Source of the DNA: a virus
Lineage: Duplodnaviria > Caudoviricetes
Length of the DNA: 64,000 bases
IMG/VR virus record: IMGVR_UViG_2728369355_000004
Reading direction: 5' to 3' (one strand)
Position 1 is the stretch's first letter, and each line of letters starts with the position of its first letter. Below are positions 1-64,000 of the stretch, piece by piece. A model generated the notes under the pieces. The model had not been told where the DNA came from. It saw only the letters and a list, made by a program, of their open reading frames with translations, and did not search any database. The translations under genes were made by a program, and so were the position numbers.

Positions 1-165
1 ATGATCAGAAATAGAGTTAAAACGTATAAGCATCGCATCGGGAAAAACAGATATCTGGTCGTTAAAGTCTTTCAAGCCGCAGCTGCTAAAACAGGAAGCG
101 GAAATGCACTAGCAACCAATGCCTTGAATATCAAAATTTCCAAGCGTAAGCATAAACACCACTAA
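1..165 (+). CDS. small basic protein, 54 aa (may begin upstream of the window)
   Basis: Hand-translated ORF MIRNRVKTYKHRIGKNRYLVVKVFQAAAAKTGSGNALATNALNIKISKRKHKHH*; shares GNALAxN with the next ORF. Confidence 0.6.
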   Translation: MIRNRVKTYKHRIGKNRYLVVKVFQAAAAKTGSGNALATNALNIKISKRKHKHH

Positions 166-206
166 GATTCATCCGTACCTTCATTTCCTTGAAGGGAGGT
201 GATCAT

Positions 207-347
207 ATGAGCAGAAGACATTGCAGACGTGATTTGAGAAGAAGAAGATCAAACATCCGTTCGAATCAAAGAGCCGTTGCGCGTGCAAGAGGTAACGCAC
301 TGGCTGTTAATCTGTTTAGCGTGAATGATAGACAACGCAGACGTTAA
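207..347 (+). CDS. small Arg-rich protein, 46 aa (possibly spore-associated)
   Basis: Strong RBS GGGAGGTGA; MSRRHCRRDLRRRRSNIRSNQRAVARARGNALAVNLFSVNDRQRRR*; followed by a terminator. Confidence 0.7.
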   Translation: MSRRHCRRDLRRRRSNIRSNQRAVARARGNALAVNLFSVNDRQRRR

Positions 348-362
348 TAATCGTTTTCAAGC

Positions 363-394
363 AAAAGCAGGAAGGATTCTTCCTGCTTTTTTTT
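363..394 (+). terminator. Rho-independent terminator
   Basis: AAAAGCAGGAAG-gatt-CTTCCTGCTTTTTTTT. Confidence 0.85.
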
Positions 395-578
395 GTGTTA
401 AACGGTACACCTAACTACTGCTATGAATCGTTGAAGCAAGCGGACGAGATCGTAGAATATCAGACATAGTTGAACAGTCGCTACAATTTTGCTCTTTTTA
501 TAAATCTAACAGACAGGAAATGGTGGCTCTCTTTTAGAATAGTGTACGTAGAGAAATTAAACCAGGAGGAGACAAGCC

Positions 579-1118
579 ATGATAATTAAAATGTCACTTT
601 CGAATATGGGAGATTTTAAGAAGTCAAATGAGAATAACGGCTTTATTGTGTCAGGGAGGATTATACCTAAATACGAGAACGATAATTGGACATATATAGA
701 AGAAAGTTTCCCCGAACCATATTTTAAACAGTATGAGGATGATGACGTTGACATCAGTTATATTGATGAACAAGGAAAATCTATTTTTTTATATTATGAT
801 GAGAACGACTGTGTTGGGCAAATTAAACTTTGTACTAATTGGAATGGCTATGCTCTAATTGAGGATATTGCCGTCGCTAAAGACTGGAGACACAAGGGAA
901 TCGGAGCAGCCTTATTGAGTAAAGCAACCGAGTGGGCTAAGCAGAATAACCTTGTTGGTCTTATGCTTGAAACACAGGATGTGAATGTTTTAGCTTGTCG
1001 ATTCTATGCTAAAAATAACTTTGTAATCGGCGGAGTTGATACTATGCTATATTCTAACTTTTCCACAGCCCATGAAAAAGCGATTTTTTGGTATTATAAG
1101 TTTAAGCATTCAAATTAG
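579..1118 (+). CDS. satA: GNAT N-acetyltransferase, streptothricin acetyltransferase (SatA)-like
   Basis: GNAT motif A (IAVAKDWRHKGIG), LMLETQDVNxxACRFY and GGVDTMLY...AIFWY typical of the Sat family; RBS AGGAGG. Confidence 0.75.
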   Translation: MIIKMSLSNMGDFKKSNENNGFIVSGRIIPKYENDNWTYIEESFPEPYFKQYEDDDVDISYIDEQGKSIFLYYDENDCVGQIKLCTNWNGYALIEDIAVAKDWRHKGIGAALLSKATEWAKQNNLVGLMLETQDVNVLACRFYAKNNFVIGGVDTMLYSNFSTAHEKAIFWYYKFKHSN

Positions 1119-1143
1119 CCTAAAATCAAACTGATCAGCAAAC

Positions 1144-1180
1144 AAAGCTCTGCCAACCAATTAAGGTTAGCAGAGCTTTT
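1144..1180. terminator. bidirectional terminator, repeated family (also ~2813, ~14180; same loop at ~17205)
   Basis: AAAGCTCTGCC-AACCAATTAAGGTT-AGCAGAGCTTTT. Confidence 0.8.
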
Positions 1181-1183
1181 GAT

Positions 1184-1225
1184 TTATTTAGAATATCCAC
1201 TTACTTCAAACGTGAGGATGCGATC
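1184..1225 (-). pseudogene. 3' end relic of the secreted-protein family at 14220/16106
   Basis: Reads DRILTFEVSGYSK* versus DRILTFEVSEYSK* at 14220, with the same terminator attached. Confidence 0.8.
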
Positions 1226-1256
1226 ATTTTCAGCATGTAATCCTTTTCTGCTCTTA

Positions 1257-1574
1257 TCAGGAATCTGAAACTGAACGTCTATATACAATAACAGTTAAAA
1301 TCCCGCTAATTATAATGACCACTGTAAAAATCAATAACATATTGCTATATAAATAAGCAGATGGAAAATTAATGATTGGTATAAATTTTTGATGAATAAA
1401 ACGTATTGATAATAAGCCTCCTACAACTGAAATCCCTGTTCCTTCTGATAAAAAGCTTATAAAATTAAGCAAGCTCATTCCTGCACCAGCTTCTTCTTGT
1501 CTTAAACTACTTGAAACAATAGTGGATATTTGTTTTAAATATAAGAAACAAACCACTCCAGAAATAAGATACAT
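1257..1574 (-). pseudogene. tetL: C-terminal fragment of a Tet(L)/Tet(K)-type MFS efflux pump
   Basis: [36 protein letters not shown]...YLYSN matches the Tet(L) C-terminus; only ~100 aa remain. Confidence 0.75.
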
Positions 1575-2463
1575 TCAAGACATGAGTGCAGCCTCCTGAT
1601 ATGTTATGCGCAAATTATATTCCGAGTACAAAAAATAAGCTCCATATCATTGGAGGTTTAATACAGCGCGTATTTCCATACGAGAAAATGTAATGATCTT
1701 TGGGGCACCATTCCAGCCCTCTATGATTACAATATAGAGCGTATATCGCTCTTGTTGTCCCCCTCTTCCAAAGCCAGCAGACGCGCCTTTATGTCCACTA
1801 CACTGCTACCTGTTTTCAACTCCAGTTCCTTCATGTTGGGCCCACGTCATTGGTCAGTAGTATAACTGTAGAGTATTGGTAGTAGCGTTTTGATATCGGG
1901 TAACAAAGCGCTCAACTTCTTTGTTACCTGTCGTTTTCCGTATACTATACAGATCAGAACAATGAACGATAAAAGAGGATACAACTATTGCGCAACAATA
2001 GCGGATTAGACGGTTGCCAAAGCGACACTGAACTTTTGCAGAAGTTTACGATGGTGTACGTGAAGCCATGGAAAGAATATGGGGGCGATATTCCTGAGCC
2101 AGTAGGATAAGACAAGAACTAGCAGTAAACTTAATGTGTGTATTCATAAAAGCCTGTGTCGTCCAATGTCAAAAAGGGCTGCCGCAAATGTTTCCTTGAA
2201 CCAGCATTGTCTTTAAAAACTTGAGCAAATGAGAAATTTACAATGAAATCCGGAGTTCACAACTCCGTTAACCCAGTCTAAACAGACGTATCTCAGCTAG
2301 TACCAGCCTCAAACAGCAGGTCATTCACCAGATTGATGCCAAGATGCCAAAGGCTGAGGATAGCTGCCACTTCCGTAAAACAGTTTCCAATTAAGCGTAC
2401 AATCGCAGCACGTTAGATACATTTAAACTAATCAGGAAATTATCCAAGTAGGGGGAAATAACC

Positions 2464-2796
2464 ATGGCATTTGAAGGTTATAGAGAAGACAAACGAGGAC
2501 ATTGGTTTGACTGGCCATTTCCCTTGTCGGTATCAATACTGTATGTAGATGCGGATGTAGACGTAGATGTAGATGAAACAGAAACGAAATGGTACCTCAT
2601 TGTCGAAGAAGAAAAACATTTGATCCGAATTAGGGATGAAAAGCAAATTGAACTGCTTAATCACTGCATGTATGGAATCTTGTTAAATGACGAGAAGATC
2701 AACTGGATTATTGATAAAAATGGCGGTAGATTTACCTATCACGACAGTGTGCAAGATTTCATCAAATTCCAGAAAGAATACCTGGATATATTCTAA
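2464..2796 (+). CDS. hypothetical protein
   Basis: 110-aa ORF with GGGGG RBS and a short DVDADVDVDVDE repeat; terminator follows. Confidence 0.5.
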   Translation: MAFEGYREDKRGHWFDWPFPLSVSILYVDADVDVDVDETETKWYLIVEEEKHLIRIRDEKQIELLNHCMYGILLNDEKINWIIDKNGGRFTYHDSVQDFIKFQKEYLDIF

Positions 2797-2852
2797 AAGC
2801 CGTGAACAGTTAAAAGCTCTGCAGACCAATTAAGGTAACAGAGCTTTTCGAT

Positions 2853-2885
2853 TTATTTAAAGTATTCACTTACTTCAAACGTTAA
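2853..2885 (-). pseudogene. second 3' relic of the secreted-protein family
   Basis: LTFEVSEYFK* next to the repeated terminator at ~2813-2848. Confidence 0.7.
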
Positions 2886-3426
2886 GGATTTTTTAATATT
2901 TAATTATAGCTGATCCTGCTTTAGTCCACTCTTTTGATTCTAATTGAATCCATCCATATACTTTTGAATCGGAGTTGATCTTTTGTTTTATCAGAGAAAG
3001 GTTCTCATAACTACTGGAACCTTAAAGACTCCCTGTTTTTGGGGCAATTTTTACTGATAACGTATTTTCTATACTCGGTGTATTTTCGTCACTTGTCCAG
3101 ACCAACCGATTATAATAATTAGCATTAAAAGGATTTTCCAAACCATTAATTTAAAATTTCACTCTTTTCACTGTAACAGATACATCTGTATATGTCGTGT
3201 CATCTTTAAATATTACTGATTGTGATAAAACTATTTCTTGATTTGAAAAATTTTTGTAAGTGTCAAGTGTTACAGTTGCTGCATCTGCAGAAGCTGACAA
3301 CGGAGCAATAACTCCTCTCCTTCTTTTAATCTTCGTCAATAAACATACAGCTTAATGACTGTCAAAGTTAGGGGAGCTTTGTCTGACATGAAAAATACAC
3401 ATTTCATTATGTGTCCTTTTTCGTGT

Positions 3427-3621
3427 CTACTCTAAATCTAAACTAAAATAGCTTCCGTTTAACTTAATCGACTCAGGAGAAAACTTCTCCTGAGTACCAC
3501 AATAGTCTATAACCGATATTAAATCCTCTTCCAATGGCTGAAATACATATACTCTTACCTGGCTTAACGCAGCTGCAAATAATTCGATATTCGACTTTAA
3601 CATTTTATATGCGTGGTTCAT
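3427..3621 (-). pseudogene. truncated paralog of prophage gene 16919..17152
   Basis: MNHAYKMLKSNIELFAAALSQVRVYVFQPL versus MNHTYKVLKSDIELFAAALSQVRVYVVQPL. Confidence 0.8.
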
Positions 3622-3813
3622 GCTGATCACCTCGAATAAGCTAGGGCTATTCTGGCTAAATCGCAAAAAAATCCTTCTATAAATATTCATACCATTCCGT
3701 GATTCATTAAAAATAAGAATATTCGACACATAAATATGAAATACAACAAACAAAGACAAGGAAATAGCTGTTTACTTTGCAGGGGCACTTCATGTTTGCG
3801 GATGCTTCTTAAT

Positions 3814-4352
3814 TTACTTTGCGAAGAAACCAAGATCAGATAGCGACTTGACCTTCTTCGGCTTTTTATTTTCCACCTTACCACCGTGGAGAATGATTTC
3901 GAATTCCCGGTTTCTGTTCTTGGCCTTCATGAGCGCTCTAATCTTTGGAATGGTCATATTAGTCCATTCTGAATCAGAAATACCATTACTCACGTATAGA
4001 GCCAAAGTTCTATCCAGTTTATTTTCCGATCATCCTCAGGAACCTCTTGGTCTTCTTCGTCGTAGGCTCATAAACTTCATCAGGTGGAAACAACTCCTTA
4101 TAGAAATCGTTCTAAGAGGCCATCCAACTCCTTAATGCCCTCTTCGTCTACATTCTTGTATTCTTCCTCCGTCAGTCCTTCTACCAACACAAGGTTAAAG
4201 GCTTCCTTATGCAATGCTCAACTTTAGGCCAATCGACCTCGGCCCGTTCTTCTGTAGCTTCCATTTTTCGCGACTAATCAAAAAAGAAAATTTATATTGA
4301 TTGCCGCTCATGAGTTTGTCGTACCTGACGGATCAAAGCAATAGTTCCGATT
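3814..4352 (-). pseudogene. decayed tail assembly chaperone pair (homologous to 38340..38955)
   Basis: SNGISDSEWxNMTIPKIRALMKAKNRNREFEIILHGG is near-identical to the 38340 frame; IGTIALIRQVR and DWPKV remnants with frameshifts. Confidence 0.85.
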
Positions 4353-4576
4353 TGTCACAACAAAAAAGAAGGTGGGAGAAGTTTCCCGACCTTCTTAGCA
4401 TTCATATTTCTATGTCTGAATAATATCATCTTTTTTACGTTCTCTTGCCATGCTACACAATCCCCTCATAAATGCGTCTGCTTACTATGAGTGTAATTAG
4501 ACAAACTGACGATGGAAATCGTACAGTCTTTTCTAAGGCGGCTACATATAATGTTCTATATATCATTAAGAATGGC

Positions 4577-5338
4577 TTAAACAGTCAACTTTAATATAGT
4601 AAGAGTTGTATTGGTAAAGTTATGAAGTTGGGCTGGAGTTGCATTTGCATTTACCAATTGAATAGTTGTAGGAACGACCCCTACAGTAATAATGACTTCT
4701 GCCGAAATTGGTCCGCCACCGTTACCCGTGAAGGGAACAGGGGTAACAGGGATTCCATTTACGGTAAGGTTAAAGTTAGCATCACCTTGGTTATGAATTG
4801 TAAAATCTATTAGATAGCTCCCCGTTTCGTTGATTGTTATCGTTGTAGATGGAGGAGTGAAAGTAAATGCACCACCAACATTAGCTAAAACTCCTGTAAA
4901 GGTAATTGGTGAGTTACCCGGAACTGTGTCAGTTCCCGTACCAGGATCTGCTCGGAAAACACTTAAGAAGTCTGTTATCCCGGCGCCTGCAGGCCCTGCT
5001 ACCCCCGTTGCTCCTGCTGGTCCTACCGCCCCCGCTGGACCTGCTGGACCTACCGCTCCTGCCGGTCCCACTGGTCCTGCTGGTCCTACTGCTCCTGCTG
5101 GTCCTGTTGGTCCGACAATTCCTTGAAAACCTTGTAGCCCTTGCTGGCCTTGAGCGCCTGGAACTCCCTGTGGACCCGGCAGTCCCTGCGGTCCCTGAGG
5201 TCCCTGAGGTCCTTGAGGTCCTTGAGGTCCTCGGATCCCTTTAACAATAACTTTCGGTAACACTTTGACTTTTTTAACTACACATCTTCTAAATTTTCTC
5301 CGATGCATATTCTTCTGCCAACAATAATGTCGAAACAT
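4577..5338 (-). CDS. collagen-like (GXY repeat) spore-surface protein, BclA-like
   Basis: GPQ/GPA/GAV triplet repeats followed by a beta-rich C-terminal domain; exact start uncertain. Confidence 0.75.
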
Positions 5339-5579
5339 AATTAATGGTCACCTCCAAAGTCTAGTCAAAGTAGCTTATTGTGCAATTAACCAAAAAGATT
5401 GGGCTATTGACTTCATTTCAGGAAAATAGGCATAGGTCTGACCCTATCGTGTTAGCATTATTACAGCTCATCCTTCTGAAGCTTAATACCCAGTTCAATC
5501 AACCGGTCCAAATCCTACACTGTCTGTATTTTTATATTTCCAGCTTGCAAATCCTTTACCCAAAAAGGGAGATGAGATA

Positions 5580-6014
5580 ATGACTAGATTGTTAGATGCT
5601 CGAACATCTCAAAACGCAAGTTACGGTAATACAATCTCTATTCCCTTGCCAGCCAATACACCCGTTGCCATTGCTGAGCTTGGCTTAGATGTAACGGGCG
5701 CAGGGGAAAACATGCGTGTACAATTATCCGGGATAGCTGAGCTTGCATTTCCTACCCCTCCACCATTCGACTCCGTTATTTCTTTTTCCATTGTTAGAGG
5801 CAATTTCGATTCGCTTGTTGCTTACGCCCTTTACTCTGTAAGTGTCTCCGAAGCAAACCCAAACGCTGTACAGGTCGTCACCATAAATGCTTCCGATTAC
5901 AACATCCCTCTACCACCTTCAAATGAATTGGTGTATACCTTATATCTATTTTGCACAGCAGATGCTACCCGAATAGGAATAGAAAGTTTTAATGCTGTTG
6001 CCTACTCAGATTAA
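5580..6014 (+). CDS. putative exosporium/spore-surface protein
   Basis: 144 aa, RBS GGGAG, beta-rich; divergent from the collagen-like gene; family call from memory. Confidence 0.5.
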   Translation: MTRLLDARTSQNASYGNTISIPLPANTPVAIAELGLDVTGAGENMRVQLSGIAELAFPTPPPFDSVISFSIVRGNFDSLVAYALYSVSVSEANPNAVQVVTINASDYNIPLPPSNELVYTLYLFCTADATRIGIESFNAVAYSD

Positions 6015-6132
6015 AATTGAACCATCACATGGAGGGCAAAGCCCTCTTATTTTTCTTATATCTGTCCTTGAGAGACGATACTTTCCATCTGTCGTTCTTT
6101 TTTGGTATAGTTTACTTAAAGGGGCTGATCAA

Positions 6133-6354
6133 ATGGGATTCATGCTTATTTTTATTGCGATTATTTTTTTCTCACTTGGTATTTTAAGTAAACGAAATCC
6201 CACTTGGGGATGGCGTGCAAACGAAGCCTGGAAGATCAAAGGGGACTCTGAACCAAGTGATGCTTACATTGATGACATGAAATTTAGAGGCTCTGTTTCG
6301 ATACTCTTTGGGTTCTTCTTTTTAACATGTGGACTTTTAGTTATATTCCTGTAA
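6133..6354 (+). CDS. small two-TM membrane protein (DUF6199-like)
   Basis: RBS AAGGGG; NPTWGW...WKIKGDSEPSDAY between two hydrophobic helices. Confidence 0.6.
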   Translation: MGFMLIFIAIIFFSLGILSKRNPTWGWRANEAWKIKGDSEPSDAYIDDMKFRGSVSILFGFFFLTCGLLVIFL

Positions 6355-6359
6355 ATTCT

Positions 6360-6555
6360 ACTATCTGTTTTCAATCCTCAAAATACCCTTATCCAAAAGA
6401 CACTTGCTGTTTAGCTGAAGCTCCTAAAATATCATTTAGCATATTTTCAAAAACAGAAATCTGTCTCTTATCCATAGTTTCCAGCAATCGAACTTCCTTA
6501 ATTTCAAAGACCGGCCTGCCGTTGTAATAAGTAGTAAAGATCATTTTCTCCCATT
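6360..6555 (-). pseudogene. C-terminal relic of a phage HNH protein (homolog of 63342..64000)
   Basis: EVRLLETMDKRQISVFENMLNDILG versus EVRLLEAMDDKEMLVFTNMISDALN. Confidence 0.65.
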
Positions 6556-6788
6556 GTATTTACTCATCTAACCAGTCACCCTATAAGGAAGAACAATGCA
6601 GAAACTCGACTCGTCACTCTCGAGAGTGAATGGTTTAGAAGAGCCAGTATACCCGAGTGTAGTTACTTCGTTTTCTAAGACTTTCAAGACATCCAACACA
6701 TATTTTGCAATCAACATTAGTTTAAAAATTTTCCCCTTGAAAGCGATTGGCGTTATGCTTTCTGTTCGAGCAAACGCATATATAACAT

Positions 6789-6953
6789 CATGCGCTATTG
6801 CTACTTGAAGCTAGGGCTACAATGAAGTATGTACAGGAGAGACTTGGACATAGTAGCATCCAAATAACAGCCAACGTTTATGCACACATCTCCAAAAAAA
6901 TAGAGATGAATAGCATGGAGAACTATGAGTCTGTTACTGAAAATTTATTCTGA
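6789..6953 (+). pseudogene. tyrosine integrase C-terminal relic
   Basis: HALLLLEARATMKYVQERLGHSSIQITANVYAHISKK...*: box II LGH...T..Y motif; no N-terminal part. Confidence 0.85.
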
Positions 6954-7026
6954 TAATAAAATTTTTGGGGGCAATTAGGGGGGCAATTATAAATAAACTT
7001 AATAAATTTTTTTACCTACCACAAAC

Positions 7027-7063
7027 AAAAAAATCCCTCAACGCTTTGAGCGCCAAGGGATTT
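7027..7063 (-). terminator. terminator following the glnA 3' end
   Basis: AAATCCCT...AGGGATTT stem with a T run on the minus strand. Confidence 0.6.
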
Positions 7064-7069
7064 CCCATT

Positions 7070-7120
7070 TTAGTAAAGAGTCAGATATTGATCGCGTTCC
7101 CATTGATGAACCTGTGTTCT
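7070..7120 (-). other. glnA: att core: duplicated 3' end of the glutamine synthetase gene
   Basis: Reverse strand reads RTQVHQWERDQYLTLY*, matching the GSI-alpha C-terminus (B. subtilis RTQVHPWEREQYMSQY); no upstream glnA frame. Confidence 0.85.
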
Positions 7121-7556
7121 GTTTATGTACGAATTTATCGTTTCATCTTCTCCTATATTAGGATAACGATTTATAGAATATTTCATCAGAAGCGTTGTTC
7201 ACAATCTATCATAACTTTTCATGAGTTGGGGGACATTTGGGGGATGCTTAGGGGGACGACTTTAAAAGCAATGTAAGGGGCAAATGGGTGTGAACCATTC
7301 TGCCCCGTTTTGCATACTACTTTACGAAAGTGAATTCATGAATCCACGAAGGGGCTTCCACTATTACAACGACCGGCAGGGTAATCCCAAATACTTGAAG
7401 CATGGATAAGGTATAAATTTCAGCATTCTCTTTTTTTATGTCCCATTTAATCTTTAATCTGTGTATTTGCATTGATGCACGTCCTTTGTCGTATTTACTG
7501 GAGTGCCTCTCAGTGATATAATTTGCACGAATAGACATCTACTGGAGGATCTCTGA

Positions 7557-7769
7557 TTGAAAATCTCCCGTGGGAGATGCCGACTTAAGGAGTTACTCGA
7601 AGAACGTCGTATAAAACAAATCGATCTTGCTAGGCGCACAGGCTACAGCAGACATTTGATATCCAATTGGGCCAACAATCAGGATAAAATGTCGGCTGAT
7701 GTTATGATTAACGTAGCCTATGCTCTCGATTGTAGAATAGAAGACTTATACGAACTGATCTTTGAGTGA
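7557..7769 (+). CDS. XRE/Cro-like HTH regulator
   Basis: LKELLEERRIKQIDLARRTGYSRHLISNWAN HTH; ALDCRIEDLY; RBS GGAGG with TTG start. Confidence 0.85.
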   Translation: MKISRGRCRLKELLEERRIKQIDLARRTGYSRHLISNWANNQDKMSADVMINVAYALDCRIEDLYELIFE

Positions 7770-8009
7770 GCCTGTTGGCTCTCCCTTGGATAAAAGTATG
7801 GATAAACCATACTTTTTATAAATAACTCTACTCCCCTTCCTTTTTTCTTTTCATTAGCAATTATGCCTATAATCGAACATATCTATTTTTGACATGCCTA
7901 TACTACTATTAAATCCCAATATTAGGGTTTTGGCAACAAAAATTCGGGCGCTGAATGTCTCTTAACATTCGACATTATAAGACACTTATTTTCGACAAAA
8001 AAAGAGTCG

Positions 8010-8405
8010 CTATTTCGTAGCAACTCCTGTGAAGATTATTTTTGAATTTATGAAGCCCATTTCTTCAACAACCTCGTCAAATCGGTGGTAAGCGATTGGA
8101 CACCTTTTTGATGTTTTTGTTATTTCATCTTCAAAGTAAGCATCTTTGAAAATACCATTAACGATTTTCACTTTTTCTACATTAAGAGTATTACTTCTGT
8201 CCACATTCAAAAAGCGAAATCCGTTACAATTCAAAAAGTTTTCCCAATGTCTCAAGGTACCTACCATATAGTATGTTTTATCAAATGTGTGAACCAGTAT
8301 CTGATCTCGCTTTCTCCCCTTAGAAATGAAAAGAACTTTGTCCACTTGAACATTTTCGCCTTTTTCTATTCCTCCGGGATCTGCTGATACGGTTAAACTT
8401 AGCAT
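8010..8405 (-). CDS. stand-alone LytTR DNA-binding protein (no receiver domain)
   Basis: 131 aa; DKVLFI...VHT...GTL...GFRFLNVDRSNTLNVEKV matches the LytTR F.R.HRS..VN..KI pattern. Confidence 0.8.
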   Translation of the reverse strand: MLSLTVSADPGGIEKGENVQVDKVLFISKGRKRDQILVHTFDKTYYMVGTLRHWENFLNCNGFRFLNVDRSNTLNVEKVKIVNGIFKDAYFEDEITKTSKRCPIAYHRFDEVVEEMGFINSKIIFTGVATK

Positions 8406-8419
8406 TTAACATTCCCCGC

Positions 8420-8566
8420 TTACTTTAACAATTCTTTTGGTGGTTCGGGACTGTGAATCCATGACAGACTTGCCGTACTCACTGATGCAACCGCAAGTGT
8501 TGTCAACATTGCAGCAACATTGTAATACATACTTGCCTTCACTTTACTTGGTTTGGTTTTCTTCAT
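8420..8566 (-). CDS. agrD: AgrD-like cyclic lactone autoinducer propeptide, 48 aa
   Basis: Hand-translated MKKTKPSKVKASMYYNVAAMLTTLAVASVSTASLSWIHSPEPPKELLK*; AGGAGGTG RBS; H.PEPPKEL tail; overlaps the agrB end. Confidence 0.85.
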   Translation of the reverse strand: MKKTKPSKVKASMYYNVAAMLTTLAVASVSTASLSWIHSPEPPKELLK

Positions 8567-9098
8567 TTTTCACACCTCCTTCTATTAGTGTTAAACTCTG
8601 AACAAAAAAACTAGCAGCTACTACCGAATAACCCAACCACAGATTTAGAGCAACAATTGCAACTCCCGTAAACTTTAGCAACGGATAGTACTGCTTTGAT
8701 ATACGTGTCTTCCCCTCTATCCGCGATGGCGCGTAAACCAAGATAAGTACAATACTTATTATCGACGTAATAACGATCCAATTGTAATTAAAACTTGCGA
8801 AAGATAAAGCAGTAAGTAGAACTGTAGATACAACAATACACATTATATTGCTCTTTAAATGTATCCCTCCTACAATTTGACGCAACACTGAAAAAGATAT
8901 CATCGCTAACAAAGTTTCCTGCATCCTGTCCGTAAAAAACGAGATACCGATAGTCAGTAAAATAATTGAAACTGTATTGATCGCAACGGATATCCCGTGT
9001 TTTAGAACATCTATAGATGAAGGATGATCAGGGACAACTGTTTTGATGTGAGTTGCAATATTAAGAGCGATAGTGTCAAGACTTTTTATAGTAATCAC
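8544..9098 (-). CDS. agrB: AgrB-like peptide processing/export membrane protein
   Basis: LRQIVGGIHLKSNIMC (R..xGGxH....C catalytic motif) and LVYAPS. Confidence 0.9.
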   Translation of the reverse strand: MITIKSLDTIALNIATHIKTVVPDHPSSIDVLKHGISVAINTVSIILLTIGISFFTDRMQETLLAMISFSVLRQIVGGIHLKSNIMCIVVSTVLLTALSFASFNYNWIVITSIISIVLILVYAPSRIEGKTRISKQYYPLLKFTGVAIVALNLWLGYSVVAASFFVQSLTLIEGGVKNEENQTK

Positions 9099-9726
9099 GC
9101 TCCGTTTTTAATGCATAATACAAAAACATGGCAGATGCTAAGGCTATAAATAGAATACTTAAAAAGAAATTATTGACGTAAAACATAAATGCACAAGCTG
9201 CCAATACTCCTATTATTAAAATAATAACGAGTACATACTCCCACTTAAAACGTAGATTCTCATAATCTGCTGTAAAGCCTATTTTAAATTTATACAGAAA
9301 CCACGAAATAGCTAACACCCACGCACTGGTAACCGCTTGCGCTAACGATCCTTCTGCAGAGGTCTGCATTTCTGTTGTTAAGGTACCAAAAAGCATTAAT
9401 ATAATCGCTGCTTGGAATAATGTATACAAAAATGTGCCTGTAATGGATATGATGGCTGCCCAAATAATCGGCATCCTAACAACAGTGGTTATCAATAACG
9501 TGAACAATATAATGTTTATGGTTGGAGCAAAGAAAGCTAAAGAAGTTTCTTCCCTTAAAATGAAACTTTGCAAATTCATTATCAATCCAATAAACAATGC
9601 AGGCCATACATAGTCTAAAGCCCTAACTCTGAAAATAGTTAACATTAAAACGAACGCTGCAAATGTTTCTACAATTGAGAAAAGCAAGAACCTAATAGGC
9701 TCCCACATAACACATAACCCCTTCAC
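9076..9726 (-). CDS. polytopic membrane protein, AgrC sensor-domain-like, lacking a histidine kinase
   Basis: ~6-7 hydrophobic segments; ends at ~216 aa with no HisKA/HATPase; first gene of the agr-like operon; start may be 9708. Confidence 0.65.
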   Translation of the reverse strand: MKGLCVMWEPIRFLLFSIVETFAAFVLMLTIFRVRALDYVWPALFIGLIMNLQSFILREETSLAFFAPTINIILFTLLITTVVRMPIIWAAIISITGTFLYTLFQAAIILMLFGTLTTEMQTSAEGSLAQAVTSAWVLAISWFLYKFKIGFTADYENLRFKWEYVLVIILIIGVLAACAFMFYVNNFFLSILFIALASAMFLYYALKTERDYYKKS

Positions 9727-9832
9727 ATAATTGGTAACAAATATGCTTTAATTCTATATTTGTTACTTGTTAGAGGCAATCCAATTACCATGTTAAATGG
9801 AAGTATTTATGTATTATGTGAGGTAATTATTT

Positions 9833-10165
9833 TCAGCCTGCCGATATAATATCCTCCAGCTTAATCCAGCTATAATCATCTTCCCCTCGGAACAGCTTTA
9901 CTTCCCTACGCGCAGTGTTAATTGATGTAACTACACCAGTCATTTCCGTATCATCGAACGGGCTAAATACTGTCACTGTCACGGTCGTACGTGTATTGTA
10001 AGACTCTATTAAAGCCTGCTCAATCAACTGTACCTCTTGATCGTCCAGCTCGGGTTTACCGCGCCGCTGACGGTCTTTCATTAAACGTAAGTATCCTTCT
10101 TTATGCTCTGGCAAGATAATCCGCGAACTCTCCCATAAACCATTACCCTCAAGTTTCTTTCCCAT
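9833..10165 (-). CDS. yolD: YolD-like protein
   Basis: GNGLWESSRIILPEH...KPELDDQE...WIKLEDII, typical of the YolD family. Confidence 0.85.
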   Translation of the reverse strand: MGKKLEGNGLWESSRIILPEHKEGYLRLMKDRQRRGKPELDDQEVQLIEQALIESYNTRTTVTVTVFSPFDDTEMTGVVTSINTARREVKLFRGEDDYSWIKLEDIISAG

Positions 10166-10204
10166 GTATGTAGCCTCCTGATGTAATATGTTCAAATTAT
10201 ATCC

Positions 10205-10218
10205 CGAACATTTGTTCC
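10205..10218. promoter_or_regulatory. LexA (Cheo/SOS) box upstream of yolD
   Basis: CGAACATTTGTTCC fits GAAC-N4-GTTC, 40 bp before the ATG. Confidence 0.75.
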
Positions 10219-10326
10219 TTACAAGGGCTTTTGTTTTCTACTTCTAAGACTTTTGTGCTAGAAAATTATTCCTAGGTCATATATACTAATTTCACTATAA
10301 TATTACCAATAGATAGGGGTTATGTA

Positions 10327-11217
10327 ATGACTGCAATTGCTGTGATTGCTTTGCTGGCTTTTTTTGTGTTTTTTGTTTTGTGGGCTATAGCTTTAATAAG
10401 AAAGAACGGCAAGGCTAAGAAAATGTTTCTCTTTGGTTTAGCTGCTCTCTTAGTATTTATTATTGGAATATCAGTCGCTGACACTCAGAAACCAACCGAA
10501 ACTAATTCAAAATCTGTAGCTACTACGCCTGTTAAAGAGAAAGAAGTTACTACTGAATCAGTACACAAGGAACAGACTGACGCTAAAAAACCATTGATTG
10601 ACACATCGCTTCCTTTTGATAAGTTTTCATCTGCACTCTTTGCATTGCCAGTATCCAAGCAAGGGGAAACATTCGACAGTGTAAGAAATCAAGTTGTTTC
10701 ATGGTCAGGTGTTGTTATTGAAGCTGGATCAAGCAGCCTCTATGTCTATGGTAAACCAGCAGATTACAACGGTGAACTATGGTCAGATATTAGCGCTGAA
10801 AAGAAAAAACTCGGGGATGTTATTGTTGTAAAAGTTTCAGATCGTTCAGAATTGAATGGTCTTAATCCGGGGGATATAGTTACCTTTAAGGGTGAACTTG
10901 GTTCCCGTGGTGTTAAGGGAGAAGCCAATTGGAAACTATATAACGGAAAAATAGAGGGTCGGACAGTAGCAGAATCGCCAAACCTCGGAACCATTACCAA
11001 AGCTAAATATAACAAGATTAAAAATGGAATGACTTATGAGGAAATTGCGAAAATTATCGGTGGTCCCGGTGAGGCTCTTTCAGAGGTTGGTGAAAAAGGA
11101 GACGAATTTTATACTGTAATGTATTCGTATAAAGGTGAAGTCGGACCTGGTGCAAATGCCGTTTTCACATTCCAAGGCAACAAACTACAAGCAAAAGCAC
11201 AATTTGGTCTCGAATAA
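10327..11217 (+). CDS. membrane-anchored surface protein with C-terminal DUF3862/BLIP-like domain
   Basis: Two N-terminal TM helices; C-terminal ITKAKYNKIKNGMTYEEIAKIIG...ANAVFTFQGNKLQAKAQFGL. Confidence 0.7.
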   Translation: MTAIAVIALLAFFVFFVLWAIALIRKNGKAKKMFLFGLAALLVFIIGISVADTQKPTETNSKSVATTPVKEKEVTTESVHKEQTDAKKPLIDTSLPFDKFSSALFALPVSKQGETFDSVRNQVVSWSGVVIEAGSSSLYVYGKPADYNGELWSDISAEKKKLGDVIVVKVSDRSELNGLNPGDIVTFKGELGSRGVKGEANWKLYNGKIEGRTVAESPNLGTITKAKYNKIKNGMTYEEIAKIIGGPGEALSEVGEKGDEFYTVMYSYKGEVGPGANAVFTFQGNKLQAKAQFGLE

Positions 11218-11324
11218 AACAGCCCCGGAGCAATCCGGGGTTTTAATATTTCTATAACCATTATGACTATTGTCAACAGAGGTAATTCCATTGCCTGTAT
11301 AAAATGAATATGATAACATAAGAA

Positions 11325-11445
11325 TAGAAAAAGGGAACGGCTACCACCGCTCCCTTGTACGACTTACCGCTATAAGAGCGGTCAGCAATTGAGGTTTGAT
11401 CCAGAAATAGACCGTATCCTCGCCAGGGCGGTCTATTTCCGTTTA
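11325..11445 (+). ncRNA. putative antisense antitoxin RNA
   Basis: Convergent with the toxin 3' end; terminator-like hairpin GAAATAGACCG...CGGTCTATTTC (11404-11439) overlaps the toxin stop; ends approximate. Confidence 0.55.
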
Positions 11446-11516
11446 TGGAAAGAAAGTATCAGAATCACCAACGTTGCGAATTGAATCATCAACATCAGCG
11501 TGTCTTTAACTTCCAT
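11433..11516 (-). CDS. type I toxin (holin-like toxin peptide), 27 aa
   Basis: MEVKDTLMLMIQFATLVILILSFHKRK*; RBS GGAGGTGA; single TM plus basic tail. Confidence 0.8.
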   Translation of the reverse strand: MEVKDTLMLMIQFATLVILILSFHKRK

Positions 11517-11658
11517 GGCGTCACCTCCCTTCCGGGAGATTAGCCGACCGCCCTTTATAGCCGTTTTGTCGCACAATCCAGATTATACCACAACCAAGCC
11601 CCAGGTAGGTCCCGAGCTTGTTTAATTAATAGAATTCAATTTTGAACTAGCGTTCTAG

Positions 11659-11928
11659 TTAGTTATAGGGTTCCCAGTTCGGGTCGCGTATATCTTTATC
11701 TAAGGCTTTTCTCACAAACTCTATGCATTTTTCTTCGCAAGCGCCAAATACTTTATAATTTTGCTGGCCCTGTCTTAAAGATACTATGTTTGCCCCTCCA
11801 TCATAATCCGGATCTGCAAACTGAATACCATCATCTTCCCAAAAACAAATTTTACAAATATCATAGGTTCCAGGCGGTTCATCGTCTAAGGTTTTGTAAC
11901 CACAGCAAGGACAAGTATATTTTCCCAC
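11659..11928 (-). CDS. CPCC-family cysteine-rich protein
   Basis: YTCPCCGYKTL...YDICKICFWEDD...GGAN.VSL. Confidence 0.85.
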   Translation of the reverse strand: MGKYTCPCCGYKTLDDEPPGTYDICKICFWEDDGIQFADPDYDGGANIVSLRQGQQNYKVFGACEEKCIEFVRKALDKDIRDPNWEPYN

Positions 11929-12051
11929 CGCTATAAGACCTCTCCTTATTATGTATCTATTTTTTTGTTCCGTTAGCTAGTTATGTGATTCCTTCATTAC
12001 TTGTAATTAAAGGAGATAGGAAGATATCTTTTGGATAAACCGCTTTAAACA

Positions 12052-12312
12052 TCAATATATCGGTCTGTATATCCTGTCCGTATCTGTATCAATCACGAAA
12101 CCAACCTCTGTGTCATCTTCAAAACGTAATCGATCAAAATTATGAAGTCGACAAAATATATCAGGTAAATCTCTAATATTAAGACTCAGCATTTTTGCTT
12201 GTATATACTTTTGATATAGTTCTTCTTGTGTACATAGGGGACCAGTAATCAAATTCTGAAAAAAGTAACCTTCAATTTTAATAATCATAATATCACCACT
12301 GGTGGTAACCAT
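12052..12312 (-). CDS. hypothetical protein (possible orphan immunity)
   Basis: 86-aa ORF ending VIDTDTDRIYRP. Confidence 0.5.
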   Translation of the reverse strand: MVTTSGDIMIIKIEGYFFQNLITGPLCTQEELYQKYIQAKMLSLNIRDLPDIFCRLHNFDRLRFEDDTEVGFVIDTDTDRIYRPIY

Positions 12313-12425
12313 TCTTTATAAATTTAGAATACTTACATAACAATAGCTCAACTAAAGCGCATGTTAAGTTAACCTTTGTGAACAAGTTAAATCTCCCTTG
12401 CTACCACATTTGTTTATGATAGCTT

Positions 12426-12833
12426 CTATTTTTCCGTTAATTTATTAAATATCTCTCTATCATTGGAAGTGAAGTCGGAAATCCGTTTCTTTTTCACGTA
12501 TGTGTTGGTACTTGAATCCAATTTAATGAAGCTATTTTCACCAACCACATATACGATATTTTTTTTTATCTTATATGACACAATATTATCAACAGCTTTT
12601 TCCAGTGGATCAGCAAGATGATTATAAAGTATTAAAGGGTCTTGCGGCCCCCCTCTCAAAATTTGAAAAGTCCCGTCACCAAAATATTCTACGGTATCTT
12701 TGCCTGATGGGTATTTATACTTCGTATTATCTCCAAAATTCACCAGGAAAATTAGAGTAGTAGTTGTAACTAGTATAGCAATCAAGATAATGATGTATCT
12801 ACGCTTCATCTGCAATTCATACCTCACTTCCAA
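12426..12833 (-). CDS. membrane-anchored protein, candidate immunity protein
   Basis: N-terminal TM; overlaps the stop of the upstream 380-aa gene. Confidence 0.6.
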   Translation of the reverse strand: MEVRYELQMKRRYIIILIAILVTTTTLIFLVNFGDNTKYKYPSGKDTVEYFGDGTFQILRGGPQDPLILYNHLADPLEKAVDNIVSYKIKKNIVYVVGENSFIKLDSSTNTYVKKKRISDFTSNDREIFNKLTEK

Positions 12834-13966
12834 GCTTTTCTTATATCAGTTACTGTAACATACGATGTATACTCATTGAGCGTTCCCCATGATTCCATTA
12901 AATTTGTTAGATTGGCCGCAGCCCAACCAAGTTTGTTATCCCCAGTAAACATTTGTTTAAAATTATATTCGAAATTATATACATCATAATATATTGCAGT
13001 AATTTTCCATTGCCCGTGAACGTAATCTCCATTTATTTTATAATACATGTTGTGAAAAGCATTATATAAATCTCTATTACTTTCTAGCCCCTCAGATCCA
13101 TTATATGAAAAACTTTTAACTTTATTAGCTTTAGCTTTTTTGACTGCGGCATTAACTATGGCGATGTGCTCTTTAGATTTTTTAACTTGCTGCGCCTCGT
13201 ATGACCATTCGTTAAAGTTTAAATTTCCTGGTTTGTAATCAAGTGAATGTTTAAGTAAATTGGCTGTGATGTCCCCGTACTTTTTTCGAGCTATAGGAAC
13301 AGCTACTAATGTAAATGCTTTACGATCAGGATAATGTATTACAGTGTCTGTCGAATCTTTTACCTTCTCTACGCCTCGTACCCAAGTCTTTTCTAGTTCT
13401 ACCATAGGATTTTCAAACGGAAAAGTAATATTTCCTGCATATACTAACATATTCTTACTATATGCACCTTCCAGTACTTTTTGCGAGACATCAGACTGAT
13501 CCTTTTCTCTTGTTTCCTTAGGTTCTAACTGAGGACTGTATTGAATTTTTCCCAATTGATCTTCTTTTTGTTTTAGAACAAGTTCAAACTCAAGGATCTC
13601 TTTACTGGTATCAATCTGTTCTTGATACTTAACTACATAAGCGTGTGTAAACGTAATATCTCGGATTGTGTTTTCATTTCTAACGATTTGGATATTACAT
13701 TTGCGATAGTAATCCTCACTATCAGGTTTATATTCTGTGTTTGCCCATGTATACAGCATGTTGGAATTATCCGCATTGTCTATAACTGAAGGAAGCGAAT
13801 GAAGCGGAATTTTGCTTCGAATATGTAGCGAATGAGCCAAGTTTGTAGACTTAGCTGAAAGGTTTATGGAACTATTATTCTTATAAGTAAAGCCAGTGAT
13901 TTCACCTTTTACAAACTCAATTGGCTCACCACCGGATTTGCGTTCTATTCTTAATGAAATACTCAT
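12824..13966 (-). CDS. Hcp/TssD-like N-terminal domain fused to a variable C-terminal (putative toxin) domain
   Basis: RBS AGGAG; W...DYYRK...IRDITFTHAYVVKYQEQID...FELVLKQKED resembles TssD / clostridial 'membrane-associated protease 1' tube proteins. Confidence 0.55.
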   Translation of the reverse strand: MSISLRIERKSGGEPIEFVKGEITGFTYKNNSSINLSAKSTNLAHSLHIRSKIPLHSLPSVIDNADNSNMLYTWANTEYKPDSEDYYRKCNIQIVRNENTIRDITFTHAYVVKYQEQIDTSKEILEFELVLKQKEDQLGKIQYSPQLEPKETREKDQSDVSQKVLEGAYSKNMLVYAGNITFPFENPMVELEKTWVRGVEKVKDSTDTVIHYPDRKAFTLVAVPIARKKYGDITANLLKHSLDYKPGNLNFNEWSYEAQQVKKSKEHIAIVNAAVKKAKANKVKSFSYNGSEGLESNRDLYNAFHNMYYKINGDYVHGQWKITAIYYDVYNFEYNFKQMFTGDNKLGWAAANLTNLMESWGTLNEYTSYVTVTDIRKAWK

Positions 13967-14219
13967 TAAAATAATCTCCTTTGTTAATTTAATCTGGTTT
14001 TGTAGGAAAAATTTATGAAAACTAATTTCCAAATATTAATATATACGAAAAATATTAAATAGTAAACATATTTTCAACGTGGTAAAGGACGACAATTGAG
14101 TTTCGTAACCTCGGCAAATTATATGAAGAAGCTAAAACGAAATATAATCCAGCCTAACACAGGCCTGTTAAAAACGATAAAAGCTCTGCCGACCAATTAA
14201 GGTTAGCAGAGCTTTTAAT

Positions 14220-15266
14220 TTATTTAGAGTATTCACTTACTTCAAATGTTAGGATACGATCAAACAGCATATAATCCTTACGGCTGCTGAATGGGCCTTT
14301 ATTGTTATCGTGCTTGTTAATAGCATATGAAGCAGATCCTGAACCTGCCTGTTTGCCCTCATACCATGAAATGAAGTCATTGACCTCTTTCATGCTCAGG
14401 TCGAATTCTTTCTCCAAACCAGTTGTCATGGTGACTACCAGAATGGCACGGTTGCCTGAAGGTTGTTCAGGATCAGGTTGTTCGCCTCCACCTCCTTGTG
14501 GAGTGGCAGAAGCCTCATTTGAGTATTCAGAATCGACGCCATTCACTTTAGCACTGACCACAAAATAATATTTTGTTCCGTTGGTCAGGCCGGGGATAAC
14601 GAAGTTGCCGTATACATCTTTAGTAGCTGTGGCGGTTTCAGTGTATTTGCCTGATTCTGTTCCGTACTTGACTGTATAGCTTTCTGCGTTCTCAATTTTA
14701 TCCCATTTTAAAGTAACCTGACTGTCTCCAGCTGTTGCTTTGAGATTAGTGGCAGTATTAACATCCAACAATTTTCCATTTTTATCAATATCGATTGCAT
14801 CCAAATCATAGACACCGGAAAACTGTGGAACAGTAATTGTTACATTATGCCTTCCTTCTGATAGTCCTGTTTTTTCAAATGTTAGATTTTGTCTTGAAAA
14901 CGGTCCACTTTGAGAAAAAACTTCATTAACATTATCTATTGTAATCTGCACATTATTTGGCCTATCTGGATATCTTGTACCAATTAGTCTCAGTTTTGTT
15001 CCATAGAATGAGAACTTAATCTGCGCTCCTGATTGGCTCGTCCATTTTGAAGTGCTGTTGTATTCATCCCCAGAATAATCATCTACCCACGATCCAAGGT
15101 ACTTAATACTCTTATTCCCATCATCATAACGTTCCCATCCTTCTTCTCGTTCAGCAAGCCTTTGTCCTACTGAAGCTGCGTAAGAACTTGAGTTAAAAAA
15201 CGTGATCATTACAAACAAAAGAACTCCGAACAAAATACCAAATTTTTTTGTAAAACGAATACTCAC
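14220..15266 (-). CDS. secreted protein: beta-sandwich, FN3 and conserved C-terminal domain
   Basis: Signal peptide; FN3 (LKATAGDSQVTLKW...GLTNGTKYYFVVSA); C-terminal AILVVTM..GLEKEFDL...TFEVSEY. Confidence 0.8.
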   Translation of the reverse strand: MSIRFTKKFGILFGVLLFVMITFFNSSSYAASVGQRLAEREEGWERYDDGNKSIKYLGSWVDDYSGDEYNSTSKWTSQSGAQIKFSFYGTKLRLIGTRYPDRPNNVQITIDNVNEVFSQSGPFSRQNLTFEKTGLSEGRHNVTITVPQFSGVYDLDAIDIDKNGKLLDVNTATNLKATAGDSQVTLKWDKIENAESYTVKYGTESGKYTETATATKDVYGNFVIPGLTNGTKYYFVVSAKVNGVDSEYSNEASATPQGGGGEQPDPEQPSGNRAILVVTMTTGLEKEFDLSMKEVNDFISWYEGKQAGSGSASYAINKHDNNKGPFSSRKDYMLFDRILTFEVSEYSK

Positions 15267-15440
15267 AAATATTCCCCCTAAGTAATCTCTATAACAGATA
15301 CTACGGTAATATATTCCTCGAATCATGTCTAAACATAAACTTGCTAATCTATAAATATGTTCTATATTCTTGCATATTTATTTTTTATTGGATATTAAAA
15401 ATGACTCATGCCAGCTTCTATACTGGTTGAGTCCTTATCT

Positions 15441-15869
15441 TTATTTCACTATGAATCTTACCTTAGTTCCGTCTGCATATTTATCTAACTGATGACTTAC
15501 CCATGATCCTGCTCCCCGGTTATCACTAGGCGTTATGTATCGGATATCAGCACCTGCACCGCCTTCTGCACACATTGCCATCGGCCATTCATCGCGGTCA
15601 TATCCTTTTTTCGTCGGATAGCCCTTGAGCGACTCCTTCCTATTTTCCTCGGCTCCATCCCTGTCAATCGTGCATACTGCGGAATGTCCGGCTGCAATGG
15701 CATCTCTAATATGTCCCCCTGTTTCAGGGTAGCGTGAACTTGGAAACTCCAACGTATACCCAGCTACTGCTTGTTGACTGATTACTGCCGGTTCAGCATA
15801 AACACCTTGAACAGAAAAAATAGCTGCCAACAAAAATACGATTAATCCTTTTGCGATTCCTTTTATCAT
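15441..15869 (-). CDS. nucB: NucA/NucB secreted DNase
   Basis: [17 protein letters not shown]...[14 protein letters not shown]...SDNRGAGSW. Confidence 0.92.
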
Positions 15870-16105
15870 ATGACACCTCCATAGTATTTAATCTTCTCAA
15901 TACTATATTGGGAGAAATGTCGAAGTATCGCGTATATTGTCACATAATAAAAAGAACTCATACCAGTTTTCGGGCAGAGCTCATTACTCCAGAAATTAAA
16001 AACCACATTTAAACTTATTTTTGTATATATAGACATTAATGTTTAGACATCCCTTTTTCAATTTTGTATGATTACTGAGCAAATAAACAAAAAGGGGACT
16101 TATAC

Positions 16106-16894
16106 ATGAAAAGAAAGCTCAATTTAATTTTATGCTTCACTTTACTTATTACTATTTTTCTCCCATTGTCATCAGTGAGTGCCTATACTGGAGGGTATGC
16201 CAACGGAAAAAATGTAGTTGCAATGGTACCTGATACTTATTTTATAGGAAGACCGCATGTAAGCAAAGCAAATACAACGCTTATAACAGATAACAATGAA
16301 GAAACAAGCTACTTACTTCCTAAAGATAAGATGATTATGATTGATTTAGGTACAGATAGAACTATTGATTCATATAAGCTTAAAAGTGATTATAAAAGTT
16401 TAAGAATTAGTTTCTACGACCGAGACACAGGCTATATAGACCAATTAGAAACCAACGTTGGTAATGGAGAACTGACGAAGCTTCCAAATGAAAAATTGTT
16501 AGAACGTGTTAGATTTGTCACTTTGTATACGCTTAGTGGCGAAGACATTAATATTAGCGAATTCGACTTCTTTTATAGTAAAGATCCAGGGTCAACTCCA
16601 GATCCTACACCTACACCCGACCCCACACCTACTCCGGGCCCAGAACAGCCAACCGGTGAACGCGCAATCTTAGTTGTCACTATGGATACTGGTCTTGAAA
16701 AAGAGTTTGACCTGAGTATGAAAGAAGTTAATGATTTTATTGCATGGTATGAGGCTAAACAAGCGGGTTCAGGCACAGCTTCTTATGCAATTAATAAACA
16801 TAAAAATAACATAGGCCCTTTTAGCAGTCGCAATGATTACGTAATATTCAATAAAATCCTTACATTTGAAGTAAGCGAATACTCAACTAAATAA
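16106..16894 (+). CDS. secreted protein with PT linker and the same C-terminal domain as 14220
   Basis: Signal peptide; DPTPTP repeats; AILVVTMDTGLEKEFDLSMKEVNDFIAWYE...ILTFEVSEY. Confidence 0.8.
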   Translation: MKRKLNLILCFTLLITIFLPLSSVSAYTGGYANGKNVVAMVPDTYFIGRPHVSKANTTLITDNNEETSYLLPKDKMIMIDLGTDRTIDSYKLKSDYKSLRISFYDRDTGYIDQLETNVGNGELTKLPNEKLLERVRFVTLYTLSGEDINISEFDFFYSKDPGSTPDPTPTPDPTPTPGPEQPTGERAILVVTMDTGLEKEFDLSMKEVNDFIAWYEAKQAGSGTASYAINKHKNNIGPFSSRNDYVIFNKILTFEVSEYSTK

Positions 16895-16918
16895 ACAGTA
16901 CGAAGGACTCCATTCTGG

Positions 16919-17152
16919 CTACATACCAGTGGAGTCCTTTTTCACATCTACTCTAAATTCAAATTGATTCCGTATGTAATACACCCCAGCAATCTTAACC
17001 GAATCAGGCGAAAACTTTTCTATAGTGCCACCATAGTCTATAACCGATATAAAATCCTCACCTAACGGCTGTACAACATATACTCTCACCTGGCTTAATG
17101 CAGCTGCAAATAGTTCGATATCCGACTTTAATACTTTATATGTATGGTTCAT
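16919..17152 (-). CDS. hypothetical protein downstream of the aloP-like gene
   Basis: 77 aa, RBS GAGGTG; paralog relic at 3427. Confidence 0.75.
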   Translation of the reverse strand: MNHTYKVLKSDIELFAAALSQVRVYVVQPLGEDFISVIDYGGTIEKFSPDSVKIAGVYYIRNQFEFRVDVKKDSTGM

Positions 17153-17204
17153 GCTATCACCTCAGTAATTCATTCGGCGCATGGTGGTAAATTCCTGCAA
17201 GTAA

Positions 17205-17246
17205 AAAATTCCCCGCCAAGCAATTAAGGTTAGCGGGGAATTTATT
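17205..17246 (-). terminator. terminator after the signalling peptide gene
   Basis: AAATTCCCCGC-caagcaattaaggtta-GCGGGGAATTT. Confidence 0.75.
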
Positions 17247-17255
17247 TGCTTACGC

Positions 17256-17378
17256 TTAAGCCCCTCCTTGTTGATCGAAAAGTACGATATTCTGATGGTG
17301 GCTATGAGTCTGAGCAGGTATAGTCACGATAAACAAAAAACTAGCTGCGACAATCAATAGCGCCATTTTTCTTAACAT
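17256..17378 (-). CDS. aloP: AloP-like quorum-sensing propeptide, 40 aa
   Basis: Hand-translated MLRKMALLIVAASFLFIVTIPAQTHSHHQNIVLFDQQGGA*; signal peptide plus Gly-rich C-terminus; overlaps the receptor stop. Confidence 0.75.
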   Translation of the reverse strand: MLRKMALLIVAASFLFIVTIPAQTHSHHQNIVLFDQQGGA

Positions 17379-18756
17379 CAGCTATCCACACCCTTTCAAT
17401 AAATTCTAAATATGCTGCCTTGGTTTCGGATACTGCATAAGCTCGATAACGCTCAAACAACACCATACATTTTATAAAATAAGTCTCATTATTTAGTGTA
17501 TGATAACTTACCATTGAATACATCAAGTATTTGAAGCCATCGTCGTATGTACCTCGATATAAATGATAATAAGCTAATTCATAACTCAAACGTGCATACT
17601 GTTCTGGTATAACTTGTTTCGTATATATGTCATTAGATTGCGGAAATTGCAAAAGTGAATTAACATCCGTTTCAAAACGCTGAAGTATATCACTTACGTC
17701 TATCTGGTATCGGTTTGCCGTCATCATAATGTTCAACAGTTGGGCAACTTTATCTTGTTCAGATGTATCTGATGGTGCACCAATGTATTCAACATAATCA
17801 TATAAGGCGTTTATATCTCCAGATAAAAGCTTATTTGCGACAGCGTTAGCTTGCGCCCAACCTTTGAATAAATTAATCCAATATAGTGTATCCTCGTCCA
17901 TCTCTCTAACCCACTCTAAATCCGCATAGGCGTATGTATATTGTAGAGCTTGCTGATAATCGCCTTTGGCTTCACAGACACCTGCACACAGCAGGTCAGC
18001 ATAAGAAATGTACACAAACAGAGGACGCGTTAGCTTGTTAGTAGATTCACATTCCCGACTCTTGTGTTCGTGTTTCAAATTATATTGAATTTCCGCTTTA
18101 GCTCTCATTAATTTAGCTATTTCGTCAACCTTGTCCCATTTACGCAAAGACCTGTACACATTAGCCAAATCCTTTAACGCATCAAGTTGTTCTAAATCAT
18201 CTAGGCGCTCGACATAAGGCTCAAATAGTATAGCTGCCTTGTGATTGCGGCTTTGATCGTCTCCAACTTGAATCGTAAATATACGATATTGACAGACTGC
18301 CAATCGTTCTGAATGTTGATATTTCTCCGCTTCAGCTACCCCCTCATAGAGCAGCAATGCAGCCGCATGTCGTTCCTGCGACAACAATTCTTCTGCAATG
18401 TCAAATAGTTTGGGCGAATACAGTAGATTGTCCATGATAGCTCCCACCACTCGACGGATCGCATCCAACTTGTCCAAGTCCGCACAGCGAAACAAAAATG
18501 GCTCGATTCGCCTCATATTTGGAGGATGTTCGATGATGTAATTTTCCACGAACAAGTCGTAAAAATGGCCTTCTGGCAAACCCATAGCCTCAGTAATTCG
18601 ATCCAGTTGTTTAATAGACAAAGGCTTATTTCCTGTTACAATAGCACTTACTGCTCCCCTATTCATATCCGCAATATGACCAAATTGTGTTAAACTCAAT
18701 CCTTCTTGTTGTAGGTATCTGTCTAATTCTGCTCTAATCGTAGGTGTATGCTTCAT
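17341..18756 (-). CDS. aloR: RRNPP-family receptor (XRE HTH plus TPR), AloR-like
   Basis: N-terminal HTH (LSLTQFGHIADMNRGAVSAIV) and helical TPR-like body, 471 aa; adjacent propeptide. Confidence 0.8.
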   Translation of the reverse strand: MKHTPTIRAELDRYLQQEGLSLTQFGHIADMNRGAVSAIVTGNKPLSIKQLDRITEAMGLPEGHFYDLFVENYIIEHPPNMRRIEPFLFRCADLDKLDAIRRVVGAIMDNLLYSPKLFDIAEELLSQERHAAALLLYEGVAEAEKYQHSERLAVCQYRIFTIQVGDDQSRNHKAAILFEPYVERLDDLEQLDALKDLANVYRSLRKWDKVDEIAKLMRAKAEIQYNLKHEHKSRECESTNKLTRPLFVYISYADLLCAGVCEAKGDYQQALQYTYAYADLEWVREMDEDTLYWINLFKGWAQANAVANKLLSGDINALYDYVEYIGAPSDTSEQDKVAQLLNIMMTANRYQIDVSDILQRFETDVNSLLQFPQSNDIYTKQVIPEQYARLSYELAYYHLYRGTYDDGFKYLMYSMVSYHTLNNETYFIKCMVLFERYRAYAVSETKAAYLEFIERVWIADVKKNGAIDCRS

Positions 18757-18996
18757 ATCATATCCACCTTCCACACAGAAATTCCAAAACTTTTTATTAT
18801 TGCATTCTATTGTTGTCCATAATTTAGCAGTTGTCAATAAGTTTTGAAATATATGTCATGCAATACTTAAATGAAATATGTATTTTCGAATATTAATGGT
18901 TTGTTACCATTTTGTTAATAATAATGTACATTTTATTCCTTTTTCTGTGGTATGATTGGTTAGTAGTACAAATTATACCATTCGAGAGGACGGTTT

Positions 18997-19458
18997 TTGA
19001 TGAACTTTAAAAACACAGCAATTATCCTTACAAGTGCTTTGGCTCTAATGGCAGTAGCTCCTGTAGCTGCTTCTGCCGCACCAGTTACGGGGGTTACATT
19101 CTCGAAGGATCACGGAGGTATAGTTATCCAAAAAACTGGTCCAGAGACACATGAGGTTCTTGGTGGGACAAGTCCGTTGATGGAATTTACTGTTGAAAAA
19201 GGTTATGGGCACGTAAGTATTAAAGTGAAGAATACAGGGACATCAACAATTACGTGGAGCTTGGTGCATAAAGATTCTGGGAGACAGTACATTACAAAGA
19301 CCGTAGGCAAAAGAGACACATTACCATGGGATAGTCTCAATTCATTCCCAAATGGAATGCCTTCAGGAAAATACGAAGTTCAATTCAGAGCCAACGGAGA
19401 CAGAGTTGAAGGCGAAGCTTGGGCTATTACTGGTCAGTACCCATCAGACATTAGCTAA
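18997..19458 (+). CDS. secreted hypothetical protein, divergent from aloR
   Basis: Signal peptide ending AASA; RBS GAGAGG. Confidence 0.7.
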   Translation: MMNFKNTAIILTSALALMAVAPVAASAAPVTGVTFSKDHGGIVIQKTGPETHEVLGGTSPLMEFTVEKGYGHVSIKVKNTGTSTITWSLVHKDSGRQYITKTVGKRDTLPWDSLNSFPNGMPSGKYEVQFRANGDRVEGEAWAITGQYPSDIS

Positions 19459-19723
19459 CCGTTACTACAAACAGGGGAGCGTCTTGGAATTAAATCCAAG
19501 GCGCTTTAATACATATGTACAAAAATCAAGTTACGTTGCTGGATTTTTATCACTTCTTTTTGCCCAAATTCCGGGTGGGCAAGGTCCTGCACTTGGGGCT
19601 GCAATTATTGGATCAGGAGCAGGAGTGCTTGCACAACTCCTTAAAGCCAAAGACAAGGGAAAAGGAATTACAGTTAACCTGATGTGGACTGGTTACTCCA
19701 TTTCAACTAATTACAACTAATTA

Positions 19724-20047
19724 TTGATTGTCTTTCTTAAACAGCCCCTTGGCGGCAAGGAAAGCTACATAATAGTAAAGGGAGCTGATATTATCTATAA
19801 TTCATTTACCTCAATATTTTTTGTTGTATTGACCGCAATTTCCCTTATAACGCTTCCAAAATTGGAAGCGAGGGTAAGTAAAAGTACAATGTTAAAAGTG
19901 AGAGTTGCAATAACAGTAATAACCCTGCTTATAGGAGTCATTCTCTATATAATTGACCCTCAGTGGTGGATCATTGTTGCTTTTGCATTGTATTTCTGTA
20001 TACTTCCGATAATTTTGAAATGGCGTAGAAAATCACGTCGACCTTAG
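19724..20047 (+). CDS. small 3-TM membrane protein (start uncertain)
   Basis: Three hydrophobic segments and a basic C-terminus. Confidence 0.5.
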   Translation: MIVFLKQPLGGKESYIIVKGADIIYNSFTSIFFVVLTAISLITLPKLEARVSKSTMLKVRVAITVITLLIGVILYIIDPQWWIIVAFALYFCILPIILKWRRKSRRP

Positions 20048-20179
20048 TATATACCTACTATTTATTTATGAGTTGCCATACTCAGCGTCAAAACAAAGCC
20101 TTCCTTTAACGGAGGGCTTTTGTAATACATATCAACACAAAAAATACCCTACCAGCTAAATGCCAGTAGGGTATTTGCT

Positions 20180-20521
20180 TTATACAGATTTAATTTTATT
20201 TGGGTTAAATTCTTCCCATGCTTTTTGGACAGCCGCTTCGACCTCTTCCGGCTTGATAGATACGCCGATCTGATCCATCTTGACAGTCAGGTACTTAACA
20301 GCTTCGTGAAATTTTTCTGCACCAGCTCCAGCATAATTACGCTCTACCCATGAATAGGCGTCTTGGGCCAGTTGTCCAATTCTGTTGCGCTGCTCGATGC
20401 TGAAACGTGCTTCATAAATTGGCTTAACTTTGCGATACAAGGAGGCCGCCAGTATAAGCATACCAAGCGTACCAAGTCCAATCAGTGACAGCGTAATATT
20501 TGTGATATATTGTTCGATCAT
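20180..20521 (-). CDS. holin, LL-H-like
   Basis: One N-terminal TM; VE...GAEKFHEAVKYL...EAAV pattern; follows the endolysin. Confidence 0.7.
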   Translation of the reverse strand: MIEQYITNITLSLIGLGTLGMLILAASLYRKVKPIYEARFSIEQRNRIGQLAQDAYSWVERNYAGAGAEKFHEAVKYLTVKMDQIGVSIKPEEVEAAVQKAWEEFNPNKIKSV

Positions 20522-20523
20522 AG

Positions 20524-21354
20524 TTATTTATCCCCCTTGAGAATGTTTTGGCGTAGACGACTTAGAGCAGCAGCCGCTTCTTCTCGTGTGATTGGAGCGC
20601 CGGGACGCGTTCCATCAAAGTAACCATTCTTGGTCATTTCCTCCCATACATCTGCTGCCCACGGGCTAACCTTGTTAATGTCTCTCTGCTTTTCTGTCAC
20701 TGTATTTTCCCCCTTCTTGTTGAACCGCGTCCGCAATTCGTCCGCCGTACCGTCAAACTCATTCAGATCCACATTTCCAGCGATGCCCTTAATCTTACCG
20801 CTATCGCTGTACTGCCAAATATCCCAACGTTTCCACGTCGCTGTGTCGCTCGGGACGCGAGTATCACTGTACCGGGCTATCCAAAGCTTGTACCCACCCA
20901 ATGAGGCGTTAAAGTTAGCAGCAAAGGCATTACCTGTATAGATAATAGGCTTTCGTCCAGTGAGGCGTTCCAGCTCTAAGAGAAAGGCCAACGCTACCGC
21001 GCTAATGAGCGTTTTGGATAGATTGCCGGGATTGTTTTCATAATCCATCACTGCTGGAAGGTCCAGCGCTTTTGCGCCGCCAATCTGCTCCAGCACTTCA
21101 GCGAAATGCCTTGCTTCCGCTTTTGCAGCTTCAACGCTGGTTGCATCGACAAAATGGTATGCTCCCAGTAACACCCCGGCAGCCCTGGCCCCTTTTGCAT
21201 TCGTAATAAATGTCGGATCGACATAACGTTGCCCCTGGCTGGCCTTAATGAAGGCAAATGAAATTCCGTCCGCTTTGACCACCTTCCAATCAATATTGCC
21301 CTGATAGCGAGAGACGTCTATCCCCTGCGCGTTACCTTTTTTCCTTGTCTGCAT
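20524..21354 (-). CDS. endolysin, GH25 muramidase with SLH-like C-terminus
   Basis: GIDVSRYQG, FIKASQG, GAYHF, MDYE, WQYS...VDLNEF; DGTRPGAPITREE. Confidence 0.92.
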   Translation of the reverse strand: MQTRKKGNAQGIDVSRYQGNIDWKVVKADGISFAFIKASQGQRYVDPTFITNAKGARAAGVLLGAYHFVDATSVEAAKAEARHFAEVLEQIGGAKALDLPAVMDYENNPGNLSKTLISAVALAFLLELERLTGRKPIIYTGNAFAANFNASLGGYKLWIARYSDTRVPSDTATWKRWDIWQYSDSGKIKGIAGNVDLNEFDGTADELRTRFNKKGENTVTEKQRDINKVSPWAADVWEEMTKNGYFDGTRPGAPITREEAAAALSRLRQNILKGDK

Positions 21355-21787
21355 TTTCCCCGTCACCTTCCTTTTCTCCGCTTTTACTCTTTAAAACTTC
21401 CACAGCCTGCCGAATGATCGACGGGACTGGCGCACCAAGCCTGCCGCCATTTTCAACTATCGAAAGCAGCTCATTTGCCATATAAAAATAGGCAACCGCA
21501 TCCCGGAATAGGTGCGAATCGCCTAAGACTCCATCAATTAGATGGGATACAGCAACCATTGCAAAAATAAAAACCTTTCGGGCAATACCGATCAGGCCGA
21601 TCTTACTTTTCAAGCCGGGTCCGGTTCCCTTCTTACCCTCGGCTCCCGCCGCGAACAGCCCTGTCACATAATCAATAATGACCAGTGCAAGCAACACCCC
21701 CAATACTCCCGACCACCCACCGTAAAAATACGTCACAGCGCTGCTCCCTAAAGCAGTGCTGAACTTAAAAACCTCCCACTTATCCAC
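21332..21787 (-). CDS. phage holin (toxin secretion/lysis holin family)
   Basis: IDYVTG...GIARK...NELLSIVEN.GRLG.PVP. Confidence 0.9.
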   Translation of the reverse strand: MDKWEVFKFSTALGSSAVTYFYGGWSGVLGVLLALVIIDYVTGLFAAGAEGKKGTGPGLKSKIGLIGIARKVFIFAMVAVSHLIDGVLGDSHLFRDAVAYFYMANELLSIVENGGRLGAPVPSIIRQAVEVLKSKSGEKEGDGENADKEKR

Positions 21788-21809
21788 CTTGCTTCCCCCG
21801 TCTCTTTGT

Positions 21810-21827
21810 TCAGGAAACTTTTCCTGA
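21810..21827. promoter_or_regulatory. 18-bp palindrome TCAGGAAA-NN-TTTCCTGA, copy 1 (before holin)
   Basis: Perfect copy 23 bp upstream of the holin GTG; other copies at 38272, 47048 and 55576. Confidence 0.7.
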
Positions 21828-22040
21828 GCTATCATCGTCTGTTTTCTGATCCTTTTCCTCTTGGGCCTGTATCTCTGCTAATGCATTTCCTACTGCTATA
21901 TCTAATCCCTCAAGTATTTCTTTACGTTTATGTGGTTGTGAAGCAATTACAGCAGAAATGACCTCAGTCAAATCCTCAACAGGTCTGGTTAGATCCAGTT
22001 GTATATCCAATGTAGATTTTATTTTTGCCACGGGTTTCAT
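21810..22040 (-). CDS. hypothetical protein
   Basis: RBS GGGAGGTG before MKPVAK. Confidence 0.65.
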   Translation of the reverse strand: MKPVAKIKSTLDIQLDLTRPVEDLTEVISAVIASQPHKRKEILEGLDIAVGNALAEIQAQEEKDQKTDDDSSGKVS

Positions 22041-22071
22041 CACCTCCCTCAGACACAAAAAAAAGACACCT

Positions 22072-22785
22072 TTAGTTTGCAGATGCCTTTGATTGCTCCT
22101 TATTATAAATTTTCAAAAGCCATTCACGACCTAACTGTGTAAATCTACGGTGATATATCACTTTTCCGTTATCAAGAACTTCTTGTTTGATTTCAACATA
22201 GCCGCAATCCGCAAATCTGCTATACAACAACCATGTGTCATTCTGCCTGAATTGAATCTTTCGATTGCCTAAATCATGGTTAAGAGCAATTGCTGACTTA
22301 AATCCGAGTTCTTTGGCAATCTCTGTGGCAGTATAGGTTTTGTTAACATGCATTAGGATTGCATTTGTTCTTTCCGCCTGTACTCTGGCAGCACGTTCTT
22401 CCTTGAGCTTAGTCAACAGTTCAATTCCAAAGTCAGGATTATTGAGGATATTGTCAATCACATTATCCGTAGCATATATTCCATGCTTCCTGATCGACGG
22501 CAATATTTCATCAGCTACCTTGGCCTGAAATGCTTCGGCTACTTCGTTTCTTGCCTTCATTGCCAGTCGATAAAAGATGTTTTCAGGAATAAAAGTATCT
22601 TTCGACACTTCTGTCGAAAACTTCAAATCCGATATATACTGCCTCACTCTATCCCATTTGACATACTCTGCACTTTTGGATTTGTCTGTAAATCCTAATC
22701 CGCGAGCCACATCCTCCAAATTCAATTGCGGCGTGCCGTTTCCATCAATAAATCCTCTTACTCCGTGAATTGTAAGTATATCCAT
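22072..22785 (-). CDS. phage antirepressor (Bro-N plus KilAC)
   Basis: LEDVARGLGF...FIPENIFYRLAMKA...EILPSIRKHG; KilAC YTATEIAKELG...FTQLGREWL. Confidence 0.85.
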   Translation of the reverse strand: MDILTIHGVRGFIDGNGTPQLNLEDVARGLGFTDKSKSAEYVKWDRVRQYISDLKFSTEVSKDTFIPENIFYRLAMKARNEVAEAFQAKVADEILPSIRKHGIYATDNVIDNILNNPDFGIELLTKLKEERAARVQAERTNAILMHVNKTYTATEIAKELGFKSAIALNHDLGNRKIQFRQNDTWLLYSRFADCGYVEIKQEVLDNGKVIYHRRFTQLGREWLLKIYNKEQSKASAN

Positions 22786-22938
22786 TACGATCTCACCTTT
22801 CTTTGTACGCAAAATAAGCCCCTGAGTTATCAGAGGCTTTCATACTTGTATCTTAAATTGATTTTGTTACTATAACGCTGCGGATTTTAAAGAGAAATAT
22901 TGTTCAGTGAATATAAAGTTGTAGACTGATATTGACGT

Positions 22939-22967
22939 CATTAAGTTAACGGGCAGAAATGTTCAAT
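22939..22967 (+). repeat. cassette-boundary motif upstream of tyrosinase
   Basis: CATTAAGTTAACGGGCAGA, 18/19 identical to the reverse complement of 59569-59587. Confidence 0.7.
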
Positions 22968-23169
22968 CATTTACGTTTTACATGTACCCGGATAAATGAA
23001 CAAGTTGTCAGACAGCAAGAACACAGGCGAAATGTACCCGAGTAGAACGCGGATACATACCTATTAATTTGGAAGTGTTAAAGTTTTTTCTAACATGCAT
23101 AAATTATCCAACCATGTCGCATAACAATCTCATACATTATTTTATTACAAAGAAGGGGGTTAATCTTCA

Positions 23170-24324
23170 ATGCATACAAGAAAAGAGATAAGATCGCTAT
23201 CACCGGAGGAACTCCTTGCGTTTCGAAGGGCTATGATTGAATTGCAGCGGCGTGATGGAACGAATAGTTACATCGATCTTGCAGGATACCATTGGATACC
23301 ACGAGAATTTTGTCCGCATGGGGAATCTATTTTCCTTCCGTGGCATAGGGTCTATATCCGCTTATTTGAACAAGCACTACAATCAATCGACCCTTCTGTT
23401 TCTTTGCCTTTTTGGGATTGGACCTCAAGCGAATCGTTAGCTCAAGGCTTGGCTCCTGCACATGGCGATGAAATGTTCGATGACGGCGGAGTACCCCGAC
23501 TGAATCCTCTCTTCTCCGGTCCAATAGAGGATCGGAGTCGTCAGACTCGCCGAAATCCTCCGCAAGCTCTCAGACGTTTAAGGGAACACGCCAGCGCAGC
23601 AATTGATGCAATGAGTGATTCAAATGATTTTATGAGTTTTACTGTTGCAATCGAGGGGCCACATGGGGACATACACGGTTGGGTTGGTGGGCCCGGTGGA
23701 GATATGTCAACAATTCTACGTTCTGCATACGACCCAATATTCTGGTCTCACCATGCTAACGTTGATCGACAGTGGGCTATTTGGCAAAAGTGTAACCCAC
23801 AGGGAAATCCTCCACCTGAGATAATGTCATTATCATTGGAATCCCGCGGTTTTCCGGGGTGGTCTGTGGCTGATACGCTTGATCTCTCGTCACCACGACT
23901 TGATTATACGTATGAAGGACTAGATACAGTTACTTGTCCTATACGGACTTTACATGAATTATTTGGTAAACCTCGAATTAAAGTGGAAATTAAAAATATA
24001 GTTATTACCAGGGGTTCCTTTATTGTTGATATCTACCTCCGTAGGAAGAACTCTGCTCTGGAGGAGGGCGTTTTCAGTGGATCGTTTAGCATTTTCGGGC
24101 TCCCAAGCAACGAAGGGGGACATTTTCCCGGCCATCATCATCACCATACGCCCGTAAACAGGCTTATTGATGTTACGGAAGCTTTTTACGGCATGGAACT
24201 TGGCGAGGATCAATTGCATTATGTTGATATACAACTTCAGGCAGTTAATATGGATGGTGAATCCGTAGATCCTGCTGCTCTCCCGATTGAAGGGGTAGAA
24301 CTAACAATCCCCGATAGGTCATGA
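23170..24324 (+). CDS. tyrosinase (type-3 copper), moron on the opposite strand
   Basis: CuA H...CPHG..FLPWHR and CuB EGPHGDIH...AYDPIFWSHHANVDR. Confidence 0.92.
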   Translation: MHTRKEIRSLSPEELLAFRRAMIELQRRDGTNSYIDLAGYHWIPREFCPHGESIFLPWHRVYIRLFEQALQSIDPSVSLPFWDWTSSESLAQGLAPAHGDEMFDDGGVPRLNPLFSGPIEDRSRQTRRNPPQALRRLREHASAAIDAMSDSNDFMSFTVAIEGPHGDIHGWVGGPGGDMSTILRSAYDPIFWSHHANVDRQWAIWQKCNPQGNPPPEIMSLSLESRGFPGWSVADTLDLSSPRLDYTYEGLDTVTCPIRTLHELFGKPRIKVEIKNIVITRGSFIVDIYLRRKNSALEEGVFSGSFSIFGLPSNEGGHFPGHHHHHTPVNRLIDVTEAFYGMELGEDQLHYVDIQLQAVNMDGESVDPAALPIEGVELTIPDRS

Positions 24325-24427
24325 TAAGGGTTTAAATCGTTGGTATTTGAATACTAGCGTGCCTTGAAAAGAGAACTTTGTATTAGTAAGTGTTATTGCT
24401 AAGATTTCTAGTGGGTAATCGACGATA

Positions 24428-24489
24428 TAGTTCAATAGAACCTCGGCAGTCTAGGATTTTATTTTCTCGGCCTTGGCTGCCGTTGTTTC
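24428..24489 (+). repeat. cassette-boundary TAGTTCAAT plus hairpin downstream of tyrosinase
   Basis: Aligns with the reverse complement of 58308-58367, with compensatory stem changes. Confidence 0.7.
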
Positions 24490-25084
24490 TATTATTGAGT
24501 GCAGTCTAATACTATTTCACCTTGAAATTCACGATTTGCTAGAGTGCAACTTGACCGATACGGATTTTCCGTATTGCTAATAATCCACCATACGCAAATT
24601 GAGGATGGTTCAATATCTAACCGTCTTGATGTTCAAGATTAACTCGGCTGAAAATTCAGCCCAGTTCAACTCAATTTTGAGGCGATTAAAAGGACTCCTA
24701 AAATTTCAGGAGTCCTGATTTACTGACCCCAAAAATGGGGTGAGTGTGTTTACCTTAATTCGATAAGACCGTCTAGTGTAGTAATAAATTCCTTGAAGGA
24801 TACATCATTTAGTTCAGCAAGTTTAACTCAAGATATTGATCAGGTGAAGAATTTAATATAAAGTCCATTATCTCTTCTTCTATTATGTTTGCCTCCAGAA
24901 AAATGGGGCATACACCTCTAACAGAATCTAGGCAACAAGATAAATAATTTTGACTATAAATTATACTATTGTATAATTGTCTATGATTAGGTTAGAGGGT
25001 ATAACCCTTGAATAAGGTCACCTTACTCCGGCCAAGAAGACAGGTGACAACTTTGTTGGGAGTCGCTTTGTTAAGCGGCTCTTT

Positions 25085-25729
25085 TTAATTTGCATGTTTA
25101 TTTCTCGGGTGATCACCTAGATACTTATCATAGATAGTTCTAGAGACTGCAATGTCTAACTTGAACTTGTCCGACATTGTCATCAGGTTAACAGCATCTT
25201 CTAAAACAGCTTGTCTTTCTACAAGCATCTCGGGTGTCATTTGGTCTTTCTTGATCATCTTGGGGTGACCATGCATAGAAGAAATTGCTTTGTTTGCAAT
25301 GGTATTAGCTTTAATAAAGTCAACTCTTACTGGTTGTCTTAATCCACTGCAAAGTTTACCCATGGCTTCTTTTTGATGATCTTTATCTAACATACGAAAG
25401 ATTTGGAAACCTTCAAGTCCAGTAGACTGGCGAAGCTGCTTGATTATGTCGAAAACCCAATCTTGGAAAGCCTCAGCTTCTTTACGGCGTGATCTCATAA
25501 TCATTCGGTAGACTGCTTTTTCAGAGATAATCGCAACTTCTTGCTTTCCCCCGAGGGTGTCGGTTAAAGCTACATCCTTTTGAGTATCAGGCAAGCGACC
25601 TACCGCATCACGATTGTTTCTTATGCCGAGTACCCTAGTGACATCCACGGCTACTGCCCACCAATCACCTAGTGTCTTCTCTACAAAACGAATTTCGTGT
25701 CCCATCCAATTCTCAATACGAATATTCAT
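25085..25729 (-). CDS. Bro-N domain protein (antirepressor-like)
   Basis: WWAVAVDV..VLG...TLGGKQE..IISE..VY...SRRKEAEAFQDWV. Confidence 0.85.
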   Translation of the reverse strand: MNIRIENWMGHEIRFVEKTLGDWWAVAVDVTRVLGIRNNRDAVGRLPDTQKDVALTDTLGGKQEVAIISEKAVYRMIMRSRRKEAEAFQDWVFDIIKQLRQSTGLEGFQIFRMLDKDHQKEAMGKLCSGLRQPVRVDFIKANTIANKAISSMHGHPKMIKKDQMTPEMLVERQAVLEDAVNLMTMSDKFKLDIAVSRTIYDKYLGDHPRNKHAN

Positions 25730-25927
25730 ATTATTCCTCCTTTTTGGTGATACTTAAAATAGTGTACTAGGCTATAGTTAAAGTTAGATTTTTTATTTTT
25801 ACCGATAGGTTTAGATAACCTTTTATTATAATTATATCCGTTTATCTAAGATGCCTACATTGTTTTTCTTATTTCTTTCCTTCTTGTCTTTTAATCCCGA
25901 TATGGATTAGTATTAGACTTATAAGGA

Positions 25928-26134
25928 TTAAACTGCTTCGGAAAATAGATCATCTAAAGAGTTCACTTTAAAGATAACTTTCAGCTTCTTTGCCATGCCA
26001 ACATTAATGTTCTCTGGATTTCTCTCTAGACGCCCATAGTACGCTTGAGATATCCCTAATTCCTTGGCAACATCTTCTTGAGACATGATGTTGGTTAATC
26101 TGTAGTATGCTAACTTGTTAATTGGCTTTCTCAT
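25928..26134 (-). CDS. Cro-like XRE regulator
   Basis: MSQEDVAKELGISQAYYGRLERN HTH. Confidence 0.85.
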   Translation of the reverse strand: MRKPINKLAYYRLTNIMSQEDVAKELGISQAYYGRLERNPENINVGMAKKLKVIFKVNSLDDLFSEAV

Positions 26135-26217
26135 TTTCCCACCCCTTTAGTACTTAATGGTCTAAATAAATTCCATTGCAGTCTTAATATATGCTTGTTA
26201 TAGTCTAATGTCAATAC

Positions 26218-26799
26218 TTGGAGGTATTCATTTTGGAAGTTTTTTCTGCGCGCCTCAAATGGCTAAGAGAATCAAAGGGTTTTAGCCAGCAAGAAATGGC
26301 TGATATGCTAGATCTCTCGCAGTCCTATTACGGAAGATTCGAAAGAAATAAAGGCGAACCCAATCTAGAAACACTCGCAAAGATTTCTTCTATTCTTAAA
26401 GAAAGTGTAGATTTCTTACTAGGACTTGAAGAATTGACAATAGAAGCTAAAGAGTTACTTGAGAGATCTTTAGAACTAGCAGAATCAATTAAATCCACTA
26501 ATGACAGCGTGATAAGAATGTTTGAAAATAACATGTCGGCAGCCATTGAAAGTCTTGATCCAAGATTACAGAAAGCTCTTCTTAAGAATTACCAGAAGGA
26601 CTTATCTCTTTACAAAGCAAAATATAAAAAGGCAGCAACTGAATTTGCATTAATGGTAGTTAAAATTCCTTTCTCTAAGTTTTATGGAGAAGGATTAATT
26701 GATGATGAAGGTAATATTCTTTATAATCCAGAAATAGATAAAGATAATATTCTTCATGAATCAGAAAAAATAGTAGATGAGTATCTAGAATTAGATTAA
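26218..26799 (+). CDS. CI-like XRE regulator, divergent (start may be TTG at 26233)
   Basis: RLKWLRESKGFSQQEMADMLDLSQSYYGRFERN...SVDFLLG. Confidence 0.85.
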   Translation: MEVFILEVFSARLKWLRESKGFSQQEMADMLDLSQSYYGRFERNKGEPNLETLAKISSILKESVDFLLGLEELTIEAKELLERSLELAESIKSTNDSVIRMFENNMSAAIESLDPRLQKALLKNYQKDLSLYKAKYKKAATEFALMVVKIPFSKFYGEGLIDDEGNILYNPEIDKDNILHESEKIVDEYLELD

Positions 26800-27015
26800 C
26801 TAGTTTCTTGAACTACTTAATTAATTAGTTAGATAGAATAAGAACAAAAAGGACTCCTAAAACTTAGGGAGTCCTTTTTGTTCTTATTCTATTTGAGCGA
26901 TTTCTAAACAACTACTTTTCTAGTTCAGCTTTTTGCTTTTCATTTCATTCCACGAACTCATGTGGAGTGCGACTTTTAATTTGAGCAATACTGTCTTATT
27001 CCTTTTTTTCATGAG

Positions 27016-27612
27016 TTATTTAAGTGAAGCTATAGCTTTATCTATTTCTTCTAGTTCAGTCTTATATTTAGCTATATTTGTTTCAGCTTCTTGTAATACT
27101 TCTTCCGTGCCTTTTGTCTTGGAGTCCAGAGTGTCCATCGCCTTTTTATTTCCTGCGTATTCTTCTCTAAATTTGCTGTATTTTTCAAGAGTTTTTTGCA
27201 AGTTTTCTTTATCTTTTTCTGTATCTATTACAAATTTCTCAAGCTCCAACTTTCTATCTTCCAGTTTAGAAACAGGCCATCCTTGGTATTTATTCGAAAC
27301 AGACTGTATCACATCAGCAGTTTGTTTTGAAGAAAAATTATCTGGTGATTCAATTTGAATCGTTTTTCCATCCACTTTTAAATTCGCCCCCAAAGAGTCG
27401 GTGACAGCGCGAAGCGGAACATGCGCCTTTCCGTCAACAACAATTGCGTTTTCTGATAATGAGTTGCCATTGACCTTGACTGTATATTCCCCTGCTACTG
27501 TCCGCCCAATCATGGACTTAATTTGATCCGCAAAAGCGCTACCAGCTGTGGCAATAACCGTACCGATTAGCATCCCGCTAAGTAAAACCAACAAATAAGA
27601 CCATTTTTTCAT
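27016..27612 (-). CDS. secreted protein with copper-amine-oxidase-N/stalk-like domain and coiled coil
   Basis: Signal peptide; VKVNG...DGKAHVPLRAVTDSLG. Confidence 0.7.
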   Translation of the reverse strand: MKKWSYLLVLLSGMLIGTVIATAGSAFADQIKSMIGRTVAGEYTVKVNGNSLSENAIVVDGKAHVPLRAVTDSLGANLKVDGKTIQIESPDNFSSKQTADVIQSVSNKYQGWPVSKLEDRKLELEKFVIDTEKDKENLQKTLEKYSKFREEYAGNKKAMDTLDSKTKGTEEVLQEAETNIAKYKTELEEIDKAIASLK

Positions 27613-27676
27613 GTAACGTTCCTCCTACACAGTATATATGTCCTAATATTACCATCGGTAGGAGATGCAGTAAACA

Positions 27677-29827
27677 TTATGTTGTCGAACTGCTAGAGCT
27701 TCCACCAGCAGGAATATTAACTGTAGCCACGGTTTTGCCTTGGCTGAACAATTTTAGATTCCTGGAACCAGGGTCGAATGTTGCATTAACGATCAAACCA
27801 TTAAACAAATCTCCATGTATTTTGTCAATATCGTTACGTAAATCTCTAAGTTTATTTTCGAGACCATTAATGCTCCCTACCTCTAAAGCAAGTCCACTCA
27901 CAAATGCTTCGGAAAAATCCACAGGACCTTTTAAATAAGTGGCATCGTCTACAGATCGAATAATAATAGGTCCCATGTTTCCCAAATGAAATCCTTCTCT
28001 ATCTCCGTAGACGCTTCCTCTTGGCGAGCTATCATCCATAAACAATAAGCCGCCACCATCATTATACTGACCTAATGAAACAGCTTCTCCACCACGAGAG
28101 TTATAAGCAGTAAGGCCAATAGAGTTTATCTCTATGCGCCTACCCTCTTTGGCTGTTCGGAATAAGGCTCCTGTAATAATACCGCCCTCGATCTCATTAC
28201 CGATTAACTTACTACCACGTATTGTACTTGCATTAACTGTACTAGCCCTAATATCTGAAGCGTTCATTTCTGAATTGTCAATTTGGCCTGTGAGCTTGAT
28301 TGATCTAGCTACTACATTACCCTGCATATCTACCCTGAACGGTGCAATAGTATAGTCGTCATTTCCAGCACTTATTCCGTTGGTATTGATTTTGGTTACG
28401 TTATCACCGCTACCAATAACCAAAGATACAAAGTTACCCAGTTGCCCGACAATCTGCTCAGCTACCACCCCGCGCGCTGTAATAGCCGTTCTTGCTGTTT
28501 TACCTCCATCTGTGGTTAAGACAACACCATTTGAGGTCATAATGACCTGATTCTGTGCATTGGTCTTGTCCTGTAGGATTATACCGCGCTGATCGTACTT
28601 AATTTCCGTTTTTGAGTTGTCTATATCAATGACTGCCTGCTTTGCGAAGGATTCAAAAACTTCCGTCCGGATCTTACCATTAGAAAATAGATTATTGATA
28701 ATATTTTTGTTCCGCTCCAGGTCAGAAATGATATCTGCATAATCGCGTAAATTGACATTGGATATGGTAGGCTCTGAATGTTTGTCGCGACTATACGGAT
28801 ACTCTGTAAGTTCTGTGATTCGAGCTTTGAGTTTGTTCATATCCATAGCCGGATCAATACACATTACCGTGTCACCTAAATGTGGTTCTGGCTCTGTATT
28901 GTCAATTTTAAATAGGTCTGCCGTTGATACCGTTACCTCCAGCGTTACATTCTCCTGTTCGGCAAGAGCCTTCCGCGTAGCCTTCAACAAATCCTCCGGT
29001 TCCTCAATATCCTGCTCTATAATCTCACCATCATAAAACGGCACGGAATCACTGGCCCAATATTGAGCGTATGGCGATATTAAGTAATTCACCGCCAGCT
29101 TTCCGTTTACAATAGTTCCCGATATACTGGAAAGCAAGCTCCGCTCCTCGTCGGTCAGTTTGGACGCATCCATGCCTATGAATGTCCGTCCATCCTTCAT
29201 CTGAGCAAACATGCGCGTCACTAGAGACTCGCCTTTGTCTTTGAACGAACTGGATACGATATTCTTTTTAAGCCGGTACTGTAATCCGCTGTCGGTTCCG
29301 ATCTTTTTTCTAAGGTTAATAGTGAAGTTGTCTGGTTCGACCTCGCACTCATACATCTGAATGATCTTATTTAGTGCTTCAAGACAAGTGCCACGTCCGA
29401 AGTCTTTTACATCATGCAAATCGAACGTGTCATGAATAACAAACTTAAACCGTCCACCTGTAGCAACTGTAATCAGGTCTGTAAGCTGGTTAATATGGAT
29501 ACCATAGGCTTCTGCAATGTATGAAGCATATGGAAACTTGTAATCATTAAGTCTGAACATGATGTGGTTGCAGTAGATGTTTGCAGTCAGCTTTCGGCCT
29601 TCGCGTGACCGGCTTCGGGATTGGATAACATAAAATTGACCACGCTCATCCCGAACGTGGCCCTTGATTGCTATCTTTTCACGATAATCCTCACTGGTCA
29701 TTGGAACCATGAAGGTTAATTCATAATCACTATTGATCCTGCGCCGCCGCTGAATGTCATAAGAGTCCACTAGCGTTCCAACGCGACGCATGTTTTTATC
29801 AAACACTTGCATAGTTGGAGTAGGCAT
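27677..29827 (-). CDS. tail tip / prophage endopeptidase-type tail spike protein
   Basis: RRINSDYELTF, LQYRLKKNI, LVTRM, LGDTV; position after distal tail genes. Confidence 0.85.
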   Translation of the reverse strand: MPTPTMQVFDKNMRRVGTLVDSYDIQRRRRINSDYELTFMVPMTSEDYREKIAIKGHVRDERGQFYVIQSRSRSREGRKLTANIYCNHIMFRLNDYKFPYASYIAEAYGIHINQLTDLITVATGGRFKFVIHDTFDLHDVKDFGRGTCLEALNKIIQMYECEVEPDNFTINLRKKIGTDSGLQYRLKKNIVSSSFKDKGESLVTRMFAQMKDGRTFIGMDASKLTDEERSLLSSISGTIVNGKLAVNYLISPYAQYWASDSVPFYDGEIIEQDIEEPEDLLKATRKALAEQENVTLEVTVSTADLFKIDNTEPEPHLGDTVMCIDPAMDMNKLKARITELTEYPYSRDKHSEPTISNVNLRDYADIISDLERNKNIINNLFSNGKIRTEVFESFAKQAVIDIDNSKTEIKYDQRGIILQDKTNAQNQVIMTSNGVVLTTDGGKTARTAITARGVVAEQIVGQLGNFVSLVIGSGDNVTKINTNGISAGNDDYTIAPFRVDMQGNVVARSIKLTGQIDNSEMNASDIRASTVNASTIRGSKLIGNEIEGGIITGALFRTAKEGRRIEINSIGLTAYNSRGGEAVSLGQYNDGGGLLFMDDSSPRGSVYGDREGFHLGNMGPIIIRSVDDATYLKGPVDFSEAFVSGLALEVGSINGLENKLRDLRNDIDKIHGDLFNGLIVNATFDPGSRNLKLFSQGKTVATVNIPAGGSSSSSTT

Positions 29828-29835
29828 AAGTCACC

Positions 29836-30474
29836 TCAATATAAGTATTTATCCCGGTGTGTAATGCGGAACAAAACCGTCCGGCCTGTCTCTGGGTCCG
29901 TCCAGGTCAGGTTATTATTGCCGAGATTCAAATCGAAGAAATCACCATTGTAAAGATGCGAGACGTTCTGACCATTTCTCATAATTTTGAATTTTCCTGC
30001 ATCTATAGTAATGACTTCACCAGGACGGAATACGTCCGTAAACTCAATATAATCTGTATGGAATCGGCTGGCCTCGGCAGGCTGCAATCGTCCCTCTCCC
30101 GACATCGGTAAAGCTTGTAGAATAATTTCACGAGTATACTGTGCATCTGTTACGTGTCCATCGCCGGACATTGGCATAGCTTCTAAGTCATAAGACCGAA
30201 CAAAATCAGATTGCGCCCGGCCTTCGCCTGAAAGTTCCACGCCTGCGGTCATATCCAAGTTAAAATCTAAAATGTATTCAATTGATACGCTGGAGTCTGG
30301 AGTATTGAAAGACATTAGATTGAATGCATTGTCAGTTTCGGCCCCGCTAATCTCTTTACGCTGGGAATACATTTGTGACTGACCGGATAAATGAGCGGAC
30401 AGATCTATTACATTCCCATCCGTTGAACTGCCCGAATTAAGAGCAAGGCCATTAAATCCACCTGTATTAAACAT
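29836..30474 (-). CDS. minor tail protein with Dit C-terminal-like end
   Basis: PGEVITIDAG...NGDFFDLNLGNNNL. Confidence 0.7.
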   Translation of the reverse strand: MFNTGGFNGLALNSGSSTDGNVIDLSAHLSGQSQMYSQRKEISGAETDNAFNLMSFNTPDSSVSIEYILDFNLDMTAGVELSGEGRAQSDFVRSYDLEAMPMSGDGHVTDAQYTREIILQALPMSGEGRLQPAEASRFHTDYIEFTDVFRPGEVITIDAGKFKIMRNGQNVSHLYNGDFFDLNLGNNNLTWTDPETGRTVLFRITHRDKYLY

Positions 30475-30490
30475 AGACCTCCCTCCTAAA

Positions 30491-31858
30491 TTAAGTCCTT
30501 CTTTGCCCGATACATGTAAGCCTCATCTGTGTGTTATAAACATTGTGTTCTGCCGAATCACTTTGAAAGACTTTGAATGATATTACGTCTCCTGCTGCTA
30601 GATATTGTTGATCATCCATCGTTAAAAATGTGACCAGTCCCGTACCTAGCCCAGCTCCTTGGCGAGTGGTTAAGTTGCTCCCATTTTTGTACACTGTTAT
30701 ATCAGCGATTTTATTATTTGGAAGGCTTTCTATCGTGACCAGTGAATTAATGTGATACCATCCACTTTTATTAATGACCACCGTGTTTCCATCGCGCATA
30801 GAATTGCTGTCTTCCATCACCGTTGTTATTGGTACATCAGCTGGTACAGAATTAGCTGGCAACGTATATCCTCCGCTACGAAGATACACAAAAGGCGTAT
30901 TCCCAAATATTTGGCCTGATAATGGCGATTTTTCATCCGTTGCACCTTTTGGAACTGTGCCAGTCACGACGATAATAGAACCCAGCTGCGATTGTATACC
31001 TGTAACGTTCCCGGACCCTGTGCAATTTTCGATATAGAACCAAGAACGGGCATCAGCAGCTATGCCAATATTGCGATTAGAAATTTTACAGTTTACGATT
31101 CGTGCATTAGCGTCATAGCTACTAATACCATGCTGGCCTGTTGAAGCACCTTCAATTACAACGTTTTCAATCAAAGTTCGGTTACAGTAGACCAGAGATA
31201 TACCAACCTTTTCAGTTGTTGTGATTGTCATATTGTAGATGCCTGCACGGTTTGTAAAATTGTCTAATGTGACAGATTTAACCTTGTATAAGCTAGCATC
31301 TTCTGTTTCTCCCTTTAGTTCCAGCGTCTGAGCACGCAGCTTGTGCTTCATCTCAACATCTTCATCATACGTTCCTGGTAACAGCACAATGGAGAACCGG
31401 GACAGGCTTATAGGCTTCATGACGCTCACAGCTTTGGCAATGGTCTTGAATGCCTCGGCCTTAGTCAGACCATCATTAGAGTCTGAACCGTTAACAGCAT
31501 CCACGTAATATATAAAGGCATCCGTTAGCTCCATGCCTTGTAATTTATCGTCAATGGCTCCAATGTTTTTTTGTACTGCTCGCAAGTCGGACGCGGTAAA
31601 ATTACGTGCCACCACAGCCCCGGATGCCCAAGCACGCGCTACACCTTCAAACCCGCGCATACAGCCTTTAAGCGTGTTATCTTCTATGCTTGTATATGTG
31701 ATCGTTTCCGCTACATCCCCATTACCTACAACCGCTATACCCTCACCTTGAAGCAATACAGCAGCGTTGGTTACCTTGATTTCGGTCTGAGTCGCGTTAA
31801 TGATTTCAGCCAGTTCAGTCCGTGGTGAATTTGCTACTGGAGCGTACATTTTTTCCAT
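30491..31858 (-). CDS. receptor-binding/tail fibre protein with beta-helix and C1q-like domains
   Basis: YYVDAVNGSDSNDG...FKTIAKA, pectin-lyase-like repeats; SGWYHINS...LAAGDVISFKV. Confidence 0.75.
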   Translation of the reverse strand: MEKMYAPVANSPRTELAEIINATQTEIKVTNAAVLLQGEGIAVVGNGDVAETITYTSIEDNTLKGCMRGFEGVARAWASGAVVARNFTASDLRAVQKNIGAIDDKLQGMELTDAFIYYVDAVNGSDSNDGLTKAEAFKTIAKAVSVMKPISLSRFSIVLLPGTYDEDVEMKHKLRAQTLELKGETEDASLYKVKSVTLDNFTNRAGIYNMTITTTEKVGISLVYCNRTLIENVVIEGASTGQHGISSYDANARIVNCKISNRNIGIAADARSWFYIENCTGSGNVTGIQSQLGSIIVVTGTVPKGATDEKSPLSGQIFGNTPFVYLRSGGYTLPANSVPADVPITTVMEDSNSMRDGNTVVINKSGWYHINSLVTIESLPNNKIADITVYKNGSNLTTRQGAGLGTGLVTFLTMDDQQYLAAGDVISFKVFQSDSAEHNVYNTQMRLTCIGQRRT

Positions 31859-31867
31859 AATTATTCC

Positions 31868-32278
31868 CTACCCCTCGTCAATCGAAATCTGACCAGACAT
31901 AAAACGAAGTGTGTCATTAGTTTGGACTGTACGCGGCGTTTTCACGGCTCCGTGATACATTAGATTGCCCCCTGTTGCTGCCGTGCGAATACCAATATGG
32001 GTAACCAAGCCCCAATCAGCCGTTGCAATCGGGAAAGATACATCTGCCGAACTGGCTGCAACTGCCCTACGATCCGCAATGACTGGCGCACCAAACGTTA
32101 CAGCACGCCGTACATAGCCGCCTCCCATCACTTCCTGTCCTGTATCTGCATCCGTTGGATTGCTTGTGTACAGAGCTATATATACAATCTGAGGGGCAGC
32201 AAAATTTGTACCCCGTAAAGCAGCGTTTATACAAGCCGTTTTCCACCAGTTTGATTTACTAAGTAATATATCTGCCAT
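31868..32278 (-). CDS. tail fibre-associated protein
   Basis: YIALYTSNPTDA.TG.EV.GGGY.R...ADWG.VTH. Confidence 0.7.
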   Translation of the reverse strand: MADILLSKSNWWKTACINAALRGTNFAAPQIVYIALYTSNPTDADTGQEVMGGGYVRRAVTFGAPVIADRRAVAASSADVSFPIATADWGLVTHIGIRTAATGGNLMYHGAVKTPRTVQTNDTLRFMSGQISIDEG

Positions 32279-32289
32279 AAAAAGACCCC

Positions 32290-32844
32290 CTACTCAATTT
32301 GATATTCATTTGCAATTCGAAAATTGCGTATGTCGTTTTCACCAATGTTGGTCAGGACGATAACAGGGCTGGCCCTTTCGTCTCCAACTGAAGTAACTGA
32401 AACAGTCTGCGGCGATTGTGTGATGGTGACCTCTTCAATGTTCTCGTCACTCTCGGGAAACGGATGTTCACCCATTTTGATTGGTATAGTTAACTCTCCG
32501 TCCCAAAGTATTTTTTCGATATCCAATGTTCCGGCATAGCGTCCAATATATCGCCTTCCTGGTAAGTCCGAAAACGTGAATACGATATCCCCTTTTTTGG
32601 CATTAAAAAGAGCCGCCACTTGGGCGACTCTCCTATGGTAATCAAGGGTTGTATCATCTGCCATAACGACACATTCAAGGTTAATTGTCCTCGCTCCGTA
32701 AGTACTGCCAAAGTCTAATTCCCCATCCCTCTCGGCTATTTCAAGAGAATGGTCCTTTGTTGGCGGCAGCACAGGTATATTGTGAGTTTTAAGCCCTAAT
32801 CCAATGGATTTAAAGGACTTTCCATCTGCCGTAGCGTCAATCAT
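32290..32844 (-). CDS. distal tail protein (Dit)
   Basis: Immediately after the TMP; FGSTYGARTINL, FSDLPGRRYIGRYAG. Confidence 0.8.
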   Translation of the reverse strand: MIDATADGKSFKSIGLGLKTHNIPVLPPTKDHSLEIAERDGELDFGSTYGARTINLECVVMADDTTLDYHRRVAQVAALFNAKKGDIVFTFSDLPGRRYIGRYAGTLDIEKILWDGELTIPIKMGEHPFPESDENIEEVTITQSPQTVSVTSVGDERASPVIVLTNIGENDIRNFRIANEYQIE

Positions 32845-35800
32845 TAAGACTTACCTCCCCTTGTCTGCAACCTCCGTACAAAGTTGTCCCGTTCGCTCCA
32901 GAACACCTTTGCTGCGGATTCGTCTTCAATATAAGTATCGCCTGATTTTATTACGAACTGGTTGCTGATTTGCTGCGGATTTGAACCGCCCGAAGCCATT
33001 GGCATAGAAAAGTCTGGCATGGAGAAATTAAGTGCTGGCATTTTGAAATTGATAATTTTGAACAAGTTGCTCTGCTGTTGATCATTCAGGTACATTTCTC
33101 CTGCGCGAGCAATGACCGGAACTTCCGCGCCCCTATCCCCCCGAACGACACCGCCTGAATGGAATTTTTGAAGCTTTCCTGTGTCCTTTTTGATACCATA
33201 CTTATTCCGCAGAGTGGCATTTTCCTCGTGCAGTTTGGCCTTCTCAGCAGCGCCTGCCGAATACCATTTATCAATATTAGAATTGTATCGCGCCAAATCG
33301 CTGTCCTTTTCTGATATTGAGGAACCTGTATCCAAGGATGCAGACAATGAGGTGGCATTGATTTCAGCCATTTTCATTTGATAGTCTAAGATGAATTGAT
33401 CCAACTGACGCAATATTTCTGCGTTTTTCTCAGATTCCTTTGAAATCTGAGTATTTTTCAAATCTTCAGCTTTAGATTCAACTCCATCTGAATACTCATC
33501 ATATTTCTCGGATAGCTGATCATAATGTTGTTTGGCTGCTTCAATCTGGTCATTGTAGTCCTTTTCCCGTTCAGTCTTCTCGTCTTGGAGCTTCTTCTTC
33601 TGATCCTCCAATCCACGCTTAGCAAGCGTCCGGTTATGTTCCCGCTGCAAATCTTCAATATCTTTTTCAGTCTGTTTCCGTTCAGCAATACCTTCGGGAC
33701 CGACAGCAGATTGTAGCAGGGCAAGGCGTGCTTGTTTTTCCGCCATTGCACGTTCATAATCCTCGTCTTCGTTAGCTGTCTGCATCTTAGCAAGCAAGTC
33801 GTCTATGGCCTTAATTTTAGCATCCTGAGCCTCAATAAAAGCATCCCGTTCCGCCTCAATACGCTTTACTTCCTCATCCCGAGTCTTTTCAAGCCCTTCC
33901 TTTTCCTTCTTGGCAGCTTCAGAAGCAGCCTTCTTCTGATCCTCCAAAAGTTGCTTCTTTAAGTCATGGACCTGTACATCAATTTCTATCCGTTGTTCTG
34001 ATCCTTCTTTATAAAGAGCCTGCATTTTTGTCCATAAATTGAGTTGATCGGAAACAGATATGGCTTCCATACTCTTCTGGTAATTGATTCTTTTTTGGAA
34101 GTCTGACAAAAACTCATCTTCCAGAGCTTTACGTTTCTCGTAAATCTTCTGCTGCAACTCAAAACTCTGTTCGGCGGTACGTTCCTTTGCCTTACTCATA
34201 CGCATATAAGCGTCATATTCCATTTTGAGGATAGCAATTTGGGTTTGCCCCGCCATTTCCATTTTGGAAGTTTCTTTATCAATCCATTTTTCCGAGTTTT
34301 GGTATCGAAGCTCGTTATACTTCACGGACAGATCATAAATTTGCTTTTGGATTTCACGCCTATTTGCTGGTAGCAAGTAAGATTTAGATTGTTCCTTCTT
34401 GTAAAAATCCAAGCTGGTTTTTACCATCTCAATTTCTTGTTTGTTGGCCTGCCGCATACGCTCGGTTCTTCGCTCAAGATTCTCCACGTCTTCCTGAAAT
34501 CTTGAATCATTCAGTTTCTGAACATCGCGGCTCCATTGCTTCATTGCATCCTTATCTTCCAAAAGGTACTGCTTATGTCGTTGAGCCAGTTGTTTGTACC
34601 AAGCTATTTTCTGGTCTATAGACCATTCATTACGTTCTGCGATGTATTTGAAGTTGTCCATATCATCGCTGTAGGAATCCTTACGAGCATCCGCAGCTTC
34701 TTTAGCAGCTTTTTCAGCCGATTTTTCTGCATCACTCTTTCCTTTTCTTCCTTTTTTCTCTTTGCTTGATGAATCGCTAACTCCAAATTTAGGGTCTTTG
34801 TATAGCTTCGATAAAGCGTTAATCCGAGTATCAAAGGATTTTGCTTGATTTTCATATTCAGTGTATATTTCATCAAGCTTTTTTTTGTTATCCAGTTTTT
34901 TCTTATCAACATCAAGTTGATTCTTAAAAGGAGCGTTTAAAACTGATCTAATGCCAGTCATGCTATTAAGTTCAGTTTGTCTTTTCGCAACCTCCAACGA
35001 ACTCTGAGCCATTACACCATTGAGAGCAGCTTTTAATTGAGCTAAATTTCTAATAGCTTCTGCTTCAATGCTATAAGCTTTTAAACGTTCATCAGTAGAC
35101 ACTTTTGTGTTGAATGCTGAAGCTTTCTCGGATTTCAAATCGTCGATTGCTTTCTGAATTTTTGCTTTTCGGAGAACTTCCACAGCGTCTTTTTCAAATT
35201 TCCATCCATCACTTGTCTTATATATTTCTGCTGCCAGTTGAGGATATTTTAGTATTAGGTCCGTGGCAGCAGCGGCGTTGAGAGACTGTCCTTTTGAAAG
35301 GTCGCTCAAGAGATTATTCATCTCAGATACAGCAGTGCCATTTCCTTGAATTTGCTCCCTTAAATCTGCTAATGCTTCCGCTTGAGCTTTGGCACTTTCA
35401 GCTGCTGTACCCGACTTACCTGCGAATTGATCAACCGCATCAACTGCAACTTGGCCAAGCTGCACTGCGACTTCAGCGGCAGAGGCGGAAAGTTTATGGT
35501 TCTCCTTCTCTAAGCCATTTACTTCGTCTTGGAGAAGCTGAACGGAGTTAGAAGCTTCGTCCAAACTCTTTCCGGTAAAAACGTTTTTAAAGAACTCTCC
35601 CATTTGTGAAGCTAAGCTGTCTTTAACTTTAAGGAGTTTCTCTTTTGTTTGCTCCAGCTCTTCGGTATTCTTTTTCAGCTGATTGTTAATCTCGCTTTGT
35701 TGATCAGTAAGCATATTCTTTCGTGCTTCATTTTGCTTTGCAATCAGTGTATTCAAAGCATCAACCTGTATTTGTACAGCCTTTTCACTAAAGTTTGCGG

Positions 35801-38249
35801 ATTCAAGCTGTTTAGCCCCATCCTTACCTACTGTTATAATTAAGGCTTTTGTGACCTCTTCCAGTTGTTTCTTTATCTGAGTTTGTCTCTCAATTGAGGT
35901 ACCGCTAATTTTTAGTGAATCAGAAAGCGATTTATGAGCATTAACGAGTTTGGGAAGTAAGTCGATTTGTCGCTGATACTGACTTATCATTTGTTGAGCA
36001 GCCGAATCAGCATCTTTCAAGTTTTGTGCTCTTTCACGCGCTGCTTTTTCTTCTTTTCCACTTTCCCAAATGACAAGAGCAATTGCCCCAGCCAGCAAAG
36101 TCAAACCCGCTGTTGCAGCAGCCATCATTACTGTGGATAACGCTTGCGCCCTAGTCATAGCTGTAGTTGCAATTGTTGCCTCTGCTGTTGCAGCAGTAGA
36201 GGCCTGAGTTGCTGCGCTACGTTGGACGGTAGACAATGTCGCTCCTTGAGAAGAGACAATATTCACTTCGTTGGCTGTAGTGTTTGCAGCAACAGCCACC
36301 GTTTCTGCAACCTTAGCTGTTGTAAGTACTTTCACAGCAGCTACTACATTCATAATTGGCCCGCTGAGGGCTTTATAAGCTAGAAGTAAACCTCCAATAG
36401 CTGCCGTACCCTCAAACACTCCCGACGGTACTTTGGTAAGGCCAATAAGCAGTTGGTCAATCGCGTCCAAGACGTTCTTAATCGTTCTTCTTAGCCCGTC
36501 GTCGCCTGCATTGTTAAATATTTCAAGCAAAGAGGCTTTGGTTTGAGCAGCTTTACGCTGAATGGTATCCATTTGAACCTTCAGGTATTCCATTGTCGAT
36601 CCGGTTGAGCCTATAGAGGCCGCTGTACCAAGCAAAATATCCCCGGCATTAAGGGAAGCTGCCAATTTGGCATACTGATACACACCGCGTGAGATATCAG
36701 CATAAGACTTTGTAAGGTCATAGTTTTTGTCGATTACTTTGGTAGAAAGATCCAACAAAATATCTTCTGCTTTTCTCCATTGCTCTGAGCCATTAACAAC
36801 TTCTTTGGTTGCAACGCCCAAACGTTCAATTTCTCCCACAGCCTTGTCGGTACGAATCGTACCCAAAACTGTCTTCCACATGTTGCCGAGATTTTCACCA
36901 GAGAGCGCTGTGTTACGTACACCGGCTGAAATAAGACCGTTCATGAAATCAAAACTTACGCCTGTTTCAGCAGCAATCTTACCTGTACGCTCGAAGGCTG
37001 CTCCCAAGTCTTTAGCTGGTGCCATCGTATCATGGGCAACTTTGGACCAAGAGTCCAGAACGCGCCCACCCAACACCATAGCGTCATTGCTGTTCTTGAT
37101 TTGCACGCCATACTGAGCAAATGTAGACTCCATTGATTTTGTCGCATCTTCCAAGGATACAAGGTCAACGGTACTGAGCATTGTTGACTTACGTACCATC
37201 TCCTGAACAACACCTGCATCCTTATACATCCGGCCCCAAAGACGTGCTGATTCGGTAACGTCCATAATTTCTGAGCCAAGGTCATGAGCCGTCCGGATAA
37301 ATTTGGTCGTTTGGTCATGAAGCTTTTCGGTGTTCATAACCATCTCTTTCGTGCCAGCGTTGTATTCCAAAAAATAATGCTCATTGGTCTGGATATAACC
37401 CGCCATGTTGGACTCAATGCCGACTAATCCCTCTTTGAGTGCTTCCTGTGTTTTATGCATGGCTGCATATGCCGTGTTGAATACAAGCGCATGAGTAGCC
37501 ATATCACCTACTCTGCTAATCCAGTTAGGAGTTGTATTAAAAGTCTGCTTCATTTGCGCTTCGGTTTGGCTTAAAGAGCGCCGGATCTTCTGTTCTTCCT
37601 GAAGTACTTTCTCACGGACTTGTGCCTCTTTTTGCTCCCTGGCACGTAATGCATTCACCCAAAACTTTTCGTAGTCTTGTGCGTTCTTACGTGCCTGCTG
37701 TGCTTCTTTCTCTGCCAGTTGAGATATCTTCATCCGTATGGACTGTTCTTCCATTAAGACACGTTCGCGCGTCCTGTCGTCAGTACCAGCCCCTGAGGCC
37801 TTTGCCGATCTCTGACCCGCCAATGAAGCTTTATTCTGCAAAGCTTCCATACGCTTCAGGTGTTCGCGTTCCTGTTGTTCTATTGCGTCTTCACGCTTTT
37901 TTACAATGGCCTGCTGTGCTCTAAGCTTCTCGTCGGTTATCTTATTGGCCTGCTCCAATTGATTCTTCCGAGCAGTATTTAATTCTGCTTGTGCAGTGCG
38001 TTGCTTAACAAGAGCTTCGGATTCAGCGAGGATCTTCTTCCGTCTGTCTTCTGCACTCAAAGCAAACTTATCTGCACTACTGGCTAAGGATTTAAAATTC
38101 TTCTCACTTAGCCCCAGTTCAGAATTTAAAACTTTAAAGGATTCAGCATTCGCCCTTGCTCCGTTGTCTATTACTTTGAAAGCTGGTAGTATCTTGGTGG
38201 TATCCAAGCTTATACGCGCACCTACTACATCTTTACTTAAATCCGCCAC
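32844..38249 (-). CDS. tail tape measure protein (~1800 aa)
   Basis: Long Ala/Lys/Glu-rich helical ORF; FHSGGVV near the C-terminus; GTG start after GAGGTG. Confidence 0.92.
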   Translation of the reverse strand: MADLSKDVVGARISLDTTKILPAFKVIDNGARANAESFKVLNSELGLSEKNFKSLASSADKFALSAEDRRKKILAESEALVKQRTAQAELNTARKNQLEQANKITDEKLRAQQAIVKKREDAIEQQEREHLKRMEALQNKASLAGQRSAKASGAGTDDRTRERVLMEEQSIRMKISQLAEKEAQQARKNAQDYEKFWVNALRAREQKEAQVREKVLQEEQKIRRSLSQTEAQMKQTFNTTPNWISRVGDMATHALVFNTAYAAMHKTQEALKEGLVGIESNMAGYIQTNEHYFLEYNAGTKEMVMNTEKLHDQTTKFIRTAHDLGSEIMDVTESARLWGRMYKDAGVVQEMVRKSTMLSTVDLVSLEDATKSMESTFAQYGVQIKNSNDAMVLGGRVLDSWSKVAHDTMAPAKDLGAAFERTGKIAAETGVSFDFMNGLISAGVRNTALSGENLGNMWKTVLGTIRTDKAVGEIERLGVATKEVVNGSEQWRKAEDILLDLSTKVIDKNYDLTKSYADISRGVYQYAKLAASLNAGDILLGTAASIGSTGSTMEYLKVQMDTIQRKAAQTKASLLEIFNNAGDDGLRRTIKNVLDAIDQLLIGLTKVPSGVFEGTAAIGGLLLAYKALSGPIMNVVAAVKVLTTAKVAETVAVAANTTANEVNIVSSQGATLSTVQRSAATQASTAATAEATIATTAMTRAQALSTVMMAAATAGLTLLAGAIALVIWESGKEEKAARERAQNLKDADSAAQQMISQYQRQIDLLPKLVNAHKSLSDSLKISGTSIERQTQIKKQLEEVTKALIITVGKDGAKQLESANFSEKAVQIQVDALNTLIAKQNEARKNMLTDQQSEINNQLKKNTEELEQTKEKLLKVKDSLASQMGEFFKNVFTGKSLDEASNSVQLLQDEVNGLEKENHKLSASAAEVAVQLGQVAVDAVDQFAGKSGTAAESAKAQAEALADLREQIQGNGTAVSEMNNLLSDLSKGQSLNAAAATDLILKYPQLAAEIYKTSDGWKFEKDAVEVLRKAKIQKAIDDLKSEKASAFNTKVSTDERLKAYSIEAEAIRNLAQLKAALNGVMAQSSLEVAKRQTELNSMTGIRSVLNAPFKNQLDVDKKKLDNKKKLDEIYTEYENQAKSFDTRINALSKLYKDPKFGVSDSSSKEKKGRKGKSDAEKSAEKAAKEAADARKDSYSDDMDNFKYIAERNEWSIDQKIAWYKQLAQRHKQYLLEDKDAMKQWSRDVQKLNDSRFQEDVENLERRTERMRQANKQEIEMVKTSLDFYKKEQSKSYLLPANRREIQKQIYDLSVKYNELRYQNSEKWIDKETSKMEMAGQTQIAILKMEYDAYMRMSKAKERTAEQSFELQQKIYEKRKALEDEFLSDFQKRINYQKSMEAISVSDQLNLWTKMQALYKEGSEQRIEIDVQVHDLKKQLLEDQKKAASEAAKKEKEGLEKTRDEEVKRIEAERDAFIEAQDAKIKAIDDLLAKMQTANEDEDYERAMAEKQARLALLQSAVGPEGIAERKQTEKDIEDLQREHNRTLAKRGLEDQKKKLQDEKTEREKDYNDQIEAAKQHYDQLSEKYDEYSDGVESKAEDLKNTQISKESEKNAEILRQLDQFILDYQMKMAEINATSLSASLDTGSSISEKDSDLARYNSNIDKWYSAGAAEKAKLHEENATLRNKYGIKKDTGKLQKFHSGGVVRGDRGAEVPVIARAGEMYLNDQQQSNLFKIINFKMPALNFSMPDFSMPMASGGSNPQQISNQFVIKSGDTYIEDESAAKVFWSERDNFVRRLQTRGGKS

Positions 38250-38271
38250 TTTGCTCACCTCTTCATAGGGT

Positions 38272-38289
38272 TCAGGAAACTTTTCCTGC
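38272..38289. promoter_or_regulatory. 18-bp palindrome, copy 2 (before tape measure)
   Basis: TCAGGAAACTTTTCCTGC, 23 bp upstream of the TMP GTG. Confidence 0.65.
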
Positions 38290-38339
38290 CCTGAATACAG
38301 AAAAAGAGGCATCCTGCATGATTGCGGATGCCTCTTAAT

Positions 38340-38624
38340 TTACTTGGTGAAGAAACCAAGATCAGATAATGTCTTAACCTTCTTCGGCTTTTTGTTTTCA
38401 ACATTGCCACCGTGAAGAATGATTTCAAATTCCCGGTTTCTGTTCTTAGCCTTCATGAGCGCTCTAATTTTTGGAATAGTCATATTAGGCCACTCCGAAT
38501 CAGAAATACCATTGCTCACACATAAAGCCCAAAGTTCTAACCAGTCCGTTTCATGCTCATCCTCGACAGGGTTAGACTCCTCCTGTTCTGACTCTTCATC
38601 TGGAGGAAACGACTCAGAATAGAA
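38340..38624 (-). CDS. tail chaperone downstream frame (G-T-like frameshift extension)
   Basis: Open +1 frame FYSESFPPDEE...WALCVSNGISDSEW...LGFFTK* with no start codon at its 5' end. Confidence 0.75.
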   Translation of the reverse strand, partial: FYSESFPPDEESEQEESNPVEDEHETDWLELWALCVSNGISDSEWPNMTIPKIRALMKAKNRNREFEIILHGGNVENKKPKKVKTLSDLGFFTK

Positions 38625-38955
38625 ATCGGTCTAACAAATCATCCAGTACTGCAATACCGTCCTGGTCAATCAGTTCGTACTCTTTTTCCGTTATTTCCTC
38701 AACCAGCACGAGATTAAACACCTTTTTGTACATTTCCTCCACTTTAGGCCAGTCAACTGCTTCCCGGTCTTCGGTAGCCTCCCATTTTTTCCGGCCTATC
38801 GAAAAGGAAAACTTGTGTACTACACCATCCATTTCTTCACGAACCTGACGGATCAATGCAATAGTCCCGATCTTCACATGCTTTTTGATGCCCTCTGCCA
38901 ACCGAATTTCTGAACCTATATTAAGAGTTTTATCCAACTGTTTGTCTGTACTCAT
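38614..38955 (-). CDS. tail assembly chaperone
   Basis: Between the tail tube gene and the TMP; homolog relic at ~4100-4350. Confidence 0.8.
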   Translation of the reverse strand: MSTDKQLDKTLNIGSEIRLAEGIKKHVKIGTIALIRQVREEMDGVVHKFSFSIGRKKWEATEDREAVDWPKVEEMYKKVFNLVLVEEITEKEYELIDQDGIAVLDDLLDRFLF

Positions 38956-39014
38956 TAAATTTCCTCCTCAATGTATGTAACCCCCTACCTGAACGATAGG
39001 GGGTTTAGTATTGA

Positions 39015-39800
39015 TTAGATACCGAAAATGATTTCTACTGCATATCCATTAGGATTCTCTGGCGTGATATCCGGCTCCATAATCTCCAGCGCCAATGTAT
39101 TGGTGGTTGGCTTTTTGCGCTCTTGGGACACGTCCAAAGTCCCGCCCCCGAGAGCCTTCCAAATAGTGAGCTGGCAAGGGACTTCTTTACCGTTCCGATC
39201 ATCGGTTAAGGAAAAGCGGTGTACCAGTTTAAATGGTTTCGGACGGCGTTTACCACTTAAGCTACTTCTTGTAGCATTCTCTTTTGACCATTTGAACGTA
39301 ACGGTTATTAACTTCCCTTCGTTTGCAACATCAGATGTAATTTTACCCTCGGTAATTACATACTGTTCTGCTGTTGGAGCAGATGCTACACGAGTCAGTT
39401 CAGTGAGTTCTCCTGAGGCAGTATCTTTTAAATACACACGGTCACTCTTAGCGACAAAAGTTCCGCTATACTTTGAAGGCGCTTTTAGCTGATAACCATC
39501 CGTAGCAGTCAAGAATCCTTGCTCCACTTCGTCAAATTGAACCGTACCTTTTTCTGATTCGGCCCCTTGAGACAACTCAGCGAGGATGTCTGAATAACGA
39601 GGAACCTCCATAGAGGCTTTATCCCCTAAATCCTTAGCAGTATAGTGGAATGCATATCCACTATCGCCGCCCATTACTTTGTCCCAATCAAACTGTAATT
39701 GTAAAGTTACTTTAGTGATTTTGTCGTCTAGAAACTTGAGCCTTCCGCCTTCTTCATAAACCTGCGCTGACCCCACGCCATCAAATACTAAAGGTTGCAT
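39015..39800 (-). CDS. major tail tube protein
   Basis: Position and beta-rich 261 aa; strong RBS AAGGAGG. Confidence 0.75.
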   Translation of the reverse strand: MQPLVFDGVGSAQVYEEGGRLKFLDDKITKVTLQLQFDWDKVMGGDSGYAFHYTAKDLGDKASMEVPRYSDILAELSQGAESEKGTVQFDEVEQGFLTATDGYQLKAPSKYSGTFVAKSDRVYLKDTASGELTELTRVASAPTAEQYVITEGKITSDVANEGKLITVTFKWSKENATRSSLSGKRRPKPFKLVHRFSLTDDRNGKEVPCQLTIWKALGGGTLDVSQERKKPTTNTLALEIMEPDITPENPNGYAVEIIFGI

Positions 39801-39846
39801 ATAGTTTCATCCTCCTTATGTGTGAATACAAAAAGAACCGATCAGA

Positions 39847-40302
39847 TTATTTGACCAGTTCCCATAAACGCTTATCAATCTCCGCAATTCGTCCGTACTC
39901 TTTAGTGAGCTTGTAGCCCTCTTTCGGATTCCAAACACCCATAATACCCAATCCTTTAGCAAGCGTGATTTTTTCAGCAATCAGCGTATCCCACTCGGTA
40001 GGTTCTGGTTTAGGAGGATTAGGTTGAGTCCAATTCAATTCGGCTTCATAAGTTGTACCAGCAAGAGTGACAACATTAAATTTGTACTTCTTGGTTGCAT
40101 TTGCTTCGCTAAACCATAGAGTTTCCTGATCATCCGGTTCAATTTTAACCCCATCTTTTTCAATACTGGATATGTTGGTTTTAGCCAAAGAAACTCGCTT
40201 TTGTGTTGAATCCAGCAGCTCATATTCAACGTGGTTAATTCCATTATGATCACCGGATCTCCCGGTTGCTTTCCATACAGCTGCTTCTGCCATTCTGCTC
40301 AC
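39847..40302 (-). CDS. hypothetical virion-module protein
   Basis: 151-aa ORF co-oriented in the head-tail module. Confidence 0.6.
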   Translation of the reverse strand: MSRMAEAAVWKATGRSGDHNGINHVEYELLDSTQKRVSLAKTNISSIEKDGVKIEPDDQETLWFSEANATKKYKFNVVTLAGTTYEAELNWTQPNPPKPEPTEWDTLIAEKITLAKGLGIMGVWNPKEGYKLTKEYGRIAEIDKRLWELVK

Positions 40303-40303
40303 C

Positions 40304-40738
40304 TCAATTCATTCTCAAGTAATCAACATCGAAAATTGCTTTGTACCCCTTGGCCCCTTGGATGCCAGTAGCAAAATCTGAGTCATAGGATAGCACACAA
40401 AGATAGGACATAAACCCCTGTGCAAACAACCTTTTTTCGTGCAATGTTTTGAATGCTCTTTCAAATAGAAGCTTTGCTTCATATGCTGTCTTACCGTAAA
40501 AGTCGATACAGAACTTACCTTCGAACACCAGTGGATTAGTGGCATATCGTCCCGGCATGACATATTGGCAGATATGTGGAACTGTATCCTTAGTAACCGT
40601 TATCTCAGGCTCCATGCCTTTCGTAAATCGCTTTACGACATCAGCAGAGGGTGATGAAGGAGTAAGCTTCAGCATGCTCATAAGTTCCGAATCTGCTTTC
40701 AAAGCATTCTGAACAGCATCAATAAGTTGTAGGCTCAC
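40304..40738 (-). CDS. tail terminator/completion protein
   Basis: Synteny and size; FCIDFYG. Confidence 0.6.
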   Translation of the reverse strand: MSLQLIDAVQNALKADSELMSMLKLTPSSPSADVVKRFTKGMEPEITVTKDTVPHICQYVMPGRYATNPLVFEGKFCIDFYGKTAYEAKLLFERAFKTLHEKRLFAQGFMSYLCVLSYDSDFATGIQGAKGYKAIFDVDYLRMN

Positions 40739-41313
40739 TCCCTCACCTCCTTGAAGTATCTGTGATACGGAAACTCAGTTATTACACGGCTAATGCCATC
40801 CAGAATACGTTTCCGGTTAGACTGAATTGCAATACGCAAAAAGTAGGTTGGCGGTGTGGCCCTGAATGAAGGATCGATGTCACCGCGCTCCGCAAGTTCC
40901 TCCAAGTCCACCCCAGCATAGCCCCCACCTGATTCCTTCATGGTTCCGTCAATCGCCCGGTACTTCCCTCTTGAGCGACCAACAATGATACGATCACCTT
41001 TGGATCTCAGTCGGTTCCATGCTTCGCTGTTCATGTAGGTTATTAAGCCGGGATTTTGGCTACTGTCTGCCATCTTGGAGCCTTTACCGAATTGCTCAAG
41101 CCATACTTGCCAGTAATGCGCTGTAATGTCGCCTGAAATCATCTGATTCGCTAGCACAAACATGTGCATTTCCAAGTGGTCCCGAACTGCCGGATAATAC
41201 CGTATGCCGCTTTTAGCCGTAAGCATGACCAACTTTGTTAATCCGGTAATCTCAACAGCCAATTTATTCTCCAGATCCTTTGCGGCCCGCGCTGCATCAT
41301 AGCCCGTAATCAT
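40735..41313 (-). CDS. neck protein (HK97 gp10-like)
   Basis: LEQFGKGS...PPTYFLR; synteny. Confidence 0.6.
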   Translation of the reverse strand: MITGYDAARAAKDLENKLAVEITGLTKLVMLTAKSGIRYYPAVRDHLEMHMFVLANQMISGDITAHYWQVWLEQFGKGSKMADSSQNPGLITYMNSEAWNRLRSKGDRIIVGRSRGKYRAIDGTMKESGGGYAGVDLEELAERGDIDPSFRATPPTYFLRIAIQSNRKRILDGISRVITEFPYHRYFKEVRE

Positions 41314-41885
41314 CGACGGTCCTCCGAAAGCTGAACGTATAGCAGATTAGGGTACTTGATCTTATCTACCACATCTACCTGGTATGTCTTCCCGCCCATT
41401 ACAATCCGGTCAGGCGCGGATAGACTTGAGTCTTGAGGGTCTCTTACATCGACTGTCGTCTGTAACTGCAAGATAAACACGGTACTCGGCAGCAAGCCCG
41501 GCTCCTGTTGCCGCAATTGTGCTGTGACATACTGTGCAAAGCACACAATATCAGCAGCAACAGATACAAAGTCAGGACCACCTATAGGGTTATCGTTGGC
41601 ATCATAAGCTTGCTGGTATCTTTGCACCTCGATTAAAGCATTCGTTTTAATCAGAGAGCAGTACTTGTCCTTCTCAGTTGTTGTACGTAGAGTCTGTACC
41701 AAATAAGACGATTCGTTCTGAACTATATCTCCCGGCTTTACAGATGATTTCGAAGAAAACAAACCATTGTACATATACTCTTTTCCGATAACCGTTGTGG
41801 CTTTCGTTTCCCTAGACAATATAACGACATCGGGCTCACCATTGACAGTACAAGGTGAATGCCTATGAGCGAAGTCTTTAAACAT
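41310..41885 (-). CDS. head closure protein
   Basis: Synteny; PDRIVMGGKTYQVDVVD. Confidence 0.6.
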   Translation of the reverse strand: MFKDFAHRHSPCTVNGEPDVVILSRETKATTVIGKEYMYNGLFSSKSSVKPGDIVQNESSYLVQTLRTTTEKDKYCSLIKTNALIEVQRYQQAYDANDNPIGGPDFVSVAADIVCFAQYVTAQLRQQEPGLLPSTVFILQLQTTVDVRDPQDSSLSAPDRIVMGGKTYQVDVVDKIKYPNLLYVQLSEDRR

Positions 41886-42319
41886 TAGTGACGCCGCCTT
41901 TCTCTCGCCCGGGTCGGCCCAGCTACACCGAATACCGGAACATCTGTCCCATGCTGTACTGTTGATATGGACTCGATAAACTCATAGGCTTCATCAACAA
42001 GCTGAACAGCGTACTTTTTCCAATCAACAACCTGATTTTCAAAAGAGAAGTCAAAGTCCTTTTTAGACTTCTTGATTCTCGCTGTCATGGAAGGGGCCAG
42101 TATGGCAGCAACCATACAAACGGCTGCTGCATACACATAAGTTTGATCATCACCAGTTAACTCAGCATAATCAGGAACGGCTTTTACAATCCTCGATTCT
42201 CCAATGGGCAAAACAGAAAGAGCGTCTATGTCAGCATCGGATATTACATCCTCACCAACGCCTAGACGCCCTCTAATTTCTTCATGATATGTTTCTGTAA
42301 TGAGTATCTTATTTGCCAT
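41885..42319 (-). CDS. head-tail adaptor
   Basis: Synteny; EEIRGRLGV...ISDADI. Confidence 0.6.
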   Translation of the reverse strand: MANKILITETYHEEIRGRLGVGEDVISDADIDALSVLPIGESRIVKAVPDYAELTGDDQTYVYAAAVCMVAAILAPSMTARIKKSKKDFDFSFENQVVDWKKYAVQLVDEAYEFIESISTVQHGTDVPVFGVAGPTRARERRRH

Positions 42320-42698
42320 CTGCTGCACCGCCAGCAGCACTGATAGCCTGTTTCAATTCTTCAATACTCATTTTGGTGTATCCGGGTATTTTTAATTCCT
42401 TAGCTGAGGCTTTCAATTCTTTCAACTCACCATCAGACTGAAGAATATCAATTTGCTCAAGTAATTCCGCTTCTCGCGCTTTAGACTGTTCTAATTCGGC
42501 CTGAAGTTGCAACTCCCGTTCTGAAGGAGAACCATCAACAGCCCCGTTACCATCTACAATTTCCGCAAGCAATTGTCCGGTTGCCGCATTACGAATTTCT
42601 TTCTTTGCGATATCTACAAGACCGTCAGGGGCATCTGTTACGATGTCCCCGGCATTGTATTGTCCAACAGCATCAACCAATACTTTTACAGTTGTCAT
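42309..42698 (-). CDS. small protein with C-terminal Rho-N/HeH-like domain
   Basis: LKELKASAKELKIPGYTKMSIEELKQAI; ATG at 42698 after GGGGAG. Confidence 0.7.
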   Translation of the reverse strand: MTTVKVLVDAVGQYNAGDIVTDAPDGLVDIAKKEIRNAATGQLLAEIVDGNGAVDGSPSERELQLQAELEQSKAREAELLEQIDILQSDGELKELKASAKELKIPGYTKMSIEELKQAISAAGGAADGK

Positions 42699-42715
42699 AA
42701 ATTGAGTTCTCCCCC

Positions 42716-43729
42716 TTACGCCACTGTAGCGAAGATATGCCAGTTGACGTATTTCAGCCGCGGCAGCACAGTCGCACCATTGATGACTTGCCATTGATCA
42801 GGGTCACCTTGAATCAGTTTGGTGAGAGCAAATTTCCCAGTATGGCCTGTAAAAATATCCTCATAGTTATTTGGACTTGTAACAAGATCCATAATGGAGC
42901 CTGTCATGCCTTGACCGATGATAATTACGGCATTGTCAGGAATAAACGGGTAGAACGTCCCGGTATCATCAATGTAGCCACCATCGTAAACTTCATACTG
43001 AAGCCCGCTCAAATTTTGGCTGACAATTTCAGAAAGTGAGCCATCAGTTACAACATCCTTGCCATATGTGTATCTAATCAATTCGCGAATTTTCTCATTT
43101 TGCTTCATGTAGCTGTCTACCTTTTTATTGGCCAGAATCTTAACTCCTCTTGCACCACTTCCCCGGAATAGAAGGAGCCACTCATCCAAGTTTTTCAGCG
43201 GATCAGCGGTTGCCGTATTGCTCCAGAGCACATCTGCCGTTGGCTTGTTAGTGGCAGGGACGCCGTAATCAATCGTTCTGGCAGGTTTGTTTGCTGTTGC
43301 TGGAACGATAAGGTTGCCGGTCAGGGACTGCCAACGCATCCACTCAAAACGTGTCTCAAGCCGCATATTCAAGTTGACCAGTTGATCTACCATATACTCC
43401 TCTGCCCACTGTTGCTGCAAGTTATTACCTGGCTTTCTCAAAGTGGCAATCTTTTCACGATCAATAATGGACTTTTCTCTCCATTCCTGGTTCGTGAAGT
43501 TCATATGTTTCACCACAGGAGACGTATGAATTGGTGAAGGATCATTCAGCCCAGTAGCAGGTGTCATCCCCGTGTCGTCATAAGTAACGTCATATTCGAT
43601 GGTGAGTCCAAGTTCAGGTTTGAAGTCAACGCCATTTGTCAGTAGTTGAGCCCCGCGAAAACTGTTAATATCCGTCCGAATGTTCTGGACGACTTCCGTA
43701 AGGAAATATGGATCAAGTACGTTTGCCAT
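42716..43729 (-). CDS. major capsid protein (lambda gpE-like family)
   Basis: 337 aa; R.ETR.EWMRWQ.LTG...IDYGVP...ADPLK.LDEW. Confidence 0.88.
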   Translation of the reverse strand: MANVLDPYFLTEVVQNIRTDINSFRGAQLLTNGVDFKPELGLTIEYDVTYDDTGMTPATGLNDPSPIHTSPVVKHMNFTNQEWREKSIIDREKIATLRKPGNNLQQQWAEEYMVDQLVNLNMRLETRFEWMRWQSLTGNLIVPATANKPARTIDYGVPATNKPTADVLWSNTATADPLKNLDEWLLLFRGSGARGVKILANKKVDSYMKQNEKIRELIRYTYGKDVVTDGSLSEIVSQNLSGLQYEVYDGGYIDDTGTFYPFIPDNAVIIIGQGMTGSIMDLVTSPNNYEDIFTGHTGKFALTKLIQGDPDQWQVINGATVLPRLKYVNWHIFATVA

Positions 43730-43744
43730 GTATGTTTATCCCCC

Positions 43745-44125
43745 TTATACAAAGTAGCAAAGCTTCAGCGCTGTTTTAGCTGCTGCATCTAAGCCAGTCA
43801 ATTTGGATGAATCAAAAACACCTGCAATCCACGCAGATGCGCCGATATCAGAAAGTGTTGTGTCATGATCATTATCAAGGATGCACAAAGCCACTTCGGA
43901 GCCGTTGGTTGCTGCGGAACTATAAGCTACCGCTTTATCCTTATCCGCTCCTGCTGCTGTTATCTTGCCGATAACCGTACCTTTTTTCAGTATTCCTTGC
44001 CCTTGTTTTAGCAAAATCCCTCCTGGTAGTTTAGCTTGAAGGTCGGTAGATGCTAGAACCTCCGTAAACTCTTGAGTAATAACCTGACCGGGACCAGGAG
44101 CACCATTATACTGAGATTGCATCAT
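43745..44125 (-). CDS. head decoration protein (gpD-like)
   Basis: LKKGTVIGKIT...NGSEVA.CIL...AGVF. Confidence 0.8.
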   Translation of the reverse strand: MMQSQYNGAPGPGQVITQEFTEVLASTDLQAKLPGGILLKQGQGILKKGTVIGKITAAGADKDKAVAYSSAATNGSEVALCILDNDHDTTLSDIGASAWIAGVFDSSKLTGLDAAAKTALKLCYFV

Positions 44126-44127
44126 AA

Positions 44128-45438
44128 TTATTTATCCTCCTTCAGCAGATTACCTCTGCCTGTATTCTTAAGTGCCGCCCGAGCTTCTTCACGAGCCAAT
44201 GCTTTAAGTTGTTCTGGCGTTTTCTCGCCACCATCATTATTTTGTGAGTTAGTTGGTGGTGTTCCATTCAGCGCTCCCTCAGGAAGGTTTACATCGTCAC
44301 CTTGTGTATGGCGACCACCACCGCCCAAAGCAGCTTGTGCCTGTGCTTCATACGTTGCTCCAATCTTTTCAATTTCAGATACCGGCAAATGAGAAAATGC
44401 CGTTTTCATAGCTTCTACATTAAAGGCTTCACCAAGAGCGCGGATACCAGCTCCACATGCTTGTTCAGTGACCTTCACCTTATATGTTGCTCCATCAGCG
44501 GCCTGGGCGCTCAACGATGTCAGTCTGCTCAAAATTTCAGTATCATTCTCCACACTTAGCGCCGCCCGGATTTGTCCGAGTACATTATTAGCCGCTGCCA
44601 ATGCAGTAGCTTGTGTTTGTTGTGCTGCCAAAGCAGCAGCTTTTTGTTCGTCTGTCACAGTGTCATCTCCTTGGGCCAGTGTCTCGGCCTGTTCTTTTGT
44701 TTGATGCTGCTTAGATACAAAAGCATTCATACCGCCTTTGTTGCTGAAAAAATAAAAGACGCGTTCATCGCCATCAAGCGATTTCGCATCTAAAGGTAAT
44801 GGTTCGTATTCAGTTTGTCGCTGCTGCTCAGCTTCAGCATGTTGTTTCACCGACAGAGATTCACGTGTTATTCCAGCACCTTCATATCCTCCATCAAATA
44901 CAATGGAGTTTTCCATGATATATCCATCATCCGCGAGAACAAGACATTCTTTGTCATCGTACGTTTGCCCACGAATGTGTGAACATGCTGAGGAACCATA
45001 ATAATCACTGCCACAAATGCTACACGTATGCTTCGTAGTAACAAACCCTGCCGAGGTATCAAAGATAGTTCCTGAATCAATACCGGTAGCCAGTTGATCC
45101 GTTGAGATCCCATTAGCTTCTAGCCCTTTTGCCATGTAATGATCACCGTAAAGTTCCAGTTCCCCTCCCTCTTCGATAATTCGGCTGTCAAAAGTTCTGC
45201 CATACGGGAAAGATAAGGCTTCCCACTTCTGCCACGGATGGTCAACCAGCAAGGCTACTCCCTCTTTAACTTGATCAGCCATTTTACGTAGGAAGTTTGG
45301 GGTAATCTTCATTTTGTACTTATCAATACGCTTGGTTCCAATGATTCTCGCTTGAAACACATGAGTTTGTTCATCGGTCAATGGGACTAATGCTTTTTGA
45401 TTGATCTTTGCCAGTTGTTCCTGTGTAGGTTTTGCCAT
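44128..45438 (-). CDS. prohead protease/scaffold
   Basis: LLVDH...GRTFDS...CSICG..Y..CSHIRG...ENS.VF; Ala-rich scaffold C-terminus. Confidence 0.75.
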   Translation of the reverse strand: MAKPTQEQLAKINQKALVPLTDEQTHVFQARIIGTKRIDKYKMKITPNFLRKMADQVKEGVALLVDHPWQKWEALSFPYGRTFDSRIIEEGGELELYGDHYMAKGLEANGISTDQLATGIDSGTIFDTSAGFVTTKHTCSICGSDYYGSSACSHIRGQTYDDKECLVLADDGYIMENSIVFDGGYEGAGITRESLSVKQHAEAEQQRQTEYEPLPLDAKSLDGDERVFYFFSNKGGMNAFVSKQHQTKEQAETLAQGDDTVTDEQKAAALAAQQTQATALAAANNVLGQIRAALSVENDTEILSRLTSLSAQAADGATYKVKVTEQACGAGIRALGEAFNVEAMKTAFSHLPVSEIEKIGATYEAQAQAALGGGGRHTQGDDVNLPEGALNGTPPTNSQNNDGGEKTPEQLKALAREEARAALKNTGRGNLLKEDK

Positions 45439-45444
45439 AATGTT

Positions 45445-46905
45445 TTATTCACCTCCTTCTGGTGGAGTCTGTACTTTATTTGAATCAGATTCAAGCTTTT
45501 TCATAAGCAGCGGGAGTAACTCAGCCGGAACTTTGGCATTAATACCAAGAGTCCAACGTATTTCCTCAGCAGCTTCCAACGGTGTGATGTAGAAATTCTT
45601 CTCCGCTGTGATGTAGTTATCGATCTTTGAACGTCGGTCACGTTCAATCTCATTTTCAGAGCGTAGATCAATGGGGAGGTAGTCAGCTTCAACTTTTGTT
45701 TGAGTCCCTTTTACTCTTGCGGACAACGAAAAAGCCCGCTGCCAGAAACGTTTGGTTACGCTCCGCGCGGACTCTACATTTTTGATATATATTTGAGTGT
45801 CAATTGAACTGTATGTTTCGGTTGATCCTTGATGCCTGGAAAGGATGGTGAGCAGCGTCTTGAGTGAAGTCGCCATTTGGGTATCAATAATATCGATGAG
45901 CTTTTTAATATCAATCATCGGCCCTGAATTACCGCCTTTGAGATATTCGACTTTTACAGTATCCCAGTGGACAAGGGCATCGTCTGGATTGAGTGAGTTG
46001 AAATGGTTTATCATCTCTTCCATTCGCTCTTTGAGCCATTTCTGTTGACCATCGGGATTACTTTTCAAGTTGTTCGGCATATTCTTCAGCATGATTTCTT
46101 CCAACATGGAGATATCAAGCCGTGGATATCCTTGGTTGTGCACTACTGCTTTTAGATCAGCCAGCACTTGGAGGTGGAAGAAAACTACTTGCAGCACTGG
46201 AAGCATGGGCGTTCGTCCATAAGGATCATCAGCCATCGGATCAAACTCTTCATATATGAATGTTGGTGTATCGATCTTTTTGTAATTGCCAAACCACTCT
46301 TCATTCGCGTTCCTTCGTGGGTTCTTGACATATTGCCACGGCGTGAGCCGGTTGGTATCCGGTTGCCTTCGGAACCAAATTAGAGCCGGATCAACCGGGA
46401 CGATATCAATTACATCGTTACATCGCTCATTCAGTACTACTTCCCCAGCACAAGCTCCGCGAACCATGATCATCATCCGCTGGATCGTGTCTAGTTTACC
46501 TAATGACCTTCCATGCTGGTATCCCGGCGAAGGTAGCGGTGTATTAAGCATAGCTTTGAGTTCATCCAGTACCCGTTGTCCGCCCTTATCTGCATTTCCG
46601 TTTGGCTTCTTAGCTGTAAATGTTAATTCGGTATCTCCCATACGTAAGTATGTGTATAGAGCATAGGATACGTCTGGATGAACAGATATTAGAAGTTCAA
46701 GTAACTCCTCTGCCGTGTAGCTCTGCAACTTAGTAAGGTCAATATTATGAGCGTGCTGATGTTTTTTAGGCAGCCAGTTAAATATACCCCACGGGTTAGC
46801 GTTATTAGGTACTGATGCTCTGCCCACACCCATCATCTGACGCTTTACCGCTGTTGGAAGAACAGCATTAGCAAATGAATATACAGCTCTATGATACCAT
46901 TTCAA
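45445..46905 (-). CDS. portal protein
   Basis: ~486 aa before the protease; DDPYGR.PM.P; TTG start after GGCGGTG. Confidence 0.8.
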   Translation of the reverse strand: MKWYHRAVYSFANAVLPTAVKRQMMGVGRASVPNNANPWGIFNWLPKKHQHAHNIDLTKLQSYTAEELLELLISVHPDVSYALYTYLRMGDTELTFTAKKPNGNADKGGQRVLDELKAMLNTPLPSPGYQHGRSLGKLDTIQRMMIMVRGACAGEVVLNERCNDVIDIVPVDPALIWFRRQPDTNRLTPWQYVKNPRRNANEEWFGNYKKIDTPTFIYEEFDPMADDPYGRTPMLPVLQVVFFHLQVLADLKAVVHNQGYPRLDISMLEEIMLKNMPNNLKSNPDGQQKWLKERMEEMINHFNSLNPDDALVHWDTVKVEYLKGGNSGPMIDIKKLIDIIDTQMATSLKTLLTILSRHQGSTETYSSIDTQIYIKNVESARSVTKRFWQRAFSLSARVKGTQTKVEADYLPIDLRSENEIERDRRSKIDNYITAEKNFYITPLEAAEEIRWTLGINAKVPAELLPLLMKKLESDSNKVQTPPEGGE

Positions 46906-46942
46906 GATTTCACCGCCTTTCATTGCAAACTTCTATGAATAA

Positions 46943-46974
46943 AGGATAACATCCTTTTTATTCGGATTTACTAC
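46943..46974 (-). promoter_or_regulatory. late promoter (GTAGTA-N20-TATCCT) before portal
   Basis: Same spacing as the copies at 55648-55679 and 58218-58249. Confidence 0.65.
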
Positions 46975-47041
46975 TGATTTTCGAGAGGATAGGCATTATG
47001 CTTACATATATCTTTTTTTAATGCGGAATATTGGAACAAAA

Positions 47042-47071
47042 AAGTGGTCAGGAAAAGTTTCCTGACCACTT
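47042..47071. promoter_or_regulatory. 18-bp palindrome, copy 3, extended to a 30-bp inverted repeat
   Basis: AAGTGGTCAGGAAAAGTTTCCTGACCACTT. Confidence 0.65.
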
Positions 47072-47114
47072 ATAATATCGTAATGCTTAGTCCACGTACC
47101 TACGGCATTACGTT

Positions 47115-49541
47115 TTATTCTACAATTTCCAGATCCAAGTATTGTCCATCCCAAACATCAAGTTTATACTTTCCGGGCGGCAACTCGCCTGTAGAAATAA
47201 TAACTGGTTTATTTACTTCATCATCCGTAACAATTATCTTTTTACCCCAGTTTTCTGCGACCAAATCGTCGTAGTTACCTTGGCCTCCCCAAACAAATGT
47301 ATTTAGCAGATACACTTCTGAAACATCTGAAAGAGAGAATGTAATATCGCCTCCTTTTTTAACCTTTAATATATCCCCGATAGGTTGAATCATTGTAATT
47401 CTGACCGTTCTTCTATTTCCCCAGGTCTGAAATTCTTTATTGAATTCACCATTGGATGTAACCACAGCGTCTGTGACTAAACGGAAATTATAAACCAACC
47501 GATCCTCCAAATGTTTAGGCAATATAAAGACTTTATTGTCCTCAACTCTTACAGTCCCATTTTCCTTTGTGAAAGGCGTAAAAGGACTGTCACCAACAGA
47601 CCACTGAACGATATCTTCTGTTGTCTTCCCGTCCGCAAGCTGTAATAAGCGATTATAATCAAAAGAGAATTGATCAAGTCTATCCTTTCTTTCAGGATAT
47701 TGTACAAATATCGGTGACTGATCCAGAGGCTCGTTCTCATCCAAAACCGTTATTTCCTTGCTATGAAAGTTACTATTTTTGTCATAAACCGTCAGATCAA
47801 ACTCATAGTTTTTGGGATAATTCCAATGATTAATATCATATGTCGCGAAACTGACGGTTTTATTAGCCGGAACCTCCATTTTCAAAACCTCGCCGCTTTC
47901 GACACCCAACTCAAGGGATTGGAGATTACGGTAATCTATGAATTCACTTGAAAAGTAAGCAGTGCCATCATAAGAGCTAGTAAAATAAACGGACTCTCCG
48001 ACTGTTACTATTTTTTTAGGAACAGAAATGTTAGCGCCCCCATTATGCTCTGGTGCTTGAGGTGTATCATCTTTCTTGTCGTCACTTTTTTTATGATCAT
48101 CTTTTTTGGAATTATCGAATTCATTAGAGTTACTAGAAGAACCCCCACCGCCACCTGATGTTGTTGGCCCCTGTAATCCCAAAGTTTTTGACGAATCGCC
48201 TATTGTGACTTTAACATCACTACTTACCTTGTCGCCATTTGTCAGAGATTTAGGTTTTGTTTGAAAAGAAACATTTTCAGCATTAACTACGGCTTTATCA
48301 ACAGAACCTAATCCTATTACTTTGGCAGCAGCATTAAGAACTAACGAGAGAATAGAAGACTCTTTTGCTGTATCTATGGTTGTACCCGTAGCGTTATCAG
48401 CTACGTTTAATGCATCAATCTGTCCATTTGGGATATTTACATTAATAGCGAATGCTTCTACATTCACAGTGTGAAAATAACCTGTAAGGCTCACATTAGA
48501 TTTTGCGGGGAGCTCATTTGTTAGAGTAACTCGATCAACACTTGCTCCTTGTGAGACATCGAGGGCTGCGCCCGTCTTGATTTTTACTTCGCTAATGGAC
48601 GTTGCTCCTTCTGCCACCAAACGAACAGTTCCATCCACTTTGTTTACAATGATGCTAACCAGCATAGAATTGTTCAGATGAACGCTATGCTCTCCACCGC
48701 CGTAAACGTAGGTTTGACCGTGAATTTTAACATTTTTCAAGAATACGTCGCCGTTCCCGACGGCTTTCCCGATAATTAAATCACCCGCGATTTCCGTATT
48801 TTGAAGCGTTACACCCGTTGTGTTGATGATAACATTGCCTGCCTGCTTGTCGAGTCCAGTCGAAGGCCCATATGTTCCTGATTCTCCATACCAAGCACCA
48901 AAATGATTAACAGCACGATCAAGAATCGTAACCGCCTCAGCACGAGTCAACGATTTTTGTGGCTGAAATGTACCATTCTGGTAACCCTCAATAATACCGG
49001 CTGCAACTACAGCATTAACGGCCTTTTGGGACCAATTGTGCAGTGATGTGCTATCTTTAAAGGTTTTATTGGTATCAGAAGAAGAGATCTGAAGTAATTG
49101 GTTTACAGTAACAGCCGCTTCTTCTCTACTCAATACTTGCGTAGGACGAAAGCTACCATCTTCAAATCCTTTCATATATCCAGCATAAACTGCATCAGTA
49201 ACGGTTGAAGCAAACCAATCATCTTTATTCACATCGGTAAAAGATGCTGCTTGTCCTGGCTGAATTTGAAATGCACGATTTAGTAAAGCAGCCCATTCAC
49301 TTCTCGTAATCGGACGATTCGGTTCAAAACGAGCGTTTTCTACACCTGAAACCACACCTCGGTGGCTCCATTTTGTAACGTTATCCGTTGCCCAATGGTT
49401 CACCATATCCCCATAAGGTTGAGATACAGTAGAACTTTCTTCCTTTGTTACTTGGTGTGAACTATCGGCTGCGAATATGGGGCTAGCCCATACAGAGGTC
49501 GCTAAAATTCCAGCCGTGAAAACATTAACCCACTTCTTCAT
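47115..49541 (-). CDS. S-layer homology (3x SLH) surface protein, moron
   Basis: Signal peptide; three SLH repeats (FEPNRPITRSE, FRPTQVLSREE, FQPQKSLTRAE). Confidence 0.9.
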   Translation of the reverse strand: MKKWVNVFTAGILATSVWASPIFAADSSHQVTKEESSTVSQPYGDMVNHWATDNVTKWSHRGVVSGVENARFEPNRPITRSEWAALLNRAFQIQPGQAASFTDVNKDDWFASTVTDAVYAGYMKGFEDGSFRPTQVLSREEAAVTVNQLLQISSSDTNKTFKDSTSLHNWSQKAVNAVVAAGIIEGYQNGTFQPQKSLTRAEAVTILDRAVNHFGAWYGESGTYGPSTGLDKQAGNVIINTTGVTLQNTEIAGDLIIGKAVGNGDVFLKNVKIHGQTYVYGGGEHSVHLNNSMLVSIIVNKVDGTVRLVAEGATSISEVKIKTGAALDVSQGASVDRVTLTNELPAKSNVSLTGYFHTVNVEAFAINVNIPNGQIDALNVADNATGTTIDTAKESSILSLVLNAAAKVIGLGSVDKAVVNAENVSFQTKPKSLTNGDKVSSDVKVTIGDSSKTLGLQGPTTSGGGGGSSSNSNEFDNSKKDDHKKSDDKKDDTPQAPEHNGGANISVPKKIVTVGESVYFTSSYDGTAYFSSEFIDYRNLQSLELGVESGEVLKMEVPANKTVSFATYDINHWNYPKNYEFDLTVYDKNSNFHSKEITVLDENEPLDQSPIFVQYPERKDRLDQFSFDYNRLLQLADGKTTEDIVQWSVGDSPFTPFTKENGTVRVEDNKVFILPKHLEDRLVYNFRLVTDAVVTSNGEFNKEFQTWGNRRTVRITMIQPIGDILKVKKGGDITFSLSDVSEVYLLNTFVWGGQGNYDDLVAENWGKKIIVTDDEVNKPVIISTGELPPGKYKLDVWDGQYLDLEIVE

Positions 49542-49846
49542 CTTTTTTGTCCTCTCATTTATGTAGTGTTAAACCAAGACTATGTACCTAATATTTTAGG
49601 TATATAGAATCACTTACCTATTATTACAAGATTAATCGATGATGTCACTACTTTTTAATTCATAAGAGGATTTTTCTTGAATAAATATCAAAAGGAAGAC
49701 GTATATTCGTATACCAGTCAACATGATCACGAAACGCGTACATGCCTTCCCTGAACTCCTTACACATTTCGTTCATAAACAGAAGTAAAGCTTAAGACAT
49801 ACATTCAATCCTACAAAATCAAAAAAAGAGCCCCCGAAGGTTGCTC

Positions 49847-50050
49847 CTAATTGAGAAACAGCTTAGCCCAATAATATAAAATAACCAGAACACCTACACT
49901 TGCTAGGATTCCAGTTAATCTTTTTCCAAGTATTTTTTTAATGGGAATGCATACTACACACCAAAAGACTGAGGCTAAAATAAATATTAATAGCTTGTTT
50001 CCTCCTACAGCACCCCACATATCTACATTTGCACCTTCAAAAACATTCAA
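49847..50050 (-). CDS. small 2-TM membrane protein
   Basis: RBS GGGAGG; two hydrophobic helices. Confidence 0.55.
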   Translation of the reverse strand: MNVFEGANVDMWGAVGGNKLLIFILASVFWCVVCIPIKKILGKRLTGILASVGVLVILYYWAKLFLN

Positions 50051-50112
50051 AAAGATTCCTCCCTAGTTTTTGTCTAATTCCAAAATTATATATCCACTCC
50101 CTTTCTCGCTTT

Positions 50113-50703
50113 TTATCCTGCTTTCCTGGTTACAGAATTCTTTTGTTTAACCTGCATAATCATTTCAATAAGCTGCTCTCGGTTAATCAAGCGAACGTTA
50201 TTGGATCTTGCTAGTCTGTATGCTTGCTCAGTGTAATCGCTATTTGTCACGACCCATGCTGAAGATGCACGGTAATGTGCTACCGCACCGTAAACCTCCT
50301 GAACCGCTTTAAGCCCAACATTTTTACTGTACCGTTTCGCCTGAACTACGATACGCTGACCGTTTTTTGTAAGAACCAGATCGGCACCGTAATCTCCAGA
50401 AGCTTGTGTAACCTCAGCTTTGTATCCTTGAGCTCTGAACAGATGTCCTAAATATTTTTCGAATTGATGACCATCCATTTTATCAATTTCAGCAATTCCA
50501 GAATTACGTAGCCTTGTTGCAGCAGCCATTTGACGATAAAAGATAAATGCTATGACCATTGCTACTGCTACAAAAGATGCAAAAACAGAGGCACCGATTG
50601 AACCCGTAACTGAGTAGATAAAGAAAAACGGGGCTATTAGCGCAATCCCTGCAATAGCCTCTTCAATAGAATTTTTCTGCTTTCTTCTCCGTCTTCTAGC
50701 CAT
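50113..50703 (-). CDS. membrane-anchored Mrr-like restriction endonuclease domain protein
   Basis: Two TM, then FEKYL...GDYGADLV...VVQAKRY...AWVVTNS. Confidence 0.85.
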   Translation of the reverse strand: MARRRRRKQKNSIEEAIAGIALIAPFFFIYSVTGSIGASVFASFVAVAMVIAFIFYRQMAAATRLRNSGIAEIDKMDGHQFEKYLGHLFRAQGYKAEVTQASGDYGADLVLTKNGQRIVVQAKRYSKNVGLKAVQEVYGAVAHYRASSAWVVTNSDYTEQAYRLARSNNVRLINREQLIEMIMQVKQKNSVTRKAG

Positions 50704-50768
50704 TAATAATTCCCCCTTATTCTGTATATATCGTCAATAAAGTGATTGGAATTAATAGGTAGAAGGAA

Positions 50769-50859
50769 AGCACGCTGCGGAATTGAACCGCGCAAGGGTT
50801 CTGACCAGGCTGTTTCATGTTTCCGCTGGTTAACTGGTTCCTTGCCGCCTGCGCGTGCC
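50769..50859 (-). ncRNA. tRNA-like RNA (acceptor and T arm; non-canonical middle)
   Basis: GGCACGC/GCGTGCT 7-bp acceptor; GCGG-TTCAATT-CCGC T arm; long GCAAGG/CCTTGC and ACCAG/CTGGT stems. Confidence 0.5.
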
Positions 50860-50905
50860 GTAAAGCCCCGGAATGATCCGGGGAGCAATGTGGGGTCATG
50901 CTTAA

Positions 50906-51196
50906 TTACTTGAGCGCCAGAGCTGCTGCCTTAACGTGAGCTGGAATGGTGTATCCGTCCTTTTCCGTCAGGCTGCCATCAGCATGCACGGTTACTGCGA
51001 GCTGCTCGTACTCGTCGCCACTTGCTGGGATAACTGGATGATCGTATGCGTGTTGGCCTTCAAATTTAATGGCGGTACTGTACTCGCTCTTAGACTCTGC
51101 TGCTTCCTGTGTACTTTCAATGTGCAAGATTCTAAACCGATCCAAATATGCGTACCCACCGTTTCTTACTGCGCTTGCTTCTGTAGACATATTCAT
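50906..51196 (-). CDS. small phage protein, paralog of 57921..58175
   Basis: YAYLD..ILH...PVI...IP shared with 57921; RBS AGGAGG. Confidence 0.75.
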   Translation of the reverse strand: MNMSTEASAVRNGGYAYLDRFRILHIESTQEAAESKSEYSTAIKFEGQHAYDHPVIPASGDEYEQLAVTVHADGSLTEKDGYTIPAHVKAAALALK

Positions 51197-51413
51197 TTCC
51201 TCCTAATATGGTTTTATAGAGAAATCAAAAAAGGCCGGCACATTGGCCGACCTGATCACCGAGGCTCAAAAGCTAAGGTGTGTTCCTTATTTGATTTTCC
51301 ATGCTATAAATTTACCACATGAAAAGTCCAGTAGCAGTTCATAAAACGGTCAATTTCCAATCAAATAGCAGTCAACAAAAAAGGAACCCATTATCAGGCT
51401 CCTTATCAAAACA

Positions 51414-52238
51414 TTAAACTTTTAAGGCTTTTCTTAATGAATCTTTCATGTTACTAACAAAATTATCGCGTGTCTCAGGAGATAACTCCAAAAGAGAAAG
51501 ATAAGGATTTAAATCCTCCAATTCAACTAATAATAGTTCTCCCGAAGGTGTACGACATGCATCAACACGTTGAATACCACAATCAAGGTTATTCCAATCA
51601 ATGAATTTTTGAGCAAAGGACAAGTCTTGTTCAGTTGGTGCATATTCTTTCAATTCCCAGCGTTTATCTTTATCAGGCGCATTCATTGCATATTGAAAGT
51701 TCTTGTCAATGAAGTAAAATGATACTTCGTATTCAAAAGGAATAAACGGCTGGACCAGGATACTATGGTTCTCATTATCTATTTCATTAGTTACTTCCGC
51801 TTGAGAAATACGCTTCATGCCAATGGAATCGGCACCATCTTTTGGTTTAACAATGAAGTCTTCAACATTGGGTAGATGTTTAATATTTTCAATGGAATCT
51901 ATTGTAGGTATGACAGGGAAATTCGCGTTTGTTAACTCAAGCAAATACTCTTTTCCATTCATATCTGCCTTGCCATTAAATGAATTGTAAGTATTTAATC
52001 CCTTGCCCACTATTCTTTTTCGAAAAGCTTCATACTTTTCTTTAAAGTTCGCAACAGGGCCTGCATTTCGAAAGACGATTAAATCGATAACATCCTCGAA
52101 GCTCTCTATATCCTCCGGATGGCAAATTACCAAATCAAACTCTTCTCTAAGTTGGGAAGTGAGGTAGAGGTCTTCTTCATAATAGTTCCTACCTTTAGCT
52201 GGATAGTAAAGGTCTGTTACAAATAACAACTTCTTCAC
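51414..52238 (-). CDS. ATP-grasp (RimK/GshB-like) protein
   Basis: FPVIPT, IVKPKDGADS.G, LVQPFI, RVDA, LLVELE..NPYL. Confidence 0.75.
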   Translation of the reverse strand: MKKLLFVTDLYYPAKGRNYYEEDLYLTSQLREEFDLVICHPEDIESFEDVIDLIVFRNAGPVANFKEKYEAFRKRIVGKGLNTYNSFNGKADMNGKEYLLELTNANFPVIPTIDSIENIKHLPNVEDFIVKPKDGADSIGMKRISQAEVTNEIDNENHSILVQPFIPFEYEVSFYFIDKNFQYAMNAPDKDKRWELKEYAPTEQDLSFAQKFIDWNNLDCGIQRVDACRTPSGELLLVELEDLNPYLSLLELSPETRDNFVSNMKDSLRKALKV

Positions 52239-52399
52239 GTAGGAGCACCTAACTTTCGTATTAATTTTATTAACTCATTCTTAACATATTATACGATGCT
52301 AATCTCCTATTCAAAGAAAACAAAGAAAAGGCAAAAGAGGAACGCCCGGTCATGTGCCGCCTTTTGCGGCCGTGCGCTTCATTCTCGCCCGATTTCCAC

Positions 52400-52470
52400 A
52401 GTACAAATATATCACGTAAAAAGTCTAACGAACGGCAACAAAACGGCAAGATTCTGGCAAAAAACCGGAA
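52400..52470 (-). promoter_or_regulatory. ArpU/RinA-type activator repeats plus extended -10
   Basis: AACGGCA/AACGGCA/TCTGGCA/ACCGGAA at ~11-bp period; TGATATATT on the minus strand. Confidence 0.55.
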
Positions 52471-52477
52471 CCCCTTT

Positions 52478-52828
52478 TTACACGACTGAGCTGGCTGGAA
52501 CTGAGTTTTCAACAAGGACGGTTAAGCGGAGCATTCCGGCAAGTGTGTCCAGTGCTGCCTGTTTAATCTCTCTTAACCTGCGATCACTCATGTGCAGTTC
52601 CCCCGCAATGATATAGTCAAACTCTCCCTCATTGTCCAGGTAACTCCGCTGGATAACCTCACGTTGAATGCTGGAAAGTTTACTCATCGCCAGTTCCAGT
52701 AGCTCATCCTTTGCTTGAAACTTTGCTTCCTTGTCCACATTGAATATGGCGATTTCCTCCGTCTGCTTGCTGATCGTATTGGTGGGTTGATGCTCTCTAT
52801 ATGAATACTCCTGTGCAACCGCTATCTT
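52478..52828 (-). pseudogene. N-terminally truncated ArpU/RinA late transcription activator
   Basis: YREHQPTNTISKQTEEIAIFNVD...KLSSIQREVIQRSYL...IAGELHMSDRRLREIKQAAL; in-frame stop just upstream. Confidence 0.75.
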
Positions 52829-52854
52829 TTATCTTATAAAACCGCTCTACCACA

Positions 52855-54315
52855 TTATCTTTTTACTGCCACACTACCTATTGAAGGAAGCATAATATGT
52901 GTATCTGGTTCCATTAAATATTCTCCGAATGTCAAAACAAAAGCGTCAGCTCTGTCTGGAGACTTAAGCCCACGCCTTTTCATATCTTTCTTACTTTCAA
53001 GCAGTATTTTCCCTTTACTGGTCATGTTCCATTTACGTGCTGTAAGTTGGGTTATAAGAACATCATCATCAGGCAATTGCAGAACGCTCACATCTCCATT
53101 TATAAAATTGCTCATATTCTGTTCTAATTGTTCCTTTATGGATGCCCACATTTCAGTAACCAGGTTCCCATAGTGCTCATCTAAAGAAGAAGAGCCATTG
53201 TTAATTGGAATGATCTCATATGGTAGCCCTTCTTCAGCTACGATTTCATTTAGTCGATCCGTTACTCCTCCACCTACACCGCTATCATCTACTCTTATTC
53301 TGATTCGATTTAAATATGGATGAGCTTTATGTAGCTCTTTAGCCAGGCTGATTACCCAACCAGCAGTAACCATTGTGTCTTTCTTGAAATGATGGTGTTC
53401 TCCTACAACTCTTGGCCCTATACCAGCAAACATTGAGGTTTCATCATCACCAAATCGTGCAACGTCAACGCCTATGGTTAGCGTATCTCCGCTGGGGTCC
53501 AGCTTCACTTCTTTAGCTGCAAATTCAGCCACTTCCAACGAAATAAATGTATCCGATTCTCCACGGGGGAATTCACCTTCAACCCGGACTCTCCATACAT
53601 CACTGCCTTCACCATACTTACGCTTGAGCATAGCGATATTATCCTTGCTTGTTCTTGGACTGTCCAAGCATGAAACCTTGCGTGTCTTATAATCCGCTCT
53701 GTCCTTATTGTGCGAATCATAAAAAACACCCGACGTTTTTGTCGGGTTGCCGCACATCAATATTTTATTGAACTCACCCGACAGAGTACCTAAAATGGCT
53801 TCCATGATTGGATCAGCAACACCCGATGCCTCATCCACAATAAATAGCATGTAGTCCTCGTGAAAGCCTTGCATATTCTCAGGCTTGGTAGCTGTACGAG
53901 CTGTAGCGAACCAGCGTTCCTCGTAGTTCTTCATGTAGATTTTGGTTTTAGTCCATTTAAGGATTCTTTTCAGCACTGGGCTTTTGGACTGCCATTTATT
54001 TATCTCAGCCCATAACACGTCATGTAGCTGCTGTCTTGTAGGAGCTGTACAAATCACTTTTGGATAAGGGAAGCAGGACAGAAACCAAAGGGCTGTTGCA
54101 GCTTCCAGCCCAGTTTTTCCTACGCCTTGACCTGAACGTACTGAAACGCGCGGATTATTAGCTAAATCCATTAGAGTGCTTGCCTGCCAATCATCAGGAT
54201 AGAACTTAAGCATCTCTTGGCAGAACAATGTGGGATTCTTGCGATACTCAGGAATCCGTTTCTTGAATGCTTGAAGCCTCCGTTTCGTCTCCGGTGAATC
54301 CTTCTGTTTCATCAC
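52855..54315 (-). CDS. terL: terminase large subunit
   Basis: Walker A SGQGVGKT, Walker B FIVDEASG, GNP, IGVDVARFGDD, SPDRADA. Confidence 0.95.
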   Translation of the reverse strand: MMKQKDSPETKRRLQAFKKRIPEYRKNPTLFCQEMLKFYPDDWQASTLMDLANNPRVSVRSGQGVGKTGLEAATALWFLSCFPYPKVICTAPTRQQLHDVLWAEINKWQSKSPVLKRILKWTKTKIYMKNYEERWFATARTATKPENMQGFHEDYMLFIVDEASGVADPIMEAILGTLSGEFNKILMCGNPTKTSGVFYDSHNKDRADYKTRKVSCLDSPRTSKDNIAMLKRKYGEGSDVWRVRVEGEFPRGESDTFISLEVAEFAAKEVKLDPSGDTLTIGVDVARFGDDETSMFAGIGPRVVGEHHHFKKDTMVTAGWVISLAKELHKAHPYLNRIRIRVDDSGVGGGVTDRLNEIVAEEGLPYEIIPINNGSSSLDEHYGNLVTEMWASIKEQLEQNMSNFINGDVSVLQLPDDDVLITQLTARKWNMTSKGKILLESKKDMKRRGLKSPDRADAFVLTFGEYLMEPDTHIMLPSIGSVAVKR

Positions 54316-55537
54316 CTACCACCGCCTCTACCCAATCGTCAATTAGATCATCCTCTGTATTGCCTTCTCCCGTAACCTTGGCCCTTTCGAGTTCAAGTTT
54401 CTCACGCTGAATCTTAAGTTTTTCGTCCTCAAGCATCCGTTTATGTTTGTCTGGGAGCAGATCCATGTATTTAGTCAGTACGTCCAAAGCCTTAGTTTTA
54501 TCGTGTAGTTTAACACTTACACCATCCTTGCCCTGCTTCACCTCTGAAACCAGAGTCCCATCAATTTCATCACTATTTTTGAAAGCTACAAAATTATATC
54601 TGTACTTCTTAGTGTCTCCAGTGTCTGGATCAAAGACTGGCTCACCTTCCAGTCCTAGAATATCTTCTTCCTTTTGACCAAACTCTACGTAATCAGTAAT
54701 GTCTGCAAAAGCGATCTTCATATATTCCATCAGCACACGTTGTGCATTCAACCCCACCTCGTGGATCATGGATTCCTTATGCTGTCGAATAATGTTTTGA
54801 ATTTCAACTTTCTTCAACAGAGCGAAACCAATTTGATAGGCGGTTTTCTTACTGTATCCCGCCGCAATCGCTGACCTGGTAGCATTGAAGTCTCGAAGGT
54901 ATTCATAAGTGAATATCCTTTGCTTAGGCGTTAATCCGTCCTCATCGGGAATTTCCGGTTCAGGTTCTTCAACAGTCGCTGGAACGCTCTGTACTTTTTT
55001 GGAACGTTCCATATTACCGGAGCGTTCCGGTATTTTTTTCGGAACGTTCCGTATTTCTGGAGCAGCGTCTTTTAGCTCTTTAGAGAGCGCATCAACTGTT
55101 AGCAGGGTAGCATATACCTCTCTTGGCTTATCACCTTGATATGTACCAACGAATTTACGCCGCTCCATTTCATCAATCAGTCGGGCCGCGCTGCTATAAC
55201 CTATCCTCATTCTTCTCTGCAATAAAGAAACCGAGGCTTGTTTGGCCTCGGCTATAATTTGGACAGCTTTTAGAAAAAGCTCATCCGAATATGATGTTGG
55301 TTCTTCATCTTTATTTGGAGGTTCCTTTTTTTGATTAGTTTCATTTTCATTAGAACGTTCCGTATGTTTTCCTTCCCCAACAATCAAACTCTCCCACTTA
55401 TCTTTAGCCTTCCATCCTCTTACCGTACCTTCAGATACACTAAGTTGAGAGGCTATTTCTGTGAGACGTATTTTGCCGGAACTGGCTTTGTATAAATCAA
55501 ATGCTTCGTCCCGTTTCGGATCTCTCTTTCGTCCCAT
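54248..55537 (-). CDS. terS: terminase small subunit with inserted FtsK gamma domain
   Basis: N-terminal HTH (IASQLSVSEGTVRGWKAKDKW); FtsK-gamma SVSLLQRRMRIGYSSAARLIDEME; Terminase_2 LTPKQRIF.YEYL.DFNAT.SAIAAGYS. Confidence 0.9.
   Translation of the reverse strand: MGRKRDPKRDEAFDLYKASSGKIRLTEIASQLSVSEGTVRGWKAKDKWESLIVGEGKHTERSNENETNQKKEPPNKDEEPTSYSDELFLKAVQIIAEAKQASVSLLQRRMRIGYSSAARLIDEMERRKFVGTYQGDKPREVYATLLTVDALSKELKDAAPEIRNVPKKIPERSGNMERSKKVQSVPATVEEPEPEIPDEDGLTPKQRIFTYEYLRDFNATRSAIAAGYSKKTAYQIGFALLKKVEIQNIIRQHKESMIHEVGLNAQRVLMEYMKIAFADITDYVEFGQKEEDILGLEGEPVFDPDTGDTKKYRYNFVAFKNSDEIDGTLVSEVKQGKDGVSVKLHDKTKALDVLTKYMDLLPDKHKRMLEDEKLKIQREKLELERAKVTGEGNTEDDLIDDWVEAVVGDETEGFTGDETEASSIQETDS
54981..55053. 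repeat. four GGAACGTTCC-like repeats at ~20-bp period inside terS (candidate pac/TerS sites)
   Basis: Copies at 54981, 55001, 55019 and 55041; fifth at 55353. Confidence 0.6.
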
Positions 55538-55575
55538 ATCTTATTATTCACCCCTTTTGATAATGTATCTGAAGC

Positions 55576-55593
55576 TAAGGAAAAGTTTCCTGA
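55576..55593. promoter_or_regulatory. 18-bp palindrome, copy 4 (before terS)
   Basis: TAAGGAAAAGTTTCCTGA. Confidence 0.6.
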
Positions 55594-55647
55594 ACGAAGA
55601 AAAAACGCCTTATTAGACGCTGTTGTAGATGAATTTACTATATGTAT

Positions 55648-55679
55648 AATGTATCATCTTCTCGGTTCACGTTTACTAC
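55648..55679 (-). promoter_or_regulatory. late promoter (GTAGTA-N20-TACATT) before terS
   Basis: Exact 20-nt spacing, as in the two other copies. Confidence 0.65.
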
Positions 55680-55780
55680 GTATTTAGTGTTTTTTAATTT
55701 ATAAAAGTGATAGAATTTACTTGGGAATTATTTCAAAGTAGTGGTGAAAAACCCACAGAGATTCATCTAAATAAAAGGCG

Positions 55781-57406
55781 GTGGCTAAATTGATAAACAC
55801 ATCTAATTACGTGAAAACCTATACCACTTTAAGTGACTTAACAGGCGGGGAAAAAAATAGTAAGGAAGAAATTATTAAAAAAATTAGTAAAGTTCCACTT
55901 GGCGGCGTATTTATAATACTGTCACAAATGAATTCTTATGGGGGAGAAAACCTTGAAATAAGAAAGATATTTCTCGATTATCTTAAAAGCATAGGAAGCA
56001 AAGATCTATCTCAAGTTTTAGGTGATAGTTCATTATATTCAGAGCAAGGACTTTTAACATTATGGAAATGGTTTTTCGTTTATGGAAATTACAACTCAAT
56101 CAACGAAAGCGTAGATCCAATTATTGGAGTAAACCAGATCATTCATCTTTGTATTGCTGTTTCTGATTACCTGTGTGATGAGATATCGGAGGAGAAAGCA
56201 AATAATTATTTTTTCTCAAATTCTGTGTTTAACAATAAGTCAAATCTAGGTTCCGATTTAGCGAGGTCTTCTCTAATTTTTGGAGAAATAGCCCAAAATG
56301 AAAATAATTTTGTATCTAAGGACTTTATAGATATTAACAAGATGTTTTCTGATAAATATGGTTACTCAATACAGGATTATCTAGCTATAATTTATGGTCT
56401 TATTGCTGGTTTTCTAAATAAAGGAACTAGCAATGCCGCTATAAGATCTGATTGGAATAAATCTATTAATTATTTTGATAAAACTCATAATCCAGATTTA
56501 GGAAAGAAAATAATTGATGAAATTTCTACTTCATTTCTAGACGCAAAAATATGGGCTCAAACATCCATAAACAATCCATGGGATTATACTTTGTTTCGTC
56601 AGAAACCATTACTAAAATTAGAAAACGGAAATTTTTATCCTATAAATCTATCGCTGTTATTTGATAAAGTTTTAAGTGATTTATATTTTAAAATCAGAGA
56701 AACCTCCCCTAAAAACAGTACACAAATAATAAGTTTTTTCGGAAAATGTTTCGAAAAATACGTGGAGATAATAACCAAAGAAACACTTGGGAGCCGAAAG
56801 AACAATATTCCATATGAGTTTATTCCTGAATTTAGTTATGGAAATAAAAGATCTAATAAATCCCCTGATGCACTTATAAGAGTTAAAGACACTTTGTTAG
56901 CAGTAGAAGCAAAGGTTTATCGTTTAAAGATGGACTCACTTTTTGGAGTTAAACCTGCTATTGAGTCGGATACAAAGAGGTTTGCTATAGACCCTATAAA
57001 TCAAATGCAAAACCGATTAAGCGAATTGAAGACACGATCTCATCAAATTATGAATGGTATTTCCAAAATATATCTAATATCACTTACATTCGGGTACTAT
57101 CCTACGCTTAAACCTTTTGAAGAGATGATTGATCAGATGATTGATGCGTCTGATTTACCGATCAAGGGAATTATTCACATGGATATAGAAGAGTATGAAT
57201 TCTTTTTAGAGTTAATTTCTAGAAAAGCCTCGTCACCTGCATCTCATTATCTTGAGAACAAAAAACAACTTGCTCCTTATACTTCTTTTAAAAATTTCTT
57301 ATTTTCTAGCTCTTTGTATCCTAAAAGACCTCAATACATTAAAGATAAGATACTGGAACACAGTAATAATATGAGGGAGACATTGTTTCAAACTGCACTG
57401 CGCTAA
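55781..57406 (+). CDS. AT-rich moron with C-terminal PD-(D/E)xK nuclease domain
   Basis: FGKCFEKYV...SPDALI...LLAVEAK; opposite strand to the phage genes. Confidence 0.7.
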   Translation: MAKLINTSNYVKTYTTLSDLTGGEKNSKEEIIKKISKVPLGGVFIILSQMNSYGGENLEIRKIFLDYLKSIGSKDLSQVLGDSSLYSEQGLLTLWKWFFVYGNYNSINESVDPIIGVNQIIHLCIAVSDYLCDEISEEKANNYFFSNSVFNNKSNLGSDLARSSLIFGEIAQNENNFVSKDFIDINKMFSDKYGYSIQDYLAIIYGLIAGFLNKGTSNAAIRSDWNKSINYFDKTHNPDLGKKIIDEISTSFLDAKIWAQTSINNPWDYTLFRQKPLLKLENGNFYPINLSLLFDKVLSDLYFKIRETSPKNSTQIISFFGKCFEKYVEIITKETLGSRKNNIPYEFIPEFSYGNKRSNKSPDALIRVKDTLLAVEAKVYRLKMDSLFGVKPAIESDTKRFAIDPINQMQNRLSELKTRSHQIMNGISKIYLISLTFGYYPTLKPFEEMIDQMIDASDLPIKGIIHMDIEEYEFFLELISRKASSPASHYLENKKQLAPYTSFKNFLFSSSLYPKRPQYIKDKILEHSNNMRETLFQTALR

Positions 57407-57429
57407 TATTACTTTGAAGGCAAATAACA

Positions 57430-57910
57430 AAAGCCGATGGTTCTCAGGTTCTAACACGCTCATCGAGTGTGTAACCGATCAATCCATCAGCTGCTTTTTG
57501 ATGTGCTTATAACTTTGAGTACAGGCAGCATGTTATTAAGCGGTAATTTGTAACATGCTGCTACCGCTAATCCGCCATGCCTGCAATGGACCTTCAGTGG
57601 ACATCCTTCTTGATCCAGGTTTATATTACCCTCTGAGTCCTGTCTCCGATTTAGTTTTAAATACGCCCTAACCCTCCGTCATGCGCTTGCCACTGCCGCC
57701 CCCATATACATGCGGTATGGTTCCCAACGGGAATTATTTCACAGCGATTACCGTCAATCGCTATAGTCCGCATTACGTGCGGAACAATCTGCCGCCCTTA
57801 TTGATGGGGTGTTATTACCCTCTTTACGGCTGTCTCCAATTAGTTGTAGTTAGTTTCGATGTGGGCGAGGCGTGTATCGGGCCTTGCGTCTATTCCGCCA
57901 CCACATTTAA
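57430..57910 (-). ncRNA. putative large structured RNA or RNA cluster
   Basis: Dense stems, an H-type pseudoknot, internal direct repeats and a 5' mini-tRNA-like element; no credible CDS. Confidence 0.5.
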
Positions 57911-57920
57911 ATCTTAACGA

Positions 57921-58175
57921 TTACAGAAGTTGACCGGCTAGTGCTTTAAGGCCACTTGGTATAGCAATTTGTTTGCCATTATCCTCATTTCCGTTTACAT
58001 AAGCTGTGTCTTTGTCTGCATAATAGATTACACCTTCGCCGCCGATAACCGGAAAACCGCTTTCGTCGTAATCCAGATTTGTACCCACATACTTGCCATG
58101 CTTAACTGCTTCATCTACCAATGGATGGAGATGGAGAATTTTTTCCTTGTCCAAGTAAGCGTAACTATGTGCCAT
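57921..58175 (-). CDS. small phage protein, first gene of the late operon; paralog of 50906
   Basis: MAHSYAYLDKEKILHLH...FPVIG...IP; RBS AGGAGG. Confidence 0.75.
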   Translation of the reverse strand: MAHSYAYLDKEKILHLHPLVDEAVKHGKYVGTNLDYDESGFPVIGGEGVIYYADKDTAYVNGNEDNGKQIAIPSGLKALAGQLL

Positions 58176-58217
58176 GTTTATTGCCTCCTAAAATAGTTTT
58201 AATTTGTTCCTGAATAA

Positions 58218-58249
58218 AGTGTAAATCCTTTCTACTCCGTACCTACTAC
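58218..58249 (-). promoter_or_regulatory. late promoter (GTAGTA-N20-TACACT)
   Basis: Extra GTAG repeats nearby; similar AAAGGA..TAnnCTTTATTCA context to the portal promoter. Confidence 0.65.
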
Positions 58250-58307
58250 GGATTTGCTAGTTCCTACTATCAGCAGAAAATAAAGTGGTAGACTGAGCCT
58301 AGAAATT

Positions 58308-58387
58308 GAAAACAGCGACAACCAAGGACGAAAAAAAGTCCTAGACTGTCGCTGTTCCATTGAACTAACGTTTCCCGTTAGCGTAAT
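58308..58387 (-). repeat. cassette-boundary site downstream of the ATPase
   Basis: GCTAACGGGAAACGTTAGTTCAAT plus CGACAG..TTGTCG hairpin; homologous to 24428-24489. Confidence 0.7.
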
Positions 58388-58459
58388 CAGCGATAAATAA
58401 ATAAGCTCAAATTTTTTTAATATACGCGGCGGATATATTTTTGTTCAAATCTTGTTTCT

Positions 58460-59389
58460 CTACTTATTGTGTAGAAACAGCCCTTTATGCTTATTGAAAA
58501 AATCAAAGTACACTTTTGGGTTTTCTAATTCCCACCATTGCTTTATGTCGACTGGATTAGCTTCTAAATCATATATTTTTGTAAACTCCATCGCCAGTAA
58601 AAACGGTGAGTGCGTTGCAATGATAAATTGACATCCGCAATAGTGAGCCATTTCCTCTATCATTTTGACAAGTTCAAGCTGCATTTTAGGAGATAGACTG
58701 TTCTCCGGTTCATCCAAACAATATAATGTGTCATTTTTAAATTTGGAATTAAAATAACTCAGGGCTGTCTCCCCATTGCTGTTCAGTTTAATTTCGGTGC
58801 CGGCGACTCTGCGAATAAACTCCCTGCGTGAAATTGATTTTTTTCTTGAGAGCACCTGTAACCTCAATGCTTCATAATCATCCATGCTATTCATTTTCAC
58901 TGTATTGCCGAATTTCAGATTTCCCCATTCCGATCTTATATCTTCTGTGCTATCCACGATTTCATCGTTGTTTGTGCGGACTGTAAGCATATAATCAAAA
59001 ATATCGTCACTTGTGATTATCCTGCTTCCATTTGGAATTCGATGTTTAAATCCCTCGTCGTCAAGTCCAAGTTCAAATTTACAATGTTCAACATATGAAC
59101 TGAACAATTCACTTGAATTGAATGGTGCAATACGATTTAGTTCCAATTTATTCGCTATGAGATTTAGAAGTGTGCTTTTCCCCGAGCCGTTTCCTCCATA
59201 TAAAATTGTGATTTTTGAAAAGCTCAATTCGGAAAACCGATTTTTTGAGAAAATGCCACATGGGTAAGTTTCGTCGACATATCCAAACCTACCGCCATTG
59301 TATGCCATTCTTTGTTCTATCAATGAGGATTCTTCATCTATAGGCAATATGAATTTATCTAAATACATTTTCATTCCTCCGTAATTCAT
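58460..59389 (-). CDS. ABC/AAA_21-type ATPase moron
   Basis: Walker A GGNGSGKST, SNGE signature, Walker B YCLDEPE, IATHSP. Confidence 0.85.
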   Translation of the reverse strand: MNYGGMKMYLDKFILPIDEESSLIEQRMAYNGGRFGYVDETYPCGIFSKNRFSELSFSKITILYGGNGSGKSTLLNLIANKLELNRIAPFNSSELFSSYVEHCKFELGLDDEGFKHRIPNGSRIITSDDIFDYMLTVRTNNDEIVDSTEDIRSEWGNLKFGNTVKMNSMDDYEALRLQVLSRKKSISRREFIRRVAGTEIKLNSNGETALSYFNSKFKNDTLYCLDEPENSLSPKMQLELVKMIEEMAHYCGCQFIIATHSPFLLAMEFTKIYDLEANPVDIKQWWELENPKVYFDFFNKHKGLFLHNK

Positions 59390-59568
59390 CTAACCTGCTC
59401 TTATGTTTTCTCTTCCGTTTCAATTTGAAGTTTTCAACTAGTAAACCTCCCTCAATAATGTGGGAGCTTCCTCTTTTAAAAGCATTGATTGCTCAATCCC
59501 CTTCCATTCATAGTCGATGTAGGTATTATAGCAGACGAAATCTACTTATCTTATCTTGGTTGTGCTAA

Positions 59569-59587
59569 TCTGCCCGTTAGCTTAATG
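59569..59587 (-). repeat. cassette-boundary motif upstream of the ATPase
   Basis: CATTAAGCTAACGGGCAGA. Confidence 0.7.
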
Positions 59588-59673
59588 AAGCACCCTCAAG
59601 ACTATTACTTTATTTTCAGTCTAGAACTTTAGACACCTAAAGTTAAGACCGCAAAGGCTTAAGCCCTTACGGT

Positions 59674-60312
59674 CTAATTTACTTCTGGCATCCTCAGTCC
59701 GATTTCACCTTCCCGGTTACGCCCTCTCCCGTAGTCTATAACCACAAGATCCAAAGTGCGATTTATTTTCAGACTGTTTGCTATATTGGCAATGGCTCTG
59801 CGCCGCTTGTCCGCAAAAGTAGTTTCTGAAATACTTGGAATATCACTGCGATAACCGTTTTTCATGTACTGTTGTGCTTTGAGATATTTCATGCCATCTA
59901 GAAACAACAGTTTGGCTATCAATCCCTCGTGCTTGTCGCGCATATTGTTTACTGCAAATTTAACGTTATTTGTGATGAATTTATAAAATTTATAGTTCAC
60001 GTGACGCTGATCCTTGAGGATAACCGTATTAGCTGTCACATCTGCCGTTAATTCTTGCCCAGTTACCCGTTTAGCAACCGATCCTTCAGCCGCGAGTATA
60101 TCATAGGCCGACATTCCATTTTCAATCTGTTGGAGGGAATATTCATAATTTTTTATCACATCGACTAGATCAGCGTATTTGCCCAGCAACCATTTCGTTT
60201 TTCGAATATCATCTTGTTCAAGATCATCGAAAAAATTTACCTGGATTATCTTCTGAGTATCGGCAGAATCATCTTCTTTGCTACGTATAATTACAGACTG
60301 TTCGTTATCCAT
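59674..60312 (-). CDS. putative late transcription activator (RinA/ArpU-like)
   Basis: Position at the end of the early region; C-terminal HTH-like ISETTFADKRRRAIANIA. Confidence 0.6.
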   Translation of the reverse strand: MDNEQSVIIRSKEDDSADTQKIIQVNFFDDLEQDDIRKTKWLLGKYADLVDVIKNYEYSLQQIENGMSAYDILAAEGSVAKRVTGQELTADVTANTVILKDQRHVNYKFYKFITNNVKFAVNNMRDKHEGLIAKLLFLDGMKYLKAQQYMKNGYRSDIPSISETTFADKRRRAIANIANSLKINRTLDLVVIDYGRGRNREGEIGLRMPEVN

Positions 60313-60436
60313 ATTTGTTCACTCCTTGCAAAACTAAATGTATCCGGTATAATCTGCTCAATCAACATATACCTATCTATACTGACTACACCCACATATA
60401 ACAGTAATGCGCATAATATAGAGGTATAGGCTCTTA

Positions 60437-60793
60437 TCATGGGGTGTCTCCTGTAGGATGAAGGAGAGCTCTTATCCTGGCTATCTCTGCATTAGCTTCA
60501 GTTAACTCTTTTTCAAGCCGGACACATTCTTCTGCGAGAGCATAGGTGTCTTTATCTGCTTTTTCTCGAATTTTACGAATTAATTCAAATCGTTTGGATT
60601 GCTTCAGCTCGGCTATCAGGGATTCAGATTCCTTTTGAGTATCGACGAGTACCTTTATATTATTTTTCAATATTTTATTTTCGGTTTCCAAAAAATACAG
60701 TCGTTTTGCTGCACCATCTGCCCGATTCTTTTCTTTTTCGGCTTCCAGTATCCAGTAATCCATGCGTTTTTCCCAGTCTGGTTTATCTGTCAT
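60437..60793 (-). CDS. hypothetical coiled-coil phage protein
   Basis: Coupled to the upstream ORF by an ATGA overlap. Confidence 0.6.
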   Translation of the reverse strand: MTDKPDWEKRMDYWILEAEKEKNRADGAAKRLYFLETENKILKNNIKVLVDTQKESESLIAELKQSKRFELIRKIREKADKDTYALAEECVRLEKELTEANAEIARIRALLHPTGDTP

Positions 60794-61116
60794 TGTTGTT
60801 CCTCCCCAGGTTCATATTTACCGAAAGCAACATCAGCAAGAAATTTATTTGGCCTACGGTCGTGCTTTTCCTGAATCAATTTGTACAACTGCACACAAGA
60901 AGGGCAAAATTCAAATCCCGTGTAATTCGTAGCGCATTCCTTGCACATTCCGTTGTTACAAGTCTGATGCTGCCCTCCGATCATGCGACCTCTTTCATCT
61001 TTCATGCTGGTCCAACTGTACCCAATGACGAAATCGCATAGCTGGGTAGACTCTCTTTTTTTACAGAATGAACATGGATACTTTGGCATTTTAAATACTT
61101 CCGGCATACCATTCAT
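60790..61116 (-). CDS. Cys-rich (Zn-finger-like) phage protein
   Basis: CSFC...LCD...C..MCKECA...FCPSC. Confidence 0.7.
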   Translation of the reverse strand: MNGMPEVFKMPKYPCSFCKKRESTQLCDFVIGYSWTSMKDERGRMIGGQHQTCNNGMCKECATNYTGFEFCPSCVQLYKLIQEKHDRRPNKFLADVAFGKYEPGEEQQ

Positions 61117-61173
61117 CCTCCCTTAGTGGGTACCCAAACCATAAGGCATGAGTACCCATGTATGATGTTTTGG

Positions 61174-61470
61174 TTACATTCCCGATGTGAATGCCAACAG
61201 CGGTTCCCCTAGCCAACGATTATTAACGATCTCTCGGACTGTTATCATCCCAACCTTGTCTTCATCCTCATAAACCTGAAGATTCATACTGACAATTTCT
61301 ACTTCTTCATCTGGGTAAAGGTCGCTGTCCTCCAGCCCGGTTAAACTCTTGTACCACTCTTTGGCTTCCTCCAACGAATAGGCGGCTACAGCGTCGCATT
61401 CGCATATCTGGTACACACGAACATCCACAAGACCCTTTGTTTCCGCTATCTGCAATTCATTCATTCTCAT
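61174..61470 (-). CDS. hypothetical phage protein
   Basis: RBS GGGAGG; VAAYSLEEAKEWY. Confidence 0.7.
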   Translation of the reverse strand: MRMNELQIAETKGLVDVRVYQICECDAVAAYSLEEAKEWYKSLTGLEDSDLYPDEEVEIVSMNLQVYEDEDKVGMITVREIVNNRWLGEPLLAFTSGM

Positions 61471-61636
61471 TCATCCTCCCTTAGTGGGTGTAGGTCCTAC
61501 ACCCTGTATTGGTTTAATCATCATAAGTGTTGAGTTAAAACTTCGGATCTCATATTGTCTACTACAACTTCATTTAACATATTGTTCACCTCAATTAAAT
61601 CTGGTAAAATTAAATTCAAAAAATTAGGAGAAAAAT

Positions 61637-61837
61637 ATGAACCTTTTAACAGTACTTCTTATGTGTATTCCGCTTTATGCTGCATTCAGAGCTTTTATAA
61701 TCACTCGTGATCCAGAAGCAAAAAAAAGAATTCCAAAAACGACACTAAAAGCTCTAACTTTTTTTGCTTATTTTATATTTATCGTTTTGGGATTTTTTAT
61801 AATTACAGAAGGTATAGAATACCTCTCTCAGTTATAA
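61637..61837 (+). CDS. small 2-TM membrane moron
   Basis: RBS AGGAG; opposite strand with its own AT-rich upstream region. Confidence 0.65.
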   Translation: MNLLTVLLMCIPLYAAFRAFIITRDPEAKKRIPKTTLKALTFFAYFIFIVLGFFIITEGIEYLSQL

Positions 61838-61923
61838 TTGAATTGGTAGTTGCAAGTAGTTTTATAAATCTGAAGGGATTTAGAGTACGGGGTAAAGGCT
61901 GTTATGCCTCAACCCTCTTTGAT

Positions 61924-62109
61924 TTATCTAATATCTATGTCAATCAGCTCTAATCCCCCTAATTCCTCTATTTCTTGTGGGCTTAGGCTCATTTTGGGCT
62001 TTTCAGACCGAATCTGCGCTCCAATCTCACGTATGCTATTCCCTTCGTATTCTCCTAGATATACCAACTGTCTCACCGCTACTGTTCCATACGCTTTGTA
62101 TTTCCTCAT
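61924..62109 (-). CDS. hypothetical phage protein
   Basis: RBS AAGGAGAG. Confidence 0.6.
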   Translation of the reverse strand: MRKYKAYGTVAVRQLVYLGEYEGNSIREIGAQIRSEKPKMSLSPQEIEELGGLELIDIDIR

Positions 62110-62138
62110 TGTTTATCTCTCCTTTATAGGTAGTAGGC

Positions 62139-62354
62139 TTAGGTCTCTTCCTCGTAATCATCTTCATAAGACTCAATATGCTGCACATCATCACCTTCTG
62201 AGGTTCCCATAAATTCGCCATTGATATAGTAGGTATAGGCTGTATATGGTTGCGTCTGAACGCAATCAGTGCAGTATACTTTGCCGTCAACGACGAAATG
62301 CTCTGTATCTGGCTGGATTTCATTAGGGCAGTTACTACAGACCCGCTTACTCAC
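62139..62354 (-). CDS. small Zn-ribbon protein
   Basis: CSNC...YCTDC; RBS AAGGAGAG. Confidence 0.65.
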   Translation of the reverse strand: MSKRVCSNCPNEIQPDTEHFVVDGKVYCTDCVQTQPYTAYTYYINGEFMGTSEGDDVQHIESYEDDYEEET

Positions 62355-62383
62355 GTTATCTCTCCTTTGATATAGGGGATGCC

Positions 62384-63136
62384 CTAAAATAGTGTTAATT
62401 GCATATTCTCAATGCGCTGTATACCAGCTTCAGCAAAATCTTTGTCTCGTTCGATAACAATGTATTTACGGTTGGTACGGATAGCTGCTGCAGCCGTGAC
62501 GCAGCTCCCACCGCAATTGTCCAGCACCGTTTCACCTTCATTCGTGTAGGTGCGTATAAGGTATTCACACAGCTCCACGGGCTTCTGATTGGGGTGTATT
62601 CGCTCCGGGTCGTCATTGTTAACGACTGGGAAATACAGCACGCTCCGGGGCAATCTGTCAGTCTGACCAGCTTCATTTGTCCAAGGTGTTCCGGAACCAT
62701 ACACAGTTGATTTATGGTTATTTGTCGCCTTGTTCATCGGCTTGTGGCCTTGTGTCATTTGCGGGTTATAAGTAGGAGGCCGCTTATAAAACACCAAGAT
62801 ATTTTCATGAGCCTGCAGCGGCATGCTTGCCGAGTTCAAATGCCCGGTCGCCTTATTTTTCTCCCAGATCCACTCATATCTGAATAGCTTGAGATTGCTG
62901 GCTGCCAACGTCTTATCAAATGGTGCCTTGGCGAACAGGACAATCGCTCCGTTATCCTTTATGATCCGTTCGTAATGCCGCCATAGAGGGGCAAACGGCA
63001 GGACTGCATCCCACGGGCTTTTTGTTGTGCCGAACGGTAGATCACACAGGATCATGTTCACGCTACCTGAAGGTATGCTTGGGAATACATCGAAGCAGTT
63101 GGCGTTTATTATTTGATTTAACATTGGTTCAGACAT
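62384..63136 (-). CDS. orphan N6-A/N4-C DNA methyltransferase (beta class)
   Basis: CDLPFG motif IV, HPNQKP, VLDNCGGS motif I. Confidence 0.88.
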   Translation of the reverse strand: MSEPMLNQIINANCFDVFPSIPSGSVNMILCDLPFGTTKSPWDAVLPFAPLWRHYERIIKDNGAIVLFAKAPFDKTLAASNLKLFRYEWIWEKNKATGHLNSASMPLQAHENILVFYKRPPTYNPQMTQGHKPMNKATNNHKSTVYGSGTPWTNEAGQTDRLPRSVLYFPVVNNDDPERIHPNQKPVELCEYLIRTYTNEGETVLDNCGGSCVTAAAAIRTNRKYIVIERDKDFAEAGIQRIENMQLTLF

Positions 63137-63299
63137 CCTCGGCTTCCCAATGTTCAACATAATCAAACGATTCCTCCGTTTCATACCGCCCTTGGTAATC
63201 CCACGTGAAGGTTCCCTTATTAAAATCAATTGATGTTACCTGTACTGGCTCCGACTGGTTGATAAGTTTTGCCTTTAGCGATTCGATATTTATTTTCAT
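63129..63299 (-). CDS. hypothetical 56-aa protein
   Basis: Hand-translated MKINIESLKAKLINQSEPVQV...WEAEDV*; RBS AAGGAGGG. Confidence 0.55.
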   Translation of the reverse strand: MKINIESLKAKLINQSEPVQVTSIDFNKGTFTWDYQGRYETEESFDYVEHWEAEDV

Positions 63300-63341
63300 T
63301 GTGCTGTTCCCTCCTTCTTATCCCCTATGGGGCTATACTGT

Positions 63342-64000
63342 TTAATCCTCGAAACGTTCTCCATAACCATAAGATGGAGCCGGCTTACTAAAATTGTTCA
63401 AGGCATCAGATATCATATTTGTAAAAACAAGCATTTCTTTATCATCCATCGCTTCCAACAAACGCACTTCCCTAGCTTTCAAAGTTCGTCCTGCCGCTGA
63501 AGTAATCAGTTCAATGACTGGCTTTATGCTCTCCAAGCGTTCATTTTTATCGAATTCCACACGCTGCCGCGCCGCCAGTTTACGGTTGTGCTCTTCCCAA
63601 TCCTGTTCATCGAACCAAAAGTAATCGCCGTATTTATCACGGAATGCCGATATCCAAAATTGAAGGAGTTCTTCATTTATTTGTATCCGATCATGGCAAG
63701 GCCAGCAGAGTCGTAGTCCGTTCGTCTTTACGCCACGTCCTTTCCTGCCGCGTGGGTAAACGTGATGAGTAGTTGTAGCTTCGGCAGCTTTACAGCATTC
63801 GCAGATTCCGTTTGAATCAGCAATCAGTTCCGCTATTACATCCTTCGGGAATTCTCCACGCTCCTTGGTATTAGGCCGTGACTGGTGGTGAGAGAGAATA
63901 TCTTTCTTCCATTCAGGAACAGGTTTTTTATCCTTTTTCCGTTGTCCAAGGCTGCTGTAAGCCTTCTTTTGCTTGGGCTTTTTCTCCGGCTTCCAAAATG
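63342..64000 (-). CDS. HNH endonuclease-like protein (5' end outside the window)
   Basis: Open frame with CECC...THHVYPR...NGLRLCWPCH continues into ORF 63342..63560. Confidence 0.8.
   Translation of the reverse strand, partial: FWKPEKKPKQKKAYSSLGQRKKDKKPVPEWKKDILSHHQSRPNTKERGEFPKDVIAELIADSNGICECCKAAEATTTHHVYPRGRKGRGVKTNGLRLCWPCHDRIQINEELLQFWISAFRDKYGDYFWFDEQDWEEHNRKLAARQRVEFDKNERLESIKPVIELITSAAGRTLKAREVRLLEAMDDKEMLVFTNMISDALNNFSKPAPSYGYGERFED

Follow-up and report, generated by a model that had tools for sequence, protein, structure and literature searches.

An Agr-like cassette of a Paenibacillus prophage that encodes neither kinase nor receiver, with a possible direct route from sensor to LytTR regulator

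Introduction

Agr signalling is the textbook example of peptide sensing through a histidine kinase, and an Agr-like locus that encodes no kinase raises the question of how a peptide signal crosses the membrane without phosphorylation. Such a locus lies on the minus strand at positions 8010–9726 of a 64,000-nucleotide stretch of viral DNA (IMG/VR record IMGVR_UViG_2728369355_000004), which is referred to in its entirety as the window. It consists of four coupled genes encoding a membrane protein, AgrB, AgrD and a LytTR protein, all with intact reading frames (Table 1). We describe here the organization, relatives and setting of this cassette and weigh the routes by which it could act.

Table 1. 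Coordinates of the cassette genes and of nearby features in the window.
Feature	Position	Strand	Remarks
Integrase C-terminus fragment	6798..6953	+	PF00589 23.4 bits, below cut-off; outside present prophage
att repeat beside cassette	7070..7122	.	29-bp identical core 7080-7108; 53-bp match 88.7%
Cro/C1-type HTH gene	7557..7769	+	PF13443 E 2.5e-14; between cassette and att, opposite strand
Terminator-like hairpin and T run	8002..8028	-	At LytTR gene end; scan, 11 pairs
Receiver-less LytTR DNA-binding protein	8010..8405	-	131 aa; PF04397
AgrD precursor	8420..8566	-	48 aa; TIGR04223 E 1e-7
AgrB, AgrD-processing/cyclising peptidase	8544..9098	-	184 aa; PF04647 E 2.7e-18
Sensor-only membrane protein	9076..9708	-	210 aa, seven helices; AgrC-type sensor-domain homologue without kinase
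Membrane gene, longer frame	9076-9726	-	216 aa if GTG start
Candidate operator	9734..9766	.	Perfect 11-nt inverted repeat, 11-nt spacer; brackets -10 hexamer; 100% complementary
Promoter-like site TTGCCT-17-TAGAAT	9751..9779	-	5′ of membrane gene; consensus scan 9/12 matches
YolD-like gene	9833..10195	-	PF08863 E 4.5e-23; recurrent 5′ neighbour

Organization and location of the cassette

The genes are closely packed, with 23-nt overlaps both between the membrane gene and agrB and between agrB and agrD, and a 14-nt gap between agrD and the LytTR gene. Searches with Pfam and NCBIfam detect neither a kinase nor a receiver domain in the four proteins, in agreement with the first-pass annotation, which had described an intact four-gene operon with both phosphotransfer domains missing. 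The length of 216 aa that it gave for the membrane protein holds for the frame opening at GTG, but alignment with 17 relatives favours the ATG at 9708, and the shorter protein is the likely one.

AgrB scores 66.4 bits with PF04647 (cut-off 23) and also matches NCBIfam PRK01100 (E 4.4e-12), under the cut-off of that model; AgrD scores 31.9 bits with TIGR04223 against a cut-off of 19. An AgrD-like frame follows AgrB in all 35 of 35 loci, and a single alignment column across them holds Ser in 30 and Cys in 5, five residues ahead of a conserved H/Y/N and a P-x-E-L-L tail. Because the AgrD Ser alternates with Cys in relatives, a lactone ring S-L-S-W-I is predicted, followed by the tail HSPEPPKELLK; the Ser-lactone proposed earlier for this peptide fits that alternation.

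The cassette is located approximately 0.9 kb inside one end of a ~68.5-kb Paenibacillus prophage integrated at glnA. The partner of the att repeat beside it is found at the 3′ end of glnA, 68,489 bp to the right and past a 395-aa integrase gene; lysis, tail and terminase genes lie between the two repeats. Raw reads of two prophage-free strains end at 7066–7108, and in one relative the prophage flanks are ~8 kb apart. In the circularised phage genome the cassette end adjoins the integrase and repressor genes. That the cassette is prophage-borne, as first supposed, is borne out by the att repeat, the integrase and the lysogeny module, and by isolated phages that carry the cassette. Two of its neighbours recur: a YolD-like homologue is present just 5′ of the cassette in 10 of 36 loci and as gp40 of phage Abouo, and a Cro/C1-type HTH homologue is beside it in 8 of 36. 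Beyond the att repeat, window positions 6534–6766 share 84.7% identity with a segment of the present prophage's DNA polymerase III beta gene, and the integrase fragment at 6798–6953 is the remnant of an older related prophage.

The four genes also stand in this order beside the integrase in the isolated phages Abouo (gp44–47) and Harrison (38–41). The sensor profile matches their membrane proteins with E-values of 1.8e-32 and 2e-34, and their LytTR proteins score 29.4 and 29.1 bits with PF04397, although their AgrD peptides have neither Ser nor Cys at the ring position, unlike the AgrD described here. A cassette is indicated in phages Davies, Emery and Paisley by an AgrB match. The phage collection gave no match to the cassette DNA or to the sensor and LytTR proteins; the AgrB protein alone found the phage cassettes. 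In the records of Abouo (a Brevibacillus phage) and Harrison (Paenibacillus larvae) the LytTR gene is labelled "peptidase", and the fourth gene is tabulated as a peptidase in the phage gene listing of a published account (PMC5056774). A literature search found no text recognising this "peptidase" gene as LytTR.

Several candidate control elements surround the cassette. Among polymyxa-group loci the promoter-like block ahead of the membrane gene is conserved; the scan is weak by itself, since it gave 10 such sites in the region where 10.4 are expected. In the inverted repeat that brackets its -10 hexamer, the promoter-distal arm is conserved and the other arm is variable in relatives. Terminator-like sites number three in the region against 1.2 expected. 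No LytTR-type direct repeats, only inverted repeats, were found in the 151 bases upstream (9700–9850, with a seed of 6), and Rfam gave one chance, sub-threshold snoRNA-like row in 6500–11500. RNA-seq contigs from two runs of one sample cover 7019–10078 and 7019–10182 at ~97–98% identity and break before 10258, though contigs from an RNA library are no proof of transcription, and one such run contains a 45-kb contig. Two raw-read RNA runs with the same species label have zero depth over the cassette because the strains lack the prophage.

A sensor without a kinase and a regulator without a receiver

For the membrane protein, Pfam and NCBIfam gave no family match. It is modelled from a deep alignment as a bundle of seven helices (pLDDT 94.3) and stops about 8 residues past helix 7, the DHp/HATPase_c_5 core being absent. 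Its nature is revealed by distant relatives. A profile of the family has matches in 61 of 401 Bacillota genomes, and 25 loci outside the window's own family were fetched; in eight of these the match is the N-terminal ~200 aa of kinases of 445–460 aa, in 14 it is a short frame for the sensor, with the kinase encoded in a frame of its own downstream, and AgrB is adjacent in 22 of the 25. The domains HATPase_c, SPOB_a and HATPase_c_5 were confirmed by Pfam in all five full-length and both split kinases tested. Comparison of the gene at 9076 with AgrC sensor domains, suggested in the first-pass annotation, was positive: hhalign of the family against the sensor parts of AgrB-adjacent kinases gave 97.1% (E 6.1e-11, 166 columns) and 98.4% (E 4.8e-15), the targets being kinases that lie beside AgrB in other Bacillota and not S. 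aureus AgrC itself. By these profile alignments the membrane protein is homologous to the sensor domain that AgrB-linked histidine kinases carry in other Bacillota, and it has no kinase part.

Close relatives are uniformly short. All 24 near relatives are 184–217 aa, and the best 150 of 413 profile matches are all at most 248 aa. A word-indexed search for longer, fused forms matched none of 2306 candidates, a negative that is misleading because the whole-genome profile search did find kinase-fused distant relatives. The family is present in 47 of 93 genomes of the genus as well as in isolated phages. Its predicted inner loops are more conserved (2.85, 2.25 and 2.08 bits) than the outer ones (1.40, 1.22 and 0.85), with inside and outside assigned by the positive-inside rule.

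Other likenesses of the membrane protein were pursued and rejected. Foldseek against PDB returned nothing at an E-value of 1e-3 or better, and the ESM Atlas only unnamed clusters with no usable named match. A likeness to Pex3 in a wide VIA-align search (best Z 8.3) is at the noise level for helical bundles, and CorA, the best PDB sequence-profile match, has an E-value of 0.43. The genome's own AgrC-like kinase was also discarded as a source of the cassette sensor domain (hhalign 0.3% against its sensor part).

The LytTR protein scores 26.3 bits with PF04397 against 22.6 and has no second domain, the receiver being absent from its 131 aa. The best PDB match of its family profile is the AgrA LytTR domain (E 8.5e-5), which is likewise the top Foldseek match of its model (4xqn, E 4.5e-6; pLDDT 93.2). 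It is therefore closest to the AgrA DNA-binding (LytTR) domain, of which it is a stand-alone homologue. Across the genus, LytTR-only frames of 72–171 aa occur in 24 of 93 genomes, at 29 places in all.

Conservation of the arrangement

A survey for the same four genes without a kinase, also suggested at the outset, found the order kept in 29 of 29 loci reached through LytTR and in 31 of 36 reached through the membrane gene, an arrangement far beyond chance. Since gene order is kept in this way, the sensor-only and LytTR-only genes are evidently not truncations, and the absence of kinase and receiver is best read as a conserved state. The idea that both phosphotransfer domains are missing without recent truncation gains further from the shortness of near relatives and from the size of the LytTR-only frames. 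Full-length kinases at homologous loci, which would have pointed to truncation, do occur, but in distant homologues of other families; no Paenibacillaceae locus examined has a kinase frame beside the sensor gene, and the flanks searched, 5 kb at 36 loci and 3.5 kb at 40 further ones, contain none.

Linkage within the cassette is uneven. The sensor gene immediately precedes AgrB, in most cases with an overlap, in 35 of 36 loci, in 36 of the 40 extra loci (picked for absence of a strong match) and in 3 of 3 loci of this genome, and is bound more tightly to AgrB than to LytTR. Diverged subtypes ending in single or tandem LytTR genes account for 13 of the 40 extra loci, and in 25 of the 40 a LytTR-like gene was not detected. 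Fourteen of those 25 resemble one chromosomal locus, widespread in relatives, in which conserved housekeeping-sized frames of 217 aa and 173 aa follow AgrD (5 of 5 inspected). This genome has three sensor-AgrB-AgrD loci, two of them without a LytTR gene. With LytTR absent from the chromosomal locus, the sensor there must need another output or have another job.

Relationship to known systems

Besides the phage cassettes described above, there are three groups of systems with which the cassette can be compared. First, it shares with canonical Agr (agrBDCA of Staphylococcus aureus) AgrB, the position of a five-residue ring and the charged P-x-E-L-L tail in AgrD, a seven-helix sensor domain and a LytTR domain nearest that of AgrA. 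However, its sensor lacks DHp and ATPase, its regulator lacks a receiver, its nucleophile is Ser and not Cys, its order is sensor-B-D-regulator, and it is carried by a prophage. Second, a sensor gene directly 5′ of agrB and agrD is shared with agrC-agrB-agrD loci of other Bacillota, but there the sensors are full kinases or short sensors with a separate kinase, whereas the cassette has none and adds a LytTR-only gene. The agr3 locus of C. difficile phage phiCDHM1, one of these loci, is phage-borne and without a response regulator (PMC3901668), and was compared by description only. Third, the LytTR regulatory systems HdrRM and BrsRM of Streptococcus mutans, in which a membrane protein inhibits the regulator, likewise encode a stand-alone LytTR with a membrane protein and no phosphorelay. 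In these systems the regulator gene is first (in all cases of PMC6193735), the families of membrane protein are different ones, genes for signal peptides are not associated, and the promoters carry direct repeats; in the cassette the membrane gene is first, AgrB and AgrD lie between, and no direct repeats were found 5′.

The cassette was partly foreshadowed in a 2014 paper. A literature search whose scope stopped short of the supplementary locus tables of PMC6193735 and PMC12180512 found no description of a LytTR-only partner in an Agr cassette or of a kinase-free Agr circuit. What is new here is that the membrane protein is related to a kinase sensor domain, that the LytTR protein has its nearest match in the DNA-binding part of AgrA, and that the Ser/Cys alternation predicts the AgrD ring.

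Possible routes of the signal

Here the sensor kinase is reduced to its sensor and the response regulator to its DNA-binding part, so that a signal, if there is one, has to pass without phosphorylation. We propose that the cassette is a phage-carried derivative of Agr peptide quorum sensing that lacks both phosphotransfer modules and in which the sensor directly controls LytTR, a reading to which we give an even chance. AgrB would convert AgrD into a secreted Ser-lactone peptide with the ring S-L-S-W-I, and the sensor-only protein would bind it from outside the cell. Without a kinase of its own, the sensor would then make direct contact with LytTR, holding or releasing it in the manner of anti-sigma factors and of the streptococcal LytTR regulatory systems, and freed LytTR could switch the cassette and other phage or host promoters on or off as lysogen density changes. 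The conserved gene order counts for such a link, as do loci L076 and L149, where AgrB is missing and the sensor is followed directly by LytTR, the diverged subtypes that end in LytTR genes, and the stronger conservation of the predicted inner loops. Strict pairing of sensor and LytTR is opposed by the LytTR-less loci, both the two in this genome and the widespread chromosomal one, and the direct route by the tighter tie of the sensor gene to AgrB, by a gene order unlike that of the streptococcal systems, and by the conserved element on the promoter side, which is an inverted repeat and not direct repeats. The fuller proposal, that temperate phages of Paenibacillaceae and Brevibacillus possess a self-contained, phosphotransfer-free circuit in which an AgrC-derived seven-helix sensor gates an AgrA-derived receiver-less LytTR, is put forward more tentatively and may well prove wrong.

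The close attachment of the sensor gene to AgrB suggests a different role, in which the sensor would serve peptide production with AgrB and AgrD (in maturation, export, feedback of the product on AgrB or as a sink for the cell's own peptide), and LytTR would act independently and by dose, for instance by mimicking the AgrA-type regulators of the host, or competing with them, in a way blind to phosphorylation. One locus (L168) has sensor and AgrB fused in a single 379-aa frame, many copies have no nearby LytTR gene, and a C. perfringens mutant was complemented by agrB and agrD only when two hypothetical genes lying upstream of them were supplied as well (complementation experiments of PMC2706048). 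However, the homology is to a ligand-sensing domain and not to an enzyme or transporter, and searches of Pfam, NCBIfam, and PDB folds and profiles gave no match to a protease or transporter. The sensor-LytTR pairs without AgrB also speak against it, and agrBD of a different P. polymyxa locus yielded peptide in B. subtilis (heterologous expression in PMC12180512). We regard this production role as possible but somewhat unlikely.

It is improbable that direct control by the sensor is replaced by a kinase encoded elsewhere, in the host or a neighbouring two-component system, with the sensor a co-receptor or decoy and the LytTR-only protein competing with a phosphorylated regulator at shared DNA sites. 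The genome does encode one AgrA-like regulator beside a 433-aa HATPase_c_5 kinase, ~3.3 Mb away, and at loci L147 and L148 the cassette is followed by a LytTR response regulator and a 636-aa kinase. But the 433-aa kinase is conserved in the family (64 of 151 genomes), 7 of 12 other genus genomes that have it contain no sensor-family gene, and its sensor part is unlike that of the cassette (hhalign 0.3%). A short catalytic frame of the split AgrC type was not found in this genome, and the absence of kinase frames near the sensor gene noted above weighs the same way. Finally, decay of an agrCBDA locus into a non-functional relic, for which one might cite a LytTR gene split in L055 and in its counterpart in G020, an AgrB gene split in L050 and three LytTR matches that extend over a stop codon, is very improbable given four intact frames here, order and sizes kept down to 25–30% identity over Paenibacillus, Cohnella, Brevibacillus phages and a Bacillota metagenome bin, and both folds predicted at pLDDT above 93 from deep alignments.

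Implications

The cassette, conserved in Paenibacillaceae and also present in isolated Brevibacillus and Paenibacillus phages, represents a widespread form of Agr that keeps the sensor and the DNA-binding domain and drops the kinase and the receiver, and the phage genes annotated as "hypothetical membrane protein" and "peptidase" can now be renamed. Direct control of LytTR by the sensor would link Agr systems with orphan LytTR regulatory systems, whose signals are not known, two fields that have been treated apart, and would show a two-component pathway rebuilt as a contact-based one. Carriage by temperate phages beside lysogeny genes makes the cassette a candidate second system of phage peptide communication, alongside arbitrium. 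The hosts include plant-growth-promoting Paenibacillus, and if the proposal is true, their phages would gain, much as with arbitrium, a density-dependent influence on whether lysogeny is maintained or induced, or on host traits.

Organization of the cassette

Four intact, tightly coupled frames occupy the minus strand at 8010-9726, and the coupled operon of a membrane protein, AgrB, AgrD and a LytTR protein described in the first-pass annotation is confirmed, with family matches for the last three. The membrane protein, here called the sensor, matches no family in Pfam or NCBIfam; alignment with 17 relatives points to the ATG at 9708 as its most likely start, for a length of 210 aa. The LytTR protein scores barely over the Pfam cut-off and has no second domain. 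The promoter-like site comes from a scan that is non-significant by itself (10 sites seen against 10.4 expected). Tandem ACATAAY units form a 21-nt imperfect inverted repeat (81%), one copy lying upstream of the promoter-like site and the other where the sensor gene has its ribosome site and start codon. LytTR-style direct repeats were not found upstream of the cassette.

Features of the cassette and its surroundings, in window coordinates
Feature	Position	Strand	Remarks
BclA-type collagen-repeat protein	4577-5338		outside prophage
Older prophage scraps	6389-6953		DNA polymerase III beta-like piece, integrase C-terminus
att repeat	7070-7122		88.7% identical to copy 68,489 bp rightward
Identical att core	7080-7108		29 bp
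Terminator-like hairpin	8028-8002	minus	at end of LytTR gene, last of cassette
LytTR protein	8010-8405	minus	131-aa frame; PF04397, E 8.5e-6
AgrD	8420-8566	minus	48-aa frame; TIGR04223 (AgrD family), E 1e-7
AgrB	8544-9098	minus	PF04647, E 2.7e-18
Membrane protein (sensor)	9076-9726	minus	intact frame
ACATAAY repeat copies	9704-9724, 9800-9820
Promoter-like site	9779-9751	minus	upstream of sensor gene, first of cassette
Hcp/TssD-like domain protein	12824-14032		inside prophage arm
498-aa protein, N-terminal HTH_3	17341-18837		prophage accessory arm
GH25 lysin, antirepressor, tail protein	20-30 kb
Tyrosinase	23170-24324	plus	PF00264, E 3.5e-37; between prophage antirepressor and tail genes
808-aa protein, three SLH domains	47115-49541		among prophage structural genes
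Mrr-type restriction endonuclease	50113-50703		among prophage structural genes
Small terminase subunit	54-55 kb

The cassette is carried by a prophage

From what its nearest proteins and loci are called (closest P. ottowii, 98%), the organism is a Paenibacillus of the polymyxa group. The proposed prophage location holds: there is an att repeat pair, an integrase, phage genes between, and isolated phages with the same genes. Rightward, past the end of the window, come replication genes, a CI-like repressor, a 395-aa integrase and then glnA, and the second att copy separates the integrase from the 3' end of glnA; by the repeat pair, the prophage therefore extends from about 7.1 to 75.6 kb. The cassette starts about 0.9 kb inside the left end, after the lysis genes and an accessory stretch. 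The scraps of an older related prophage left of the att repeat suggest earlier tandem lysogeny at glnA. P. ottowii has two cassette copies 59,740 bp apart, and the direct junction of one of them with the next prophage's integrase, repressor and cro genes indicates tandem lysogeny. Mobility gains further support from a relative that lacks a LytTR-only gene and in which some 8 kb separate the two flanks, and from raw reads of two strains of the same species label, which cover only the att core, with nothing on the cassette.

Comparison loci also support mobility: six (L058, L061-L064, L068) have lysis genes 1-3 kb upstream of the cassette, and in four (L060, L061, L063, L076) repressor and cro genes flank it. 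The 498-aa HTH_3 protein, which weakly matches phage transcription-regulator PHROGs, has homologues near the cassette in L052 and L059.

The sensor corresponds to the sensor half of AgrC

At close range the sensor family looks stand-alone by sequence: 24 near relatives span 184-217 aa, and a profile search of 1.84 billion representatives returned 413 matches, the best 150 of which are all 248 aa or less. A confident AlphaFold model from 120 sequences (pLDDT 94.3, pTM 0.90) has seven long helices, for which Foldseek, VIA-align and sequence profiles found nothing convincing in the PDB. Its predicted inner loops are better conserved than the outer loops.

Searched over 401 Bacillota genomes, the sensor profile matches in 61, and the 25 loci fetched from outside the window's own family were examined. 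Eight of these have the match as the N-terminal ~200 residues of a 445-460-aa protein, 14 have it in a frame of 149-279 aa with a second, separate frame of 262-304 aa behind it, and three show the sensor part alone; AgrB adjoins it in 22 of the 25. Pfam identifies both the long proteins and the separate second frames as histidine kinases (SPOB_a, HATPase_c, HATPase_c_5), an assignment that held in all five full-length and both split kinases tested. Comparison with AgrC-type sensor domains, proposed beforehand as a check, shows homology: profile against profile, the sensor matches the sensor parts of the full-length kinases at 97.1% (E 6.1e-11, 166 columns) and the split sensors at 98.4% (E 4.8e-15). 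From these scores and the kinase-linked matches beside AgrB, the first cassette gene occupies, by sequence, the agrC position of agrC-agrB-agrD loci, with homology to the sensor half only.

The AgrC-like kinase of the own genome was rejected as a relative, its sensor part being unrelated to the cassette sensor (0.3%). In the 14 split loci (L124, L127, L130-L134, L136-L138, L140-L143) the first frame holds sensor helices 1-5 and the second the last helices, DHp and ATPase. The own genome also has a conserved unit (L007; contig G000:C1, about 3,531,900-3,533,700) of a GntR-type gene, a 258-aa LytTR response regulator and a 433-aa HATPase_c_5 kinase; AgrB is not nearby, and the kinase is present in 64 of 151 genomes of the family.

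The LytTR protein and the predicted peptide

Among solved structures, a profile of 44 LytTR family members matches the LytTR domain of S. aureus AgrA best (3bs1, E 8.5e-5). The structural model (pLDDT 93.2) likewise matches AgrA LytTR first (4xqn, E 4.5e-6, TM 0.84 on target), followed by a B. cereus LytTR domain and ComE. Within the genus, 24 of 93 genomes have homologues, at 29 places in all with the window's own included, in frames of 72-171 aa, the two shortest being halves of one split gene. On profile and model, the last cassette gene encodes the DNA-binding domain of AgrA without the rest.

A small frame follows AgrB in 35 of 35 loci. These share a hydrophobic leader, A-[S or C]-x-x-x-[hydrophobic]-[H, Y or N] and a tail ending P-x-E-L-L, with Ser in the nucleophile column in 30 loci and Cys in five; such alternation is what would be expected of a lactone or thiolactone ring residue. 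The Ser-lactone ring suggested around ASLSWIH fits this column, from which the window AgrD is predicted to have the ring S-L-S-W-I and the tail HSPEPPKELLK. A five-residue ring is that of known peptides, and the ring size was assigned on this basis.

A second AgrD-like subtype has no Ser/Cys at the ring position and a conserved K/R-K-x-hydrophobic-hydrophobic-G before the P-x-E-L tail (e.g. ...KTVFGAKPIPAELKK). It is seen in the own genome at about 156 kb (L004 5496-5627) and at L115 4013-4141, L116 4010-4138 and L177-L191; its product may be linear, lactam or other.

Conservation and variants

Sensor and AgrB are present, in unchanged order, at all 29 loci found through LytTR. The sensor search yielded 36 loci from Paenibacillus, Cohnella and one Bacillota metagenome bin: 31 have sensor, AgrB and LytTR (one with a split LytTR gene), four have sensor and AgrB only, and in L076 LytTR directly follows the sensor and AgrB is absent. 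Kinase genes at homologous loci, raised in the first-pass annotation as a possible objection, are fused to the sensor or adjoin it only among the outside Bacillota loci; none of the 36 shows a kinase frame within 5 kb. By sequence, the cassette is a conserved unit, not a wreck.

The sensor family, matched 98 times in 47 of 93 genomes of the genus, exceeds the first count of its LytTR partner, and 40 extra loci were therefore fetched, selected for absence of a strong LytTR match; three coincide with L050, L056 and L057. AgrB is adjacent in 36, once as a single 379-aa frame with the sensor (L168 2957-4096, either genuinely fused or the product of a one-base sequencing error where the two genes usually overlap), and the sensor is alone in four. 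Sixteen share further genes with this prophage. A LytTR-type gene, single or tandem, follows AgrD in 13, twelve of the diverged subtype known from phage Harrison and one of the window's subtype (two of four members tested are above the Pfam cut-off, two below). Two more have a similar-sized gene after AgrD (Pfam 15.6 bits for one, nothing for the other). No LytTR-like gene was seen in the remaining 25; 14 of these resemble one chromosomal locus, and in the five inspected AgrD is followed by two conserved frames, 217 and 173 aa long. LytTR is also absent from the own genome's two other sensor-AgrB-AgrD loci.

Gene order varies further. L147 and L148 have sensor, AgrB, LytTR-only and tandem-LytTR proteins, behind which come a response regulator and a 636-aa kinase; L149 has sensor, LytTR-only and tandem-LytTR proteins and no AgrB; L150 has AgrB, sensor, LytTR. 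The tandem-LytTR proteins (two LytTR domains, no receiver; 236-257 aa) follow some cassettes (L147 3589-4362, L148 3429-4202, L149 3411-4121, L184, L185, L187, L189, L191, L192).

Isolated phages and earlier reports

AgrB matches eight phage records, which belong to Brevibacillus phages Abouo, Emery and Davies and P. larvae phages Paisley and Harrison. In Abouo gp44-47 and in genes 38-41 of Harrison, with an adjoining integrase, the order is a membrane protein, AgrB, a small peptide and an annotated "peptidase". The membrane proteins match the sensor profile (E 1.8e-32 and 2e-34, respectively), and the "peptidases" are LytTR by Pfam (29.4 and 29.1 bits; cut-off 22.6).

Hargreaves et al. 2014 (PMC3901668) described agrB, agrD and agrC in phiCDHM1, and a passing remark there credits Davies, Emery and Abouo with AgrB, a putative AgrD and membrane proteins possibly homologous to AgrC but lacking its ATPase domain; the authors saw no response regulator. 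The membrane component was thus briefly foreshadowed. In the accessible parts of PMC5056774 and PMC4168068 AgrB appears in phage-genome tables only, one calling the fourth gene a dipeptidyl aminopeptidase, and PMC12180512 (2025), as available, concerns a different P. polymyxa agr locus (peptide ICFGLF, acetylase). No paper describing the LytTR-only partner or the whole circuit was found in the literature, whose large supplementary tables may contain such loci unnoticed.

A possible circuit without phosphotransfer

What the cassette contains, what its parts are homologous to, how they are linked and in what phage setting they lie are matters of observation. AgrB would convert AgrD to a Ser-lactone peptide, the sensor-only protein would bind it, and the signal would reach the LytTR protein by direct contact, as in LytTR regulatory systems, where stand-alone LytTR regulators are held by membrane inhibitors (in the available text of PMC6193735, unconnected to Agr). 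With no kinase and no receiver, direct contact is the only simple route to LytTR. It is favored by two independent loci with a sensor-LytTR pair and no AgrB, by the recurrence of LytTR genes across several diverged cassette subtypes, and by the conservation of the sensor's inner loops. Against it, the sensor is bound more tightly to AgrB than to LytTR, LytTR is absent from some chromosomal loci, and no LytTR-style direct repeats were found upstream. We give direct contact an even chance; the phosphorylation-independent operon read from the sequence at first is partly supported, in that the missing phosphotransfer domains and the prophage location stand and the mechanism has that even chance.

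The tighter tie to AgrB leaves room for a sensor that acts on the production side with LytTR as an independent factor, a rather unlikely reading given the sensor-LytTR pairs. A signal running through a kinase encoded elsewhere, beyond the 5 kb around the sensor-found loci, is improbable. That so conserved a unit is a dead relic is very hard to credit.

A role in lysis-lysogeny is speculation, drawn only from the position of the cassette beside the integrase, repressor and cro region. The cassette, with direct sensor-LytTR contact as its possible mode of action, is an Agr system rebuilt without phosphotransfer, conserved, phage-borne and mostly overlooked in annotation.

Follow-up and report, generated by a model that had tools for sequence, protein, structure and literature searches.

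Two unrelated prophage accessory genes share flanking sites with a genus-wide family of putative exchangeable gene cassettes

The window analysed here, a stretch of DNA of 64 kb taken at its full length, carries two unrelated prophage accessory genes on opposite strands, one encoding a tyrosinase and the other an ATPase whose predicted product resembles PtuA/AriA-type defence ATPases (Table 1). The original prediction had been that both genes are bracketed by the same short sites, and the upstream site was indeed found in exactly two copies, as a 19-mer (CATTAAGYTAACGGGCAGA) at 22939-22957(+) and 59569-59587(-). Both copies are 18/19 identical, versus 0.02 copies expected by chance in the window, and around 200 nt separate each of them from the start of its downstream gene. 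Behind the two genes, an inverted pair of segments (24428-24464 / 58331-58367, 84% complementary), also visible in alignment, belongs to a common block that is longer than claimed (about 115 nt) and in which a site, here termed A, is joined by a hairpin and a further conserved block, CAGTCTAnnAC. A profile of this right module matched the window at 24411-24525 (E 5.7e-27) and 58388-58271 (E 2.7e-29). The compensatory changes described for the stem were observed as well, with 8 of the 15 predicted pairs changed on both sides in at least one of 14 genomic copies, and the hairpin behind the ATPase gene showed a fold z of -5.06. The shared flanks are real and far above chance, and the earlier observation was partly confirmed overall.

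Both short sites belong to larger modules, a left and a right one. The left one consists of an inverted 20-mer followed by a site termed A' (CATTAAG-CTAAC-GGGCAG-rTTAG...), with one to three 20-mers in tandem at a constant spacing of around 10-17 nt from A'; the right module contains site A (CTAAC-GGGAAAC-GwTAG-TTCAAT), the covarying hairpin and a direct 20-mer. In A', inverted arms (..CTAAC / rTTAG..) surround the spacer GGGCAG, and in A the same arms surround GGGAAAC; the fullest site reported initially, GCTAAC-GGGAAAC-GTTAG, was located at 58382-58365(-). At the tyrosinase gene, the left-module profile matched 22897-22998 (E 6e-16). The outer left module of this unit has a second genomic copy at 383535-383677 (87% identity over 145 nt) and is also common to related prophages, where it lies 3' of lysis genes, and there is an R20 match in the genome at 250968-250987(-). 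Homology of the tyrosinase site A with the right modules of other phages begins between ..ATAG and TTCAAT.

Table 1. Features of the tyrosinase and ATPase units, and of the CPCC gene, in the 64-kb window.
Feature	Position	Strand	Details
CPCC gene with quoted flanks	11642..11977	-	gene 11659-11928, PF14206
Outer left module, tyrosinase unit	22807..22928	+	ends in inverted 20-mer R20inv 22909-22928
Site A', tyrosinase cassette	22939..22968	+	CATTAAG-TTAAC-GGGCAG-aaatgTTCAAT; right arm degenerate
Cargo tyrosinase, 384 aa	23170..24324	+	PF00264, E 3.5e-37
Site A, tyrosinase cassette	24408..24436	+	left half degenerate (CTAGTGGGTAATCGACGATA-TAGTTCAAT)
Right module, tyrosinase unit	24444..24521	+	hairpin 24444-24482; direct 20-mer CAGTCTAATAC.. 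24502-24521
Right module, ATPase unit	58256..58356	-	hairpin 58356-58311; direct 20-mer 58295-58276; tail
Site A, ATPase cassette	58359..58388	-	GATTACG-CTAAC-GGGAAAC-GTTAG-TTCAAT; left arm moves with cargo
Cargo ATPase, 309 aa, ABC/AAA_21-type (AAA_21/AAA_15)	58460..59389	-	domain match
Site A', ATPase cassette	59558..59587	-	CATTAAG-CTAAC-GGGCAG-ATTAGCACAAC; right arm moves with cargo
Outer left module, ATPase unit	59598..59644	-	R20inv 59617-59598 and partial 20-mer unit upstream

The CPCC gene had been proposed as a third cassette. The letters quoted for its flanks are present, but they gave nothing above noise with the left-module, right-module and junction profiles (best E=37, at 11655-11642), nor do they match the arm-spacer-arm pattern. 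The octamer GCTAACGG occurs four times versus 0.9 expected, an excess that gives a weak hint of a link; as judged from its flanks, the gene is not demonstrable as a member of the cassette family.

The host chromosome contains 15 right-module and 12 left-module copies, which are dispersed; 12 of the former are found no more than 160 nt 3' of a same-strand ORF. Right modules also stand alone behind housekeeping genes, among them glpX, lacY and an FMN reductase gene, and the left module is also present 5' of the gerA operon. Site A' was found in 86 of 93 genomes of the genus, with counts per genome (at most one mismatch) ranging from 0 to 51, versus 0-2 for a reversed control. The exact pattern of the junction between cassettes was present in 116 stretches of genomes of named species, Paenibacillus in the majority, so that the genus holding the family is most likely Paenibacillus. 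No Rfam family matched the sites or modules, and in simple scans the right-module hairpins were not called as terminators, nor the left modules as sigma-70 promoters.

In these related bacteria, hundreds of swappable gene cassettes are bounded by the same sites, and the site-gene-site arrays anticipated in relatives were found, as units of one or a few genes. In long arrays the cassettes are co-oriented, and A, a terminator-like hairpin and A' make up the junction between neighbours. Since the three elements together measure about 95 nt, the inter-cassette site is, contrary to the earlier statement, not far shorter than an attC. The 60 inter-site intervals recorded span 358-3989 bp (38 from A' to A and 22 from A' to A'), and the ORFs of at least 50 aa within them were co-oriented in 94 cases versus 26. 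The cargo of the arrays is accessory and unrelated between cassettes (including GNAT, APH, NUDIX, DinB and Cass2, as well as the immunity genes Imm8, Imm11 and SUKH), and units occur as singletons and short runs spread over hundreds of kb. In the 26 canonical junctions collected, the conserved block spans from CTAAC of A to GGGCAG of A', with variable cargo-side arms; the central hairpin is 95.8% paired and the arms only 72-75%, and the predicted single-strand folds consist of three separate hairpins, with no A:A' stem.

Comparison among genomes points to mobility of these units. A 272-aa cassette is 96-98% identical in six genomes in which the neighbouring core gene is only 71-73% identical, and it has at least four different flanks. 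Similarly, the ATPase cassette is 97-99% identical in four genomes (G069, G041, G056 and G018), in four different left and four different right contexts, and its homology limits in the window are 59587-59589, the start of A', and 58359-58364, the end of A. Between arrays, 28 of the 127 endpoints of homology fall no further than 35 nt from a site, versus 2.3% at random, a tenfold enrichment that agrees with the expected coincidence of sites and indel boundaries. What moves with the cargo is one arm of each site, the right one of A' and the left one of A; the remaining arms, together with the hairpin and the outer 20-mers, are retained by the recipient. A given cargo has different hairpins from genome to genome, and a given hairpin type is found behind different cargo.

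Related phages were found to have the two slots, one behind the lysis genes and one separating packaging from replication-side genes, both flanked by conserved phage modules, either empty or with other cargo. Four of them lack the whole 1389-bp ATPase unit, 59644 and 58256 being the first and last missing bases, and have 22-24 nt in its place; these are unrelated sequence and not a lone A site, so that the outer platform came by another route, and no target-site duplication was detected at the four empty sites. In G043, G024, G081 and G089, the outer modules of the ATPase slot are kept and the cargo is different. The cargo of the G043 phage matches the start and end (around 100 nt and 45 nt compared) of a chromosomal cassette of the present genome, at 3973090-3973560, which shows exchange between phage and chromosome. 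Of the 18 related loci compared for the tyrosinase slot, six are without a cassette, and another six have a cargo of 498-538 aa with a right module behind it that is 82-98% identical to that of the window. The tyrosinase cassette itself, with its degenerate sites, was found nowhere else (no near-identical copy of the gene in 92 other genomes of the genus), and this we count against the reading preferred below. These comparisons show that cassettes are exchanged among arrays and solitary sites in the chromosome and two hot prophage slots, with breakpoints in A' and A. In several exchanges (the ATPase cassette in its four left and four right contexts; the G043 phage versus chromosome 3973090) a side shares no more than the 19-30 nt of A' or A, and the DNA further out is unrelated. 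Neither an empty A-type scar nor an excised circle was seen in the assembled contigs, which were our sole data.

The search for a linked tyrosine recombinase, also part of the original prediction, gave a negative result. No recombinase was present among the 249 proteins (62 + 93 + 94) scanned in or beside cassettes, no PF00589 gene lies beside the arrays (in G070, G066 and G015 they are tens of kb away), and no protein exceeded the cut-off for the integron integrase (TIGR02249) in five genomes, the best reaching 209 bits versus 265 without the middle of the model. The one IntI/XerA-like candidate, fragmentary in this genome, has a distribution that does not match that of the sites: at E<=1e-40 it is absent from G097, G083, G004 and G064, with 51, 36, 34 and 15 sites, and intact in G065 and G017, both with 0 sites. 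There is no Y1 transposase in this genome, no transposase in or beside the arrays, and no IS was found with ends matching the 20-mers. No dif-like site is linked to the cassettes, and A and A' are unlike the dif-like sites near the terminus of this genome, as recognised with a dif consensus. The mobilisation is inferred to proceed by site-specific recombination, and the cassette interpretation is partly supported overall.

Our preferred reading, held tentatively and a little short of probable, is a new integron-like system of cassette exchange with a trans-acting recombinase, the tyrosinase and ATPase genes being cargo of a genus-wide family. Each cassette is bounded 5' by A' and 3' by A, the latter normally followed by the terminator-like hairpin, which probably also terminates cassette transcription. 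Exchange would take place by conservative site-specific recombination, through a recombinase whose gene lies elsewhere in the genome, and the crossover would fall inside the core CTAACGGG common to A and A'; the spacers of A' and A are unequal (6 and 7 nt), so a classical tyrosine-recombinase crossover would be confined to it. Excision would generate a circle with an A'-type site and leave an A-type site 5' of the hairpin, and insertion would be the reverse. Repeated insertion at one A site could give rise to runs of A'-cargo units ending in A and hairpin, and a double exchange (A' with A', A with A) would swap cargo within a fixed platform. Against this reading count the negative search for a linked recombinase, the unequal spacers, the unrelated sequence at the empty phage slots and the absence of circles and scars from the contigs.

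Since A' and A are common to all cassettes, cargo-specific homology must stop there whatever the mechanism, and breakpoints alone therefore cannot separate site-specific from short-homology recombination. Phage Rad52-like recombinases drive mosaicism of this sort, and it is possible, if rather doubtful, that the cassettes are mobile without a dedicated recombinase, their junctions being kept for expression (in termination, at mRNA ends or as a regulator site) and serving as portable homology for RecA or phage single-strand-annealing recombinases, with swaps for instance after transformation or phage-prophage encounters. Breakpoints in common sequence are expected in any case, the conserved blocks of 95-150 nt are enough for relaxed homologous recombination, the phage slots resemble allelic replacement rather than clean insertion, and a linked recombinase was absent everywhere scanned; the central hairpin is the best-kept structure, with its compensatory changes and its position directly after stop codons, and therefore fits a terminator. 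However, 19-30 nt per side is short for RecA, A and A' have the arm-spacer-arm design of recombinase core sites with two fixed spacer types, and the simple scans called neither terminators nor promoters. We consider it unlikely that the junction as such represents a small, palindromic MITE- or REP-like mobile element that inserts between genes, bringing a terminator, and between whose copies ordinary genes are rearranged by copy-copy recombination, the outer 20-mers of the window being inverted ends of a related element. The junction is overall an imperfect palindrome with inverted outer arms, its copy number varies within one genus as in expanding repeats, right modules stand alone behind housekeeping genes and inverted 20-mers bound the units of the window, but what moves is the gene with half-sites and not the junction, cargo and hairpin type occur in different combinations, the empty phage sites have no target-site duplication, the transposase searches were negative, and the junction-free runs of A'-cargo units (22 of 60 intervals) would be left without explanation.

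If the sites were purely regulatory and had no role in mobility, with a promoter or operator on the left and a terminator or RNA-binding hairpin on the right, the flanks common to both morons would reflect common regulation in a regulon. The tandem 20-mers near A' resemble activator sites, orientation relative to genes is kept and a left module precedes the gerA operon, but cargo functions are unrelated, identical cassettes in different genomes have their limits at the sites, breakpoints are enriched there, copy number is highly variable by strain and species and there is neither an Rfam match nor a consensus promoter, all of which makes this explanation very unlikely. Integron attC sites have the consensus cores ..YTAAC / GTTAG.., and the core letters are similar here, in two inverted-core simple sites with 6-7-nt spacers around a variable palindromic centre. 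As in integrons, including the sedentary chromosomal ones, and in CALINs, which are attC arrays lacking an integrase, there are co-oriented arrays, mostly of single unrelated accessory genes each followed by an imperfect palindrome of around 60-140 nt, identical cassettes in different arrays and species, and similar cargo (GNAT, DinB, NUDIX and the 'integron-associated' Cass2). Complete integrons, however, are reported to be missing from the genomes of Firmicutes (PMC4889954), the phylum in which the present arrays occur without IntI. A true integron or CALIN, where A, hairpin and A' would be an attC recombined by IntI on the folded bottom strand, is scarcely credible: no integrase exceeded the cut-off and the best candidate does not co-occur with the sites, an A:A' stem is missing from the predicted folds, and A and A' are both breakpoints, the hairpin remaining with the recipient, unlike an attC. 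Moreover, the units are scattered singletons or short runs instead of one platform with attI and Pc, and the sites are also found in prophage moron slots.

Phage morons are self-contained promoter-gene-terminator insertions, and the units of the window are like them in being single extra genes between conserved phage modules, variably present among related prophages and with their own hairpin behind; they differ in that their flanks belong to a genome- and genus-wide family rather than being private, and in that the same cargo appears in chromosomal arrays. Passenger genes between IS-derived inverted ends characterise mobile insertion cassettes, such as MIC231 of Bacillus cereus, and units flanked by MITEs. 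Here too, in a Bacillales genome, inverted terminal repeats (the 20-mers) enclose passenger genes that come without a transposase, but the empty sites show no target duplication, neither a transposase nor an IS with ends like the 20-mers was found, and the limits of exchange are the inner A' and A instead of the 20-mers. The Bacteroidales rAID-1, arrays of orphan immunity genes with an adjacent tyrosine recombinase, have in common with the present arrays the small accessory genes, some of them for immunity (here Imm8, Imm11 and SUKH), and the conserved intergenic repeats, but no such recombinase is adjacent here. In the dif modules of Acinetobacter plasmids, genes lie between pdif sites and are thought to be moved by XerC/XerD (PMC6449649, PMC13141974, PMC7399989). 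They resemble the present cassettes as accessory-gene modules shuffled among replicons between short arm-spacer-arm sites (10/11-6-10/11 in A'), and both lack a linked recombinase, so that a host enzyme acting in trans is presumed. In contrast to dif modules, the two sites of a cassette are direct and not alternating, with different spacers, A and A' differ from the dif-like sites at the terminus of this genome, and the setting is chromosomes and prophages, most likely of Paenibacillus, versus Rep_3 plasmids.

What this analysis suggests is an integron-like shuffling without a known enzyme, in which two unrelated prophage accessory genes look like members of a family of swappable cassettes.

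The original prediction held that a tyrosinase gene, an ATPase gene and a CPCC gene in the window were bracketed by the same short sites. For the first two the observation stands: the shared upstream 19-mer is present in exactly two copies (22939, plus strand; 59587-59569, minus strand), identical at 18/19 positions (0.02 matches expected), the likeness of their downstream flanks is genuine and spans around 115 nt, and hairpin pairing is kept through the compensatory stem changes. The CPCC gene was not counted as a member because its flanks, although the letters described do exist, score as noise with every profile (E=37). The window itself holds two solitary units only. Features are listed in the table, where all ORFs are the output of a plain ORF finder rather than gene-caller predictions.

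Coordinates and composition of the features analyzed (plain numbers are window positions; q, positions in the ATPase cassette query)
Feature	Location	Strand	Remarks
Window	G000:C1:228060-292059		Complete 5.76-Mb genome
Siphovirus-type prophage	Within window	minus	
Holin, GH25 lysin, holin	20180-21835		Lysis end of prophage
Tyrosinase gene	23170-24324	plus	Between lysis genes with antirepressor and tail side
Tape measure	32844-38312		Prophage tail region
Small terminase	54248-55537		Minus-strand prophage; start of module order terminase, capsid, tape measure, tail, lysis
ATPase gene	58460-59389	minus	Upstream of terminase region
Copies of AAAGCTCTGCCaACCAATTAAGGTTAGCAGAGCTTTT hairpin repeat	1137-1226, 2806-2895, 14173-14262, 17200-17243		
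Left module, part 1			1-3 tandem inverted copies of the 20-mer, GAAAATAAAGTGTTAGACTG
Left module, part 2	10-17 nt further		Site A', yATTAAG-CTAAC-GGGCAG-rATAGTTaCAAT
Right module, part 1			Site A, CTAAC-GGGAAAC-GTTAG-TTCAAT
Right module, part 2			Long hairpin, 5' arm and loop CAGTCTAGGACTTTATTTTC
Right module, part 3			Second, direct copy of the 20-mer, CAGTCTAATACTTTATTTTC
ATPase cassette match, G069	q1570-2842		99%
ATPase cassette match, G041	q1613-2837		98%
ATPase cassette match, G056	q1612-2403		98%, partial
ATPase cassette match, G018	q2316-2842		97%, partial

Comparison of all genomic copies in G000, the genome that holds the window, revealed that the short sites are pieces of two larger modules, a left one ending in A' and a right one starting with A, which bound the cargo on its 5' and 3' sides, respectively. 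One core, CTAACGGG, is directly repeated in A and A', whose arms are inverted and whose spacers differ, and the 20-mers are inverted repeats outside these two sites; as a matter of speculation, these tandem 20-mers could be accessory (arm-type) binding sites. The left module of the tyrosinase is longer (window 22813-22956 is 87% identical to 383535-383677 of the genome). The loose pattern CTAAC-N6-7-[GC][AT]TAG is not enriched genome-wide (45 vs 142 in the reversed control), so that only the specific cores are meaningful. Rfam searches at gathering score gave no match in the window, and only rRNA and tRNA matches on eight array loci. In the canonical junction (A, hairpin and A' in succession) the hairpin is followed by TTTTGTT; in the two hairpins of the window the loops measure 8-15 nt and the T-runs are interrupted, and a simple terminator scan did not call either of them. 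A scan of the left modules for consensus sigma-factor promoters was negative and reading them by eye gave none convincing. Upstream of A' in several arrays (at loci L093, L098, L282 and others) is a further conserved block, GGACAAGAACATAGTCC..GATTAGG..CTAATCG, that may be an alternative outer left module.

In G000, profile searches gave 15 hits for the right module (E<1e-5) and 12 for the left one (E<=1.3e-4). Twelve of the 15 right modules lie at most 160 nt after an ORF on the same strand, and in 12/15 the next ORF is convergent. The genes near the modules are ordinary or accessory chromosomal genes, namely glpX, lacY, MerR, patatin, FMN reductase, MaoC, TetR and a gerA operon. Several left-right pairs enclose one to three genes (e.g. 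4630043-4631834 and 3398387-3394987), and canonical junctions are present as well (e.g. 3972518-3972616 and 5576903-5576993). A short array within locus L037 (3969500-3977500), composed of a junction, two A' sites and a right module, is located directly downstream of a 23S-5S-tRNA cluster with 14 tRNA genes; a tRNA 3' end as the origin of the sites was rejected, as they are unlike the tRNA ends of the cluster that precedes this array at 3972-3973 kb.

The modules extend beyond this strain. A covariance model of the right module had matches in 17/24 other genomes of the genus and in 4/16 genomes from other families of the order, and 86 of the 93 genomes searched within the genus have A' when one mismatch is allowed, with 0-51 sites per genome vs 0-2 in the reversed control. 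In genomes of named species, 116 stretches contain the exact two-site junction pattern; among the 80 that were listed nearly all are from Paenibacillus, the other records being Cohnella, 'Candidatus Pristimantibacillus', a 'Bacillus sp.' and single ones labelled Priestia and Neobacillus (labels as given). Judging by these records, the genus is most likely Paenibacillus. Megablast of window 22000-26000 against a phage collection gave no matches. In some relatives A' sites are nearly strictly co-oriented over megabases (forward/reverse: G085 0/18, G087 0/19, G064 15/0, G102 13/0, G097 47/4), which could reflect gene-strand bias or a replication-linked mechanism. Cumulative GC skew of G000 has its minimum at around 2.84 Mb and its maximum near 0, which puts the start of the assembly in the vicinity of the terminus, with the window (228-292 kb) close by. 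Relative to the skew-derived origin no replication-strand bias was apparent in G000 (20 sites co-directional vs 16 head-on).

Arrays of site, gene and site, which the original prediction proposed to look for in related bacteria, were found: sites are clustered and co-oriented in five relatives (G015, G022, G066, G070 and G020), and 26 junctions and 60 inter-site intervals, co-oriented, in four genomes show the layout of integrons and CALINs, an array of cassettes in which each gene is followed by an imperfectly palindromic recombination site. The consensus of the 26 junctions, of around 95 nt, reads cATTAAG-CTAAC-GGGAAAC-GATAG-CTCAATAAAAC..AAAGCAGCTGATC-loop-GATCGGCTGCTTTTGTT-CAACTAAC-GGGCAG-GTTAGTTgAAT, which corresponds to A, then a hairpin resembling a terminator, then A'. 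Pairing reaches 95.8% in this hairpin, where 4/13 pairs have changes on both sides; the arms of A and A' are 72-75% paired, and in predicted folds of the single strands the three parts fold separately as three hairpins. The 60 intervals starting at A' measure 358-3989 bp, and the site at their other end is A in 38 and a second A' in 22. Most ORFs of 50 aa or more run in the direction of the sites (94 vs 26). The cargo, which resembles that of chromosomal integrons, includes GNAT, APH, NUDIX, DinB, Cass2/GyrI-like, MerR-TipAS and TetR families, CPT-like kinases, BacA, a deaminase, Imm8, Imm11, SUKH and many proteins without a family.

Evidence of movement came from copies of the same cargo in different surroundings. 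The minus strand of window 56800-61200 was used as the query for the ATPase cassette (window position = 61200-q+1), and the coordinates of the matches in four relatives (see the table) place its limits at the first base of CATTAAG, in A', and at the last bases of A. Beyond these limits, the sequences of the three copies that extend to a given end match neither the window nor each other. Four situations are seen on the right: a hairpin type of its own in the window, the canonical junction hairpin in G018, yet another hairpin in G041 and none in G069. The copies in G069, G041 and G018 lie within chromosomal arrays. Copies of the ATPase cargo come with the same right arm of A' (ATTAGCACAAC) and the same left arm of A (GATTACG), and the core and remaining arms vary with the context, an asymmetry between cargo-linked and context-linked arms that the 26 junctions also show. 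A second case is the cassette at 4630043-4631834 of G000 (272-aa and 81-aa ORFs), which is 96-98% identical in six genomes where the adjacent core gene is only 71-73% identical; it has at least four different flanks and the common sequence stops in A. When arrays of four species were compared with one another, 28 of the 127 distinct endpoints of homology fell at most 35 nt from A or A' vs 2.3% of random positions, so the sites do coincide with homology boundaries; degenerate sites were missed in this count because the site list allowed up to two mismatches. A simple indel search between arrays of four species yielded one case only, a microhomology deletion away from the sites. As judged from these genome comparisons, units bounded by A' and A have been exchanged among chromosomal arrays, solitary sites and phage slots, with breakpoints within A' and A and arms split between cargo and recipient.

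Two other features are of note at locus L034. The 5' leader of the 272-aa cassette contains around 280 nt extra (L034 2245-2524 = G000:C1:4630245-4630524) in G000 and its closest relative G069 with respect to six other genomes, a stretch with no Rfam match, and a 1.3-kb insertion-sequence-like element with 273-aa and 99-aa ORFs (L034 5117-6438 = G000:C1:4633116-4634437) has copies of 97-98% identity elsewhere in G000 (2790350) and four in G024.

In the phage, the original prediction expected precise presence or absence at the site. At the position of the ATPase unit, only 22-24 nt separate q1556 from q2946 in four relatives (G080, G084, G060 and G086), and 1389 bp (window 59644-58256) are therefore absent from them. 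The empty slots of G080 and G084, read letter by letter, have 22-23 unrelated intervening nt and no duplication; for G060 and G086 the same limits come from coordinates only. In G043 (two copies), G024, G081 and G089 the outer left and right modules are kept and another cargo lies between A' and A, that of G043 starting and ending like the chromosomal cassette 3973090-3973560 of G000. At the tyrosinase position, the lysis-side segment (window 22807-22851..22916) is directly followed by tail genes in 6/18 related loci, and in 6 others by an A'-like site, an ORF of 498-538 aa and a right module 82-98% identical to that of the window, its homology beginning at ..ATAG|TTCAAT of A and ending at CAGTCTAATAC. 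The tyrosinase cargo has no high-identity copy in the 92 other genomes, with one match at 66%, and metagenome contigs of relatives are deep over the lysis genes and the two modules and shallow over this cargo.

Several other features of the prophage and its surroundings are worth recording. The C-terminal half of the ATPase protein matches PtuA/AriA/AbiL-type defence ATPase models (best E 5.6e-20) and the cassette has no partner nuclease, so it is possibly a stand-alone or degenerate anti-phage gene. The antirepressor gene (Bro-N/KilAC, 22072-22812) is variably present, related prophages and metagenome contigs joining around 22031-22063 directly to 22807. The stretch from the portal/capsid to the terminase region contains two candidates for further morons: a protein of 808 aa that has three SLH domains, and a restriction endonuclease of the Mrr type (47115-49541; 50113-50703), the latter also matching ZorD and type IV REase models. 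A second, unrelated repeat family consists of the terminator-like hairpin AAAGCTCTGCCaACCAATTAAGGTTAGCAGAGCTTTT plus around 40 nt downstream, in three to four copies of 72-92% identity. Collinear direct repeats of 30-219 nt and 77-91% identity (3463-4391 vs 16934-17155 and 38314-38871, behind the tape-measure gene) suggest either that phage modules have been duplicated or that parts of a second, related phage are left. Next to the prophage end (8010-9726; 4577-5338) are an agr-like module, with AgrB and a LytTR regulator, and a collagen/exosporium protein of the BclA kind.

The integron-like reading of the original prediction is supported by the architecture and the comparative mobility; a linked recombinase was not found, and the reaction is one that we infer. 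No PF00589 gene, the tyrosine recombinase that had been expected, lies beside the arrays of G070, G066 and G015, recombinase and transposase families are absent from 249 proteins (62 + 93 + 94) in and beside cassettes, and the integron integrase model TIGR02249 gave no match over cut-off in 5/5 genomes. The best IntI-like protein is a XerA-type recombinase (L268:1201-2316; NF040815 225 bits vs a cut-off of 220), which was dismissed as a candidate for the cassette enzyme, since its distribution does not track site counts and most copies are fragments. This family, intact in some genomes (371 aa at that locus), is represented across the genus by many fragments and stop-containing copies, including G000:C1:1104426-1105243, and in its behavior resembles the integrase of a mobile element in decay.

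Compared with known systems, A' has an architecture similar to that of dif modules (10/11-6-10/11 vs 11-6-11), in which, however, the end sites are opposite in orientation, whereas A' and A carry their core in the same direction on one strand. Palindromes at 117234 and 162585, near the skew terminus of G000, are what we take to be dif-like sites; A and A' are unrelated to them in sequence, and a Xer/dif explanation was discarded. Among known modules that lack a linked recombinase, dif modules come closest. An integron attC site moves with its cassette and has R/L boxes that pair end to end, while here the hairpin differs among copies of one cassette and junctions are predicted to fold as three separate hairpins. 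Inverted 20-mers are shared with MITEs and mobile insertion cassettes, but the target-site duplication and clean-insertion empty sites of these were not seen at the slots of G080 and G084. The Y1 (HUH) transposase of IS200/IS605-derived elements (PATE) is absent from the complete genome G000 (PF01797, 0 matches; control genomes do match), and was rejected as mobiliser. No earlier description of the element was found in Rfam or in a library of full-text papers, nor does the Paenibacillus passage of a MITE survey (PMC11602168) describe it.

The mechanism proposed is a conservative site-specific recombination with crossover in the common core. A' before the cargo would recombine with A after it, giving a circle with an A'-type site made up of a left arm from A plus CAG and a right arm from A', and an A-type site would be left in front of the hairpin. 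The reverse reaction would insert a cassette at any A and, when repeated, would produce runs of A'-cargo units ending in A and the hairpin, so that the 22/60 intervals running from A' to A' would be due to repeated insertion. Solitary right modules behind core genes would then be unoccupied docking sites, and cargo swaps inside a constant phage platform would result from a double exchange. Chief among the alternatives is relaxed homologous recombination at junctions that are conserved for the sake of expression, under which breakpoints at shared sequence are expected just as under the site-specific model; against it, the common stretch on one side is sometimes only 19-30 nt. Tentatively, and with somewhat less than even confidence, we propose that Paenibacillus and relatives have a native gene-capture system, functionally equivalent to the integron, in a phylum considered to lack integrons. 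A recombinase of a not yet recognised kind, encoded away from the arrays, would insert, excise and swap hundreds of cassettes with accessory genes at A' and A, two related sites of 28-30 bp (core CTAACGGG). Temperate phages would offer these cassettes docking platforms, and morons and chromosomal cassettes would in such a system make up one shared, exchangeable gene pool.

Even under homologous recombination, the conserved junction is an undescribed, widespread repeat family structuring genome plasticity. A' and A tag hundreds of accessory genes, many of unknown function, across a genus used in agriculture and industry; if they are recombination sites, they would provide a handle for discovery. 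A heterospecific natural site pair with its enzyme could become a cassette-exchange tool for Bacillales. PMC4889954 reports complete integrons to be absent from Firmicutes genomes and CALINs to be present. If the sites are recombination sites, this would be a cassette system, without a linked integrase, in Gram-positive spore-formers, where complete integrons were not found (PMC4889954). It would also connect chromosomal accessory-gene arrays with prophage morons, and offer a concrete mechanism by which phages may acquire and trade host-benefit or defence genes.

What the first reader, a model, noticed from the sequence alone, without database searches (positions are those of the whole stretch)
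55105..55290. Terminase small subunit contains an FtsK/SpoIIIE gamma domain
Seen: DELFLKAVQIIAEAKQASVSLLQRRMRIGYSSAARLIDEMERRKFVGTYQGDKPREVY sits in frame between the N-terminal HTH and the Terminase_2 domain. Established: gamma is the winged helix that reads KOPS/SRS polarity motifs for chromosome translocases. Inference: packaging may be initiated or oriented at such motifs, which could bias transduction of host DNA or interfere with SpoIIIE/FtsK.
Basis: partly seen in the sequence, partly recalled or inferred. Interest (0 to 1): 0.72.

Follow-up and report, generated by a model that had tools for sequence, protein, structure and literature searches.

The report
Prophage small terminase carrying FtsK-gamma domain
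A prophage DNA-packaging protein in a Paenibacillus genome really does carry a DNA-reading domain copied from the host's chromosome pump, but this kind of fusion is already in print, it looks like an optional add-on, and its role is untested.

Summary
The minus-strand ORF 54248..55537 (429 aa) is a small terminase (TerS) with three folded modules: PF10668 HTH (residues 1-50), FtsK_gamma (84-143, E 3.8e-24) and Terminase_2 (202-376). The gamma module superposes on KOPS-bound FtsK gamma. It is about 69% identical to the host's own FtsK/SpoIIIE gamma and is under purifying selection.

The idea is not new. A gamma+Terminase_2 TerS was published in 2021 for Bacillus phages Sam46 and Sam112, with the same KOPS/SRS and transduction hypotheses (PMC8190038). 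The form here keeps an N-terminal HTH and is common in Paenibacillaceae prophages: 80 of the 120 listed homologues carry it.

Gamma is an optional module. Its presence changes at least 10 times on the TerS backbone tree. No SRS/KOPS-like octamers lie at terS or anywhere in the prophage.

A better pac candidate turned up. It is an array of 10-bp GGAACGTTCC palindromes inside terS, read in all three frames, present with or without gamma, and co-varying with the N-terminal HTH.

I read gamma as an accessory DNA-reading head. Its target is unknown.

The parts
54248..55537 (-). terS gene, 429 aa (P0001), including the stop codon
   Evidence: ORF list and translation. A purine-rich AAAGGGGTG lies 11-19 nt upstream of the ATG. 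PHROG phrog_2606 'terminase small subunit' at E 1e-85.
55388..55537 (-). N-terminal HTH, residues 1-50 (PF10668 Phage_terminase)
   Evidence: Pfam E 5.6e-19. pLDDT about 90. Contains the WKAKDKW helix, whose variants track the palindrome type.
55289..55387 (-). Linker 1, residues 51-83, low-confidence and fast-evolving
   Evidence: pLDDT below 50 for residues 56-81. Median dN/dS 0.87.
55109..55288 (-). FtsK_gamma winged helix, residues 84-143 (the finding)
   Evidence: Pfam E 3.8e-24. PDB phmmer hits. Foldseek match to 2ve9_A, TM 0.87, rmsd 1.2 A. 68.9% identical to the host FtsK gamma L001. Median dN/dS 0.125.
54935..55108 (-). Linker 2, residues 144-201. It has one helix (145-158) and is then disordered. 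Its DNA carries three of the four palindromes.
   Evidence: pLDDT below 50 for residues 159-191. Motif positions.
54410..54934 (-). Terminase_2 domain, residues 202-376: a G1P-type HTH (about 199-250) plus the oligomerisation core
   Evidence: Pfam E 7.3e-45. PDB phmmer: 3zqp_A SF6 TerS over residues 199-284, and the 2cmp/4zc3 DNA-binding domain. Foldseek 3zqq_C at E 7.9e-5.
54248..54409 (-). C-terminal helix and acidic tail, residues 377-429, overlapping the start of terL
   Evidence: Model helix 363-388, then pLDDT below 50. Overlaps the terL ORF at 54248..54315.
55352..55361 (.). Palindrome copy 1 (AGAACGTTCC on the plus strand, 1 mismatch), read as T-E-R-S, upstream of the gamma-coding segment
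55041..55050 (.). Palindrome copy 2 (GGAACGTTCC, exact), read in another frame as R-N-V-P
55019..55028 (.). Palindrome copy 3 (GGAGCGTTCC on the plus strand, 1 mismatch), read as P-E-R-S
55001..55010 (.). Palindrome copy 4 (GGAACGTTCC, exact), read as M-E-R-S
52855..54315 (-). Large terminase gene directly downstream of terS
   Evidence: PHROG phrog_5902 (3.1e-80) and phrog_2 'terminase large subunit' (5.3e-51). No Pfam terminase family scored above its cut-off.

Best explanation
This is the small terminase of a roughly 50 kb Paenibacillus polymyxa-type prophage. It has three DNA-binding heads on flexible tethers ahead of an SF6/SPP1 G1P-like ring-forming core.

The middle head is a gamma winged helix captured from a Paenibacillaceae FtsK/SpoIIIE translocase and inserted into the linker of an older HTH+Terminase_2 TerS.

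Inference: primary pac recognition belongs to the N-terminal HTH, reading an array of GGAACGTTCC palindromes that lies inside terS itself. Gamma is an optional accessory head. On the 9-10-mer ring it would be present at high local concentration and would add affinity for a short polar DNA word of the host-SRS type.

Shown here: the domain's identity, its fold, its host origin, purifying selection, its modular gain and loss, and the palindrome array.

Inferred only: that gamma binds DNA in this context, what it binds, and that the array is pac.
For: 1. Domain identity and fold.
2. Beads-on-a-string build: pLDDT is about 90 for residues 1-50, 84-158 and 200-250, and below 50 for 56-81 and 159-191.
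3. Host origin. The gamma is 68.9% identical to the host's own FtsK gamma and 59-75% identical to the other Paenibacillaceae host-translocase gammas (one 1362-aa-frame FtsK-like paralogue, L039, 46%), against 57.9% to Sam112. In the gamma tree, 42 Paenibacillus/Cohnella-type TerS gammas form a starred clade next to the host clade.
4. The recognition helix is kept. QRRxRIGY[S/T]RAARLI[D/E]xME recurs in nearly all of the 81 TerS gammas listed; P0085 is the one degenerate exception. At the three positions I recall as KOPS contacts in E. coli FtsK (N1296, R1300, E1303), the host has T/R/D and this TerS has S/R/D.
5. Selection. Median dN/dS is 0.125 for gamma and 0.149 for the N-terminal HTH, against 0.87 and 0.50 for the two linkers. 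This used 15 genes and 105 pairs, of which 32 were usable for gamma.
6. Optional module. On a tree of 102 TerS built without the linker and gamma columns, gamma presence needs 13 changes, 10 of them forced by starred branches. There are sister pairs with and without gamma: P0040/P0062 and P0085/P0108.
7. The pac candidate is independent of gamma. Matches to GGAACGTTCC with at most 1 mismatch:
- 7 in the window against 1.17 expected, 4 of them within 361 bp of terS.
- 37 inside terS against 1 in the flanks across 14 Paenibacillaceae loci.
- 143 in 75,035 bp of terS against 16 in 425,756 bp of flank across 80 IMG/VR loci.
- Read in frames 2, 1 and 0 in 80, 35 and 28 cases.
- Present in 25 of 25 gamma-bearing loci and 31 of 55 gamma-less loci.
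8. Lineages with other N-terminal helices carry other palindromes at the same place. WKQRD goes with TTGTACAA in 10 of 10 loci, WKCRD with TAGTACTA in 2 of 2, and WKN[QL]D with TAACGTTA in 2 of 2.
Against: No binding experiment exists for any TerS gamma.

This TerS has S where at least 90% of relatives have R at residue 116 of the recognition helix. One relative, P0085, has a degenerate helix. Either could mean changed or weakened binding.

I could not define the host's SRS. No octamer combined skew of at least 0.8 with over-representation z of at least 4. A 'host-like target' therefore rests only on residue similarity.

The two candidate words are absent from the prophage. If specificity really is host-like, gamma has no site on its own genome, which fits rival 2 better.

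In Sam46 the mapped pac cut lies about 4.5 kb upstream of terS, not inside it (PMC8190038). A pac inside terS is therefore not a rule for gamma-bearing terminases.

The palindrome array could be an operator rather than pac. Related loci are kin and some are duplicates (L079 = L051, L082 = L053), so the counts overstate independence. The dN/dS estimates are crude because many pairs are saturated at synonymous sites.
Confidence: 0.5

Rival explanations
1. Gamma is the primary pac reader. Packaging is initiated or oriented at KOPS/SRS-like polar octamers on the phage genome. This is the first reader's view, and also the first hypothesis in the Sam46/Sam112 paper.
For: Gamma domains read polar 7-8 bp words and load FtsK directionally (PMC3384302 passages; PMC8190038 passages). 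The recognition helix is conserved. A palindromic array cannot by itself set a packaging direction, so a polar reader would be useful; this last point is inference.
Against: There is no GNGNAGGG near terS. GAG[AC]AGGG occurs 0 times in the prophage. The density of SRS-like words around terS is similar in gamma-bearing loci (1.31 per kb on the sense strand, 18 loci) and gamma-less loci (0.99 per kb, 18 loci). Gamma-less sister TerS exist with the same HTH and the same palindromes. The Sam46 authors found no B. subtilis SRS or P. aeruginosa KOPS in their phages, only 2 E. coli-type and 15 GAGAAG words.
Confidence: 0.12
2. Gamma targets the host chromosome. It would bind host SRS-type words and so tether terminase to the nucleoid, raise generalised or lateral transduction, or compete with SpoIIIE/FtsK.
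For: Gamma is host-derived and keeps the host-type residues at the recalled contact positions. The candidate host words are absent from the prophage but number 490 in the genome. GAGAAGGG (139 leading, 31 lagging) and GAGCAGGG (274, 46) keep their leading-strand bias in head-on ORFs (23/9 and 40/17). terS is transcribed toward the terminus on the leading strand, so packaging in that direction would meet such words in the permissive orientation (the last step is inference).
Against: There is no evidence that TerS acts away from pac or travels with the motor. A benefit to the phage is unclear. The host SRS is not established. The domain is dispensable in sister lineages.
Confidence: 0.2
3. Gamma works as a protein-protein adaptor rather than a DNA reader. 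For example, it could contact a tyrosine recombinase as FtsK gamma contacts XerD, or modulate an ATPase.
For: A solved XerD-gamma fusion complex (5dcf) is among the sequence hits. The prophage encodes its own tyrosine integrase.
Against: The most conserved part of the TerS gammas is the DNA-recognition helix. No test of any partner was made here. TerL is not an FtsK-type motor.
Confidence: 0.08
4. Gamma is a neutral passenger left by illegitimate recombination with host ftsK/spoIIIE.
For: Frequent loss. One degenerate copy, P0085.
Against: Median dN/dS of 0.125 against 0.5-0.9 in the adjoining linkers. The domain is retained in 80 of the 120 listed homologues, down to 46% overall identity.
Confidence: 0.05

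Closest known systems
TerS of Bacillus phages vB_BcM_Sam46 / Sam112 (FtsK_gamma + Terminase_2; Kazantseva et al. 2021, PMC8190038; GenBank product 'FtsK gamma domain-containing small terminase subunit')
   Same: Gamma is fused in one ORF ahead of Terminase_2. Residues 85-250 here align colinearly with residues 11-155 of Sam112 TerS: 34% identity over 166 columns, E 6e-22. Both hits are confirmed by Pfam. The host is a spore-forming Bacillota. The paper puts forward the same KOPS/SRS-pac and transduction hypotheses.
   Different: In Sam46/Sam112, gamma is N-terminal and there is no PF10668 HTH. Here gamma is internal, behind a retained HTH. The Sam112 gamma does not group with these TerS gammas in the tree. 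No GGAACGTTCC-type motif occurs in Sam112 terS. The Sam46 pac cut was mapped about 4.5 kb upstream of terS.
Gamma-less PF10668 + Terminase_2 small terminases (phrog_2606; named 'PBSX phage terminase small subunit' or xtmA in some records)
   Same: Same N-terminal HTH, same Terminase_2 core, and the same palindrome array in the linker-coding DNA. Some are sister to gamma-bearing proteins.
   Different: They lack the roughly 85-110 residue insert of gamma plus linker.
SF6 / SPP1 G1P small terminase (PDB 3zqp/3zqq, 2cmp, 4zc3)
   Same: An HTH DNA-binding domain plus an oligomerisation core. phmmer 3.2e-8 over residues 199-284. Foldseek E 7.9e-5 to 3zqq_C, and TM 0.86 to the 2cmp target.
   Different: G1P starts at its HTH. 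The protein here has about 200 extra N-terminal residues carrying two further DNA-binding modules.
FtsK/SpoIIIE gamma subdomain (PF09397; PDB 2j5p, 2ve8/2ve9)
   Same: Sequence and fold. The recognition helix is of the host type.
   Different: It is not attached to an FtsK alpha/beta motor and there is no PF01580 in this protein. At the recalled KOPS-contact positions it has S/R/D rather than N/R/E.

Membership tests
FtsK_gamma domain (PF09397) | Scores above the Pfam gathering threshold over nearly the whole profile | tested here: met
   84.6 bits against 30.6; profile positions 3-62 of 63
FtsK_gamma domain (PF09397) | Winged-helix fold superposable on solved gamma domains | tested here: met
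   2ve9_A: TM 0.87 normalised to the target, rmsd 1.2 A, 58 columns, 40% identity. Model pLDDT 85-93 in blocks 81-150.
FtsK_gamma domain (PF09397) | Residues whose mutation makes E. coli FtsK KOPS-blind (N1296, R1300, E1303; recalled from memory, source paper not held) | tested here: inconclusive
   The aligned residues are S115, R119 and D122 (alignment). The host FtsK has T/R/D. One residue is identical and two are conservative changes of the host type.
FtsK_gamma domain (PF09397) | Sequence-specific binding to a polar 7-8 bp word | not testable with these tools
   Needs EMSA, SELEX or ITC
FtsK/SpoIIIE DNA translocase (whole protein) | An FtsK alpha/beta ATPase motor (PF01580) N-terminal to gamma | tested here: not met
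   No PF01580 hit in P0001. Some database records nevertheless name homologues 'cell division protein FtsK', which is a misnomer.
Small terminase, Terminase_2 (PF03592; SF6/SPP1 G1P type) | Terminase_2 profile match and a G1P-like DNA-binding domain | tested here: met
   E 7.3e-45; 3zqp, 2cmp and 4zc3
Small terminase, Terminase_2 (PF03592; SF6/SPP1 G1P type) | Gene lies immediately upstream of the large terminase in a head-packaging module | tested here: met
   terL at 52855..54315 overlaps the terS end. Portal at 45445..46923 and major head protein at 42716..43729.
Small terminase, Terminase_2 (PF03592; SF6/SPP1 G1P type) | Ring oligomer that binds pac and activates TerL | not tested
   No multimer prediction or experiment was done
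Sam46-type 'FtsK gamma domain-containing small terminase' | Gamma and Terminase_2 in one polypeptide | tested here: met
Sam46-type 'FtsK gamma domain-containing small terminase' | Gamma is the N-terminal and only extra DNA-binding module | tested here: not met
   A PF10668 HTH precedes gamma here. It is absent from Sam112 TerS.

The most novel reading that the evidence does not exclude
The pac array of this TerS family is made of symmetric palindromes, which cannot by themselves set a direction. Gamma could be a captured polarity reader. In that reading it gives the terminase a sense of direction and lets it recognise the host's SRS-type words. These point toward the terminus on the same strand as terS. 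Prophages carrying gamma would then package and transduce host DNA directionally (lateral-transduction-like) more efficiently than their gamma-less sisters.
Probability: 0.1. Interest if true: 0.75.

Novelty: new variant of a known kind. Interest (0 to 1): 0.42.

Why it matters
How pac-type phages choose DNA decides what they transduce. A terminase that carries the host translocase's own DNA-reading head is a natural experiment in re-targeting packaging.

The case is tractable because close sister terminases with and without gamma exist in nature. The palindrome array, which co-varies with the N-terminal HTH, gives a concrete and testable pac candidate for a large family of Bacillota prophage terminases.

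The basic fusion and its hypotheses are already published, so the value lies in these two additions, not in the fusion itself.

Tried and rejected
1. Defining the host KOPS/SRS from strand skew did not work.
- The raw skew ranking is dominated by coding bias.
- No octamer has skew of at least 0.8 together with Markov over-representation z of at least 4.
- Splitting by crude ORF orientation leaves GAGAAGGG and GAGCAGGG as plausible but not outstanding.

2. Looking for SRS/KOPS-like words at terS or in the prophage found none or no enrichment.

3. Prevalence in species-representative genomes.
- All 151 of 151 Paenibacillaceae genomes have a host gamma, and 10 have more than one match.
- In the 9 other genomes with extra matches, the TerS query hit gamma only in frames of 831-1362 aa and Terminase_2 only in frames of 206-237 aa, so none is a fusion.
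- 13 weaker matches were not listed.

4. The gamma hits in 'Bacteriophage sp.' faecal contigs are not terminases. In the 3 records checked, of the many such records among the 60 listed rows, the gamma-bearing frames are 551-907 aa (two of about 900 aa; the third runs off the contig end) and end with gamma, like FtsK.

5. No att direct repeat of 14 bp or more was found between the integrase end and window positions about 9,900-29,900. The left prophage end is not fixed.

6. Sequencing runs: the holders are kept as contigs only, and the raw-read runs are soil metagenomes from the same study as one holder. I did not lay reads, so no packaging termini could be read.

7. Literature.
- A search for 'GGAACGTTCC' returned 12 papers, none on phage packaging by title or abstract start.
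- Searches for gamma plus terminase found only the Sam46/Sam112 paper as relevant.
- The two primary FtsK gamma papers were not held.
- Supplements were not requested. Figure 3 and Tables S1/S2 of PMC8190038 were not seen.

Full report
**What is there.**
It is residues 85-142 of a 429-aa ORF on the minus strand, window 54248..55537, which puts it at 55112..55285. The stated 55105-55290 brackets it loosely and gives no strand.

Pfam finds three domains:
- Phage_terminase PF10668, residues 1-50, E 5.6e-19.
- FtsK_gamma PF09397, residues 84-143, E 3.8e-24, 84.6 bits against a cut-off of 30.6.
- Terminase_2 PF03592, residues 202-376, E 7.3e-45.

The gene overlaps the start of a large-terminase gene (52855..54315). 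It sits upstream of portal and major-head genes. The gene is therefore terS.

**Fold.**
An AlphaFold2 model built on 56 homologues shows three confident compact modules. pLDDT is about 90 for residues 1-50, 84-158 and 200-250. They are joined by low-confidence linkers (56-81 and 159-191, pLDDT below 50), followed by a moderately confident core.

Foldseek places the middle module on KOPS-bound FtsK gamma (2ve9_A: TM 0.87 to the target, rmsd 1.2 A, 58 columns). It places the third module on the SF6 G1P DNA-binding domain (2cmp, TM 0.86) and the core on the SF6 small terminase (3zqq_C, E 7.9e-5). The sequence hits to PDB agree.

The protein thus carries three DNA-binding-type heads in series ahead of a G1P-like ring core.

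**Already known.**
Two records in the phage collection are annotated as gamma-domain-containing small terminases: Bacillus phages Sam112 and Sam46 (rows H45 and H49 of the 60 listed, out of 234 matching records).

Their paper (PMC8190038; passages read) describes an N-terminal FtsK_gamma fused to Terminase_2. It proposes KOPS/SRS-like terminase sites and mispackaging of host DNA. It reports headful packaging with a pac cut about 4.5 kb upstream of terS.

Three full-text searches found no other relevant paper.

**How this one differs.**
Sam112 TerS has gamma and Terminase_2 only. The protein here keeps a PF10668 HTH in front.

Residues 85-250 align colinearly with Sam112 residues 11-155 (34% identity). 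The gamma-linker-Terminase_2 unit is thus shared, but the Sam112 gamma does not group with these TerS gammas.

The three-domain form is common in databases. Of the 120 best of 1829 homologues, 80 list PF09397 (my count). blastp finds a gamma match in 81 of 120, including truncated gene calls. They come from Paenibacillus, Brevibacillus and Cohnella. The records name them 'terminase small subunit' or, wrongly, 'cell division protein FtsK'.

Ten full-length copies were found in named Paenibacillus and Cohnella genomes. A further 25 of 80 IMG/VR relatives carry gamma.

The form is patchy. Among 151 species-representative Paenibacillaceae genomes, only the window's own genome showed the fusion. 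The 9 other genomes with extra gamma matches had none.

**Origin and selection.**
The own genome has two gamma domains, this one and the one in an 894-aa FtsK/SpoIIIE frame. The two are 68.9% identical over 61 residues. The other Paenibacillaceae host-translocase gammas are 59-75% identical to the TerS gamma (one 1362-aa-frame FtsK-like paralogue, L039, 46%), and Sam112's is 57.9%.

In a 57-column tree (157 rows, poorly resolved), TerS gammas fall into two starred clades. One has 42 Paenibacillus/Cohnella-type rows next to the host clade. The other has 34 Brevibacillus-type rows. One origin for these two clades is not excluded.

The recognition helix is nearly constant across TerS gammas, with one degenerate exception, P0085. 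This particular copy has S116 where at least 90% of relatives have R.

Crude Nei-Gojobori estimates over 15 genes give these median dN/dS values:

| Region | Median dN/dS |
|---|---|
| Gamma | 0.125 (32 of 105 pairs usable; the rest saturated) |
| N-terminal HTH | 0.149 |
| Linker 1 | 0.87 |
| Linker 2 | 0.50 |

Gamma is a working domain, not debris.

**Gamma is optional.**
An alignment shows a clean 85-110 residue indel between the HTH and the downstream linker.

I built a tree of 102 TerS without the linker and gamma columns. Eighteen of the 120 proteins were dropped for lacking the N-terminal signature; they are listed. On this tree, gamma presence needs 13 changes, at least 10 of them forced by starred branches. 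There are sister pairs with and without gamma.

**A better pac candidate.**
Inside terS there are four copies of the 10-bp palindrome GGAACGTTCC, two exact and two with one mismatch. They lie at 55352, 55041, 55019 and 55001, spaced 18-22 bp apart downstream of gamma.
- The window holds 7 such matches against 1.17 expected.
- The genome holds 6 exact copies.
- This is the only triplet of GAACGTTC within 600 bp in 5.76 Mb.

The copies are read as ERS in one frame and as RNVP in another. Counts in related loci:
- 14 Paenibacillaceae loci: 37 matches inside terS against 1 in the flanks.
- 80 IMG/VR loci: 143 in 75 kb of terS against 16 in 426 kb of flank.
- All three frames are used (80, 35 and 28 cases).
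- Matches occur in 25 of 25 gamma-bearing loci and 31 of 55 gamma-less loci.

Relatives without this word carry other palindromes at the same place, and the palindrome type tracks the N-terminal helix:
- WK[A/N/S]KD goes with GAACGTTC. It is the top palindromic 8-mer in 47 of 63 loci, and none of the 63 carries the other types.
- WKQRD goes with TTGTACAA in 10 of 10.
- WKCRD goes with TAGTACTA in 2 of 2.
- WKN[Q/L]D goes with TAACGTTA in 2 of 2.

These figures cover the 78 of 95 loci that have a recognisable signature. The loci are kin and some are duplicates, so this is suggestive covariation, not a statistical test.

I infer a DNA-level cis site, most likely the TerS binding part of pac, read by the N-terminal HTH. 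The gamma-coding insert sits within or beside this array. An operator function is the main alternative.

**The KOPS/SRS idea tested.**
The origin is at about 2.856 Mb (dnaA; skew minimum) and the skew maximum is near coordinate 0. The window therefore lies about 0.23-0.29 Mb from the terminus. The minus strand, which carries terS, is the leading strand there.

No octamer stands out as the host SRS. GAGAAGGG (139 leading, 31 lagging) and GAGCAGGG (274, 46) keep their bias in head-on ORFs. These two words occur 0 times in the window (5.45 expected) and 0 times in the ~50 kb prophage (4.3 expected; Poisson p about 0.01 by my arithmetic).

GNGNAGGG occurs 9 times in the window, never near terS. 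SRS-like words around terS are no commoner in gamma-bearing than in gamma-less loci.

Gamma's target is therefore not visible on the phage. Either its specificity differs, or it reads host DNA.

**Verdict.**
This is a true gamma domain in a true TerS. It is a variant of a published kind, widespread and optional, and probably an accessory DNA-reading head. It is probably not the pac reader. Nothing about its function has been shown experimentally, here or in print.

Noticed in passing
window 55001-55361 (inside terS); also loci L051-L063 and L076-L155: An array of 10-bp GGAACGTTCC palindromes in the linker-coding DNA of terS. It is read in three different frames across relatives and is about 50-fold denser in terS than in the flanks. 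Lineages whose N-terminal HTH helix differs carry other palindromes (TTGTACAA, TAGTACTA, TAACGTTA types) at the same place. It is a candidate pac/TerS-binding site. A literature search for the word found no packaging paper.
   Followed up: yes
window 47115-52238 (minus strand), between terL and the portal gene: Three inserted genes split the packaging module. They are a 274-aa protein with no family hit, a 196-aa Mrr_cat restriction-endonuclease-like protein (Pfam 1.9e-38; PADLOC ZorD-nuclease and type IV REase-like), and an 808-aa protein with three SLH domains.
   Followed up: partly
window 55781-60312: Directly upstream of terS lie three genes. A divergent 541-aa ORF has no Pfam, PHROG or PADLOC hit. 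It is followed by a 309-aa ABC/AAA_21-type ATPase resembling PtuA/AriA defence ATPases (PADLOC 5.6e-20), then a 212-aa protein with only one weak PHROG hit (phrog_21810, unknown function, E 1e-07) and no Pfam or PADLOC hit. This may be a prophage-borne defence island.
   Followed up: partly
L074 (genome 292060-312000, beyond the window's right end): The prophage continues past the window. It carries a DNA polymerase III beta-clamp homologue, a DnaC/IstB-like loader, replication protein O, a ParB_N protein, a Cro/CI-type HTH and a tyrosine integrase (L074:10304-11491). The host glnA follows. No att repeat was found.
   Followed up: partly
protein P0146 (database hit): A 379-aa protein combining Mrr_cat / NA-iREase1 nuclease domains with an FtsK_gamma domain. 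PHROGs holds at least 8 further phage families whose profiles match the gamma stretch. Gamma is thus a recurrent movable module in phage and defence proteins.
   Followed up: no
window 52855-54315: The large terminase matches PHROG terminase families, but no Pfam terminase family scores above its cut-off. Only weak AAA_30/AAA_19 hits appear.
   Followed up: no
window 22072-25729 and 62384-63998: Other mobile-element genes are present: two Bro-N proteins, one with an added KilAC antirepressor domain; a tyrosinase-domain protein on the opposite strand (23170-24324); an N6/N4 DNA methylase; and an HNH-containing ORF that runs off the window's right end (open at its 5' end).
   Followed up: no
whole genome G000: GAGAAGGG and GAGCAGGG (together 413 leading, 77 lagging) keep their leading-strand bias inside head-on ORFs and in intergenic DNA. 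They are candidate SRS/KOPS words for this Paenibacillus, but not clear outliers.
   Followed up: partly
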